Part shown: positions 1-64,000 of the stretch, piece by piece
Position numbering within the stretch: position 1 is the stretch's first letter
How the letters are laid out: each line of letters begins with the position of its first letter
NCBI RefSeq assembly: GCF_003918875.1
Contig: NW_025765148.1
Location: 434,001 to 498,000 of the forward strand
DNA length: 64,000 bases
Source: Haliotis rubra
Taxonomy: Eukaryota
Reading direction: 5' to 3'
The notes under the pieces: model-generated
The model's database searches: none
The model's input: only the letters and a program-made list of their open reading frames with translations
What the model was told of the DNA's origin: nothing
Program-made: the position numbers and the translations under genes

Positions 1-2042
1 TTACAAGGGTTAGATCACCCTCGAAGCAGTTTACGGTTAACTACGAAAAGCGAAATGTAAAGCTTGCGCTCACTAGGCAGCCATTAAGTTGCTCGCCCGC
101 TACCGTTCTACCGTCTAGCCGTGATGACAGGGAGCAGTCCCCCTAGACACCGTCTGACCGCACTGGTACGGCCTTGTAGATACAGCGCTCTTGCTTACAG
201 GGAAGTCTTCAATTGGCATTTGATCTTTGAGGTAATTCCTTCTATTCTTTGTTTTCATATACAATATCTTCATTTGAGGCCAAGGCCAGGGAATCTGCCC
301 AAGTTATGCAATCAACTTTCCACTCGTTGCTATTTATCAGTCGATAAGGTAACTTGCACTAACAAAGGCCATAACATATATCCTTTCTAAACTGGGACAG
401 CCATCTAAATACATTAATGCTCATACTAAATTCAACTATACGGTCGATACATTTGGCGAAACTGTATAACTGACCCCATGTCCTCAATGTCGTACATAGT
501 TACGTCCCTTACCTTTGATAGGATGATAGTGCGCTCAAACGCCACATTCGCACTTACTTAAATCCTTCATTTGTCAGCAAAATATTGTGGATTTCATCGA
601 TTAAGTAAACGAGTATGACGTGCATCGCCTAGAACCTCCACACGGAACGCATGTACTGTCCAAAACGACGTGTAACGCAACACATCTATCTTCACGCCAT
701 TGCGACGTCAGTCCACTTATTCCGCTACCTTCATACTACACACACGCGTCACTGTAATATAGTAACACGTGGAAATATGTGTCGTCATGATCGATCATAT
801 AATCACCTAACCCTGGCACACACACAACCAACCACCTCCCTGCGAAGATCTGGTTTAGAACTGGTTTTCAGCAACCCATGTTTGTCGTAAGACTTGACTA
901 ACGGTATCGGGTGATCAGCTTCGTAAGCGTCATCGTTTCATGTCATCGATCGATACTCATCGTGCCTATCATAGGATTGTCAGGTGAAGACTCGATCGGG
1001 GTCAAACAATGTATAACTTCTTTGAGTGGCATTTTAGAAGTTGGGAGAAGAATTTTTTCTTTGTTACACTCAGTATATATGCACCCCTTTCTCTTCTTGT
1101 TACATTCCTGCCAGACAAAGGTACTAGAATCTGTACCCAAACGTCGCAATCACAAAATAAAAGAAGTTGTTATTCATAAATTTGTCAGTATTAACAATAT
1201 AGAACTCAAACAGACAGCACTAACACCAGTGTCTGGGATACCGCCACGCCAACATGGTCGAGGTGTAACAGTGTAGTCCCTCTCAAACGGCAAGCTGCTC
1301 AAAACTAGCGACTCGAGACTCGAGATCGAACGATTATCTTCTCAATAACCTCCACAAACTCTCGCTTTCAGACCGACGGGCCATTCCTTTATCGCCCCCC
1401 GGAGAAAGGCGATCGGTTCACGTCAACAGTAGATCTGTGACCGTCAGTGACACTTGTTTGTAGATCGTCATTCAATCATTATTCTGTGTTCAATCGAATG
1501 CTCTCTTTCTAATATGACACGCAGTTGCGAGGTTTGACTTGTTGATTGTTGTGCGAACATAATGGCGACTAAAGTACTGACAATACAGTGGTACATTGGC
1601 GCTGTATAACTGACGACATTTACTTATATATGAAAGTTATTACTGTGAAATTGGATATTATCCGATTGTATATAGTTAATCTGCTAAGTTGGGTAAATTC
1701 ATTTGCACCGCATTTCGTTAGATTCATTTTTTTCTATCCCCTGGTGCGTGGCCGAGGATTTACACCGTATTCGGAATTATTGAAGCGAGCAGGACATCGG
1801 AGCAGGTTTCTTCTGTTGTTTACAACAAACTAGTGTATGATTATCTAACAACTATGAATTCATTTACTATGAAAACACTTTTCATTAAAGTCAAGTAACT
1901 AATCGGTTGGTCGTACCTCGATAGATGCACGTTGTCAGGGTATTTAATCACGATCACGTGAACCCATCAGATCTGAACACTCTAAAATGGAGGTAAGATA
2001 AATACACTTGTCTCGAATCAACATTTCTAATTCATATTAATG

Positions 2043-2598
2043 ATAGTGGTCCCAACTNGTGGGACTCGTGTGACAGTGCCTGAGATGAAAAGTGGCCCAA
2101 CTCTCGTGTGACAGTGCCTGAGATAAAGTGTTGTGGGCACAACACTTGTGTGACAGTGCCTGAGATTACCTATAGTGGTCCCGACACTTGTGTGACAGTG
2201 TCTAGGATTAGGTATAGTGGTCCCAACACTTGTGTGACAGTGTCTAGAATTAACTATGGCTGTCCCAACACTTGTGTGACAGTGTCTAGAATTAACTATG
2301 GCTGTCCCAACACTTGTCTATAGTGTGTCTGGGATTAACTATAGTGGTCTAGAAGTGTTAGGATTAAGTATAGTGGTCCCAACACTTGTGTGACAGTGTC
2401 TAGAATTAACTATAGTGGTCCCAACACTTGTGTGACAGTGTCTAGAATTAACTATAGTGGTCCCAACACTTGTGTGACAGTGTCTAGAATTAGGTATAGT
2501 GGTCCCAACACTTGTGTGACAGTGTCTAGGATTAACTATGGTTGTCCCAACACTTGTGTGACAGTGTCTAGAATTAAGTATAGTGGTCCCAACACTTG
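2043..2598. repeat. 42-bp minisatellite
   Basis: Unit tatagtggtcccaacacttgtgtgacagtgtctagaattaac, about 13 copies, degenerate at the left end. Confidence 0.95.
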
Positions 2599-3226
2599 CA
2601 TTACATCGTGCCTGAGTTGCTCACTGGATTGTCTGGTCCAGACTACATGATTTACAAACCACCGCCATGGAGCTGGTAATTTGCTGAATATGGCGTGAAA
2701 CGAGACACAAACAAACAAATCTTCCAAGAGTATTTAGGACACGTGATTCAATATCTTACAACAGATTGGCACTGCTGGAGAAATGACAACACGTGCTATG
2801 TCACACGTGTATCGTCGTCTTGTCGCTTGTGTCTAGCCGATGGAACAGATACCTTCAACAGAGAGCATATAAACATGTCAATATATGAGGTTACTGATAG
2901 GTATTATTACAAAACGACATGATACACTGTTTAGGTCACTCATGGTAGATAAACAACTACAAGTAGGAATATTATGGAAATACCTTGACCTTTACCAGTT
3001 TATGGTATTGAGGCGACATTGACAGAATAATGCCTTCTAAAGTCCTCCAATTAATATGTTTTGTTTAGAAGCATTAGGTAGCATGATTATACCCGGCCTG
3101 ATTGCATGCATTAGTATTCAGACTAGACGCAAACCAAGTATTCATTATTACAATGCTGAGGCATATTAAAGGCAAGAATTTCATGGATGTCAAATTCTTT
3201 GGATCACGTAGACTACTAAGGACCTG

Positions 3227-3580
3227 GCCCACGTTTCGCAAAAGTCTCCTAGATTTAGAAAAATGCCTCGGAAATCTATATCTCGACATCATGTCGACAT
3301 CATCCAGAGTGTCGAGCACCTTCGACCTGTCTCAAAATTTCTCAGGTCTTCTTTGTTAACGCGTTTTAATCTCGTGCAGTGCCATAATCGTTGACGCCAT
3401 CTTTGTAGTGTTTACGACCTCCTAAAGCATTTACGACAGGTCAATCGGGGTCAGTTTTAGGCTGTTTACGGTACACTGTAAATATACGAGGTCTTTGTGA
3501 AACGGGGTAAAAAAGTAAGAGATGGTCTACGACCTGCTTTACGTGGTCGTACAGGTAAGAGGGCTTTGAGAAACGGGCCC
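3227..3580 (-). mobile_element. Internally deleted PIF/Harbinger-like transposon
   Basis: Imperfect TIRs (gcccacgtttcgcaaaag / ctttgagaaacgggccc) flanked by CTG...CTG. Minus-strand decayed ORF from ATG 3400, MASTIMALHEIKTR*QRRPEKF*DRSKVLDTLDDVDMMSRYRFPRH, resembles a Harbinger/HARBI1 transposase N-terminus. Confidence 0.65.
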
Positions 3581-3602
3581 CTGTTACCCTTCTTACACCA
3601 GG

Positions 3603-4360
3603 CGAATCCTACAGCTAAACGAATCCCACAGCTAAACGAATCCCACAGCTAAACGAATCCCACAGCTAAACGAATCCCACAGCTAGACGAATCCTACAGC
3701 TAAACGAATCCCACAGCTAAACGAATCCCACAGCTAAACGAATCCCACAGCTATACGAATCTCACGAATCTCACAGCTAAACGAATCCTACAGCTAAACG
3801 AATCCTACAGCTAAACGAATCCCACAGCTAAACGAATCCTACAGCTAAACGAATCCTACAGCTAAACGAATCCCACAGCTAAACGAATCCCACAGCTAAA
3901 CGAATCCTACAGCTAAACGAATCCCACAGCTAAACGAATCCCACAGCTAAACGAATCCTACAGCTAAACGAATCCTACAGCTAAACGAATCCTACAGCTA
4001 AACGAATCCCACAGCTAAACGAATCCTACAGCTAAACAAATCCTACAGCTAAACGAATCCTACAGCTAAACGAATCCTACAGCTAAACGAATCCCACAGC
4101 TAAACGAATCCCACAGCTAAACGAATCCTACAGCTAAACGAATCCTACAGCTAAACGAATCCCACAGCTAAACGAATCCCACAGCTAAACGAATCCTACA
4201 GCTAAACGAATACCACAGCTAAACGAATCCTACAGCTAAACGAATCCTACAGCTAAACGAATCCCACAGCTAAACGAATCCCACAGCTAAACGAATCCTA
4301 CAGCTAAACGAATCCCACAGCTAAACGAATCCTACAGCTAAACGAATCCTACAGCTAAAC
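3603..4360. repeat. 17-bp minisatellite
   Basis: Unit cgaatcc(c/t)acagctaaa, about 44 copies. Confidence 0.97.
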
Positions 4361-4704
4361 CAATGCAGGAAGGAACAGCTTCCGAATTCTGATAGTCCTG
4401 CATTGATTTCGGTCAAATCAATATTTTTATTGTTAATATCATTATGTTAATATTTGTATAGCTAATATGCTAATATTTCAATACCTCTCTTGATTTCGTA
4501 CCTTTTTGACCAAACTCGTCGTAACTATTGATCGGTCCACAAATAAGTCCCGTTCTGCAAGGACACAACTTGACCAATCCCTGTGGTTTGTGCCACGCGT
4601 AGCCAGATGCTAGATGGCACCCTGGAAACATAGAGAGGAGTTTACTTTGGGAAATATTAGTCTGATCTTAGCGATCCATCGAACCATCATCCATTGCCAA
4701 ATGT

Positions 4705-4872
4705 GAGTGAGTGAGATAGTATGGTTTTACGAAGTTTTTAGCAATATTCCTGTAATATCACTTCCGGAGACACCAGAAATGGGCTTCACACATCGTACCT
4801 ATGTGGGAGGTGAAACCCGGGTCTTTAGGGTGACGAGAGAACGCTTTAACCATGAGGCTACCCTACCGCCCC
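4705..4872 (-). mobile_element. SINE family A
   Basis: Reverse complement of the family A consensus. Confidence 0.85.
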
Positions 4873-4933
4873 CCTCTTTTTCTCAAATGTATTACCCTTC
4901 CATTCTGTTGTACCCTGTCACTACATTTCACAG

Positions 4934-5115
4934 CGTCTGTTGCACCTACTTCCACTTTCAACACCCATGTCGACACATACACCGGGAGCAGCAGCACCAC
5001 GACGACTGGAGACGGTGTTGACGCCCACACAACACTGCCTGTCCCCACACTCAGCTCCAGTATGACACCCCGTGGGGACACCCTCCACCCATGCCGTCAG
5101 CTAGGAAGAGACAAG
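4934..5115 (+). other. Candidate orphan Ser/Thr-rich coding exon
   Basis: tttcacag acceptor, AAG|gtatct donor, open frame ASVAPTSTFNTHVDTYTGSSSTTTTGDGVDAHTTLPVPTLSSSMTPRGDTLHPCRQLGRDK; no phase-compatible partner exon found. Confidence 0.3.
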
Positions 5116-5223
5116 GTATCTACTGTCACACCTACTGATGGCTTTCATACAAAAAAAATAGAGAAGTGTATTATATATCTGTTTAATGATGAGGTAATAA
5201 GAACGTGGTTAGTTCGTGGCTAG

Positions 5224-5826
5224 CCCGTGACGATCCGGGTTAAAATTGAGCAACCATGCTTGTCGTAAGAGGCGACTAACGGTATTGACATCTTTGACAC
5301 ATGTTATCGTATCCCAGTTGGGTAGATCGATGCTCATGCTGTTGATCACTGGGTTTCACAGACTCGATTACTTACAGAACACCGGAATATTGCTGGGTGC
5401 GGCGTTACACAACAAACAAATAAACAAAATGATACGAAATATTCAGAAGCTGGGAAACGAGTGATTGGCGTCGTGACCCGAGACACACAAGACGCTAGGA
5501 CGCAGTGGAACCACACAAGTCTATTGTATGTTTGTTTTTGACGCCGTATTCGGCAGAGTTCAAAGCCTTTCTGTTGTAACAGATCGAATCAAGTTATTGT
5601 ATACTCTTGGATTATTTGTTTGTTTTCTTGATGTGTAATGCCGCATTCAGCAATTTCCAGATATATGACGGTGGTCTGTAAATAATCTAGTCTGGACCAA
5701 ACAATGCAGATTGACATCTTGATCATCGATCTGCGCATGTGGGTACAATGATAAGAATTAACCAAGTCAGCGAGCTTCACCATCGATCCCGTTCGTTACC
5801 TCTTACGACAAGCATGGGTTGCTGAG
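5224..5826. mobile_element. Two SINE family B copies (+ 5224-5428, - 5620-5826)
   Basis: Match family B; further fragments at ~840-995 and ~2610-2715. Confidence 0.8.
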
Positions 5827-5977
5827 TCTATTAACTCAGCTTTACACGCAGAAGTACTGCGGAACATAATGGTTTTATCCATATTTATATATACCATGAT
5901 TTAACTTGTGATCAGATAAGATCAACATAGAACCACAAACCCTCACAAAACATAAAGATCAGATTCGTCTCGAAATA

Positions 5978-6165
5978 NNNNNNNNNNNNNNNNNNNNNNN
6001 NNNNNNNNNNNNNNNNNNNNNNNNNNNNNNNNNNNNNNNNNNNNNNNNNNNNNNNNNNNNNNNNNNNNNNNNNNNNNNNNNNNNNNNNNNNNNNNNNNNN
6101 NNNNNNNNNNNNNNNNNNNNNNNNNNNNNNNNNNNNNNNNNNNNNNNNNNNNNNNNNNNNNNNNN
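5978..6165. other. Assembly gap (N run)
   Basis: Run of n. Confidence 1.
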
Positions 6166-6551
6166 GTCTGGAAGGCAAGCTTTAACATGGTTTTAAATAC
6201 TTGAATACTTGATTTGAACAAACAAATAATATATCAAATAAGATCTGCAAAACACCTACCACAACACAGAGTAGAGCGAATGGCAACATGTCTGTTTTTT
6301 TCGCACTATGTCAGCTATCTTATCCGGGACTGGTCAGTAGTGGCCGGGACTGGTCAGTAGTGAAATCGACGGGGAGTTCACAAATACACCAGTTATGTTT
6401 TGTGACTGATCATTGTTGCTTATCTCAGATCATATCATTATCTATCTAAACAACAACCCTTGTTCAGACCGTGAGGGCTCAATACATGTACAACGTATAT
6501 AGGCAAGGAGTCGTACGGTCGTTACGTAAAATATTATCATAGTGCTTTGTG

Positions 6552-9500
6552 TGGAAGGGATACTTTTAGTTACACGACTATGTGCCATGGAGTATAGAAG
6601 GGATACTATTAGTTACACGACTATCTGCCATGTAGTATGGAAGGGATACTATTAGTTACACGACTATCTGCCATGTAGTATGGAAGGGATAGTATTAGTT
6701 ACACGGCTATCTGCCATGTAGGATGGAAGGGATACTTTTAGTTACACGACTATCTGCCATGTAGTATGGAAGGGATAGTATTAGTTACACGGCTATCTGC
6801 CATGTAGGATGGAAGGGATACTTTTAGTTACACGACTATCTGCCATGGAGTATAGAAGGGATACTATTAGTTACACGACTATCTGCCATGTAGTATGGAA
6901 GGGATAGTATTAGTTACACGACTATCTGCCATGTAGTACAGAAGGGATACTATTAGTTACACGACTATCTGCCATGTAGTACAGAAGGGATACTATTAGT
7001 TACACGACTATCTGCCATGTAGTATGGAAGGGATACTATTAGTTACACGACTATCTGCCATGGAGTATAGAAGGGATACTTTTAGTTACACGACTATATG
7101 CCATGTAGTATGGAAGGGATACTATTAGTTACACGACTATCTGCCATGTAGTATGGAAGGGATAGTATTAGTTACACGGCTATCTGCCATGTAGTATGGA
7201 AGGGATACTATTAGTTACACGGCTATCTGCCATGTAGTATGGAAGGGATACTATTAGTTACACGACTATCTACCATGTAGTATGGAAGGGATATTATTAG
7301 TTACACGACTATCTGCCATGCAGTATGGAAGGGATACTTTTAGTTACACGACTATCTGCCATGAAGTACAGAAGGGATACTATTAGTTACACGGCTATCT
7401 GCCATGTAGTATGGAAGGGATACTATTAGTTACACAACTATCTGCCATGTAGTATGGAAGGGATACTATTAGTTACACGGCTATCTGCCATGTAGTATGG
7501 AAGGGATAGTATTAGTTACACGTCTATCTGCCATGTAGTATGGAAGGGATACTATTAGTTACACGACTATCTGTCATGTAGTATAGAAGGGATACTAATA
7601 GTTACACGACTATCTGTCATGTAGTACAGAAGGGATACTATTAGTTACACGACTATCTGCCATGTTGTAAGGAAGGGATACTAATAGTTACACGACTATC
7701 TGCCATGTAGTACAGAAGGGATACTATTAGTTACACGACTATCTGCCATGTAGTACAGAAGGGATACTATTAGTTACACGACTATATGCCATGGAGTATA
7801 GAAGGGATGCTTTTAGTTACACGACTATCTGCCATGTAGTAAGGAAGGGATACTTTTAGTTACACGACTATCTGCCATGTAGTACAGAAGGGATACTATT
7901 AGTTACACGGCTATCTGCCATGTAGTAAGGAAGGGATACTATTAGTTACACAACTATCTGCCATGTAGTATGGAAGGGATACTATTAGTTACACGGCTAT
8001 CTGCCATGTAGTATGGAAGGGATACTATTAGTTACACGGCTATCTGCCATGTAGTACAGAAGGGATACCCTTAGTTACACGGCTATCTGCCATGTAGTAC
8101 AGAAGGGATAGTATTAGTTACACGGCTATCTGCCATGTAGTAAGGAAGGGATACTTTTAGTTACACGACTATCTGCCATGTAGTACAGAAGGGATACTAT
8201 TAGTTACACGACTATCTGCCATGTAGTATGGAAGGGATACTATTAGTTACACGGCTATCTGCCATGTAGTATGGAAGGGATACTATTAGTTACACGGCTA
8301 TCTGCCATGTAGTATGGAAGGGATACCCTTAGTTAAACGACTATCTGTCATGTAGTATAGAAGGGATACGAATAGTTACACGACTATCTGTCATGTAGTA
8401 CAGAAGGGATACTATTAGTTACACGGCTATCTGCCATGTAGTAAGGAAGGGATACTATTAGTTACATGACTATCTGCCATGTAGTATAGAAGGGATACTT
8501 TTAGTTACACGAATATATGCCATGTAGTATGGAAGGGATACTATTAGTTACACGACTATCTGCCATGTAGTACAGAAGGGATACTATTAGTTACACGAAT
8601 ATATGCCATGTAGTATGGAAGGGATACTATTAGTTACACGACTATCTGCCATGGAGTATAGAAGGGATACTTTTAGTTACACGACTATATGCCATGTAGT
8701 ATGGAAGGGATACTATTAGTTACACGACTATCTGCCATGTAGTATGGAAGAGATAGTATTAGTTACACGACTATCTGCCATGTAGTACAGAAGGGATACT
8801 ATTAGTTACAGGGCTATCTGCCATGTAGTAAGGAAGGGATACTATTAGTTACACAACTATCTGCCATGTAGTATGGAAGGGATATTATTAGTTACACGGC
8901 TATCTGCCATGTAGTATGGAAGGGATAGTATTAGTTACACGGCTATCTGCCATGTAGTATGGAAGGGATACTATTAGTTACACGGCTATCTGCCATGTAT
9001 TAAGGAAGGGATACCCTTAGTTAAACGACTATCTGTCATGTAGTATAGAAGGGATACTAATAGTTACACGACTATCTGTCATGTAGTACAGAAGGGATAC
9101 TATTAGTTACACGGCTATCTGCCATGTAGTAAGGAAGGGATACTATTAGTTACATGACTATCTGCCATGTAGTACAGAAGGGATACTATTAGTTACACGA
9201 CTATCTGCCATGTAGTACAGAAGGGATACTATTAGTTACACGAATATATGCCATGTAGTAAGGAAGGGATACTATTAGTTACACGACTATCTGCCATGGA
9301 GTATGGAAGGGATACTTTTAGTTACACGACTATCTGCCATGTAGTACAGAAGGGATACTATTAGTTACACGACTATCTGCCATGTAGTACAGAAGGGATA
9401 CTATTAGTTACACGAATATATGCCATGTAGTAAGGAAGGGATACTATTAGTTACACGACTATCTGCCATGGAGTATGGAAGGGATAGTATTAGTTACACG

Positions 9501-11019
9501 AATATATGCCATGTAGTAAGGAAGGGATACTATTAGTTACACGACTATCTGCCATGGAGTATGGAAGGGATAGTATTAGTTACACGACTATCTGCCATGT
9601 AGTACAGAAGGGATAGTATTAGTTACACGGCTATCTGCCATGTAGTAAGGAAGGGATACTTTTAGTTACACGACTATCTGCCATGTAGTACAGAAGGGAT
9701 ACTATTAGTTACACGACTATCTGCCATGTAGTATGGAAGGGATACTATTAGTTACACGGCTATCTGCCATGTAGTAAGGAAGGGATACCCTTAGTTAAAC
9801 GACTATCTGTCATGTAGTATAGAAGGGATACTAATAGTTACACGACTATCTGTCATGTAGTACAGAAGGGATACTATTAGTTACACGGCTATCTGCCATG
9901 TAGTATAGAAGGGATACTATTAGTTACACGACTATCTGCCATGTAGTGCAGAAGGGATACTATTAGTTACACGACTATCTGCCATGTAGTACAGAAGGGA
10001 TACTATTAGTTACACGACTATCTGCCATGTAGTATGGAAGGGATACTATTAGTTACACGACTATCTGCCATGGAGTATAGAAGGGATACTTTTAGTTACA
10101 CGACTATATGCCATGTAGTATGTAAGGGATACTATTAGTTACACGACTATCTGCCATGTAGTATGGAAGGGATAGTATTAGTTACACGGCTATCTGCCAT
10201 GTAGTATGGAAGAGATACTATTAGTTACACGGCTATCTGCCATGTAGTATGGAAGGGATACTATTAGTTACACGACTATCTGCCATGTAGTGTGGAAGGG
10301 ATACCCTTAAGCTGGTTCCCGGCTCCCTTTGCGCGCGCTATGCGAGACGGGGCCCAGCTTAGGGATACCCTTAGTTACACGACTATCTGTCATGTAGTAT
10401 AGAAGGGATACTATTAGTTACACGGCTATCTGCCATGGAGTATAGAGGGGATACTATTAGTTACACGACTATCTGCCATGTAGTATGGAAGGGATACTAT
10501 TAGTTACACGACTATCTGCCATGTAGTATGGAAGGGATACTATTAGTTACACAACTATCTACCATGTAGTATGGAAGGGATACTATTAGTTACACGACTA
10601 TCTGCCATGTAGTATGGAAGGGATACTATTAGTTACACGGCTATCTGCCATGTAGTACAGAAGGGATACTATTAGTTACACGGCTATCTGCCATGTAGTA
10701 TGGAAGGGATACTATTAGTTACACGGCTATCTGCCATGTAGTATGGAAGGGATAGTATTAGTTACACGGCTATCTGCCATGTAGTACAGAAGTGATACTA
10801 TTAGTTACACGGCTATCTGCCATGTAGTAAGGAAGGGATACCCTTAGTTACACGACTATCTGTCATGTAGTATAGAAGGGATACTATTAGTTACACGACT
10901 ATCTGCCATGTAGTATGGAAGGGATACTATTAGTTACACGACTATATGCCATGTAGTATGTAAGGGATACTATTAGTTACACGACTATCTGCCATGTAGT
11001 ATGTAAGGGATACTATTAG
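6552..11019. repeat. 43-bp satellite array
   Basis: Unit ggaagggatactattagttacacgactatctgccatgtagtat, about 100 copies with variant units; interrupted once at 10310-10360. Confidence 0.97.
10310..10360. mobile_element. 51-bp palindromic mini-element inserted in the 43-bp satellite
   Basis: agctggttcccggctccctttgcgcgcgctatgcgagacggggcccagctt flanked by direct repeat agggataccctta; related copy at 46397-46460. Confidence 0.65.
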
Positions 11020-11608
11020 GATGGCACGACACCCTTAAATCTGAAGTTCATTAGGCATTTGGCCTCAAGATACTACAGATTCAAACGGGTCTCAAGAAAT
11101 ACGGAATTAAACGGGGCCAGCTATCCCATACATTATTGATCAGTTGGTGACAGAGGCTCTGTAGCTTGAATGTTTGTATGACCTTGACCTGTCGGTGTGG
11201 ATTGTTGGTCAGAATATCAACCACTGGATTGTATACATCACGTGGCCATGTAACTGGAATACTTCTGATAACGGCGTTAAACAACCCATAAAGCAGGCAA
11301 GTCATATTTAATTACTCATTCTGGCCTGCGCATTTGATAATTTAGTTACTGATATGATCCAAGTTAAACCCGCCGAGAGGCAACATGATCTGAACAAATG
11401 AGTGAGAAAGTAATCGAGATAACTTCATGAAATGGAAGTTTAGGGGATCTAGAGGGTTTCATTTGTGCAAAACATTAAATATCTACATCGGTACTTCCTC
11501 CGACAACCTGTCGGCTTAAGATCTGTGCACACGCCCGGGCTTTAGGGATATATTTTACCAGCGCTTCAGTCATTTACTGCCGCTCATAAGAACTATAAAC
11601 CAACTTAA

Positions 11609-13405
11609 AGGGCCACTGATCCAGAGCGGTTAATGTTTCCAGCCAACAGTCTAATCACGAATTGCTGTAACCCTTGTTTGGTGGTAAACCTACACATGTT
11701 ATTTGTCATCATTCACTTGATGGTCAGTTAATGAATTTATAACAGGTATAATTAGTGATAACACCACTCAGATTACCCGACAAAGGTTCCCATTTGGCAT
11801 TTCTTGTGTCTGGAGTAAATACTCATCATTATAAATATAGGTCTAATGTGGCAAATGTATTTCATCTTATGTAATATGCGCATGGAAGTGCAGTAAGAGA
11901 AAATAACAGCTGAGTTACAAAACAAACATCGATCAAAGGATTAACCGATAACACGCCGATTGATTAATTGCTTTTATCCTGCACAGAGGATTTGCCTGAA
12001 GGTAGTGTTTATGTATGTAGATTTACTAATCTATACTGAATACACCCTGTCGTAAAGCCTCTTTGTAAAAAACAACGTCCTTTTTTCAAAGGATTAACCG
12101 CCAATACATTGATTGATTGCTCATTATTGGCTATCTAAATTACTTTAGAATGGTGGACATCATGCAATTAGTTGCCAGGTGTGCTATCTTGGGTGACCAA
12201 TGGGACTATACACCAATATGAAAAACCTGAATCGATATATCACTTTTTCGTATATTAGACTGTTAAAAGATACATGCCATGGAACAGGATTCTTTGTCAG
12301 CTGCAGATGAATGGCATCTCATTCCTTTATGTGGATATTGATATATACATTCCCCGGACAAGGTAATAGCCTGGCATTGTTGCTGTAACTTTAGTCTGTT
12401 TTAATTTTAACATTTGCATTTTGTTTTTAATTTTTTGTTATGGCATTCAACAGAATCATTTTTTTTGCCGTGAAGTGTAATGAGACAGACAACATACACT
12501 AGGTCGCACTTAGGGCGTGTGTGTGAAATATGATACACGCTGGCAATCTATAAGATGTCTAGATATTACAGTCATGTTATAAATTCACTATGTATAAGCA
12601 GATATATATTTCAACCTGTTTCAGTCTACTCATACTTGCTTGACAACGATACAAGAATCTGTATCGAAACGTCGCATCATCCGAATAAAGAAGTTGTTCA
12701 TCCATAAACTGTTGTCCTTATCTATAAGCAGATCGTGTGCATTTTATTCAATTTCAAAATGCATACAAATATGATAATAAACTAATTAGGATAATAAGGC
12801 AAAATATAAAGACATACATTGACTTCGTTATTTCAGTCGTAACATTTTTTACCACTGGCAGATGGTTAAACTTAAAAATGTTTTTGTTATCAAAATAATG
12901 CCATTTAATACAACATTAAGATTGACTAGTAGTGAACCCACGCTCACTACTCTCCCCAAGACTCCCCATGTACTTAGTTAGCCTTACTTTCAAAACAATG
13001 CTATTATATCAGGCGTCTCACCAGATTCAAGGTCAAACTATTTTAAATCAAATTCTGCATCCGTTTAGGTTAACATGTTTATAAAGTCAACATTACTATG
13101 AAATCAAAATTTTACACCAAAATCAGCATTTTTATCAAAGTGAATATTTTTTTTTTATAAGAAACCAAATTATTCATCAAAGTCTACATAATTTTACAAC
13201 AAAATCAACATAAGATTATCGAGTAAAAAAAGATTTCATCTTTGTTGATCAGTCTATACTTATACTATCAATTGCGCATGAGGGTGACGCAGCAGAGGTA
13301 ACGAACCAGTCATGAATTCTGGGATATCATCCGGGTACTCCCTGGAGAAAAACAATAACAAAAGCAACAACTAGTCCACGGAAATTGCTCTGGATCAGTG
13401 GCCCT
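11609..13405. mobile_element. Non-autonomous Kolobok-like DNA transposon
   Basis: Perfect 19-bp TIR agggccactgatccagagc / gctctggatcagtggccct, flanked by TTAA / ATAA. Confidence 0.75.
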
Positions 13406-13658
13406 ATAATGCATTCTATGTATTACCTTGTAACTATATAGCTGTCCCTATTTCGAAAGTTGGAATATTATAACTTTTTCTGCAAAGGTTTCTTCCATGA
13501 CATAGAGTTCCCAGTGGAATCGTCAGGAACGTATAAAAATATAACGTCCGCATTTTCGAATAATGAACATGCAATACTCTTCGATTTAATATAGACTTGG
13601 CTCCTTCGGATTAACGAGGCTTCTTGAGTTTCAAGGTCCGGTTAATCAGGGTATTAAA

Positions 13659-15445
13659 GGAAAATACTAGACAATTGCAAAAATTTGTTGGGTGAAAGAT
13701 AAAGTCATCAGAAACATATACCCCAATTTTTATTTCAAAAATATGGTATATTATATTTTATCGCGAAAACAGTTTCTGTTATCTGAGCTTCGGCCATTAT
13801 GCATATTCCGCTGGAACTCACGTGACCTTTCCGCTCGTGACGTGATATGTGACAAGCGTCCGCCATATTGCAAAAGACCAAGCGCTACAGTAACACAAAT
13901 CGTGTTGTTTCTGTCTTTTTTGTAAATGGTACGATGGTGTATTCCGTTGCCTGGGGATGTACGTAATCATCGAACAATGGAAAGAGCCACCATTTCTTCC
14001 GTTTTCCAAGTAAAGAGACAGATTTAGGCAGGAGAAATGCTCCGATCATTCCGAGTCGGACGCATGTGAAAGAGACATGCACACATGTTACAACTTACTG
14101 TCAGTGGTATTTTTAACATAAATTAGATTAAATTTTTGTCAACTTTGATATTATGTTCTTCATATATAAGTATATACATAGGTATGAGTTTACTAATGGA
14201 ACATTTTTCAGAAATATTACTCCCTAATAACTTTTAAATGAAGAACATAATATAAAAGTTGACAATAAACTATGCATTTACGGCATATATTTAATCATTT
14301 TAAATAAATTTGACCAAATTAGAATGAATGACCAAATTGCTGGCTCATTTTGTAGCTCGGGCAGTTCGACTGGTACCCATGAGATATATATATATTATCA
14401 AAATCTGTAAGAGATTTCACATGAGCTTGAAAATGTTTCTCTCTAACGTTCTTTTCGGTTTGGAGCCCTAAATGCTGCAGTCCACCCGAAACGTTGCCGA
14501 ATACAACGGCAAATCATGAAGTACTTGTTGCTTTCATTGTTTTCCATTTTGTCCAATTACGCACGTCGGCACCAGACTCGCTATTTGTCAGTAGTGTTGG
14601 CCGTGAAATTTGTTCTGTATTCTCATTGGCTGACAAGATGTCATACTACTAGTATTTTATAATTCACCAGTTTTCGATGAATAACTTATCTGCGTCGCGA
14701 ATATTATCTCTGCTCGACCAGGCTGGGATCTTGTATGGAGACTTATTAATGAGAACTAGGATCCTTATTTATTTCAACAAAATAATTCCAGTGTAATTTT
14801 TGCAGCAGATAATTTCTATTTTCCCCCGTCTGAAGCATAATTATTTTGTTTTTGAATCCCAGACACCCTACAGTCAGCCATTTGACACAAAAGGAACTGC
14901 AATCACATTTCAAAAAAAGAAAAGCTTAGGGACTGGTCATTTATTTGGGTTTGCTGGTTTTGCTGGTTGGAACTATATCACATGTTGCTGACAAGTAGTA
15001 TTCTTGTTGAATGATATTGTTTTATTTTCAAATTTATTTTGACCTCAAGTGGTGCCTCCGTTTCGCTTGATTTGTCTTCTTCATCTTCAGTGGAAGATTC
15101 TCTTGCAAGATGTAAAATCGGATCGTATTGATACGGTCTAACATCCGTTTCAGAAATGACATCAGAACATCTTTTACTGCTTCAGAATCCACGGACACTG
15201 TTAAGTTGTGAGGTAAAATCAAAGAGGAAGCCATTAGCAATAGGCACATATGATGTCATGTCACGTGATACCCCAGTCTGCTCATTAACTGTCGGGTGTT
15301 TCCGTAATAGGCGGAAATACGAGTACGTTTTTTTGTGTTTTTATTGCTATTTTACAAACTTTTTGTTCAGTTTTAATCACGGAATGTGACTTTTAGAATA
15401 TCCTTTACAATATATCAAAAGTTTTGTTTTCGTTCGTAATCTCCT
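13659..15445. mobile_element. Decayed Kolobok-like element with THAP remnant
   Basis: TTAA-AGG...CCT-TTAA ends with weak TIR. Plus-strand THAP-like remnant from 13934: MVYSVAWGCT*SSNNGKSHHFFRFPSKETDLGRRNA. Convergent minus-strand acidic remnant ...DVRPYQYDP...ESSTEDEEDKSSE at ~15150-15050. May be two nested pieces. Confidence 0.55.
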
Positions 15446-15542
15446 TTAATGTGTTGAATATATACATCCCAAACAATGGTACATCACATTCACCTCTCCG
15501 GCACAACCAATTTTATTTCCGATTCACTGCCACCTACTTCAG

Positions 15543-15757
15543 CAGATCAGTGTTGTCGTACTTGGGTGTGTCAGACACGTAATACCTGATAATGCTCAGA
15601 TCAGTGTTGTCGTACTTGGGTGTGTCAGACACGTAAGACCTGATAATGCTCAGATCAGTGTTGTCGTACTTGGGTGTGTCAGACACGTAAGACCTGATAA
15701 TGTTCAGATCAGTGTTGTCGTACTTGGATGTGTCAGACACGTAAGACCTGATAATGT
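15543..15757. repeat. 54-bp minisatellite (4 copies)
   Basis: Unit cagatcagtgttgtcgtacttgggtgtgtcagacacgtaagacctgataatgct. Confidence 0.95.
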
Positions 15758-15891
15758 TTCTAGGTTGGTCAGCACCACGTCCCTTCTTGTGTATTTCACC
15801 AAAGTGTTAAACAGTTAAAATCCGCATCACCTCTAGCTTTTATTCAAAACCAAACGGGTTGGGTTGTTAATAAACTCAGGTTGGTTGGTTA

Positions 15892-16281
15892 TTTATCATC
15901 CAAAACTGTGTTCCACAGGAGATATCGCTTGTGTGAGATCAAACGATATCTCCTAGGAGATATCGTTTTGACAGTAGATTTTGTACAATGCCCTGACAAT
16001 GCTATGACGTCATGTACTTGATGACGTCACAATGCTATGACATCGCTGCACTGCAAGTGTAATGGCAGTACCATGTTCAGAGATGTACATTTTTCATTGA
16101 AAATTAATGAAGAGTGATTTTGGATGATATATAGAATCTCACCCTCGTGTCTTCTGATATCAAATATATCAACACTCGTTGATAAAGTAAAAATATCCTC
16201 GGCAAGCCTCGGATATTTGTAACTTTATCAACTCGTGTTGATATAATTGATATCAGAAGACACTTGGGTGAGATTCTCTAT
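15892..16281 (+). mobile_element. Nested-inverted-repeat DNA element, partial copy
   Basis: Near-identical to 51924-52345: arm bounded by tatcatccaaaa/ttttggatgata followed by a ~150-bp hairpin (16132-16281). Confidence 0.7.
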
Positions 16282-16507
16282 GTAACGCCGTACTCAGCAA
16301 TATTCCAGCTATATGGCAGCGATCTGTAAATAATCGAGTCTGGACCAGACAATCCAGTGATCAACATATTGAGCATCGATCAACGTCATTGGGATACGAT
16401 GACATGTGTCAACCATGTCAGCGAGCCTGACCACCAAATCCTGTTAACCGCCTTTTACGACAAACATGGGTTGCTGAAGACCAATTCTAACCCGGATATT
16501 CACGGGT
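16282..16507 (-). mobile_element. SINE family B
   Basis: Reverse complement of family B. Confidence 0.88.
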
Positions 16508-16693
16508 CCAAAACCAAACGGATATGATGTTGTATATTATAATGATGAATGAATAATTATTTTTTTCACCAATTGTGTAACTTGCTATAAATAATAACAT
16601 TCAGATCACTTGGTAATAGTGTTCAAATTATTTTCTAATGTAGATCGGTTAGCTTTGCTTGGAAAGAAGTGGCTAATAAATATAGATAACGAA

Positions 16694-16708
16694 AGGTCAA
16701 GCCGACCT
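16694..16708. promoter_or_regulatory. One-mismatch ERE-type IR3 upstream of gene A
   Basis: AGGTCA-agc-CGACCT, about 460 bp 5' of the gene A ATG. Confidence 0.3.
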
Positions 16709-17169
16709 GTTTTTGTGAACGAGGAAGGGTACGAGGGTAAATTTCCACAACGGCGGGGAAAACTGAGATACCATAACTTTGTATTAATTTCATGTAAGAA
16801 TGTAAATTCAGGGCGAATGACAGGTAGGGAACAAACAAAAAATACGAACAGGCTTACGGAAGCATTGTTCAAAGCAACGTTCAGCAGAAATAAAGAAAAC
16901 CTCCATTTCGAAATTAGTTTTACAACAGTAAACATGGTAAAGGTTTACAACGGAGAATAAATTACTTTGAAAGAAAAATAAATAACTGCCATTTGTATCG
17001 TGCATGTCTCTCGAATCAAGGAACGATTAACCACGATAGCAAACAGGTGGTCGCGATTATTGTCTCGAGTCGTATAGGTAGGTGTGCAGGGTGAGAAGTG
17101 TGACGACTGTACCAGATAAGACTTCTGGATTCCGTTCTATTTTTTGTCATTATCAGTCTATAGGACACA

Positions 17170-20100
17170 ATGTTGAAGTTATTACTTGCAATACTTCTGT
17201 TTAAAACAGCTCAGGTAAGTATAGCTGGTCATCATACGCGACGCTATTTAACGTCGGTCTGAACAGTATAGTATATGAGTGAGTGAGTGAGTGAGTGAGT
17301 GAGTTTAGTCTTACTCCGCTTTTAGCAATATTCCAGCAATGGAACGGTGGATACCAGGAAGGGGCTTCACACATTGTACCAATTTGGGGCATCGAACCCA
17401 GGTCTTCGGTTTCAAGAGCGAACGGTTTAGACACTAACCTACTCCACGGCTTCTATAGTATATAGATGAATATAGTATATATGGTATATATAGGATCTTA
17501 AGCTTTATGTGATATAATTCATTCAGTTTCACGCAGTGCAGCCTGTTGCATTCAGAGGTAGCCAATTGTAGATTTGAAACAAAGTGGGGTAGCCTAGTGG
17601 TAAAAGCGTTCGCTCGTCCGGTTCTATTCCCCACTTGGCTACAACATGTACATCCCGTTTCTGTTATTCCTTGCTGAAATATTGCTGGCATACTGTTGAA
17701 AGCGGAGCACTTAACGCACTCAAGCAGACGCTCCAGCATATTGCCTTGATGTCCATTTTGTCGACATCAAGAACGACCTTCATGAACGATCAATCGTAAA
17801 CTAGTTGACCTCTCCTTCTTCAGTGTATCGCGTGAAGACATTGATTATATGCCCACATTTGCCTTATCTTATTAAGGGAAGGGGTGGTCTTCAATAGTCT
17901 GTTACCTTCTGTCCTCTGAAGAGGTTAACCAGACCTGAGATAGCATTGTTAACTTTACAAGTTGTTACAGAATCGACAATTTGGTCTCAGGGGTATTTAA
18001 GTACAAATGTTTCGAAACACTGTATCATGTCTCTTCCAAGTCTCAACAGGCGTTAAGAAGGTTATCTCCCCTGTTGTGGCACTCTCCAAGGCGATAATTC
18101 TGTCGAGAAGCTCTTCATAATGTCGATGCCACCAATTTCAACTCTCCACTAAGCTGGAGAGTTAGTCCGTCAACCTACTTTTGGCACCCAGTTTTTAGCG
18201 ATTAAAATTGCCTGAGTATGATTCACTTCGCCAGAGTATGTTTGTAGATTAGAACATTAGACACATCATACATGGTTTGTTTTCCAAAACAAACTATTAC
18301 CCCGTCACAGCTATCATGCAATTACAGGTTGGTGGTTCATGACCCTGTAAAAACATGGGCCCTAAAGCATACAGCTCACCTTCATCCGTCCATTACACCT
18401 ATGACCTGTCATCATAGATTCCTAATTCAACGTCAGTGTCGCCATCATCTGTATACCCGTGAAGGTCCGGGTTAGAATAGTGATCTTCAGTAACCCATGC
18501 TTGTCGTAAGCGGCGACTAACGGGATCGGGTGGTCAGGTTCGTTGACTTGGTGAACACATGTCATCGGTTCCCAATTGCGCAGATCGATGCTCATGCTGT
18601 TGTTCACTGGATTGTCTGGTCCAGACTCGATTATTTACAGACCGCCGCCATATAGCTGGAATATTGCTGAGTGCGGCGTACAACTAAACTCACTCACTCA
18701 CTCATCATCTGTATAGAGATCTATAACGACTAGTTGCACTGTATACAAATAGACGAGGCCTGCCCTGACGCCGAATACTCTGGCATGGCAAGAATGCCAA
18801 GGTCAGTTTGTCCTAAGTCTCCAACTTCCCTGAATAAATAAACTTAACTTCATCTTTAACATTGAACATGAATCGTAAACTTTCTCCCAGCTCACTGTAA
18901 TATCTTGCAGTTGCTGCAGCGACCATACCCTCCCGGGAGTCAAAAGTGGTGCTTTTCCTCCGCGGGTTGCCCGGATGATGAATGTTGTGTACACGTGACA
19001 GAACCGGATGGGCCATTCGGGAGACGAGGTGTAGCGCCACCTGGGAGGTGTTTCACTGAAACGTCGGATCTCAGAGGTAGCCAGAGTAAAATCTACGCAT
19101 AATATATAGCATTTCAAGGTTAAACGATAAGTCCTTTACACTGCATAAATATGCAAATCGAAACTTGTTCTGATGGCCTGGGACGATTGATGGACAACAC
19201 AGTTCCCTAAACTAACCCGCGGCCGATAATCGACTGACGGTTACATGATTGTGACTGGTCCTTTGGTGCACGGTAAACACCGACTTCCTTTTGAAGTTGA
19301 GCTTTCGATTTATGTGATATACTGACGCCTGGCTGACACTGTTACTTCAGGAATGTGCATGAGGTCGGCGTCTGAGAGGGCAGCGGTGCCTCACTGGTGT
19401 AACGACGGGGGCGACTGCGCCGACGACGAGTGCTGCGTTGAGTATGATCAGGGTCCAGGCTTCGGACGGAGGGAGGCCGGCCGGGATGTGTACCTCGGGG
19501 TGTGTGATAAGCTGGGACACTTCGACTCAGGTAAATCTTATAAATGGACTGAGGTAAAGTCGGACGTACTGGAGGTATATCAATGGGAATAACGAAATTC
19601 CAGGTTGGCTCCTGAATCGAAATGCATTACTGACTATTTTCACTCTCCAAGCGATTTCATATATATCTCCAATGAAATGTCATTTGTGTTAGGAAGATAC
19701 AAGGAAGTATGTTGTGTACTGTATGTTGGCGTCTTCTCTGCAGATTGTCGTATGGACCACTTCAACAGCACTAACAACGCCCGCCCCGATGGTCTAGTGA
19801 AGAGTTGCCCCTGTAACATCAAGTACAATTGCACTCTCATTGACGATTCCGACAAAACGCTGGGTGGGTATAGTCGAGTTGCAGTAATAAGAAATACCTT
19901 GGTTCTGCCTGAATTGATGCTTTAGTTAATGTCTTGGCTCATGCCTTGGTTAATGCTTGGTTAATCTCTTGATTGATGCCTTGGTTAATGGCTTGGTTGA
20001 TGCCTTGGTTAATGCTTGGTTAATGGCTTGATTGATGCCTTGGTTAATGGCTTGATTGATGCCTTGGTTAATGGCCTGATTGATGCATTGGTTAATCTTT

Positions 20101-22740
20101 TGATTGATGCCTTGGTTAATGGCTTGGTTGATGCCTTGGTTAATGCTTGGTTAATGGCTTGGCTGATGCCTTGGTTAATGCTTGGTTAATCTCTTGATTG
20201 ATGCCTTGGTTAATGGCTTGGCTGATGCCTTGGTTAATCTCTTGATTGATGCCTTGGTTAATGCTCTGCTGATGCCTTGGTTAATGCCCTGGTTAATGCT
20301 TGGTTAATGGCTTGGTTGGTTAATGCCTGATTGATGCCTTGGTTAATCTTTTGATTGATGCCTTGGTTAATGGCTTGGCTGATGCCTTGGTTAATCTCTT
20401 GATTGATGCCTTGGTTAATGGCTCGGTTGATGCCTTGGTTAATGCTTGGTTAATGGCTTAATTGATGCCTTGGTTAATGCCTGATTGATGCCTTGGTTAA
20501 TCTTTTGATTGATGCCTTGGTTAATGGCTTGGTTGATGCCTTAGTTAATGCTTGGTTAATGGCTTGATTGATGCCTTGGTTAATGCTTGGTTGATGACTT
20601 GGTTAATCTCTTGATTGATGCCTTGGTTAATGGCTTAGCTGATGCCTTGGTTAATGCTTGGTTAATCTCTTGATTGATGCCTTGGTTCATGCTTGATTGA
20701 TGCCTTGGTTAATCTCTTGATTGATGCCTTGGTTAATGCTTGGTTGATGCCTTGGTTAATCTCTTGATTGATGCCTTGGTTAATGCTTGGTTGATGCCTT
20801 GGTTAATCTTTTGATTGATGCCTTGGTTAATGGCTTGGTTGATGCCTTGGTTAATGCTTGGTTAATGGCTTGATTGATGCCTTAGTTAATGCTTGGTTGC
20901 TGCCTTGGTTAATCTCTTGATTGATGCCTTGGTTAATGGCTTGGCTGATGCCTTGGTTAATGCTTGGTTAATCTCTTGATTGATGCCTTGGTTCATGCTG
21001 CCTTGGTTAATGGCTTGGCTGATGCCTTGGTTGATGCCTTGGTTAATCTCTTGATTGATGCCTTGGTTCATGCTTGGCTGATGCCTTGGTTAATGCTTGG
21101 TTAATCTCTTGATTGATGCCTTGCTTAATGCTTGGTTGATGCCTTGGTTAATCTTTTGATTGATGCCTTGGTTAATGGCTTGATTGATGCCTTGCTTAAT
21201 GCTTGGTTGATGCATTGGTTAATCTTTTGATTGATGCCTTGGTTAATGGCTTGGTTGATGCCTTGGTTAATGCTTGGTTAATGGCTTGATTGATGCCTTG
21301 GTTAATGCTTGGTTGATGCCTTGGTTAATCTTGGTTAATCTCTTGATTGATGCCTTGGTTCATGCTTGGTTGATGCCTTGGTTAATGCTTGGTTAATGGC
21401 TTGATTGATGCCTTGGTTAATGGCTCGGTTGATGCCTTGGTTAATGCTTGGTTAATGGCTTGATTGGTGGCTTGGTTAATGGCTCGGTTGATGCCTTGGT
21501 TAATGGCTTGGCTGATGTCTTGGTTAATGGCTCGGTTGATGCCTTGGTTAATGCTTGGTTAATGGCTTGATTGATGCCTTGGTTAATGGCTTGGCTGATG
21601 TCTTGAGTAATGCCTTTTAATGCCTTCGCTGAAGCCTTGGTAAATTTCCTGGTTGCTGCCTTGGTTAATGGCTTGTCTGCTTTTTTTGGTTAATGGCTTG
21701 ATTATGACTTGACTAATGCGATGGCTGGTAGTTAGTGTGTATGTTACTTTAATAGGTAATGCTTTTGACATTCTTGTCACATTCTGCCACATCCTGCCCC
21801 ATCCTTACTGACATGTGTCAACCCTTCCTATGTGAGTAGGGGTGGTGGGGTAGCGTAGTGGTTAAAGCGTCCGCTCGTCACACCAAAGACCAGGGTTCGA
21901 TTCCCCACATGAGTACAATGTGTGAAGCCCATTTCTGGTGTCCAACCGCCGCGATATTGCTGGAATACCACTACAAGCGACGTAAAACCATACTCACTCA
22001 CTCACGCCTATCTGAGTCCTGTCTGTCATGCCCTATTTCATCCGGCAACAGTTCACCACGACCGGTCACATCTTATCAAATACTGTCTCATTCAGTCACA
22101 TCTTGGTCTGTGTCAAATTCTGACATTTTGCCATCACATACGTGCATGCACGCCCGGTCAAATCTAAATATCACAAGCTGCCCAATCTGTCACATTTCAC
22201 GTTCTGCCTAAGCTACCACACCCTAATTCATCGAAACTTGTCTGTCTTTGGCATCACTTGTGTGATCGACCCCTGCAGATACGGGTTAGAATTGATCTTC
22301 AGTAGCCCATGCTTGTTGTAAGAGGCGACTAACGGGATCGGGTGGTCAGGCTCGCTGACTTGGTTGACACATGCCATCGTATCCCAGTTGCGTGGAATGA
22401 TGCTCATGGATTGCCTGGTCTAGACTCAATTATTTACAGACCGCCTCCATATAGCTGGAATATTGCTGAGTGCGGAGTAAAACTAAACTCCCTCATGCTG
22501 TTGATCACTGGATGGTCTGGTCCAGACTCAATTATTTACAGACCGCCTCCATATAGTTGGAATATTGCTGAGTGCGGAGTAAAAATAAACTCACTCATGC
22601 TGTTGATCACTGGATTGTCTGGTCCAGACTCGATGTTTACATTACAAGTTTTACATAATATACTACCTGTGTTACGCTTTCTTCAAAGAAACCTGAGATT
22701 TTGACAGCTTGGTTGTTGCTTTCCAGGGATTTGCACCTAA
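17170..22740 (+). CDS. Gene A: secreted Cys-rich prokineticin/colipase-fold-like peptide with duplicated N-terminal module (174 aa, 16 Cys)
   Basis: Exons 17170-17214, 18911-19076, 19351-19530, 19744-19863, 22727-22740; all GT-AG, intron phases 0,1,1,1. Protein: MLKLLLAILLFKTAQ-LLQRPYPPGSQKWCFSSAGCPDDECCVHVTEPDGPFGRRGVAPPGRCFTETSDLR-GMCMRSASERAAVPHWCNDGGDCADDECCVEYDQGPGFGRREAGRDVYLGVCDKLGHFDS-DCRMDHFNSTNNARPDGLVKSCPCNIKYNCTLIDDSDKTL-GICT*. Hydrophobic N-terminus; C-x5-C-x4-CC...C-x9-C...CPC-x5-C...C spacing; AATAAA at 22780-22785. Probable 5'UTR intron 17078-17163. Confidence 0.8.
17277..17447 (-). mobile_element. SINE family A
   Basis: (gagt)n tail plus family A body; deleted plus-strand copy nearby at ~17584-17720. 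Confidence 0.85.
18456..18704 (+). mobile_element. SINE family B (~250 bp, full length, gene A intron 1)
   Basis: cccgtgaaggtccgggttagaat...acccatgcttgtcgtaagcggcgactaacgggatcgggtggtcagg...ggaatattgctgagtgcggcgt...(ctca)n; flanked by catcatctgtata duplication. Confidence 0.9.
19895..21720. repeat. Mosaic 11-13-bp simple repeat in the last intron of gene A
   Basis: Interleaved gccttggttaat / gcttggttaat / ggcttgattgat / ctcttgattgat subunits. Confidence 0.95.
21839..22004 (+). mobile_element. SINE family A
   Basis: A/B boxes, family A body, (ctca)n tail. Confidence 0.9.
22269..22634 (+). mobile_element. SINE family B with tandemly duplicated 3' half
   Basis: 3' segment ctcatgctgttgatcactgg...aaactc repeated about 2.4 times. 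Confidence 0.88.
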
Positions 22741-23286
22741 CAGAAATACCAAAATTGCTCTCGCCAAGAAGACTTTTTCAATAAACTGAAATATATTTAC
22801 CTCATGCGTGATCGTTGTCCTTGACATGTAACACTATCGACATGTAGGGCGCGGGTGGCCCAGTAGGCTAGGTCATTCTGGTTTGCTCCCCACAATCTGC
22901 TACATGTATCCAGGATCACATATTGTACATATTTGGGAAGCGAACCTGGACTTCATCATGATGAACAAACACTTTCAGCCTAAGGCGAACATCCACACAC
23001 CCATTTTCTAAACATATCGCATATTCAATTACACTTGCAGTATCGACATTTGGAAATCAGGTAATATACACACACTGGGAGATTTGTTTCATTTTTAAAT
23101 GTGTATGGTTTCAAATGATCGAGACAGAGAGAATAACCGCTTGAGTTTAATCTGGTGACCGCGGGTTCTCGCTGGTGGACAAGTTCGGAGTGACCAGATA
23201 CACAGCATGACAACCTGTCTCTGGTTTTCGTCGCAATCGTACTCCCTTCAAAATGTCTTGCCCACCTCTATCAAATTATAGCAAGA

Positions 23287-26200
23287 GCGTCAATGTCAAC
23301 CCGGAGAGGTTACATGTACAGGGCTAGATGTCAATGTCAACTCGGAGAAGTTACATGTACAGGGCTAGATGTCAATGTCAACCCGGAGAAGTTACCTGTA
23401 CAGGGCTAGGCGTCAATGTCAACCCGGAGAGGTTACATGTACAGGGCTAGGCGTCAGTATCAACCCGGAGAGGTTACCTGTACAGGGCTAGGCGTCAATG
23501 TCAACCCGGAGAGGTTACATGTACAGGGCTAGGCGTCAGTATCAACCCGGAGAGGTTACCTGTACAGGGCTAGGCGTCAATGTCAACCCGGAGAGGTTAC
23601 ATGTACAGGGCTAGGCGTCAATGTAAACCCGGAGAGGTTACCTGTACAGGGCTAGGCGTCAATGTCAACCCGGAGAGGTTACATGTACAGGGCTAGATGT
23701 CAATGTAAACTCGAAGAGGTTACATGTACAGGGCTAGGCGTCACTGTCAACCCGGAGAGGTTACATGTAAAGGGCTAGGCGTCAATGCAAACCCGGAGAG
23801 GTTACCTGTACAGGGCTAGATGTCAATGTAAACCCGGAGAGGTTACATGTACAGGGCTAGGCGTCAATGTAAACCCGGAGAGGTTACCTGTACAGGGCTA
23901 GGCGTCAATGTCAACCCGGAGAGGTTACATGTACAGGGCTAGGCGTCAATGTCAACTCGGAGAGGTTACATGTACAGGGCTAGATGTCAATGTAAACTCG
24001 GAGAGGTTACATGTACAGGGCTAGATGTCAATGTCAACCCGGAGAGGTTACATGTACAGGGCTAGGCGTCAATGTAAACCCGGAGAGGTTACATGTACAG
24101 GGCTAGATGTCAATGTCAACTCGGAGAGGTTATATGTACAGGGCTAGGCGTCAATGTCAACTCGGAGAGGTTACATGTACAGGGCTAGATGTCAATGTAA
24201 ACCCGGAGAGGTTACCTGTACAGGGCTAGATGTCAATGTAAACTCGGAGAGGTTACATGTACAGGGCTAGATGTCAATGTCAACTCGGAGAAGTTACATG
24301 TACAGGGCTAGATGTCAATGTCAACTCGGAGAGGTTACATGTACAGGGCTAGATGTCAATGTAAACACGGAGAGGTTACATGTACAGGGCTAGATGTCAA
24401 TGTCAACTCGGAGAGGTTACATGTACAGGGATAGGCGTCAATGTCAACTTGGAGAGGTAACATGTACAGGGCTAGGCGTCAATGTAAACCCGAAGAGGGT
24501 ACATGTACAGGGCTAGGCGTCAATGTAAACTCGGAGAGGTTACATGTACAGGGTTAGGCGTCAATGTCAACCCGGAGAGGTTACATGTACAGGGCTAGGC
24601 GTCAATGTCAACTCGGAGAGGTTACATGTACAGGGCTAGGCGTCAATGTCAACTCGGAGAGGTTACATGTACAGGGCTAGATGTCAATGTAAACCCGGAG
24701 AGGTTACCTGTACAGGGCTAGGCGTCAATGTCAACCCGGAGAGGTAACCTGTACAGGGCTAGGCGTCAATGTCAACCCGGAGAGGTTACATGTACAGGGC
24801 TAGGCGTCAATGTCAACTCGGAGAGGTTACATGTACAGGGCTAGATGTCAATGTAAACTCGGAGAGGTTACATGTACAGGGCTAGATGTCAATGTCAACC
24901 CGGAGAGGTTACATGTACAGGGCTAGGCGTCAATGTAAACCCGGAGAGGTTACATGTACAGGGCTAGATGTCAATGTCAACTCGGAGAGGTTACATGTAC
25001 AGGGCTAGGCGTCAATGTCAACTCGGAGAGGTTACATGTACAGGGCTAGATGTCAATGTAAACCCGGAGAGGTTACCTGTACAGGGCTAGATGTCAATGT
25101 AAACTCGGAGAGGTTACATGTACAGGGCTAGATGTCAATGTCAACTCGGAGAGGTTACATGTACAGGGCTAGGCGTCAATGTCAACTCGGAGATGTTACA
25201 TGTACAGGGCTAGATGTCAATGTCAACCCGGAGAGGTTACCTGTACAGGGCTAGGCGTCAATGTAAACCCGGAGAGGTTACATGTACAGGGCTAGATGTC
25301 AATATCAACCCGGAGAGGTTACATGTACAGGGCTAGATGTCAATGTAAACCCGGAGATGTTACCTGTACAGGGCTAGGCGTCAGTATCAACCCGGAGAGG
25401 TTACATGTACAGGGCTAGATGTCAATGTCAACCCGGAGAGGTTACATGTACAGGGCTAGATGTCAATGTCAACTCGGAGAGGTTACATGTACAGGGCTAG
25501 ATGTCAATGTCAACCCGGAGATGTTACATGTACAGGGCTAGGCGTCAATATCAACCCGGAGAGGTTACCTGTACAGGGCTAGGCGTCAATATCAACCCGG
25601 AGAGGTTACATGTACAGGGTTAGGCGTCAATGTCAACCCGGATAGGTTACATGTGCAGGGCTAGGCGTCAATATCAACCCGGAGAGGTTACATGTACAGG
25701 GCTAGGCGTCACTGTCAACCCGAAGAGGTTACCTGTACTGGGCTAGATGTCAATGTAAACCCGGAGAGGTTACCTGTACAGGGCTAGATGTCAATGTAAA
25801 CTCGGAGAGGTTACATGTACAGGGCTAGATGTCAATGTCAACTCGGAGAGGTTACATGTACAGGGCTAGGCGTCAATGTCAACTCGGAGAGGTTACATGT
25901 ACAGGGCTAGATGTCAATCTAAACCCGGAGAGGTTACATGTACAGTGCTAGGCGTCAATGTCAACCCGGAGAGGTTACATGTACAGGGCTAGGCGTCAAT
26001 GTCAACCCGGAGAGGTTACATGTACAGGGCTAGATGTCAATATCAACCCGGAGAGGTTACATGTACAGGGCTAGGCGTCAATGTCAACCCGAAGAGGTTA
26101 CATGTACAGGGCTAGGCGTCACTGTCAACCCGAAGAGGTTACCTGTACAGGGCTAGATGTCAATGTCAACCCGGAGAGGTTACATGTACAGGGCTAGATG

Positions 26201-29200
26201 TCAATGTCAACCCGAAGAGGTTACATGTACAGGGCTAGATGTCAATGTCAACCGGAGAGGTTACATGTACAGGGCTAGGCGTCAATATCAACCCGGAGAG
26301 GTTACATGTACAGGGTTAGGCGTCACTGTCAACCTGGAGAGGGTACATGTACAGGGCTAGGCGTCAATGTCAACCCGAAGAGGTTACATGTACAGGGCTA
26401 GGCGTCACTGTCAACCCGAAGAGGTTACCTGTACAGGGCTAGATGTCAATGTCAACCCGGAGAGGTTACATGTACAGGGCTAGATGTCAATGTCAACCCG
26501 GAGAGGTTACATGTACAGGGCTAGATGTCAATGTCAACCCGGAGAGGTTACCTGTACAGGGCTAGGCGTCAATGTAAACCCGGAGAGGTTACATGTACAG
26601 GGCTAGATGTCAATGTCAACTCGGAGAGGTTATATGTACAGGGCTAGGCGTCAATGTCAACTCGGAGAGGTTACATGTACAGGGCTAGATGTCAATGTAA
26701 ACCCGGAGAGGTTACCTGTACAGGGCTAGATGTCAATGTCAACTCGGAGAAGTTACATGTACAGGGCTAGATGTCAATGTCAACTCGGAGAGGTTACATG
26801 TACAGGGCTAGATGTCAATGTAAACACGGAGAGGTTACATGTACAGGGCTAGATGTCAATGTCAACTCGGAGAGGTTACATGTACAGGGATAGGCGTCAA
26901 TGTCAACTTGGAGAGGTAACATGTACAGGGCTAGGCGTCAATGTAAACCCGAAGAGGGTACATGTACAGGGCTAGGCGTCAATGTAAACTCGGAGAGGTT
27001 ACATGTACAGGGTTAGGCGTCAATGTCAACCCGGAGAGGTTACATGTACAGGGCTAGGCGTCAATGTCAACTCGGAGAGGTTACATGTACAGGGCTAGGC
27101 GTCAATGTCAACTCGGAGAGGTTACATGTACAGGGCTAGATGTCAATGTAAACCCGGAGAGGTTACCTGTACACGGCTAGGCGTCAATGTCAACCCGGAG
27201 AGGTTACCTGTACAGGGCTAGGCGTCAATGTCAACCCGGAGAGGTTACATGTACAGGGCTAGGCGTCAATGTCAACTCGGAGAGGTTACATGTACAGGGC
27301 TAGATGTCAATGTAAACTCGGAGAGGTTACATGTACAGGGCTAGATGTCAATGTCAACCCGGAGAGGTTACATGTACAGGGCTAGGCGTCAATGTAAACC
27401 CGGAGAGGTTACATGTACAGGGCTAGATGTCAATGTCAACTCGGAGAGGTTACATGTACAGGGCTAGGCGTCAATGTCAACTCGGAGAGGTTACATGTAC
27501 AGGGCTAGATGTCAATGTAAACCCGGAGAGGTTACCTGTACAGGGCTAGATGTCAATGTAAACTCGGAGAGGTTACATGTACAGGGCTAGATGTCAATGT
27601 CAACTCGGAGAGGTTACATGTACAGGGCTAGGCGTCAATGTCAACTCGGAGATGTTACATGTACAGGGCTAGATGTCAATGTCAACCCGGAGAGGTTACC
27701 TGTACAGGGCTAGGCGTCAATGTAAACCCGGAGAGGTTACATGTACAGGGCTAGATGTCAATATCAACCCGGAGAGGTTACATGTACAGGGCTAGATGTC
27801 AATGTAAACCCGGAGAGGTTACATGTACAGGGCTAGGCGTCCGTGTCAACCCGGAGATGTTACCTGTACAGGGCTAGGCGTCAGTATCAACCCGGAGAGG
27901 TTACATGTACAGGGCTAGATGTCAATGTCAACCCGGAGAGGTTACATGTACAGGGCTAGATGTCAATGTCAACTCGGAGAGGTTACATGTACAGGGCTAG
28001 ATGTCAATGTCAACCCGGAGATGTTACATGTACAGGGCTAGGCGTCAATATCAACCCGGAGAGGTTACCTGTACAGGGCTAGGCGTCAATATCAACCCGG
28101 AGAGGTTACATGTACAGGGTTAGGCGTCAATGTCAACCCGGATAGGTTACATGTGCAGGGCTAGGCGTCAATATCAACCCGGAGAGGTTACATGTACAGG
28201 GCTAGGCGTCACTGTCAACCCGAAGAGGTTACCTGTACTGGGCTAGATGTCAATGTAAACCCGGAGAGGTTACCTGTACAGGGCTAGATGTCAATGTAAA
28301 CTCGGAGAGGTTACATGTACAGGGCTAGATGTCAATGTCAACTCGGAGAGGTTACATGTACAGGGCTAGGCGTCAATGTCAACTCGGAGAGGTTACATGT
28401 ACAGGGCTAGATGTCAATGTAAACCCGGAGAGGTTACATGTACAGTGCTAGGCGTCAATGTCAACCCGGAGAGGTTACATGTACAGGGCTAGGCGTCAAT
28501 GTCAACCCGGAGAGGTTACATGTACAGGGCTAGATGTCAATATCAACCCGGAGAGGTTACATGTACAGGGCTAGGCGTCAATGTCAACCCGAAGAGGTTA
28601 CATGTACAGGGCTAGGCGTCACTGTCAACCCGGAGAGGTTACCTGTACAGGGCTAGATGTCAATGTCAACCCGGAGAGGTTACATGTACAGGGCTAGATG
28701 TCAATGTCAACCCGGAGAGGTTACATGTACAGGGCTAGATGTCAATGTCAACCGGAGAGGTTACATGTACAGGGCTAGGCGTCAATATCAACCCGGAGAC
28801 GTTACATGTACAGGGCTAGGCGTCACTGTCAACCTGGAGAGGGTACATGTACAGGGCTAGGCGTCAATGTCAACCCGAAGAGGTTACATGTACAGGGCTA
28901 GGCGTCACTGTCAACCCGAAGAGGTTACCTGTACAGGGCTAGATGTCAATGTCAACCCGGAGAGGTTACATGTACAGGGCTAGATGTCAATGTAAACCCG
29001 GAGAGGTTACCTGTACAGGGCTAGGCGTCAATGTCAACCCGGAGAGGTTACATGTACAGGGCTAGGCGTCAATGTCAACCCGAAGAGGTTACATGTACAG
29101 GACTAGGCGTCACTGTCAACCTGGAGAGGGTACATGTACAGGGCTAGGCGTCAATGTCAACCCGAAGAGTTTACATGTACAGGGCTAGGCGTCACTGTCA

Positions 29201-29515
29201 ACCCGAAGAGGTTACCTGTACAGGGCTAGATGTCAATGTCAACCCGGAGAGGTTACATGTACAGGGCTAGATGTCAATGTCAACCCGAAGAGGTTACATG
29301 TACAGGGTTAGGCGTCAATGTCAACCCGGAGAGGTTACATGTACAGGGCTAGGCGTTAATATCAACCCGGAGAGGTTACATGTACAGGGCTAGGCGTCAA
29401 TGTCAACCCGGAGAGGTTACATGTACAGGGCTAGGCGTCAATGTCAACCCGGAGAGGTTACATGTACAGGACTAGGCGTCAATGTCAACCCGGAGAGGTT
29501 ACATGTACAGGGCTA
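23287..29515. repeat. 41-bp satellite array between the convergent genes A and B
   Basis: Unit gtcaatgtcaacccggagaggttacatgtacagggctag(gc/at), about 150 copies, with an internal ~2.5-kb duplication. Confidence 0.97.
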
Positions 29516-30283
29516 TGTCCATCATAAGACATTCCCTATATCAGGTTTTATCCACTTTGAATACACAAGCTCGCACTAACTTCCCCATTGGACATGTTCA
29601 GTGTCTTCGGCCGATATGTTGTTCAACGGAAACAGACGTTTTATTGTATACTTGTTTGAATGTACTCGTAACCCAATAGTGCAATTCTTCCCCTTGAGCG
29701 TCATTTGCAGTTGAATATTTTATCTTATCAGATACTATGGCAGACTATGCACCTGTCATTTCAGTAGGTGCAGTAAGAGGTGCAGTGGCGCACCAAACCC
29801 CTACACAGAGAAACACAAGCACGCACACACATACACACGCATAAATGCATGCACACACACCTTTTGCAACAGAGCAAGCATCAGTCTCGAAGGCAACGCG
29901 GTTTGACGAACGCGCCATCTACGGATGAACCCGAATCCCGAAGACCGAGGGGAACTTGAACAAACATGGAGGTTACTTCAACCCTTGGCAACCGACGGAC
30001 CAGTAGACCACTGATTTAAAAATCTTATCGCTCACCTAACTATATAATTGCTGATTTGTCTCATGTGTGCATGCAGTTGTCAGAGTCGATATGAGTACCA
30101 CAGTTAGGCAGTTGTAAACAAACACGATGTTCCTCCGAAATGATGTATATCATTCGGAAATCCAGAGAATGGAGTCATACATCACTTATGAGATATACAA
30201 AGCTGCGACTGGAAGTTGCAAATGGAAGTTCCACTGGTCGCAATTCGTCGGAGAATGTAAGAAATGCACGTAAACCTTAATAA

Positions 30284-30990
30284 CCCCCGGTACACTTGAG
30301 CAGGTATAAGCCGGAATGCTGTGGGAATGAAAATTTCTGGAGATTCCTAGAAATTCGAACTGCATCCTAAAACTTCTTACTGCATTCCGAATGCATTCCA
30401 ACTATTTGGGTCAATTCTTGTAACATGCCCGAATGTTTTGAAACATGTTCAAAACTTTGGAGGTACATTCGGAGTGGAAAAATATAGAACGGTATTTGAA
30501 GTGGATTGTAACTACATTCTAAGCACTCTTACTGCATTTTGACTGCATTGTAACTGCATTCTAAATATTCTGTACGTATTCGAGGGAGAATGGTAAAGGC
30601 AAAATTCCTATCAGAATGTTCCGAATGCGCCTCGAATGTATCTCGGTTGCAGCTGGAATTCTGGTGGAATATTCTTTAAATGTATCGGAATATTTCGATT
30701 GCAGTTGGAATACAGCTCGAATGTACCCCGAATACACCCCGAATACAGTCAGAGCGTCACGAATGCTCTTCAACTGAGCCCTGACTTCATCAGAACACCG
30801 CCAAATCGCATAATAGCGTGGTCACCTGTCACTGACACGTCAGATAACATTTGGGAGCCGCCAGTAAAACGGCATTCTTACAAAGCTTGAAAAAAAAAAA
30901 TTTGTCTCCCGAATGCGGCCCGAATTTTAGTAAAAAAAATTCTTGCTGATTCTCTTTGATTCCTGTCAATTCGCAAAAGTGCACAGGGGC
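30284..30990. mobile_element. MITE-like element (possibly PIF/Harbinger class)
   Basis: Imperfect TIRs ccccggtacacttgagc / gcaaaagtgcacagggg; interior rich in gaatg/cattc subrepeats. Confidence 0.45.
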
Positions 30991-31320
30991 CTTTTTAGCA
31001 GCGTACTTTGAACGGTTATAGATTTTGCGTAATGTAAGAATATTTGAATGTTTCACAGGTGCTCAGGGAAATTACCAATGCAAATGGTATTCCATGGGGG
31101 TCGGGTATACGAATAGTATAGCCGATATGAGCATTGCACTGTAACAGCCAGCTCACTGGGGCTGTCTTCAGACTATTGATGAAACGTCCTTTGCAACACC
31201 AAAACACCACAATGTTTCCTAAATAACTGTATCCTCGCTTCCGAAAATAGAAAACAGAGAACGTTCTATGATCTTTATTTAACAATCGTCCCACGTGGTA
31301 CCGGTTATGACAAGCGACCT

Positions 31321-31471
31321 TCACATCGCGCAGTTACCTGCAAGTATAACGTAGTTATCAAAGCTGAGAAAGTACATTATGTGCGGTTTTTCACTGTTTG
31401 TCGCACAGTTCCGACTGCAAATACGACTGCTGCTACTACTGCTCCTCCTCCTCCTCCTCCTCCTCCTCCTC

Positions 31472-31515
<44 letters not shown>

Positions 31516-34500
31516 GCTAGTAGTGTAATGTGAGATGAGATGCAATATATAGATACCCTTATGCATTATGTACACAATAATAAAATTCTAGAACATTCTA
31601 CAGTGCTCCCCAGATGGTTCTGGAATCAGCTGCTTGTAGAAGTTTTCAGATCATTCAGTCTAAATCAAGCACATGTCTAAATATAGCATACCACTGCCAC
31701 TTACTGAATCTACAGGACAATGTACAGTAGATGAAACATTGCTGCATGACGTATAACATAGGATCATGCTACTACAACTGGTACTACTGCTGCTTCTGCC
31801 ACTACTACTACCAGGGCTACTGATACTGCTGCCTCTACCACCACTACTGCTGCCTCTGCCACTACTACTACCAGGGCTTCTGATACTCCTGCCACTACCA
31901 CCACTACTGCTGCCTCTGCCACTACTACAACCAGGGCTACTGATACTCCTGCCACTACCACCACTACTGCTGCCTCTGCCACTACTACTACCAGGGCTAC
32001 TGATACTGCTACCACTACCACCACTACTGCTGCCTCTGCCACTACTACTACCAGGGCTACTGATACTGCTGCCACTACCACCACTACTGCTGCCTCTGCC
32101 ACTACTACTACCAGGGCTTCTGATCCTGCCACTACCACCACTACTGCTGCCCCTGCCACTACTCACCACCAGGGCTACTGATACTGCCACCACCACCACC
32201 ACTACTGCTGCCCTGCCACTACTACTACCAGGGCTTCTGATACCCTGCCACTACCACCACTACTGCTGCCTCCGCCACTCACTACCACCAGGGCTTCTGA
32301 TACCGCCACCACCACCACCACCACCGCTGCTTCGCCCCACCTCCACCACTGCCGCCCCTGCCACTACCACTACCAGGGCCACTGATACTGCCACCACCAC
32401 CACCACCACTGCTGCCCCTGCCACTACCACCACCAGGGCTTCTGATACCCCCGCCACCACCACCACCACCGCCGCCCTGCCACCACTACCACCAGGGCTC
32501 TGATACTGCCACCACCACCACCACCACCGCCGCCCTACCACCACCACTGCTGCCCTGCCACTACTCACCACCAGGGCCACTGATACCTGCTACCACCACC
32601 ACCACCACTGCTGCCCCTGCCACCACTACCACCAGGGCTTCTGATACCTGCTACCACCACCACCACCACTGCCGCCTCCGCCACCACCACTACCAGGGCT
32701 TCTGATACCGCCACCACCACCACCACCACCGCTGCCCTGCCAGTACCACCACCAAGGCCACTGATACCGCCACCACCACCACCACCACTGCTGCCCTGCC
32801 ACCACTTCACCACCAGGGCCACTGATACCTGCTGCCCCCACCACCACTTCCCCTGCCGCCCCTGCCACCACTTCACTTCACCAGGGCCACCGATACCGCC
32901 ACCACCACCACCACCACTGCTGCCCTGCCACCACCACCACCAGGGCTACTGGATACCGCCGCCACCACCACCACCTCTGCTGCCCCTGCCACTCACCACT
33001 ACCAGGGCTCTGATACCCCGCCACCACCACCACCACTGCCGCCCTGCCACCACTACTCACCAGGGCTTCTGATACCGCCACCACCACCACCACCACTGCT
33101 GCCCCCACCACCACCACCGCCGCCTCTGCCACCACTCACCACCAGGGCCACCGATACCGCCACCACCACCACCACCACTACCGCTGCCCCTGCCACCACT
33201 ACTACCAGGGCTTCTGATACCCCGCCACCACCACCACTACTGCCCCGCCACCACCACTACCAGGGCTTCTGATACCGCTACCACCACCACCACCACTGCC
33301 GCCCCGCCACCACCACTCACCAGGGCTTCTGATACCGCTACCACTACCACCACTACTGCTGCCCTGCCACTCACTACTACCAGGGCTACTGATACCGCTG
33401 CCACTACCACCACCTCTGCTGCCTCTGCCACTACTACTACCAGGGCTTCTGATACTCCCTGCCACCACCACCACTACTGCTGCCCCTGCCACCACTACTA
33501 CCAGGGCTACTGATACTGCTACCACCACCACCACTACTGCCGCCTCTGCCAGTACTACTACCACATACTGATACCGCTACCACCACCACCACTACTGCCG
33601 CCTCTGCCACTACCACTACCAGGGCTACTGATACCGCTGCCCTACCACCACCACTCTGCTGCCTCTGCCACTACTACTACCAGGGCTACTGATACTGCTA
33701 CCACTTCACCACCACTACTGCTGCCTCTGCCACTACTACTACCAGGGCTACTGATACTGCTACCACTACCACCACTACTGCTGCTTCTACTACCATTTCT
33801 ACAGAACTTCACTAGAACTATTCATCCAACTGCTACTCACCACTACTACTGCTGCTACTACTACCGCTACTACTACCACTACTATTACTACTACTGCGTC
33901 TCTTGCCCTCCTCCTCCCATCATTACCACTGCTACTACTACCATTACTACTCACTACTACCATTACCACTACTATTACTACTTCCACCATTACTACTACC
34001 ACTACTACTCACTACCATTACTCACTACCACTACCACTACCTACCGCTGCTGCTGCTACTGCTGCCAAGCACGCCACCAGCACCACCACCAGGGCCACTG
34101 ATACCGCTGCCCCACCACCACCTCTGCCGCCCTGCCACTACCACCACCAGGGCTTCTGATACCGCCACCACCACCACCACCACTGCTGCCCCTGCCAGCA
34201 CTCACTCACCAGGGCTACTGATACCGCTGCCACCACCACCACTCTGCCGCCTCTGCCACTACCACCACCAGGGCTTCTTGATACCCCTGCCACCACCACC
34301 ACTACCGCTGCCTCTGCCACTACTACTACCAGGGCCACTGATACTGCTACCACTACCACCACTACTGCTGCCTCTGCCAGTACTACTACCAAGGCTACTG
34401 ATACTGCTACCACTACCACCACTACTGCTGCCTCTGCCACTACTACTACCAGGGCTACTGATACTGCTACCACTACCACCACTACTGCTGCCTCTGCCAC

Positions 34501-37500
34501 TACTACTACCAGGGCTACTGATACTGCTACCACTACCACCACTACTGCTGCCTCTGCCACTACTACTACCAGGGCTACTGATACTGCTACCACTCACCAC
34601 CACTACTGCTGCCTCTGCCACTACTACTACCAGGGCTACTGATACTGCTACCACTACCACCACTACTGCTGCTTCTACTACCATTTCTACTAGAACTTCA
34701 CTAGAACTATTCATCCAACTGCTACTACCACTACTACTGCTGCTACTACTACTGCTACTACTACCACTACTATTACTACTACTGCGTCTCTTGCTCCTCC
34801 TCCTCCNNNNNNNNNNNNNNNNNNNNNNNNNNNNNNNNNNNNNNNNNNNNNNNNNNNNNNNNNNNNNNNNNNNNNNNNNNNNNNNNNNNNNNNNNNNNNN
34901 NNNNNNNNNNNNNNNNNNNNNNNNNNNNNNNNNNNNNNNNNNNNNNNNNNNNNNNNNNNNNNNNNNNNNNNNNNNNNNNNTACTACTGCTACTACTTCAA
35001 CAACTACTGTTGGTGTTGTTACGTCTACTGCTACTACACCCATTGGTTGTGGTATAAACTACTTTGAGTCCCAAGCGTTCCAGAAGATGGTTTACACGTG
35101 AATGAGTGAGTTGTTTGGGTGATGTTTTACCTGCTTCTCCCTGTGGTTGGACGAAGGCCCCCATTCCGACACACCTGAGTCCCGCCTCACACGGGCACAT
35201 GTCGATCATCTGCATCGGCCGTGTGCCGTCAAGGCCCCTGTTCTTCACCCAGCAGCCTGCAGATAACGTCACAATAGGTCAGTGATGCAACGTTCACGGA
35301 GTTCAAGATACACTTCATGAGAGTGTAAGTTTAGTTTTACGCCGCTTTTAGCAATATTCCTGCAATATCAAGGCGGGGGACGCCAGGAATGGGCTTCATG
35401 CATTGTACCCATGTTGGAAATCGAGCCCGGATCTTCGGCGTGACGAGAGAACGCTTTAACCACGAGGTTACCACCGCCCTTTTCTTAATGAGGAGAGACG
35501 ATAGTGTAGGCTTATTGCCTCCCCGACCCAACATTCCACCTACATGTACTTTGTCCCTGTGTTCTCATGGGCCGGCGCTCCCCGAGGGCCCTCATGCCAC
35601 CCCGACCCAACATTCCACCTACTTTGTCCCTGTGTTCTCAAGGGCCGGCACTCCCCGAGGGCCCTCTTGCCACCCCGACCCAACATTCCACCTACTTTGT
35701 CCCTGTGTTCTCATGGGCCGGCACTCCTCAAGGGCCCTCTTGCCACCCCGACCCAACATTCCACCTACTTTGTCCCAGTGTTCTCATGGGCCGGCCCTCC
35801 CTGGGGGCCCTCTTGCCACCCTGACCCAACATTCCACCTACTTTGTCCCTGTGTTCTCATGGGCCGGGCACTCCCTGGGGCCCTCTTGCCACCCTGACCC
35901 AACATTCAACCTACTTTGTCCCTGTGTTCTCATGGGCCGGCACTCCCCGAGGGCCCTCTTGCCACCCCGACCCAACATTCCACCTACTTTGTCCCTGTGT
36001 TCTCTAGGGCCGGCACTCCCCGAGGGCCCTCTTGCCACCCCGACCCAACATTCCACCTACTTTGTCCCTGTGTTCTCATGGGCCGGCACTCCCTGGGGGC
36101 CCTCTTGCCACCCTGACCCAACATCCCACCTACTTTGTCCCTGTGTTCTCTAGGGCCGACCGTCCCCGAGGGCCCTCTTGCCACCCCGACCCAACATTCC
36201 ACCTACTTTGTCCCTGTGTTCTCAAGGGCCGGCACTCCCCGAGGGCCCTCTTGCCACCCCGACCTAACATTCCACCTACTTTGTCCCTGTGTTCTCATGG
36301 GCCGGCACTCCCCGAGGGCCCTCTTGCCACCCCCGACCCAACATTCCACCTACTTTGTCCCTGTGTTCTCATGGGGCCGGCACTCCCCGAGGGCCCTCTT
36401 GCCACCCCGGACCCAACATTCAACCTACTTTGTCCCTGTGTTCTCATGGGCCGGCACTCCCCGAGGGCCCTCTTGCCACCCCGACCTAACATTCCACCTA
36501 CTTTGTCCCTGTGTTCTCATGGGCCGGCACTCCCTGGGGCCCTCTTGCCACCCCGACCTAACATTCCACCTACTTTGTCCCAGTGTTCTCATGGGCCGGC
36601 ACTCCCCGAGGGCCCTCTTGCCACCCCGACCCAACATTCCACCTACTTTGTCCCAGTGTTCTCATGGGCCGGCACTCCCCGAGGGCCCCTCTTGCCACCC
36701 CCCGACCCAACATTCCACCTACTTTGTCCCTGTGTTCTCATGGGCCGGCACTCCCCGAGGGCCCTCTTGCCACCCCGACCCAACATTCCACCTACTTTGT
36801 CCCTGTGTTCTCATGGGCCGGCACTCCCCGAGGGCCCTCTTGCCACCCTGACCCAACATTCCACCTACTTTGTCCCTGTGTTCTCATGGGCCGGCACTCC
36901 CCGAGGGCCCTCTTGCCACCCCGACCCAACATTCCACCTACTTTGTCCCTGTGTTCTCATGGGCCGGCACTCCCCGAGGGCCCTCTTGCCGACCCCGACC
37001 CAACATTCCACCTACTTTGTCCCTGTGTTCTCATGGGCCGGCACTCCCCGAGGGCCCTCTTGCCACCCCGACCCAACATTCCACCTACTTTGTCCCTGTG
37101 TTCTCATGGGCCGGCACTCCCCGAGGGCCCTCTTTCCAACCTGGGGCCATGTTTTGACTTGCTGGCAGCACTTGAAGGACGGACACTCGGAGGCCACACT
37201 GCAGGACGTGGTGTTCTGGCCATACACCTGGAAACAATAAACTGGATTCGAATTTGAACTAGCAACAATTTAAGAGCTGGCCAAAGCCATTTCGTAGAAC
37301 TGTATCCACGCATCATAAAGGCACCTTTTGCGATATTCTTTTAAGCGGAATTGCTTTTAGCGGAAACCATTTTGAAAGTTTTTCTGTAGCCCCTTAGTGC
37401 AAGCTAATACGGACACAATTGTGGATTGTGTACTTCTACACAAACGAAACTCGGGTGTCTTTTTGAAAACAAATAGAGAGAATACTGAAGTTGGACAGGC

Positions 37501-38138
37501 AGCCTCCAAACTGAAGTTAGAAGCAAGTGGGTGGCAGTGTAAGCAACGTTTCACTATGCTCCTCAATATTCAGTTTACCATGTTTGAATCCCACTCGATG
37601 TCTACACGTGGAAACCTGCGCTTAGCACAACTACACTGGTTTAGTACAACCAGGTGTTTCTTATTTAATGCCGTACCTATCGAAAATCATGTCATATGCT
37701 GACGGTTGGTATACAACAGAATTTTGACCAGACCACCCGCTTATTGTCATCACGAGCATAAATCTACGTATTTGGAAATTGTTGAGGACCAGCTGGTGGC
37801 CGGATCCTAATTGTACTACCCATCTGGTCGCAACAGGAATGAGAATTACACAGTCATTTAACGCCTCAGAGGATCAAATTAAGAAGGGGCGGTGGGGTAG
37901 CCTAGTGGTTAAAGCGTTGGCTCGTCACGCCGAAGACCCGGGTTCGATTCCCCACATGGGCACAATGTGTTAAGCCCATTTCTGGTGTCCCCCGCCGTGA
38001 TATTGCTGGAATATTGCTAAAAGCGGCGTAAAACCAAGTCAGTCAGTCAGTCAAATTAAGAAAAATGCTTATGAAACATACAACAAAACTTACCAGGGCA
38101 AGACAGGCGGCAGCTATGAGAAGGAGAAAGGACTTCAT
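31321..38138 (-). CDS. Gene B: secreted 10-Cys prokineticin/colipase-fold-like peptide (108 aa)
   Basis: Exons 38138-38094, 37227-37089, 35256-35131, 31337-31321; GT-AG, phases 0,1,1. Protein: MKSFLLLIAAACLAL-VYGQNTTSCSVASECPSFKCCQQVKTWPQVGKRALGECRPMRTQGQ-SCWVKNRGLDGTRPMQMIDMCPCEAGLRCVGMGAFVQPQGEA-GNCAM*. Classic signal peptide; AATAAA on the minus strand at 31279-31274. The last intron contains an N-gap. Confidence 0.85.
31427..31519. repeat. (CTC)n(CTA)n microsatellite
   Basis: Directly visible. Confidence 0.95.
31768..35036. repeat. 60-bp CTA/CCA-derived minisatellite plus trinucleotide tracts (last intron of gene B; includes N-gap)
   Basis: Unit ctactgctgcctctgccactactactaccagggctactgatactgctaccactaccacca. 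The centre is indel-rich, and the unique block agaacttcactagaactattcatccaactg occurs twice (~33803 and ~34692). Confidence 0.9.
34807..34980. other. Assembly gap (N run)
   Basis: Run of n. Confidence 1.
35320..35479 (-). mobile_element. SINE family A
   Basis: Matches the family A consensus. Confidence 0.85.
35515..37134 (-). repeat. 73-bp minisatellite made of gene B exon-2 3' end + 5' splice site + intron start
   Basis: Minus-strand unit AAGAGGGCCCTCGGGGAGTGCCGGCCCATGAGAACACAGGGACAAA|GTAGGTGGAATGTTGGGTCGGGGTGGC, about 22 copies; the first copy is the real exon end. Confidence 0.95.
37886..38052 (+). mobile_element. tRNA-derived SINE family A (full length, gene B intron 1)
   Basis: A box TAGCCTAGTGG, B box GGTTCGATTCC, GTC (Asp-like) anticodon region, tail ggaatattgctaaaagcggcgtaaaac + tetranucleotide repeat. 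Confidence 0.9.
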
Positions 38139-38323
38139 GCTGGTGTCGTTCTGTGTCGCCTATCTAGTTGTGCAGCCGCGGAACGTTGTCTGAATGTCCT
38201 GATAAGGTTGGGCGAAAATTGTGCAGGCCACAGTAGTCGACTTCTCTGTAGACACCGGTTGACCTTACTTGTGACCTCGGTAGAACGTCTGCTGCCGCCG
38301 CGGTATGGCCATTCAATATTCAG

Positions 38324-38430
38324 GGTCCCGATTCACAAATGGTTCGTAACGTTACGACCTGTTGTAACTCTAAGGTTTATCATAGGCTTATGGATGTCGT
38401 AGAGCTACGAACGCTTTGAGGATCGGGGCC
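38324..38430. mobile_element. 107-bp hairpin MITE
   Basis: ggtcccgattcacaaa...tttgaggatcggggcc with CAG target duplication. Confidence 0.7.
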
Positions 38431-39929
38431 CAGCTTCTCGGAGCTTTTGTACACCATTACATGTAGATGTTCAGATTATTGGAGCCCTTGTGCAATGTTA
38501 AACGTAAATGCTCAGCCTCTATGAGAAAGTGTTCAGCCATCCTTGGAGCTAGGTTACAATATTAGGCGTAAATGTTCAACCTATTGGCGCTACTGTGCAG
38601 TATTAAACAGTAATGTTCAGCCTCTAGTAGATGTGTACAGTATAAGATGCCAATATTCAATATCGTGGAGCTCGTTAACAGCATTCTTGAAACACATGTG
38701 CAGTGTTGGGGAGTCCACTAATGGTACCGTGTGCAATTACTAGAAAAGAATATGTTTCGTCTGGGCGCAAAAGGTATCACAGAGGAGAATACTTTTTTAA
38801 ACAGACCACTAAAACCCAGTGACGATACCAAGTGTTGGTAATGGGTAAGCATGTCCCGCCCCAGAGGTAACACCCACCACTCACAGTTTCAATAAAAGAG
38901 TAAGTGTAAGCTACCACTGTCAAGGTAGTAAGCTCGATTTTGACCAAAAGAGCCCGTTTTTATGCATACCATAATCCACTTAGTAAATGAAAGTTATACC
39001 AGTTTATGGCAAAAAGGTTGGGTATCCTGTCCCATATGTGATCCTTATCACAAACAATGCAAGGGCACGTGCACGTCAGTAGCTGACATGAGCAAAGGAA
39101 CACATGCTGCAAGTAAAAATATGGTATTGCATCATACGCCATTTTTGTCAATGAGGATAAATTTGGAAATGTGTTCCACATGTTTACCATAAAACCTTAA
39201 AAGCTTTATTCGGGTCTTCAATGTACTAACCTTGATCAACAAACTTTATTGCAAGAATCTTATGAGGCATTTGTTTTTGTGTGCGTGAAAAAATAGACTG
39301 GAGCTGCTGCAATATGCTCGGCATAAAGGAAACGTTTTTTGAAAGTCGTAACAGATTCACATGAACACGCACATGTACAGGCCTAAAATATAAAACTCTA
39401 ACCTCATGAGCACATGAAGCTTTAAAGCATAGATATGAAGAATGGTTTCGAGCATACTGTATATAGCTATCAGTGGGCGTAAGTGTAGCGCACCTCTTAG
39501 AATAAGTACGAACGAAAGGTACTGAAGTTCACCTGAAGTACATTGCTCATGCTGCTATTCAGATCCAATGTCAGGGTTAAGCAGATAAGCCAAACTTCCT
39601 GAAAAGCCACTCCCAGAGTGCAGTGCGTCATATGTGTAGTTTCACGATGATGTTCGTGCAGCGAATTCGATTTGCGACACTCGTTTCACAAGAGGGACCG
39701 ACTAGTTGGTATTCTGGGAAAGCCTCTTGATGCATTTTGCAAATATTTAAAAAGCAAGGTTTTGACTTGACTGACTGACTGACTGAAACGTTCCGTCCTA
39801 GACCACGACTATTTTATACAATGAACAGGCAATATTATTCCTATTGGACATACATGATACATATGTTTAGGTACTGTGACATAAGGCACTATGTACGGTG
39901 TTGCTTGTTTCTGTGCTGTAATTCTTCTT

Positions 39930-42900
39930 CTAAACGCTGCATACACCTGTAGGAAGGAAACAGAAATGTTCAGATTATAGACTAACAGGCTGTCTGTTAT
40001 CATAGTTCAGTCAACATAGCTATAAAGGTGGACATTAACACACAACAATCCTCTACTACACAGGTTCCGGTTTACAGCAGCCGTTATTCAGCATAGCACA
40101 TTGTGCCCTGGCAGTATAGATACTCTGAAGGGCTGAGAATGTATTTTACGAGGAATCTACAATTTTAGCTGCATATGTATTGAAGTAATTTTCTATTTAA
40201 AGTGACGTGATCCACATGACCAAAGGAGCCATTACATTTACTACTGATGGCAAGCCATACCGGATATTAGTTTTCATTTGTCTAGACTCTCTGTACGTCA
40301 GGTTTGTCATCCGGCGTTTATTCCACGGTAGAACATATATTTCTACCACCTGATCGCCGTACTAACCTATTGGAGTGAGGATCGGTTACAATGTATGAAA
40401 AGTCGTTTATATGATACCACATCCGTTCATTCATCCTCCCTATGAAGGTACGTACCCGCTTCTCCCCCTGGAAGGAAGACGCCGTTGGCCACACAGTACA
40501 GCCCCCTTTGGCACGGGCAGTCGTCGGTCATGTCGTGTGGGGGAAAGTAGGCAACGTCTGTCTTTGTCCAGCAGACTTGGGAGTGAAGTACAATAGTGTC
40601 AATAAAACGGAGGTCACGGGATTGTGTGAATGGATTAGTGATTGTATAGTACAGTATTTCATAGTGTGTCAGCTTGTTGGGTGAGGAAAGGTCGAAGAGA
40701 TGCAGGTCTCAGTTTACCAGTTTCTTTAGAACTCACGGACACGGAGCTCACAAAACTAGAAACAGGCGAACCGGAAGTCGGTTTCTGTCACACCCAAGGG
40801 ACGCAACTCTGCACACCAATTGCGGCCCCCTCAGGAAACCTAAGGCCACCAGAATGGTAAGATGATGCTAGTCTGTGCTACACTGATGACTGTGGCTGGT
40901 TGTAATTTGAAGCGCTTTGAGCATGCGTGTGGGATGGACTATAGCGCTATATAAATACTCATATTATAATTTAATGTTAAGACCGTTATGAGACGCCCCC
41001 TATAATCAGCCTACAACAGGTGTTGGCACCCACGTCACTATCAGGAAATTAGCTCCATTCCTCGATCTTACGCAAACTAGGTCCAATGTTTTCACATTGC
41101 TAAATTTTAATACCATTTGTTATTTCTTGAGAAAATAGCCGGCTTACTTAAGCCTGACGCTCTGGGGGCTCGGTAACACGTCGGCAACCATTAAAGAACC
41201 ATTACACGTCAACTACAGTAACACTTTCACCCTTATACACACCCAGGCACCTACTCTCCGCAACCAACATTGTTCAACTTTGCCTGATCTGTGACCTGTG
41301 TGCAGTACTCGGACAACTTGCCACCACCTGGACTTGTAGGACTCGCCCATCCGTCACCCCGTGGTAAATACTGGCTTACAACTCAGACGTATTAGATAAT
41401 AAATTGCATTAAAACTGGCATCAGGTCAGCATACTAAGTGGCTGAATGTGGCTGATTTGTTCATCTTCAAAATGAACGTTAACGGGCAGTTCTAAATGGA
41501 ATATAAAATTACATCCTTGTGTCTTGTGTTTTGGCTATTTTGTTTGTCATCTTCGTTAAAATAAGTATCATTTAATATGATCAATCCTAAATCTTATTTT
41601 TTCCCCCTTTAACTGGTCAAGCATAAACGGAATGTAAAGTGACCAGCAGGAGCAAACCGAAACATGAGTCTCATTAACCTATTCAGGCAATGACCTACCT
41701 TCCAGCCGAAAGTGAAAATAGACATCGCAAACAACTATGGTTACACTGAATTCCAATTTCCTGTTCCATAAGAAAATAGTATTTACAACTGAATTTTTAT
41801 TTTAAATTTTATTAACATCGTATTTCTATATTTTATGGCGAGGTGTAGGCAGCATGACCTTAACTAAGACGTCACAGACTGCCCCAGTTTGATGAGGTCG
41901 TAAAATGATTCACAATGCATCTGGCTCACTGATTACACCTGTTATGTGCTTTTTGAGCTTATTCAGTGTAGTTGTGTAACAGAGTTTTTATCAAATTTGA
42001 GAAAACGCATGACAGAATAAACTGAAATCAATACTAAACTCAAAAACCTTAAGTTGTTTCTTTTTATTTAAAAATGCAGTTGAGCAGCTGTTTCAAATTG
42101 TCAAACTCAGTTTGAAATTTGAGATTTTGTTTCGAGAAATCAGGGCCGACTTTTTCCAGAGCCTCGTTTTGGATTTCCACGATTTCCAGGTTTCCGTTTG
42201 TCAGTGCTCGCTGTACGACAGAGCACGCCACATGTTTGCAAGGATTATAAGGAGCGTAGCGTTGCAATATACAAGTGCTTAGATGTATCAAATAATACCA
42301 ATTAATATTTATGTATCCAGTTAAAAGAGTTGCTCTCAAAGATTCTGGACTGGTTCTTGTACTAAGTTGCGCAATAGGACGGAACCCAGTCAACAGGAAA
42401 CGAGACTGTTGTGTAATCAATGTTTTGACTTGAGCACTTCCGGTCACTTTAACTGATATGGAGTGAGTGAGTGAGTTTAGGCTTACGCCGCTTTTAGCAA
42501 TATTCCAGCAATATCACAACGAGGGGACACCAGAAATGGGAATCTGTGAATCGAACCCGGGTTTTCAGTGTGACGAGTGAACGCTATATTCACTAAGCTA
42601 CCCCACGCCCCTAACTGATATAGGGAGGGAGGATGTAGTTTAGTCAAACTCACGCTGTCCTTGCGCCTTCATGCTCTGACAAGTACCCCTTACTGCACTC
42701 CTACTGCCGTCAACGAGGTCGTTGTTGACGTCATCGACACCACGTCCACCTATCACAACACCAGAGCTGAGCTGCTGTTGGCGGAACTGGTTGTCAACGG
42801 AATTCCCCATGGGCTTCACACAACAATATAGGAACGGACAGTCATCAGCGGTCAGACATGCCGCAGCCAGGTTCACAGAGCACTGAAGGTGAAGCAACAG

Positions 42901-45900
42901 TTATTGAGTCTTTGAATGACATGTAGAGGTGATACACGTCCAGGTGGAAATGTATAGATGCCATCTTACGTTATATGAGCAACACGACATTTAAGAGCAT
43001 GTTCTTACTCCTTCATCAGGTGAATGAAAAATAGGACCCGTCGTGTTCTTCATATTACAGACGTTGGCATCCATGAATTGTCACTTTGAACAGACTCGAT
43101 TATTCGAATATAAGACTCGGCACGACACCCCTCAACGCTAGCTTCAATCAATATTACAAGTAATTCACATCTCACAACCTTGCGGTCGTAGTGAACATTA
43201 TATACAAAATAAGAATACCTTCCGCTTGATTTTGTCGTATGATCAAAGCTAGTCTCTATTTCTGATAATTTCACAAAGTAATATGTTTAAAACTTACCGT
43301 TATGGTAACATATGGAGGGACCTTCTATATCCCTGACATAGTCCAAGAGATAAGGTCCATTTATTTACCCCGAGGGGTCCAAAAGGTTTGAACATTGGTT
43401 CCTGTAGGAAAATGTCTGCATTTTCAGAATATGTAAGTCTTACGAGTCAAAACTTGACCAAGTTTTCGCTAGAGGGCGCTGAAGTCATGACTCAGCATTT
43501 TTTTCACCCACTACTGGAAACGTATGAAATACAAAGAAAGGGTGATATATTATATATCATATGAGAGCCAACACATTTGGCTTTAATAAAATCATAACAT
43601 TAAGTACATCTTTGAACTCACTACTGTGTCAGTTCACAGAAAAGACAAAAATTACATAAAAAATGGTAAAACGCACATCTTTCGTTTTTCACTATATATA
43701 CAAATAAACCCTTGAAGAGTATTTGTGTTCTCATTTTGGATTGACAAATATATAGTCAATCATTTGAAACAACAATTATAACTTTCTATCAATTTTTAAT
43801 GGATCTACACCATGTTTTGTGAGGTAGGCATCAAATTTGAATTTCGGAAAAAGGGAGATAACTCTTGTTTCTCCCATTCTGAGATCCCACTGTTTTTTGT
43901 CCTCAACACATAGCTACGGCAACAGTTTGAGTCAACTGTACTTCTACTACTTCTACCACTTAAAGTAATAGTTGACAAACAACATTTAACACTAATAAAA
44001 ACATGTACATCGTAGGCAACCCATAATGTTGGATCAGATGTTCCAGTTAAGTAAACATTTGTTGTTTTTTGTCTTTCCAGTAAACAAAAGATTTAATACT
44101 TTCTAAATTGTTTCCTTGAAGAAATCCTTTAGTTAGTTTAGGTTCAACACATCCTGATCATAAAGAGTGAAATACCTGTAAATATTTGTCTGGTACATAT
44201 CATATTGGCGGCCATTTTTACTATTGAAACATGTGACAGGCTGATGTTGTGCTGTGATTTTGAAGCTTCTCATAGATGTTTCTGTGGTTATTATGTAAGT
44301 ATTCCTTTCCTATTTACATTACTAGATGTTCTGGAATGAAATAATGTATAAATGACAGGTAAAAAATGTAAATAAACGGATATGCTCCTGAATCAAACCT
44401 ACAATTCAAACACTGACCTTGCAAAACTTTTGGCAGCAGATACTATTTTCCTAACGAGTAATCTTATTTCTGTATTTTCTATATGTGTCTGCTGGTCAAA
44501 TGCTTTGGATTTTAATGTTGGTCTTATTCTTTCAAGTTGGTGATAAATTCTTTGCATAAATGATTTATGCTTTTTTACAACAGATCCAGTGAATGATAAT
44601 GACCTCAAAATAATATGATGGAATCCTGGATGGATTGCAGTTGGCTCTGTACAGCTGAAGGGAGGCCCGACATATGGACCACATAAGGTTTGTAAATGCC
44701 ATGTAAATCTGTCAGAAAATTAATAATCTGGATGTACCTAATGTTATGAATTTATTAAAGCCAAATGTGTTGGATCTCATATGATTTTGCAATATGTCAC
44801 CCTTTCTTTGTATTTCATACGCCAAACATCAACGTGTCCAGTAGTGGGGTAGTGGGTGAAAAAAAAGCTGAGTCATGACTTCAGCGCCCTCTAGCGAAAA
44901 ATCGGTCAAGTTTTGACTCGTAAGACTTACATATTCTGAAAATGCAGACATTTTCCCATACGTACAAATGTTCAAACCTTTTGGACCTCTGAGGTAATTA
45001 AATCAGGCCTTATCTCTTGGACTAACATATGTAGGCACTGAGCCTGTCGGACTGGACCCGAGTGAGGAAAGTGTCAGAATATGTGTATTGTTTTTTAAGG
45101 GGGGACCATATACCGTAGGCAGTCAATCAATACATTTGTTATTAAATTGGTGTGTTCACATTAGCCATCCTATAAGTCCTTGACCAGTCAGCTTGGTCCT
45201 TGACAGTGTAGCCTTTAGCAGATTTGACTAACCGAGGACCTGAACCGGCCCAATATGAAACCTTCCCTAATGTAAGATAAGAGAATTACTCGTCCTACAT
45301 TTACAGAATTTGACATTTAATCCAGCCAACGGCGTACAAACAAGGTCAACGTTTGTCTGAAGACTTTCGTCGTCGCAGACACTAGTGATTTCGTTCGTTG
45401 ACAGTGCTTCCTTGTTGTTAAGTTCAGCAATCATCCATTACACGACGGCGAGGCTGAACCAGGCAATAAATGGAGGGATCATGAGGCCCGATATACACAA
45501 GTAGGATACGATGACGTGCAACAAACAAGATAACGAGCCTGACCATCGATCCTTTTATAAAGGAGGCCGCCCTTCTGGTGGAAACATACATGCATCTCGC
45601 TATAATCTCACTACTTTCAAAATGTATAGGCGGATGAGATATAAAGCCACGTTAAGTCGGTGCGCCTAGTGGCTGAAAGAGTTGTATGAGATCCCCATGG
45701 AGCTGAGGAGCTGAGATTGATAATACGATGTGCCGTTTGAGTTTGACATCCAATGGTCGAGGGAAAAATTTAAGCGCCTTTGTGGAGCTGATCTGTATAT
45801 TGGCGCTATACAAATGTTAGTATAATAAGTAGTAATAGATATACAATCACAATGTCTCTGTATGCTACTTACTACAAGCCCCACGAGTGCTACACGCGAC

Positions 45901-45911
45901 ACTGTCTTCAT
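39930..45911 (-). CDS. Gene C: secreted 10-Cys prokineticin/colipase-fold-like peptide with long C4-C5 loop (134 aa)
   Basis: Exons 45911-45873, 42882-42654, 40575-40456, 39946-39930; phases 0,1,1. Protein: MKTVSRVALVGLV-CSVNLAAACLTADDCPFLYCCVKPMGNSVDNQFRQQQLSSGVVIGGRGVDDVNNDLVDGSRSAVRGTCQSMKAQGQ-LCWTKTDVAYFPPHDMTDDCPCQRGLYCVANGVFLPGGEA-GVCSV*. Same exon structure and ACCAGC-ATGAAG start context as gene B. Exon 3 uses an AAG acceptor. Confidence 0.82.
40895..40970 (+). mobile_element. L2/CR1-type retroposon 3' tail
   Basis: tgtaatttgaagcgctttgagcatg...gcgctatataaatactcatattataa. Confidence 0.45.
41638..42448. mobile_element. Kolobok-like non-autonomous element (gene C intron 2)
   Basis: agtgaccagcagg... 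/ ...cttccggtcact ends with GTAA/TTAA flanks. Confidence 0.45.
42461..42611 (-). mobile_element. SINE family A
   Basis: Matches consensus; flanked by direct repeat taactgatat. Confidence 0.85.
43339..45024. mobile_element. Long-TIR non-autonomous DNA transposon, Academ-like (gene C intron 1)
   Basis: ~260-bp TIRs (43339-~43600 vs ~44740-45024), TAG...CTA termini, 3-bp duplication ACA. Confidence 0.75.
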
Positions 45912-45953
45912 GCTGGTTGTAGACCTCGAGTGATCAGTATACCGGCTACAAGT

Positions 45954-45968
45954 AGGTCAGTATGACCT
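45954..45968. promoter_or_regulatory. Perfect palindromic nuclear-receptor element (ERE-type IR3) just upstream of gene C
   Basis: AGGTCA-gta-TGACCT, 43-57 bp 5' of the gene C ATG. E-box CACGTG at 45973-45978. Function is inferred. Confidence 0.5.
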
Positions 45969-47176
45969 TCTCCACGTGGGTTCATATCCAGCTGAAATAT
46001 TTACTGTTGGGTATGTCTCAGACCAGTACAATGTGCCATTTAGGTTTTATCTGTTGTCAATGTCCCAGTGCCGTGGCCGAATTGTGGTAGTACCAGTGTT
46101 CATTTGATAATTCAAACCATTATGTGTGATTTGGGTTATTGTGTTCATTTAACAGGCTGTATGAGAATTAAAAGCGTTATGTGATGACTGAAGATGTTGT
46201 TTAAGGAAACAAAATTTAGAACGACGTTACCGGTCACATTGTCAGTACTTCCGATAGTAGTGACATCTATCTTCAGTGAACCAATGAATGAAGCCCCTCA
46301 TTACTTAAGGAAGGTCAAAAGAACCCGTCTACTCTGTGCATGCAAATACTTCCTCGACCTCTCATTAAAGTGTGTAAATCTCGGAACTTCCAGAACTAAG
46401 CTGGCTCTCGGCTCCCGTTACGCGCGCCAACTTGCGATATGCGAGACGGGATCCAGATTACTTCCGGTGCAAGATTTCCGGTGCCAAGCCAACCAGTTCT
46501 GGTTCGAAATTGCGCGACCGCCAAATACTACTTGACTAGACTAGGATGTTGTGTCACAGCTGTTGACAGTCGTAGTTGGCTAATTTGGGGATGGTTAGGT
46601 CGGAAATGTGTTATTCCAACAAGGATAATCGGTTCTTTACTGTCAGCTGACAACCATGAACCACTCGAATAGGTATGAAACGTTGTTTGTCACCGGAAAT
46701 ACTAAGGTCTCGCGAAGTGCCGTGACCTGCCTACGGGACCCATGTGCAGAGAAGACAGTCATGAGACAATCTGATCGACCAGACCTTAAAAAAAGCCAGG
46801 CAATTATTTTGTTTGTTTGTTTGTTCTTTGACACAGAAACATTCTAGCCATATGGCTGCAGGCAATTAAAATTATTTTCGAAAGACGTGTTTGACATGAC
46901 ACAGAATAATTTCTTTGTTCGAGTACAGCTTGAAAAGTTAAACTTTTTCGCCATCTTCGTAAAAAATATACAAATACTCATTTCTCTATCCACATGGGTA
47001 CAATGTGTGAAGCCCATTTCTGGTGTCCCCCGCTGTGATATTGCTGGAACAACGCTAAAAGCGGCGTAAAACCATACTCACTCACTCATTTCTCAATCTG
47101 GAAAAAGGAATAAGGTCGGGGGTAGATATAAAAACAAGAAGTAATACGTTGTTGTCATACACCAGCGACTTTCTAT

Positions 47177-47655
47177 GAGTGAGTGAGTTTAGTTTTACGC
47201 CACACTCAGCAATATTCCAGCTGTATGGTGGCGGTCTGTAAATAATCGAGTCCAAAAAAAGAAACATACAACTTTATTGATGACAACTTCTTCTTAATTG
47301 CATAAAACGAGGTTTCGATGTAGATTGTTACACCGTCATGAAGCTAAACGGGGTCGACTAAAACCATTAACGGTTGTAAGAATGATAACAGTATAAGAAT
47401 CTACATCGAAACGTTGCTCTAGGCAATAAAGAAGCTGTCATCAATAAAGTTGCATGTTTCCTTTTTGACTCAACAACTTCAAGAATGCCGATCAAATAAA
47501 GAGTCTGGACCAGACAATCCAGTCACCAATAGCATGAGCATCGATCTACGCAACTGGGATACGATGATAAGCCAAGTCAGCGAGCGTGACCACCCGATCA
47601 TGTAAGTCGCCTCTTACGACAAGCATGGGTTACTGAAGATCAGTTCTTCACGGGT
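47177..47655 (-). mobile_element. SINE family B split by an insertion at 47253-47500
   Basis: The two halves join into the consensus at gagtc. Confidence 0.85.
47253..47500. mobile_element. Inverted Penelope-like terminal repeat inserted in a SINE
   Basis: Inverted arms (aaagaaacatacaactttattgatgacaacttc / gaagctgtcatcaataaagttgcatgtttcc), cgaaacgttg...aataaag motif, gagtc repeated at both junctions; related pieces at ~1012-1190 and ~12637-12722. Confidence 0.55.
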
Positions 47656-48105
47656 CGACTTTCTATGAATGTAACATGCAGATTTTGACACAAAGGCATC
47701 ATATTGGTGTAAACGTTCGGATTTTATTGGATTGAACAAGTACAAAAACACGATTTACAAACAATGTATATATAAACAGAATGTTGCGAATATCACAGGA
47801 TCACTTTTTTCATTAATATCAGATCTGTGCTGGCCCATGCGAGGTAAGATTCCTAAAGGAACATGTTGGCCTTCAACATCCAATTCCCCACGACTGCAGG
47901 TCCCACAAGTGTTACGATAAACGCAGGTAGCTGTTTCGCCATCCGCAATTCTAGGTGTCCGTTGTACAGAGGTAAAGATTGACGCACGACAATACGCACG
48001 GTAGTAAACTGGTAAATTACGGCGGAGAACAAGACGGTGACGTTGGTGTACTCGTCACCGCGTCACGTCCCACGAGCACACCTCTGGGTGTCCATGTCTT
48101 CAGTG

Positions 48106-48246
48106 AATGAGTGAGTGAGTATGGTTTTACGCTGCTTTTAGCAATATTCCAGCAATATCACGACGGGGGACACCAGAAATGGGCTTCACACATTGTACCC
48201 ATGTGGGGAATCGAACCCGGGGCTTTGGCGTGAGGAGCGAACGTTT
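48106..48246 (-). mobile_element. SINE family A (5'-truncated)
   Basis: Matches consensus. Confidence 0.85.
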
Positions 48247-48305
48247 ATGTGTTCGCTAAGCAGTAGACAGTAGAGTCGGGTACCAAAGTAGACCTTGGAT
48301 GACTG

Positions 48306-48412
48306 GGCCTAGATCTTCGAAGCTCTCTTAGCGCTAAGATAGTCGTAAGTCCCATACGTTAACATTAACTTACGACTATCTTAGCGCTAAGAGAGCTTCG
48401 AAAATCTAGGCC
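48306..48412. mobile_element. 107-bp near-perfect hairpin MITE
   Basis: ggcctagatcttcgaagctctcttagcgctaagatagtcgtaagt...acttacgactatcttagcgctaagagagcttcgaaaatctaggcc with CTG target duplication. Confidence 0.85.
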
Positions 48413-48822
48413 CTGGTCTACAAAAGGTTGTCGGGTGTAAAGTGACGCAGATATCTATATATAGTGTATGGGGGAAGTAAAATATGTTTAAAAAATATAT
48501 ATTTTCTGTAGACATAATTGATGTGCCACCCCACCACCCAATCCGCGAGTCGGTAATAGATAACACATGTCTGTCTGCTACTGGATGAAATGAACCAATG
48601 GGAATCGCACTGAGATAACTGTGTTACCTATCACCAATTTCTGAAGAAGGGAGTGAGTTATTAAGAACCACTCTATGTCTTCAACTAAATGTCTTCGACA
48701 TCTGAGGATTGTAGAGTTTTGATATCACTATGACGATTCATTCTCTTGACGACAGCTTTTGTACATGGAATTGCTTGAGGTATATCCATATTTGGCACAA
48801 ATGTAAATAGCATCAAGATAGA

Positions 48823-51800
48823 TCACGTGACCACATCTTCATCACTGTCTGGGTCTTCCGGGTCATCTGTCACGTGTTCCCGAGGGCTGCTGAGGTCTGC
48901 TTCCATATCTATTTAAAAATAACAAGAGAATTCCTCCAAACCATCGAATAAAGAACATTGGAACACATAATAGTTATAAATCATTACTACGATCTCCAGA
49001 CGTTCCCTTGGCGTTAGCAGGAGGTTTCGACTACACGGGGGCGGTAGGGATTGCTCGTCACACCGAAGACCTGGGTTCGATTCCCCACATGGATACAAGG
49101 TGTGAAGTCCATTTCCGCCGTGCTATTGGTGGCATATTGCTAAAACCGGCGTAAAACTAAATTCACTCATTCGACTACACAGTAACAACAGCAAATCTGA
49201 AAACATTACCTTCAAATACAAAATGCCCCTCTTTTAATTTCGCTCGTTACACTTTTACATGTATTGTCTGAAGCTTATCCAGTTACTTCTAATAGATTTC
49301 ACAAAAATAGAGTGAGTGAGTTTAGTTTTAAGCCGCACACAGCAATAATCAAGCTATGGCGGCGGTCTGTAAATAATCGAGTCTGGAGCAGACAATCCAG
49401 TGATGAACAGCATGAGCATTCATCTACACAACTGGGATACGATGACATGTGTCAACCAAGTCAGCGAACATGACCACCCGATCCCGTTAGTCGCCTCTTA
49501 CGACAAGCATGGGCTACTGAAGATCAATATTCTAACCAGGATCTTCACGGGTCTAAAGGGTAAGCAAAAGCAATGCGTGACAACTGTATCATTCGGGTGG
49601 TACGTACCTACGTATACCAACACAACAGGGCAACATTTATTTTTTTAAGGACAATATGCTTACACTCATTTCCATATGGGTTGGGTAGTTGTCCCGTGCC
49701 ATCTGCCTCACCCCCAGCCGGGATATCCGTACCGTGCAGCGTCCACAACACGGGGTGCGGGGTCGTGTTAAAGTAACCAAGGAGGGTACGGCCGTCACGT
49801 GACAAAAATATCTCTCGAGGCTGAAAAAACATATCATGATCATATATACTTGCACAGTTCATTTATAAGGAATCGGATACAGTGTCAGCCATAAGGTACT
49901 TCCATGTGTCCACTTGGGAGTGATGACGAGACACTCACTTAGGTTTTCATTAAGAAAACTATCAAGCCACGGGTAGCTTGGTGTGTCCGCAAACCAGATC
50001 GAGGAGAATACAGATGCAATTGCATAACAATGTCACATGTATTTTGAAAACATCGTTCCGTTCACATTTCGAGCATGTTATTTAGCGTAGTATGGTTGAA
50101 ATCAGATTTATACATCCTTGTCTTAGATGAGGTTATTTTATCAATTTGGGCGTCTACGCCAGTATAGAACCACCACCTACCCGTATATCCGGGGTAAATG
50201 AAGCCATACATTTTACTGGTGATGTCTGCCAAAGTTTCACAGTATTGTCGTCGATGTCGTTGTTGAAGGTGGTGAAGTAGGGACTGTCGTAGCGGCAACA
50301 GATACGTGACGTGCCTTGTCGACTGTGTACAGAGTCTAACTGGTCTCCTGACAATACATAATCAAGTGTCGTGGATCGGCGTTCCTCTTTACTGTAGTGA
50401 GTGAGTATGGTTTTACGTCGCTTTTAGCAATATTCCAGCAATATCACGGCGGGGGACACCAGAAATGGGCTTCACACATTGTACCCATGTGGGGAATCGA
50501 AGCCTGGTGTTCGACGTGACGTGCGAACGCTTTAACCATTAGGCTACCCCACCGCCTCCTTTACTGTACATTATATTGTAGGCTTTACCATAATCCCTAC
50601 ACGTGCATGCCTTCAGGATCTGAGGTGTGTGATACCGATGTATTAAAGGCACTATTTCATACCACACTTCTCAACAAAAACAAAAATGCTTTCGCTCTAT
50701 AATACTATCTATCAGCCCCAGGGAAGCTGCCATATAATTTATTCCATTTAAAAAAAAAATACGTAATTAGAATACAATAGTAAATTAAAATGTTCGAATG
50801 AATTAATGTAACGTTGCATTAAATCGACTCTCGCGCGCTCTACCGGCCGAAATTTATTGTCCCTTGCAGCGCTCTTTACGAATATCCTACAAGGCAACTT
50901 GTGATTGAAACCAGTTCGGCAAACACCGACAACACCGCGTGCGACAGTTTTCGATGTACAGAGCAAATGTTTACATTCCATGTATGGAAAGTGTTCTCTG
51001 TTTGGAAGCTGTTCGCCTGAAAGTTTCAATTATCGATTTCAGGCATATGGATAGTAAGCCTAAGTGCCCCAATATATATATAATACAGGCCAAAATATTG
51101 CCTTTAAAAGTAGGTGGTATGACCGACTATGTCAACGTCCCTGACAAGCGTCCCTTTCTGTCATCTGCCCACATTACACAGAAGCAACTGACATTCATGT
51201 TAAAATGGTGAAAATCCCATGTATGGGCATATGACTTACCTGTAGAAATGCTGAACACGTGTAGGTACGCGTCGGTGACAACGACAGCAGTGTCATCGGC
51301 CACAACATCGAATCTCCGCACCGGACCTTCACTCTGTTGAGTGCGCAGACGACAGTGCTCAGTCTCTGAAATATAACCACAGTTCAGTTAAAGGTAACAC
51401 CGTTTTCTCTTATCTTATTACACATTTTAAACAGTGTGAGCGAATTAGTTTTACGCCGCTTTTAGCAACATTCTAGCAATGTCACGGGACGCCAGAAATA
51501 GGCTTCACATATTATCATGCACGTTTATGCAAACAGTATAGCTGATGACAAATTAACACTTGCGTTTCAGACAACACACACACTAAAATATGTCATAATG
51601 AGTAAATATCTGGAAAACGTACTTTTTGTCATGTTCCACACAACGACAGAGTGTTTATCTTCTACATCCGGTCTGAACAGCATGAAGTTATCTGACGTCA
51701 TTCTGGCATCAACCACGTTCTTCAGAGACACAGCGGTTGTGTTGACAGAATACAGGTAACAACACGTCTTTGTGTTGAACACAAGTATCGGGCCTTTAGT

Positions 51801-54800
51801 TGTGCTGGCAAGTAACGTTTCCTCGTCAGTACTGAGCTGTAACAATCAACACCAAAACCTGACAAAATATCTCTTGGGACAAAATACATAGAGAATTTCA
51901 CCTGATTTTCTTTTGATATCAAATTTATCATCCAAAACTGTCTTCCACAGGAGATATTGCTTGTGTGAGATCAAATGATATCTCCTAGTAGATATCGCTT
52001 TGACAGTAGATTTTGTACAATACCCTGACAATGCTATGACGTCATGTACTTGATGACGCCACAATGCTATGACATCGCTTCACTGCAAGCCTAATGGCAG
52101 TACTGTGTTCGGAGATGTTCAGTTTTCATTGAAAACTAATGAAGGGTGATTTTGGATGATAAATAGAATCTCACCCTCGTGTCTTCTGATATCAATGATA
52201 TCAACACGAGTTGATAAAGTTACAAATATCCGAGGCTTGCCGATATATCCCCACGACTAAATAAAAGTGGGAAAACTCCGAGCACGAGTTGATGAAAGTG
52301 GGTTTTTTTATATCAAAAGACACGAGGGTGAGATTCTATTTATCATCCAATATCATACTTAATTTGTCGTTCAAGAGAAATTGAAAACGAAACGTCACTT
52401 GTAACAAGTCCATTTGAAGGCGTGCATATGAATGAGTGAGTGAGTTTAGTTTTACGCCGCTTTTAGCAATATTCCAGCAATATCACGGCGGGGGACACCA
52501 GAAATGGGCTTCACACATTGTACCCATTTGGGAAAATCGAACCCGGGTCTTCGGCGTAACGAGCGAACGCTTTAACCACTAGGCTACCCCACCACCCAGA
52601 CGTGCATATGAATACATCCAAGTAAACAAGAGTGAATGGAAAAGGGAACGAGTTACGCCATTGCATCATAAGAAAACAAGCACATAAAAAGTAGTGCTAA
52701 TATTTACTGCTTTAAATTCTGCAATGCATACATTTCACCATTTCTTGGTGGCATTGTAAGTAAACCTTTATGTCGTTAGAACAAATCATGAACAAAAATA
52801 ACTGTCAAAAATGAGTTGATTGCGGTGGTCATCTTTGTTTACAGCTAAGAAGATGAAAGTAGTCCAAAAATATTGACCAATCAGCAATTAGCTCAAAACG
52901 TACTAAAACGACATATCCGGGGAGATATCTCTTGATCTTCTACAAGCGACATCTACTCTGGAAACCTGTGTTGGATGATAAAGTTCTTTGTATACATTTC
53001 TCGAGGGTGTCAGTGTCGCAATTTGGTAAATTGGGCAATGGTCATTTTGGTCACCGTACCTGCAGCCCCGATATTCGCTCTGACTGACCCGCCTTCATCA
53101 CTGACGTCACACGACCCGTCGCCAAGGAATAAACTTTGATGTTCCGCCGTGCTTTTGTTGGTGTCACAGCTGAAACACAGTCAGTGAGTCCTTCATTTTT
53201 GCTTTCATTCCTGCCCTCCTGAAGAAAACTGATTCCTTCTTTAGTTCGTATGACAAGATGTTATGGGTTAACTGGTACTTTCACAAACCTTTGTCATATC
53301 CAATCACTCGGATGTCGTTCGGCGAGGTAGCCATTTTTTGGTAAAAAACCTTGTAACTGTTTGGTGAAGGTCAATGTCACAAGGTCAAGGATATTCGTAG
53401 TTCTGTCCCATGAGCCAACAAGTATTGTGCGATCGCCGTACGGAACGATCAGCTGATCTGACTTTTGCTGAGGAGAGAAAAAATAAAACATAATGGTTCT
53501 TGATTACTTTTTCTGAACTGACAAACGTGTTAAGAATTATAATCTAGCCAGTAAAAATAATTTCAAACCATTATCACCATCACTGTGGACACAGAAAATG
53601 GGCGCCACACATTGTAATCGTTTTAGGGATCGATCCCGGGCCTTCGTGGTGACAAGCAAACGCTTTAATCACCAGTCTACTCAAGAACCAATGGTCGTAA
53701 CACACGTCTGGGTTTTTTTCCACATCCGGTTATAGGTACGCATGCGCAGCGACTTTAATTACAAGGATGGTAACATGGCAATATCCCGGAAGTGTGTCTT
53801 TGGTGACACAAATATTCAGACAAAATCGCAAATGAGGCAGCTACTTGATTCCATTTGATACAGAAGACCATGATGATATGTTAAGTGTTGTCCACTAACA
53901 GCCTCAAGTCGTTTCTATAGACAGAAGACCAGTCAAAAAAAGTATGCCTACCAGTTTGACCTGTCGAAGAATGGTCGCCGTTGTGACGTCATACACCCGG
54001 ATGTACTCCTTGGACACGCCCCTTTGTTGGAATGACCCATGAAGCAGGAGGAACCGAGGGCTGTCCATGGTGTACATGGATCTGAAACAAGGGAGATAAT
54101 ACGTCCTATAGTGGCCGTGGTGGTTTAGTGTCGCCATTAACACTTTTTCACTTACATGATGCTGGAAGACAACCAGTGATGTCCGTCTCAGACATTTGCC
54201 AGTTTGAGGACCCCAATGAGCACGGGATATCACTGGAATAATTCTGGAACGACCTAAAACCTTACTCATTCACTCATTCTATGATACTTCCCTTAGGGAG
54301 GGATCAGTATCAACAATATAATAATGATGCCTTATTCGTGTACGTTCAGAACTTGCCTTTTCAGCTCGTTTGCTAAATAGCACGTGACATATTGAATGAA
54401 ATTCACAATGCCATGGGACTCAACCCCAAAAAGTACTAGAATCTGTACTTTACAAAGAAAGTGTAATCCCAAATATAACATATGCTACATATTGAATTGG
54501 TTCCTAACTTATAAATACCTCAATGGTGTTTGGCTGATTAGAATGTTCCCCTGGCGCTTTTCATGTAAGTGTCCTCAGAAAAGGATCCATTCTTCAGGAA
54601 TATATTGTAGATCGAAGGCCCAAATTTCCAACAAAACACAGACCACTTAGGTGCTTCGAATACGGTCGGTAGATTCTTTTTTTAAATGAACATTCATAAT
54701 CTGAATCTAGTAGTGTCGTGTGATTTACGTTTACGCTTCTTTTAGCAATATTCCAGGAACAGAGCAGGGAAGATTAGCCAGAAGTCCCCACGTGGGGAAT

Positions 54801-57800
54801 CGAACCCGTGATTTCGGCGTGACGAGCGAATGCTTTAACCATTAGGTTACTCCACCGCCCTCTGATCGTCGTACCCTACGGAGCGTAAAGACTTACTTCA
54901 GGACAAAGTACTCTGATGATGGGGCGCCACTTGTGGCGTCAGTTTTCATGGGCTGTTGTTCTGCTAGCAGAGCTCCCAGGCCCTCAGAGTCCTCTCGGGT
55001 CAGGTCCCAGATCCTCAGCATCAGGTCAGTGGTGGCCGTGACGAAGATGCGCATGTCCACCGTCAACGCGTTGACGACTGACCTATGGATATGCTGCAGA
55101 ACGATATGGCGTTCTGACTTTTGAAGGTCCCAAATGACCACGTTGTTCCAGTTGGAGGAGATTAGGTAGTTGCCGTCGGGGGTGGCGTGGAGGAACGGAG
55201 ACATACGGTCGTGCTTCACTCCTAAAGGGTCGGGACAATATGTGATGATTACACTTCACGTTCTGACTGCGGACATCTCGTCACATCTCGCGTGTGACAA
55301 CGAGATTAAGCAAGACATGAGCGTGAATTGAAATATACAAGCTTATGACAGATTTCTTCTTACAGGCACAATTTCAAACCACACGTCTCAAAAAAATAAT
55401 AATAATATTTTATGCATTTCGCACAATCATACTAACTATCAGCCCTCAGGGAAGCTACCAATTAATTTATTCAGCCAAAAATTACATATTTAGATTACAA
55501 TATTATATTAAAAAGTTCGAATGAATTAATTCAAAGTTGCATTAAAACGACTCTCGAGCCCTCTACCGGCCGAACATGATTTCAAGCAAACCCCATAGAG
55601 TTATGTCCCTTGGAGCGCTCTCTACGAATATCCCGTAACTTCTTTGGAGACAGAACTCAGTCTAGTGAATTCAGCCGCTGAAGCAACACCGGCACTCACC
55701 TACACGTGTTCAGCATTTACACAATTAGGTCAGATGCCTATACACTGGATTTCACCAAATGTGGCACCGCTCGTTAATTTCAACATGAATGGCGGACGGG
55801 AGAAGCTGACGCTGGTCAGGGACATTGACTTCGCCAGTGAAATTGGTTGACACATGACATCGTATCTCCATTGCGTAAATTGCTGCTCATGATCTTATCT
55901 CAGGAATGTCCAGACTCGATTATCTACAGACTGTCGTCATATTGCTGAGTGCGGCGTTAAGCACAACAAAAACTCAAAAACTATAAACTATCAACTTCAC
56001 CGAATACATTTATGGTTGATGGACGAACAACGTGTATTAATAGAAATTGTTTTAAAACAAAAGAGACGGTGGGTTGACTCACCGGGCAGAGTACGAACTA
56101 AATCACCATTGTGGATACCAAAGAACATATGATGACGAGACAGTCCCCCCACCGATAATCACGTGTTTCCGGTCCGCTGAGAACGCTGCACAACTGATAA
56201 TGTCCTGCATATTCCCCATGGATACTGGTAACGCTATCACTGTTGACAGGAAGGATGAATCCTTGACGTTGAAGATGAACATCTTGTTTCCATGGTTACC
56301 TTCAGATACTGCCACAAACTCCTCGCTTCCTGGGAAAATATCAGCGTTTATGTGTCAATCTAAAGTATCTGAATTATACATACTGGATTGCTAAAAATCT
56401 GTCACGATATGCAGAAATTCTGTCACCTTCAGGAAAAGTCGGAATTTGACATTCAGAAATTACAGGTTGAAATACATAATGCAAGTTGGCATGTATTTTT
56501 TGTCAATTGTCTGTTGTCTTGAATTGTTGTTTTATATACAATTTACACATATCAACAGACTGCATAATTTATTTATTTACACTGTTTCTCTGAGTTGTTC
56601 TAACGATGCACATAGTGAAGTCTCATATGACAGCATCAGGAACATCGAGGGCATCCATGGAACTCCACTCAAATTGTTTCATTGCTAAGAAACTTATATA
56701 TTTGAATGTTAGGTGGTGAATTCACTGATTATCCCATTCCGATGCCTCTGTTATGCGGCAGATGCCCTATTATTCTCAAAGTTTAAGATGATGTTTGGTA
56801 ATTTATCTATTTCCCGGTATTCTGTAGAATGTTTGCAAATATTTTCTTCAACCTTTAGTCTTGCTCATTAAGCGCTTAATCCCTGTACTAAAATATACCT
56901 TCTCTATGCCCCGCTCCTAAAATAGCCTCCGTCAAAGGATCGATGTGCACTCAAAGTATATTCTCAGCTCCCTGGGGTGTACACAACGTAACCTTCTCGT
57001 TTGTCGCCCAAAGCTATGCCAAATGCATTTGCATAAAAAGTCCACACTACCCAAGACAAAGGCAAACATAATGGTACACTGAGAAGTGTACATTTGGACA
57101 CTTATTGTATGCATGATTCAGAAAGACGATAACAGTTGGACTCTTTTGTTACAAACCTGCCACAACAGATGAACTTCCCATGCTCTCATCGTCCTGTACA
57201 TGCGCATTAGACGATGTTCCCAGAAACGCCCCATCAGCAGCTGAATATGTCTGAACGTTCTTCCCGAGAAACACAAACATGGCGGTCCTGTCCTTTCCAG
57301 CAAGACAGAACCCCGAGTTGGCCATGTAGTTGGAGAGAGTGTAAGCTTCCACTCCCGACTGGAGGTCGAATGCCCGGATGTTGTTGCTGGTGACAACGAC
57401 GACGAGAGTATCCGCACAGGCTGTGAAGACCCTGCTAGACCCAGGGCCTATGTCGTCTATGGAGCGGAGCAGTTTGCCGGTCCTGACATCCCACGTTTTC
57501 ACGGAGTTGTCCATTCCACCTGTGAGGACAGCGAACAATGGCGCTTTACGGCTTCCCGAGACAAGGGAGATAACTGGTTGTAAAATTCCAAGTTCCATCC
57601 GGCGCAAATAGTCCTTTTCAGACCCACAGTCGCCCTAAAACCTACCTACCAGTTCCCCCACTTGCAGCACTAGGTAGGAATTTGGAATTTGGCAGGGACC
57701 AACGAGCTGTATACGTGTGAAAATCGCTGACGAGACAAAGATCCGGCTCATAAACATGGCAGCTGACCTTGGGACTCTAGTAGATTCAAGAATTGCAGAG

Positions 57801-60800
57801 CACGTGTACCATTAACTGAGCGTCTACAGATATTCGTAATATTTTTTCATGTTTTATAAAGATTCTCAAATGACTTGATACACTTCGCGAACTAGGAACC
57901 GTTTCATTACTATAAAGATCATCAGATTGTCTTGACTATTCGACACCATCTCATTTGAAGCATGTGCAAGTTATATGAAAGGAGGAATCTGATTGGTCTC
58001 TGGAAAAGACATAAAAAGGGACATAACTCATCTCATCCATACACACAAAGCGTTTCAACAAAGCTGCACTTACATGTGACTGCCACTGTACCGTCACTGG
58101 TGAGGTCAAGACCGGTGATCTCCTGGGTGTGTTCCGCTGGGGAGTGGAGAAGAGCCCCACCAGTCTGGGTCACTATACGCTTGGATGGGAGCAGGAAGGG
58201 TGAGGGTGAGGCGTAGCACTGAGCGACGAAATCCTCCAGACCCTGATAACAATAGAAACGGAGCCTCAGAGCTTGGCGTTATATCGCCATTTCACCAATG
58301 TTAAATATGATCCTATAACTCTATCACAAAGAAATACATCTAGTCTAGGAAAGTGCAAGATTGAAAGTATCTCCTGACGTATTTCTTGTCTTCTACCTTC
58401 CTATGTAGCCTTTCTGAACAGGCATCATGTATTTTAATGTATTTTCTTCAGAAATGTTCAAGGATCCGGTCACGTGTGTCCCATGCGATAACCGTCCTTA
58501 AACCAATGACGATATGTATATTTGCTCATATACTGAGTGGTTGAGTGAGTTTAGTTTTACGCCGCTTTTATCAATATTCCAAAATATCCCAGCTGGGGAC
58601 AGCAGAAAAGTTGGCTTCACACATTGTGCACACCTTGGGAATCGAACCCAGGTCTTCGGCGTGACGAGCAAATAGGCTACCCTATCGCCCTTGTCCATAT
58701 ACACATGCTGTTTTTGGATGCGTGAATACTTATTTAATCTCTCTCACCAACTCTTACGTCGATCAATGTGTTGGCTCCTGGTTGCATATACAGACACTAA
58801 CGTTGTATAGTTAGCTGATGTAAAAGTAGGAGTCTCGAATAAAGGAACGCTACTGACGTTTCTGTCCTTGATCCTGCTAATGAGCTGAGCCGGAAGTTCG
58901 TCAGGACTGGTGACCAGTGCACTCTGAGACAGGTGTATTGCTTCTGACAGCGTCTTGAGCGGTTGAATATCTGGAAAGCGGGAGGTGGCATCGAGGTAGT
59001 CGTCGGTCACTTGCCTGTAACGAACCAAAGAGATCAAACGCTATCAACTAAATCAGTCTGTGGTATTCTACTACAATACAGCCCATATTGAGTCTTTTTG
59101 GAAAGTCGTAACGCATTGAAAATCGGCTCTCTGCAGAGTTGTTTCCCATTTTTTGCTGTGAGGATGGTTTTACACAGCGTTTAGCAACATTTTCGCAATA
59201 TCGAGGCGAAATCAGCTTCCGCAATAGGCTTGTCACTCTGTACCCGTGAGGGGTATCGAACCCGTTTCTCGACGTGACGAGGGAACGCTATAACCAGTAT
59301 GCTACCCCATCGCCAAATTAAAACAATATATCTATATTTTCAAACATTCAACATTCCAAGACGGACAAAAGAAATGTTGACCAAACAGTCTCCACGCCCC
59401 AAAATATAGAAGAATATGAAAAGGAGTTGGACATGCTTACTGACTTGTGTTAAATCGACAAGGCAAAGCAGGAACCGTACTCACCTCAGGCCCTCGGACT
59501 TCAACTTGGCCGACACAAACTCCAGATTACACAAACATTCCTCCATGAGTAGCTCGCCCTGACCCGCCCTCTGGTGATGATACGTTAGGTTGTTTAACTT
59601 CCGGCGATTAAAATTCGTACCATACTTGACTGGCTGTGAGGTCACATGACGGTCAGCTTTTCCGGACTGACCTTTTGAATCTGTGTATGGTTTAGCGTTT
59701 CCTTGAGAAAAAAAACAAAATAATAATGTCTTTCAGGGTACGTAGGTCGTTAACTATTATAGTATTTGTTGTAAAAATATGTCAATTCTTGATTTAACAT
59801 TAAAACAAACTGCATTTTATGATTGTGAAGCTGAAATTATTGAGTATGGTTTTACGCCGCTTTTAGCAATAGTCCAGTAACTTCCATGCGGTGGACACCA
59901 GAAATGGGCTTCACACATTGTTTCCATGTGGGGAATCGAACCTGGGTCTTCAGCGTGGCGAACAGATGCTTTATTAGGCTACCCTACCGCCCCGTGATGT
60001 TGAATGCATTACCGGTAAAACAAGACATGCACAAGAAACATCCGTCATCAGCCTGTCTTTAACCAACCGCTCTTCAGCAAATTTCTTCCTTGTAAATATA
60101 AAATAAAGGTGCAATAAAGGTGGATTCAAACGGTGCAGCCAGTGCAACCGGTCGTATGTTTATGATCATTTAAAAACTTACTTATACTGTTTGAAGTAAG
60201 TTTGGTGCAAAATTATCGCTTATTTGCAGTACCATTTGACCAAATTCCCGAGAAGAACTCTCCCAGAGCGCGATGCCTTTGAGCAACATCTTTAGCGTCT
60301 GAGCAATATCTGTCTAATGCCGCCTCGATGAACTGTCTGTGGTACCAGTAGAACACCCTCACGCTATCAGCTCCTCGGTCCACCAAGTACGGCCCAAGTT
60401 CGGCCTTGACCCTCACTAGGAGCAGAGGCGGAAGTCGTCTGATTGGCGGAGTCCAGTACATGTACACGTCATTCAGGACATCATCGTCACATGACAGGAT
60501 GTCCTCCAACTCTGTCTCTGATAGGCCAGATCTGCCTAGGGAGAGGACGGACGTGTGTATAGAAACCGTAATGTATAGATTTATAACGTAATAACACAAC
60601 AGCAATCAACATGACATACCATCACTATCCATATACGTAGATGACGACTGAAGTAATTCATAATGCCCGCTTGAGCCTATCGTATTCGTGAATAAGTGAG
60701 TTTAGTTTTACTCCGCACTCAGCAATATTCCAGCTATAAGGAGGCGGTCTGTAAATAATTGAGTCTAGCCCAGGCAATCCATCAGCATCGATCTACGCAA

Positions 60801-63501
60801 TTGGGATACGATGACATGTGTCAACCAAGTCAGCGAGCCTGACCACCCGATCCCGTTAGTCGCCTTTTACGTCAAGCATGGGTTACTGAAGATCAATTGC
60901 CAGTGTACAGTAGGTATTTCACCATATAACTTGCCTACACATTACTACGAAAGTCAACTGATATTTCTTTTGTATAACTCAGCAATATTCCGGCCTTGTG
61001 ACGGCGACATGTAAATTATCAAGTCTATGACAGATAATCCAGTGACTGATATTATGAGCACCGATCTACACCGGTGGGTTACAAAGATACACTAATGATG
61101 CAAATCCCCGAACCAGACACCAATACCACGTCTCGTCCTTACGACCAGCATAGGTTGGTAGGAACCTATTAGTCTCTGAATATATATAATGCTGATAGGG
61201 AGATTCAAAACCAGAACCAGGAAATCTAGACTTGCTTCATTTAGGACTTTAGCATTGCAGAAAGGGTTGGGCAGATCGAAAAATGTTGCGTTTCAGGGAC
61301 TGTGAGACAGACTAGGAATCGTAAATTCTTGGTACAACTTGAACAAGAGACAGTTCTTGCAGTCTTATGAAATAAGGCAAGTCCCTCGTCTACTCACTTA
61401 GCGTAAGGTAGCCAAGTGCCCGCTCCACGAGGATCTTCCCATGCAGTTCTTCAATCCTCTGGAACAGAGTGTTGATGCATCCCCTGACGGTGTCCTGCAG
61501 GACGGTAGTGTCACTAGGGGAGTAGGACCGCCACTTAAGCGTCTGGTCAAAAGACAGTTTCAGAAACAGCGGCAGCGGGCACCTGTTGAAGGCCTCCTGT
61601 ACCGTTTGTCTCTGACCAGGGGTCAACCTTCGTCCTGCTTGGTCAAGCCACGTGTCCACTATGCTGGTCACTTCAGGCAGCGCCAGTGTGGGGACTTCAG
61701 CATAGTTAGAGCTACTGGGGAACAGGGCCTGAAATATTTCAATAGGATTGTATATAGTTTGAACAATGATATTGACAGCAATCATCACCGAAAACTTTCG
61801 TAAATCCAGCATCTCGAAAACTTGTACCACTAAATCCAAAACAACACATAAATTAATGTATGTCTATAACACGCCATATACGGCCAAAAGAATGGTCAAT
61901 GCGCAAAATTTTATTCATATCAATGGCTTTGTGGGCAGTTGAATGATATTCTCAGCTTCCTTCCGAACAGCTTCGTTAGCCACTAAAAGCAGGAGATGCA
62001 ATGTTTTGGTTTGCCATAACGATATCGTGGGTAACCGAACCAATTTTAACAAACTGAACGGTGGTAAAACTAAAACAGAATCGGCCAATCAGAGAACAGC
62101 TCTGCAACACACACCCATTCGGTGCGGGTCTGATGTCGGCCATTTGTGCAAAGATGATTTCAAAGTGGCGCTATCGGTCAATATTATCAAACAGTGATAA
62201 ACATTTCATATATATCATTTATTGGAATAGATTGTAAAATCACCCCAGAATAGTTAGATTTGCTAAATATAGAAAAAGCGATGCACGGCGAGTGGAGCTG
62301 TACCACGAAGCGTTTGGCTCTGTGTAAAGATATATAGGACAGTGCACTTCTGACACTCGTGAGGTTTTGAGATTTGAAAATCTTTAAGCAATGACACAAA
62401 CCAGGTTGTATTGTACTCAATAAAAGCATCAAACCCTGTTTACTCACCTTTAATCGTGGTAGAATTTCATATTTTTCATCCGGGAGAGTTGATAAAACAA
62501 TCTTAACATTAAGCGGAAGTTCTCGTGGTAACCATAGCAACTGCCTGGCATCACCGGAAGGGTCAAGCTGGTCCAGAGAATCCAAGAAGAGGACGAGCGG
62601 CGTCTCCGCTGTTTTTCTGGACAAGGCTGCCTTGAAGAACTCTCGCAGCTCCTTAATTGTCTGGTATACAGAGAATGACTGTGTTAGATTCAGACATACA
62701 CGTGTTACACAGTAGGATGACAGACAATAATATTGTGGTGTACTTAAACTGTAAAAGGGCCCGATTGGGTGGCCTAAAGGTAATAGCATTAGTCGCCACG
62801 CTGAAGACCCACGTTCGATTCCTTAATTAGATGTGTGCAGCCAATTTCTGGTGCCACCTGTTTAGTTATTGCTATAGCTGCGCTTACCTCACTCACTGTA
62901 ATGCAAAATGGATATTAACTAATTTGCTGATTGTTTTCAAGTTATTGGTGGGACACACAATGTCTTCGGATGGACAGAGTTTATAGCTCTAATTATATAT
63001 TTTAGGTCAGTGGTATAAAAATGAATATTATTTACCTATAGCATCTATAATAATTATTATAATAATCGGAAATTGCATTATTTGTGTCACACATTCGACT
63101 TTTAAATATATATTCACCTGTTTCGAATTTGTGGTATCTACAAATGATATTACTGATATGAAACCATAGATTTATGATGTCAAGAGAATTAATATGATGT
63201 GTGACAACTAAATATATATTTTATTGATATCGGAATATCGATTTACATATACTAATAGAAGCTTAATCTAAATTCGAATTGCAAAACCAATACATAAAGA
63301 CATGACTTCATGAATAGTGATTAAAATTATTCCAGAAGTGTAACCCATGCAGAGTCATGTCAAAAGGGACAGGATAGGCTGCTAGCTGTAGTTACCGGAG
63401 GCAGATCGGACGTATCGAATGTGTACAATTCCCCGAGCTGTGAGATGAGGCTGATGAGGAGGCTGCCGATGTTGGAGCTGTCCGGGGTCGTGCCGATGAA
63501 C
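48823..63501 (-). CDS. NACHT domain- and WD40 repeat-containing protein (NWD1/NWD2-like), 3' part; 5' end lies beyond the window; apparent frameshift(s)
   Basis: 18 GT-AG exons, phase-consistent apart from the extra base(s) noted below: 63501-63396, 62660-62448, 61728-61398, 60535-60233, 59701-59485, 59014-58858, 58242-58074, 57519-57157, 56329-56083, 55221-54897, 54081-53952, 53467-53289 (or 53308), 53169-53060, 51836-51623, 51365-51240, 50347-50181, 49820-49664, 48908-48823 (stop). Motifs: RFIGTTPDSS; Walker B PLVLFLDSLDQL; WLPRELP; PLPLFLKLSF; GLSETELEDILSCDDDVLNDVY.YW.PPIRRLPPLL; YWYHRQF (NWD1/2 family); WD repeats (DNSVKTWD, VVIWD, DLMLRIWD). Exon 56329-56083 is 1 nt too long for its phases, as is 53467-53289 if that donor is used. 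Confidence 0.9.
49036..49170 (+). mobile_element. SINE family A
   Basis: Matches consensus with deletions; flanked by ttcgactacac repeat. Confidence 0.8.
49310..49552 (-). mobile_element. SINE family B
   Basis: Full-length reverse copy; others at ~55810-55970, 60694-60897, 60975-61160. Confidence 0.88.
50397..50557 (-). mobile_element. SINE family A
   Basis: Matches consensus; flanked by ctttactgta repeat. Confidence 0.9.
51924..52982 (+). mobile_element. Nested-inverted-repeat DNA element, longer copy (NWD intron; contains a SINE)
   Basis: Outer imperfect TIR tttatcatccaa...gcttgt.gagatcaa..gatatctcc at both ends; central hairpin 52162-52340; SINE inserted at 52428-52597. Confidence 0.7.
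52428..52597 (-). mobile_element. SINE family A
   Basis: Near-consensus copy flanked by cgtgcatatgaat repeat. Further diverged copies at ~46990-47090, 51435-51520, 53570-53680, 54715-54860, 58533-58690, 59156-59315, 59841-59993, 62760-62896. Confidence 0.9.
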
Positions 63502-64000
63502 CTGCAGAAAATTAACTACAACTGCTGCATCCAAGACACATCATTATGCACATGATGTGGTATCTACATGTACAATGTGACCTTGCAGTTCATACCAACC
63601 CGTAGCAGCCGAGCTACGTAATCTAGGGATACAGCGTCTTGCCGAAGATCGGTGTCCGATCCCCAGCCACGTCATAGAGAAGCTGTCTGTTGTTTCTCTG
63701 CCTTCCGCACGGCATTAAGACGATCCAACAAGGACTTGTTGGCTGTGAGAGGTATATTTGTGATAAACAGAGCATGGTACCCCAGTGATAAGCCACTACT
63801 ATTACAAGCAGACACACACAAACCGGGCGTATGCACGTACACATTTCGAATAAATTCAAACGCGACGTGAAACCCCATTTCATCGTACACATATAAAACA
63901 CTGACATACCCCTGTCTGGTCTGTTACAGTGATCGCTTTCTCTTTGTATGACCAAGTAACAACCCTCCTTTTGAAGTCGTATCAGGTGACACATGAAAAA

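Follow-up and report, generated by a model that had tools for sequence, protein, structure and literature searches.

A conserved tandem cluster of four prokineticin/astakine-like genes in the blacklip abalone, Haliotis rubra

The region studied here, a window of 64,000 nucleotides from the blacklip abalone Haliotis rubra (GCF_003918875.1, NW_025765148.1, positions 434,001-498,000 of the forward strand; coordinates below are those of the window), holds a tandem cluster of four small genes encoding secreted cysteine-rich proteins of a known invertebrate family, the prokineticin/astakine-like proteins. The gene order is D(-) A(+) B(-) C(-), with D spanning 6289-2833, A 17170-22740, B 38138-31321 and C 45911-39930. 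An earlier note on this DNA had placed three such genes, A, B and C, between 17170 and 45911 and considered them hidden and easily missed by annotation. The three genes themselves stand, their spliced models translating without mismatch to the H. rubra RefSeq proteins XP_046556839.1 (A, P0123), XP_046556863.1 (B, P0120) and XP_046556864.1 (C, P0001); the count does not, as gene D (2833-6289, product XP_046556838.1, P0008) lies outside that interval. Nor can the genes be called hidden. All four are RefSeq proteins, and two of them carry NCBI names taken from prokineticin-like arachnid venom peptides ("venom protein 164-like" for B and "U9-ctenitoxin-Pr1a-like" for D), while A and C are listed as 'uncharacterized'. 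The find is real but ordinary, all of the genes being already in RefSeq.

Common to A-D is the ten-cysteine spacing C-x5-C-x4-CC ... C-x9-C ... CPC-x5-C ... C. In a regular-expression search of the six frames, C-x5-C-x4-CC was found in the window in the predicted exons only, each followed on the same strand by an exon with C..CPC-x5-C. The spacing C5-x9-C6, as had been claimed, is kept in every copy and in alignments is equal to that of Bv8 and MIT1. The signal exons measure 45 nt in A and B, 39 nt in C and 30 nt in D, and Cys10 is carried by last coding exons of 14 nt (A), 17 nt (B and C) and 20 nt (D); a strict scan recovered only the last exon of gene C, the others being fixed by a relaxed scan together with the C-termini of orthologues. 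All introns are GT..AG, with phases 0,1,1 in B, C and D and 0,1,1,1 in A. The tiny signal exons, the 14-17 nt last exons with Cys10 and the 0/1/1 phases described earlier for A-C are therefore borne out, with one phase more in A, whereas the common four-exon plan holds for B and C (and D) but fails for A, which possesses two successive C1-C5 exons. Likewise, the kilobase-scale satellites said to separate the exons are located in introns of A, B and also D, but the introns of gene C are without any. A further satellite, of 41 bp in 152 copies, occupies 23287-29515 between genes A and B. Secretion is predicted from the hydrophobic leader at the N-terminus, whose residues 3-16 form a helix in the model.

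Gene A, on the plus strand, begins with an exon (17170-17214) that contains the start codon, 15 signal-peptide codons and a phase 0 donor, GTAAGT, and equals the start of XP_046556839.1. Exon 2a (18911-19076) encodes a first C1-C5 half-domain (C-x5-C-x4-CC-loop-C) and ends in phase 1; exon 2b (19351-19530, phase 1 to 1) contributes an extra Cys and a second C1-C5 half-domain; exon 3 (19744-19863, phase 1 to 1) comprises C6-C9 with CPC-x5-C; and the 14-nt last coding exon (22727-22740), reading G-I-C-T-stop, holds the last Cys. Within the last intron lies a 12/59-bp satellite (19913-21675), with a related 12/24-bp array at the matching place in H. asinina. The product has 174 aa and 16 Cys, and its C-terminus is identical in four Haliotis proteins. 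Both half-domain exons are recognisable members of the family, exon 2a by its match to the family profile (hhalign probability 94%, E 1.4e-7) and exon 2b by its similarity to 2a (BLASTP E 3e-7). The RNA evidence covered gene A only and here confirms the predicted junctions between exons 2a, 2b and 3, which are joined at GT..AG sites in a 560-nt contig of run X6; this contig spans 18911-19074 and continues at 19349, and the joint between exons 2b and 3 (19527>19741) is present in runs X6 and X1. The alternative that 2a and 2b are mutually exclusive, or parts of two genes, is rejected, since both are contained in the RNA contig and in the RefSeq models, of 174 aa, from four abalone species (H. 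rubra, H. rufescens, H. asinina and H. cracherodii); moreover, exon 2b enters in phase 1 and so cannot follow the phase 0 signal exon. A ten-Cys form skipping 2b was not seen in the RNA contigs, which drop rare variants.

A 171-aa protein of Lottia has the same architecture as gene A. Taken alone, the N-terminal half-domain of the gene A product gave no meaningful structural match (Z 2.1). The added Cys may pair with the orphan third Cys of the extra half-domain. It is conceivable, though unlikely, that in gene A the prokineticin fold has an old and conserved variant of 'one-and-a-half domain' type, in which the half-domain is tethered via the added Cys and which purifying selection has preserved across Lottia and Haliotis, and, separately, that the G-K/R-K/R motif in the C4-C5 loop, which occurs in most of the lophotrochozoan family, serves as a convertase site yielding a two-chain disulfide-linked ligand. 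If true, the tethered half-domain or the loop cleavage would give prokineticins or astakines a structure or a processing route so far undescribed for them.

Gene B, on the minus strand, starts with 15 signal-peptide codons in phase 0 (exon 1, 38094-38138) and equals XP_046556863.1. Exon 2 (37089-37227) encodes C1-C5, preceded ahead of Cys1 by the residues QNTTS, and its 3' end and donor are the first unit of a 73-bp satellite (35515-37138) situated in intron 2; the exon-2 end with its GTAGGT donor has 21 occurrences across exon 2 and intron 2, and in H. asinina 2.6 copies of the satellite are found at the matching place. Exon 3 (35131-35256) encodes C6-C9, and the 17-nt last coding exon (31321-31337) reads G-N-C-A-M-stop, the same C-terminus as in the H. 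asinina protein P0004. Intron 3, which separates these two exons, accommodates a 30/60-bp GC-rich satellite (31783-34683) and a non-coding assembly gap, a run of N at 34807-34980 with TAC/TGC-rich repeat on both sides. Since the gap sits in an intron, in repeat, it is crossed by no coding frame. The continuity of gene B across this gap is supported indirectly, at the level of sequence, by the H. asinina orthologue, which shows the same exon order, the same GNCAM end and, at the matching place, a gap-free 382-bp intron with an (AGTAGT)18 run.

The remaining two genes, also on the minus strand, follow the four-exon plan. In gene C, exon 1 (45873-45911) provides 13 signal-peptide codons in phase 0 and equals XP_046556864.1, exon 2 (42654-42882) encodes the end of the signal peptide and then C1-C5 with a C4-C5 loop of 46 residues, exon 3 (40456-40575) encodes C6-C9, and the 17-nt last coding exon (39930-39946) reads G-V-C-S-V-stop. 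A search for RNA runs using all 6 kb of gene C listed none. Gene D is composed of exons 6289-6260, 5100-4950, 4621-4502 and 2852-2833, with a gap of N (5978-6165) in intron 1 and a 17-bp satellite (3603-4364) in intron 3; its residues ahead of Cys1 are VPTG.

The assignment of these genes to the prokineticin/colipase group, proposed in the earlier note, is upheld by profile comparison. A profile built from the exons of the window retrieved 101 representative proteins (clusters) at E<=1e-3 from molluscs and the annelid Owenia, with names such as 'Prokineticin domain-containing', 'prokineticin Bm8-f-like' and 'venom protein 164-like' (oysters, Pomacea, Aplysia, Littorina, Lottia, Lymnaea, Owenia), and 50 of the 58 aligned relatives have the canonical ten-Cys spacing. 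Against the PDB, the family profile A3 reached Bv8 (E 1e-7), MIT1 (6.6e-7), a theraphotoxin (2n8k, 8.9e-6), Dkk1 (1e-4) and colipase (2.7e-4). The Pfam prokineticin profile, PF06607, is passed by gene D (23.7 bits, E 6.1e-5; cut-off 21.6) and by 16 of 55 relatives, and PF17556 by seven of the 55. None of the products of A, B and C reaches the gathering score of PF06607, the best value being the 13.7 bits of the H. asinina orthologue of C, and their membership rests on the profile and the fold. The gene C protein found no match among PDB sequences with phmmer, Bv8 and MIT1 being reached by the family profile only. The AVITGA sequence, already reported as missing from A-C, is likewise absent in D, and AVITG occurs in none of the 58 relatives.

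The predicted structures point in the same direction. The AlphaFold model of B (pLDDT 82.7) aligns with MIT1 over 76 of 80 MIT1 residues (VIA-align Z 8.1), and residues 85-174 of A align with it at Z 7.7 and rmsd 1.9 A, such that MIT1 is the best match of both and the colipase-like fold expected from the cysteine spacing is borne out on predicted models. In a Foldseek search with the B model, colipase-fold chains made up ten of the top eleven matches, MIT1 being first and draxin, at rank 8, the exception; the E-values, of which 2e-3 is the best, are weak, a common outcome with small disulfide-rich domains, and a Z of about 8 is itself only moderate. Each of A-D is thus predicted to consist of a signal peptide and a ten-cysteine domain with the colipase/MIT1 fold, which, by analogy with MIT1, would be locked by five disulfides.

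We consider it highly probable that the cluster consists of four paralogues of old origin within the prokineticin-domain (astakine-like) family of lophotrochozoans, conserved in tandem and most likely encoding secreted cytokine-like ligands. No orthologue of the prokineticin receptor is known in protostomes (PMC8398477), and astakines stimulate the production of haemocytes through a non-GPCR receptor, for example the surface ATP-synthase beta subunit, as is reported for crayfish and oyster (PMC8398477, PMC9756803). From the lack of AVITGA and of a known protostome receptor we infer, by analogy only, that the products of A-D would most likely act as cytokines in the manner of astakines; no functional study of the abalone genes was found in the literature. 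One question then is whether these proteins are cytokines at all or, rather, act in digestion, at lipid interfaces or against microbes like colipase-fold or venom MIT-like peptides, issuing from digestive or mucus glands. In the structural comparison colipase chains rank with the best matches, and single-exon peptides searched against Pfam gave only a sub-threshold Colipase_C match (E 0.02, exon-3 peptides of B and C). In addition, all five oyster prokineticin-like transcripts reportedly show expression in digestive gland, and mainly there (PMC8398477), a pattern that accords with a digestive or other function at least as well as with that of a haematopoietic cytokine. However, in the search with the family profile Bv8 and MIT1 outrank colipase by about 1000-fold; Colipase_C scores only 13.9-15.7 bits against a cut-off of 23.7, and the gathering score of Colipase is not reached either. 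Furthermore, oyster astakine, in the accounts cited here the sole family member from molluscs for which a functional test is reported, is described as acting in the production of haemocytes (Li et al. 2016, as given in PMC8398477 and PMC9756803). On this evidence the digestive or antimicrobial reading is improbable.

The earlier note went further and read the genes as an unannotated peptide family, specific to a lineage and diversifying rapidly in the manner of toxin, immune or pheromone-type genes. What speaks for it is the low identity between paralogues, about 20-40% outside the cysteines, the behaviour of gene C, which is the fastest-evolving of the cluster and takes indels in its long loop, and the arachnid venom names given to two members. 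Besides the annotation of all four genes, the comparison with other species stands against it. When abalone orthologues are compared in pairs, dN/dS amounts to 0.13 (A), 0.07 (B) and 0.19-0.24 (C), values opposed to diversification and consistent with each orthologue being under purifying selection. H. asinina keeps the gene order of the cluster, and the exon sizes and phases of the orthologues are identical for A and B and near-identical for C. Neither is the family lineage-specific, as relatives occur across molluscs and in the annelid Owenia and, in the tree, A-type proteins group with Lottia (support 100/97) and D-type proteins with the heterobranch and neomphaline snails Physella, Lymnaea, Elysia and Gigantopelta (99/98). 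The diversifying-family reading is hence largely refuted and very improbable, and the divergence between the paralogues, as far as the sequences inform, is that of an ancient duplication and not of fast recent evolution. A role as Dickkopf-like Wnt antagonists, with the colipase-fold domain binding LRP5/6, is scarcely credible, for although the C-terminal domains of Dkk1 and Dkk2 are matched both by structure and by profile (Z 6.8-7.0; E 1e-4), they are outscored by prokineticin-type chains, the abalone proteins consist of a signal peptide and one prokineticin-type domain (one and a half in A) and lack the N-terminal Dickkopf cysteine-rich domain, none of them matches Dickkopf_N, and true two-domain Dkk orthologues are described separately in molluscs (PMC6425005).

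The practical value of the find is modest. Two RefSeq proteins listed as 'uncharacterized', A and C, are now tied to the prokineticin/astakine-like family, the four genes are shown to form a conserved cluster, and for abalone aquaculture and immunology their products are of interest as candidate growth factors of haemocytes. They represent no new class of molecule, since the family, the missing AVITGA and the multiplicity in molluscs are already published. The novelty claimed earlier, which depended on the peptides not being orthologues of known molluscan prokineticin-like ones, thus falls in spirit, such peptides having been described (PMC6425005, PMC8398477).

Among known systems, the arachnid MIT-like venom peptides (venom protein 164, U-ctenitoxins, U33-theraphotoxin-Cg1b/c and MIT-like atracotoxins) are the source of the NCBI names of B and D, and theraphotoxin 2n8k is both a profile match (E 9e-6) and a fold match to the abalone family. 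This likeness is one of common fold family and not of common role, and nothing points to a use as venom or toxin in abalone. With the vertebrate prokineticins, frog Bv8 and mamba MIT1, the abalone proteins have the cysteine framework in common (C5-x9-C6, CPC-x5-C), and the AVIT family supplies the best structural matches of their models; they differ from it in the absence of the AVITGA N-terminus before the first cysteine, in a longer C4-C5 loop with the G-K/R-K/R motif and a longer C9-C10 tail, and in that only one of the four genes, D, passes PF06607. Crustacean astakines are, like the abalone proteins, secreted, with a prokineticin domain devoid of AVIT and presumed non-GPCR signalling (PMC8398477, PMC9756803), a likeness by description. 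Close as well are the molluscan prokineticin-domain proteins (Cragi-prokineticin 1-5 and CgAstakine of Crassostrea gigas, and the peptides of De Oliveira et al. 2019), which as in abalone comprise a signal peptide and one ten-cysteine domain lacking AVITGA and occur as several paralogues per genome, the oyster 'Prokineticin domain-containing' proteins being direct matches of the window's profile. To this common plan abalone gene A adds a half-domain and gene C a 46-residue loop insertion.

Within the window, a six-frame regular-expression scan for C-x5-C-x4-CC returned five matches, all within short open stretches, and each was followed after 0.2-2 kb, strand unchanged, by a stretch carrying C..CPC-x5-C. 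Reading through the DNA and anchoring the exon boundaries gave four genes: gene A on the forward strand (17170-17214, 18911-19076, 19351-19530, 19744-19863, 22727-22740) and, on the reverse strand, gene B (38138-38094, 37227-37089, 35256-35131, 31337-31321), gene C (45911-45873, 42882-42654, 40575-40456, 39946-39930) and gene D (6289-6260, 5100-4950, 4621-4502, 2852-2833), the last lying outside the finding of the earlier note. Their introns are GT..AG throughout, in phases 0,1,1 plus one more phase-1 intron in A, and a relaxed scan showed that the last coding exons, of 14-20 nt, all have G-x-C ahead of the stop. The earlier observation is mostly correct, though incomplete: the three genes of the proposed cluster exist as spliced genes, but the count is four, and the common four-exon plan describes B, C and D, whereas gene A has an extra phase-1 exon, 2b. 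Being spliced, the genes are indeed invisible to a bacterial-style list of open reading frames. They cannot be called hidden, since all are present as H. rubra RefSeq proteins equal to the spliced models: XP_046556839.1 (A, 174 aa, uncharacterized), XP_046556863.1 (B, 108 aa, venom protein 164-like), XP_046556864.1 (C, 134 aa, uncharacterized) and XP_046556838.1 (D, 106 aa, U9-ctenitoxin-Pr1a-like). With the exon-2 open stretch of gene C as protein query, the 134-aa H. rubra protein was retrieved, identical to the spliced model. Our literature search found no abalone-specific study of these proteins.

The genes are ordinary members of the known prokineticin-type family. Single proteins match the Pfam entries Prokineticin (E 0.079) and Colipase_C (E 0.02-0.06) under cut-off, and only D among the four passes, with PF06607 at 23.7 bits (cut-off 21.6). 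When the exons of the window were combined with three orthologues into a family profile, 101 representative proteins matched it at E<=1e-3, out of 1.84 billion searched. These include proteins named 'Prokineticin domain-containing protein' (Magallana gigas, Lottia, Lymnaea, Pinctada, unionid mussels), 'prokineticin Bm8-f-like' (Ostrea), 'venom protein 164-like' (Pomacea, Crassostrea virginica, Aplysia) and 'U19-ctenitoxin-like' (Littorina), together with unnamed proteins of the annelid Owenia; among 55 single-domain relatives, 16 match PF06607, 7 MIT_LIKE_ACTX and 6 Colipase_C. Against solved chains the family profile matches Bv8 (E 1e-7), MIT1 (E 6.6e-7), U33-theraphotoxin (E 8.9e-6), Dkk1 (E 1e-4) and colipase (E 2.7e-4). 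AVITG, from the N-terminus of vertebrate prokineticins, is absent from all 58 aligned proteins, as had been anticipated for the peptides of the cluster. A further H. rubra member, on a contig elsewhere (G000:C2097:803164-803421; 1462-1815 of excerpt L011), has its whole ten-cysteine domain in a single exon, so not every member of the family follows the 0,1,1 intron plan; a two-domain protein, LOC124290128, is also found elsewhere in the genome.

The predicted structures point in the same direction as the profile matches. For the AlphaFold model of gene B (mean pLDDT 82.7), 10 of the top 11 Foldseek matches in the PDB are colipase-fold chains, MIT1 first, draxin at rank 8 being the only exception, and alignment to MIT1 with VIA-align gives Z 8.1 across 76/80 MIT1 residues. 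Similarly, residues 85-174 of the gene A model (pLDDT 71.6) align with MIT1, with a Z of 7.7 (rmsd 1.9 A). On these models, the colipase-fold assignment made earlier is right.

Gene A encodes one and a half domains, a minor curiosity within a known family. Exon 2b (19351-19530), in phase 1 at both ends, encodes a second copy of the C1-C5 half-domain found in exon 2a; the two match at E 3e-7 (BLASTP), and 2a matches the family profile with probability 94%, E 1.4e-7 (hhalign). RNA run X6 contains a 560-nt contig, at a depth of 374, that spans 18911-19074, 19349-19527 and 19741-19864, joined at GT..AG; the 19527>19741 joint is also present in run X1, and X3 and X4 contain collinear genomic DNA. 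Each of four Haliotis species (H. rufescens, H. asinina, H. cracherodii and H. rubra) has a 174-aa model that includes both exons, and a 171-aa Lottia gigantea protein shares the architecture, including one extra cysteine opening the second half. This cysteine, one of 16 in gene A, is predicted to pair with the third cysteine of the 2a half-domain, which would otherwise have no partner.

A second minor curiosity is the conserved dibasic motif of the C4-C5 loop. Of 50 canonical relatives, 33 have G-K/R-K/R there and 43 have a dibasic pair of some kind; in gene B the motif lies at 37120-37128 (-). Beyond it comes the length-variable part, of 9-46 residues. Judged from sequence, the motif may be a convertase site within a disulfide-locked domain. 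The dibasic pair is lost in H. rubra gene C and kept in the orthologues from H. asinina and H. cracherodii.

Kilobase-scale satellites had been said to separate the exons, which holds for A and B, and also for D; gene C has no satellite array. A 12/59-bp satellite (19913-21675) occupies the last intron of A, a 73-bp satellite (35515-37138) intron 2 of B, beginning inside exon 2, a 30/60-bp satellite (31783-34683) intron 3 of B, and a 17-bp satellite (3603-4364) lies in D. The exon-2 end of gene B with its GTAGGT donor occurs 21 times in the exon 2/73-bp array region (35515-37227, -). Since H. asinina has counterparts at matching places, namely 2.6 copies of the 73-bp unit (10378-10563 of excerpt L016) and, in the last A intron, an array akin to the H. 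rubra one, the arrays predate the species split and were expanded in H. rubra. The stretches between the genes of the cluster also contain large satellites, one with a 41-bp unit in 152 copies (23287-29515) and one whose 43-bp unit is present about 100 times (6552-11019). Intron 1 of A contains very high-copy interspersed repeats (17291-17484, 17582-17678, 18455-18745), at which contig depth spikes to millions in genomic runs, with many rearranged joints; they look like SINE-type elements and recur in other cluster introns.

Two assembly gaps fall within introns. The one at 5978-6165 is in intron 1 of D. The N run at 34807-34980 falls in intron 3 of B, which separates exon 3 from the last exon of 17 nt. 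It adjoins the 30/60-bp satellite, is flanked on either side by TAC/TGC-rich repeat and is crossed by no coding frame. Continuity of gene B over it is supported indirectly by analogy with H. asinina, where the exon order is the same, the C-terminus is likewise GNCAM, and intron 3 is gap-free, 382 bp long, with an (AGTAGT)18 run at the corresponding position.

The earlier note had regarded the peptides as a lineage-specific, diversifying family. In H. asinina, order and orientation are as in the window, D(-), A(+), B(-), C(-), with exon sizes and phases of A and B unchanged and C exon 2 longer by 3 nt; in H. cracherodii the C-B pair adjoins an NWD1-like neighbour. The gene upstream of C in both species encodes a 1643-aa NACHT/WD40 (NWD1-like) protein (L001 1-7024 and L002 1-5562, excerpts of related genomes), and by analogy this neighbour would be expected beyond 46000 here too. 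Pairwise Nei-Gojobori dN/dS between H. rubra and H. asinina is 0.13 for A, 0.07 for B and 0.24 for C, and 0.19 for C against H. cracherodii; such values, 0.07-0.24, do not bear out diversification. The maximum-likelihood tree rests on a small number of columns and contains many long branches, so we use only three of its groupings: A joins Lottia at support 100/97, D joins proteins of Physella, Lymnaea, Elysia and Gigantopelta at 99/98, and B and C are sisters, with a Gigantopelta protein close by. Nor is the family lineage-specific, with relatives across molluscs and in Owenia, and with A and D grouping with proteins of other gastropods. Synteny, dN/dS and tree groupings together show that these are old paralogues under purifying selection; a young, diversifying family is not supported.

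Each of the four products combines a secretory leader with a ten-cysteine prokineticin-type domain of predicted colipase fold, without AVITGA. By analogy, the abalone proteins probably work like astakines, promoting haemocyte production, and would use a receptor other than the prokineticin receptor, for example ATP-synthase beta. Protostomes have no known prokineticin receptor, and astakines are thought to signal via a non-prokineticin receptor such as ATP-synthase beta (PMC8398477, PMC9756803). These invertebrate prokineticin-domain proteins raise haemocyte production in crayfish, shrimp and oyster (PMC8398477, PMC9756803), and prokineticin-like peptides are present in almost every lophotrochozoan phylum (PMC6425005).
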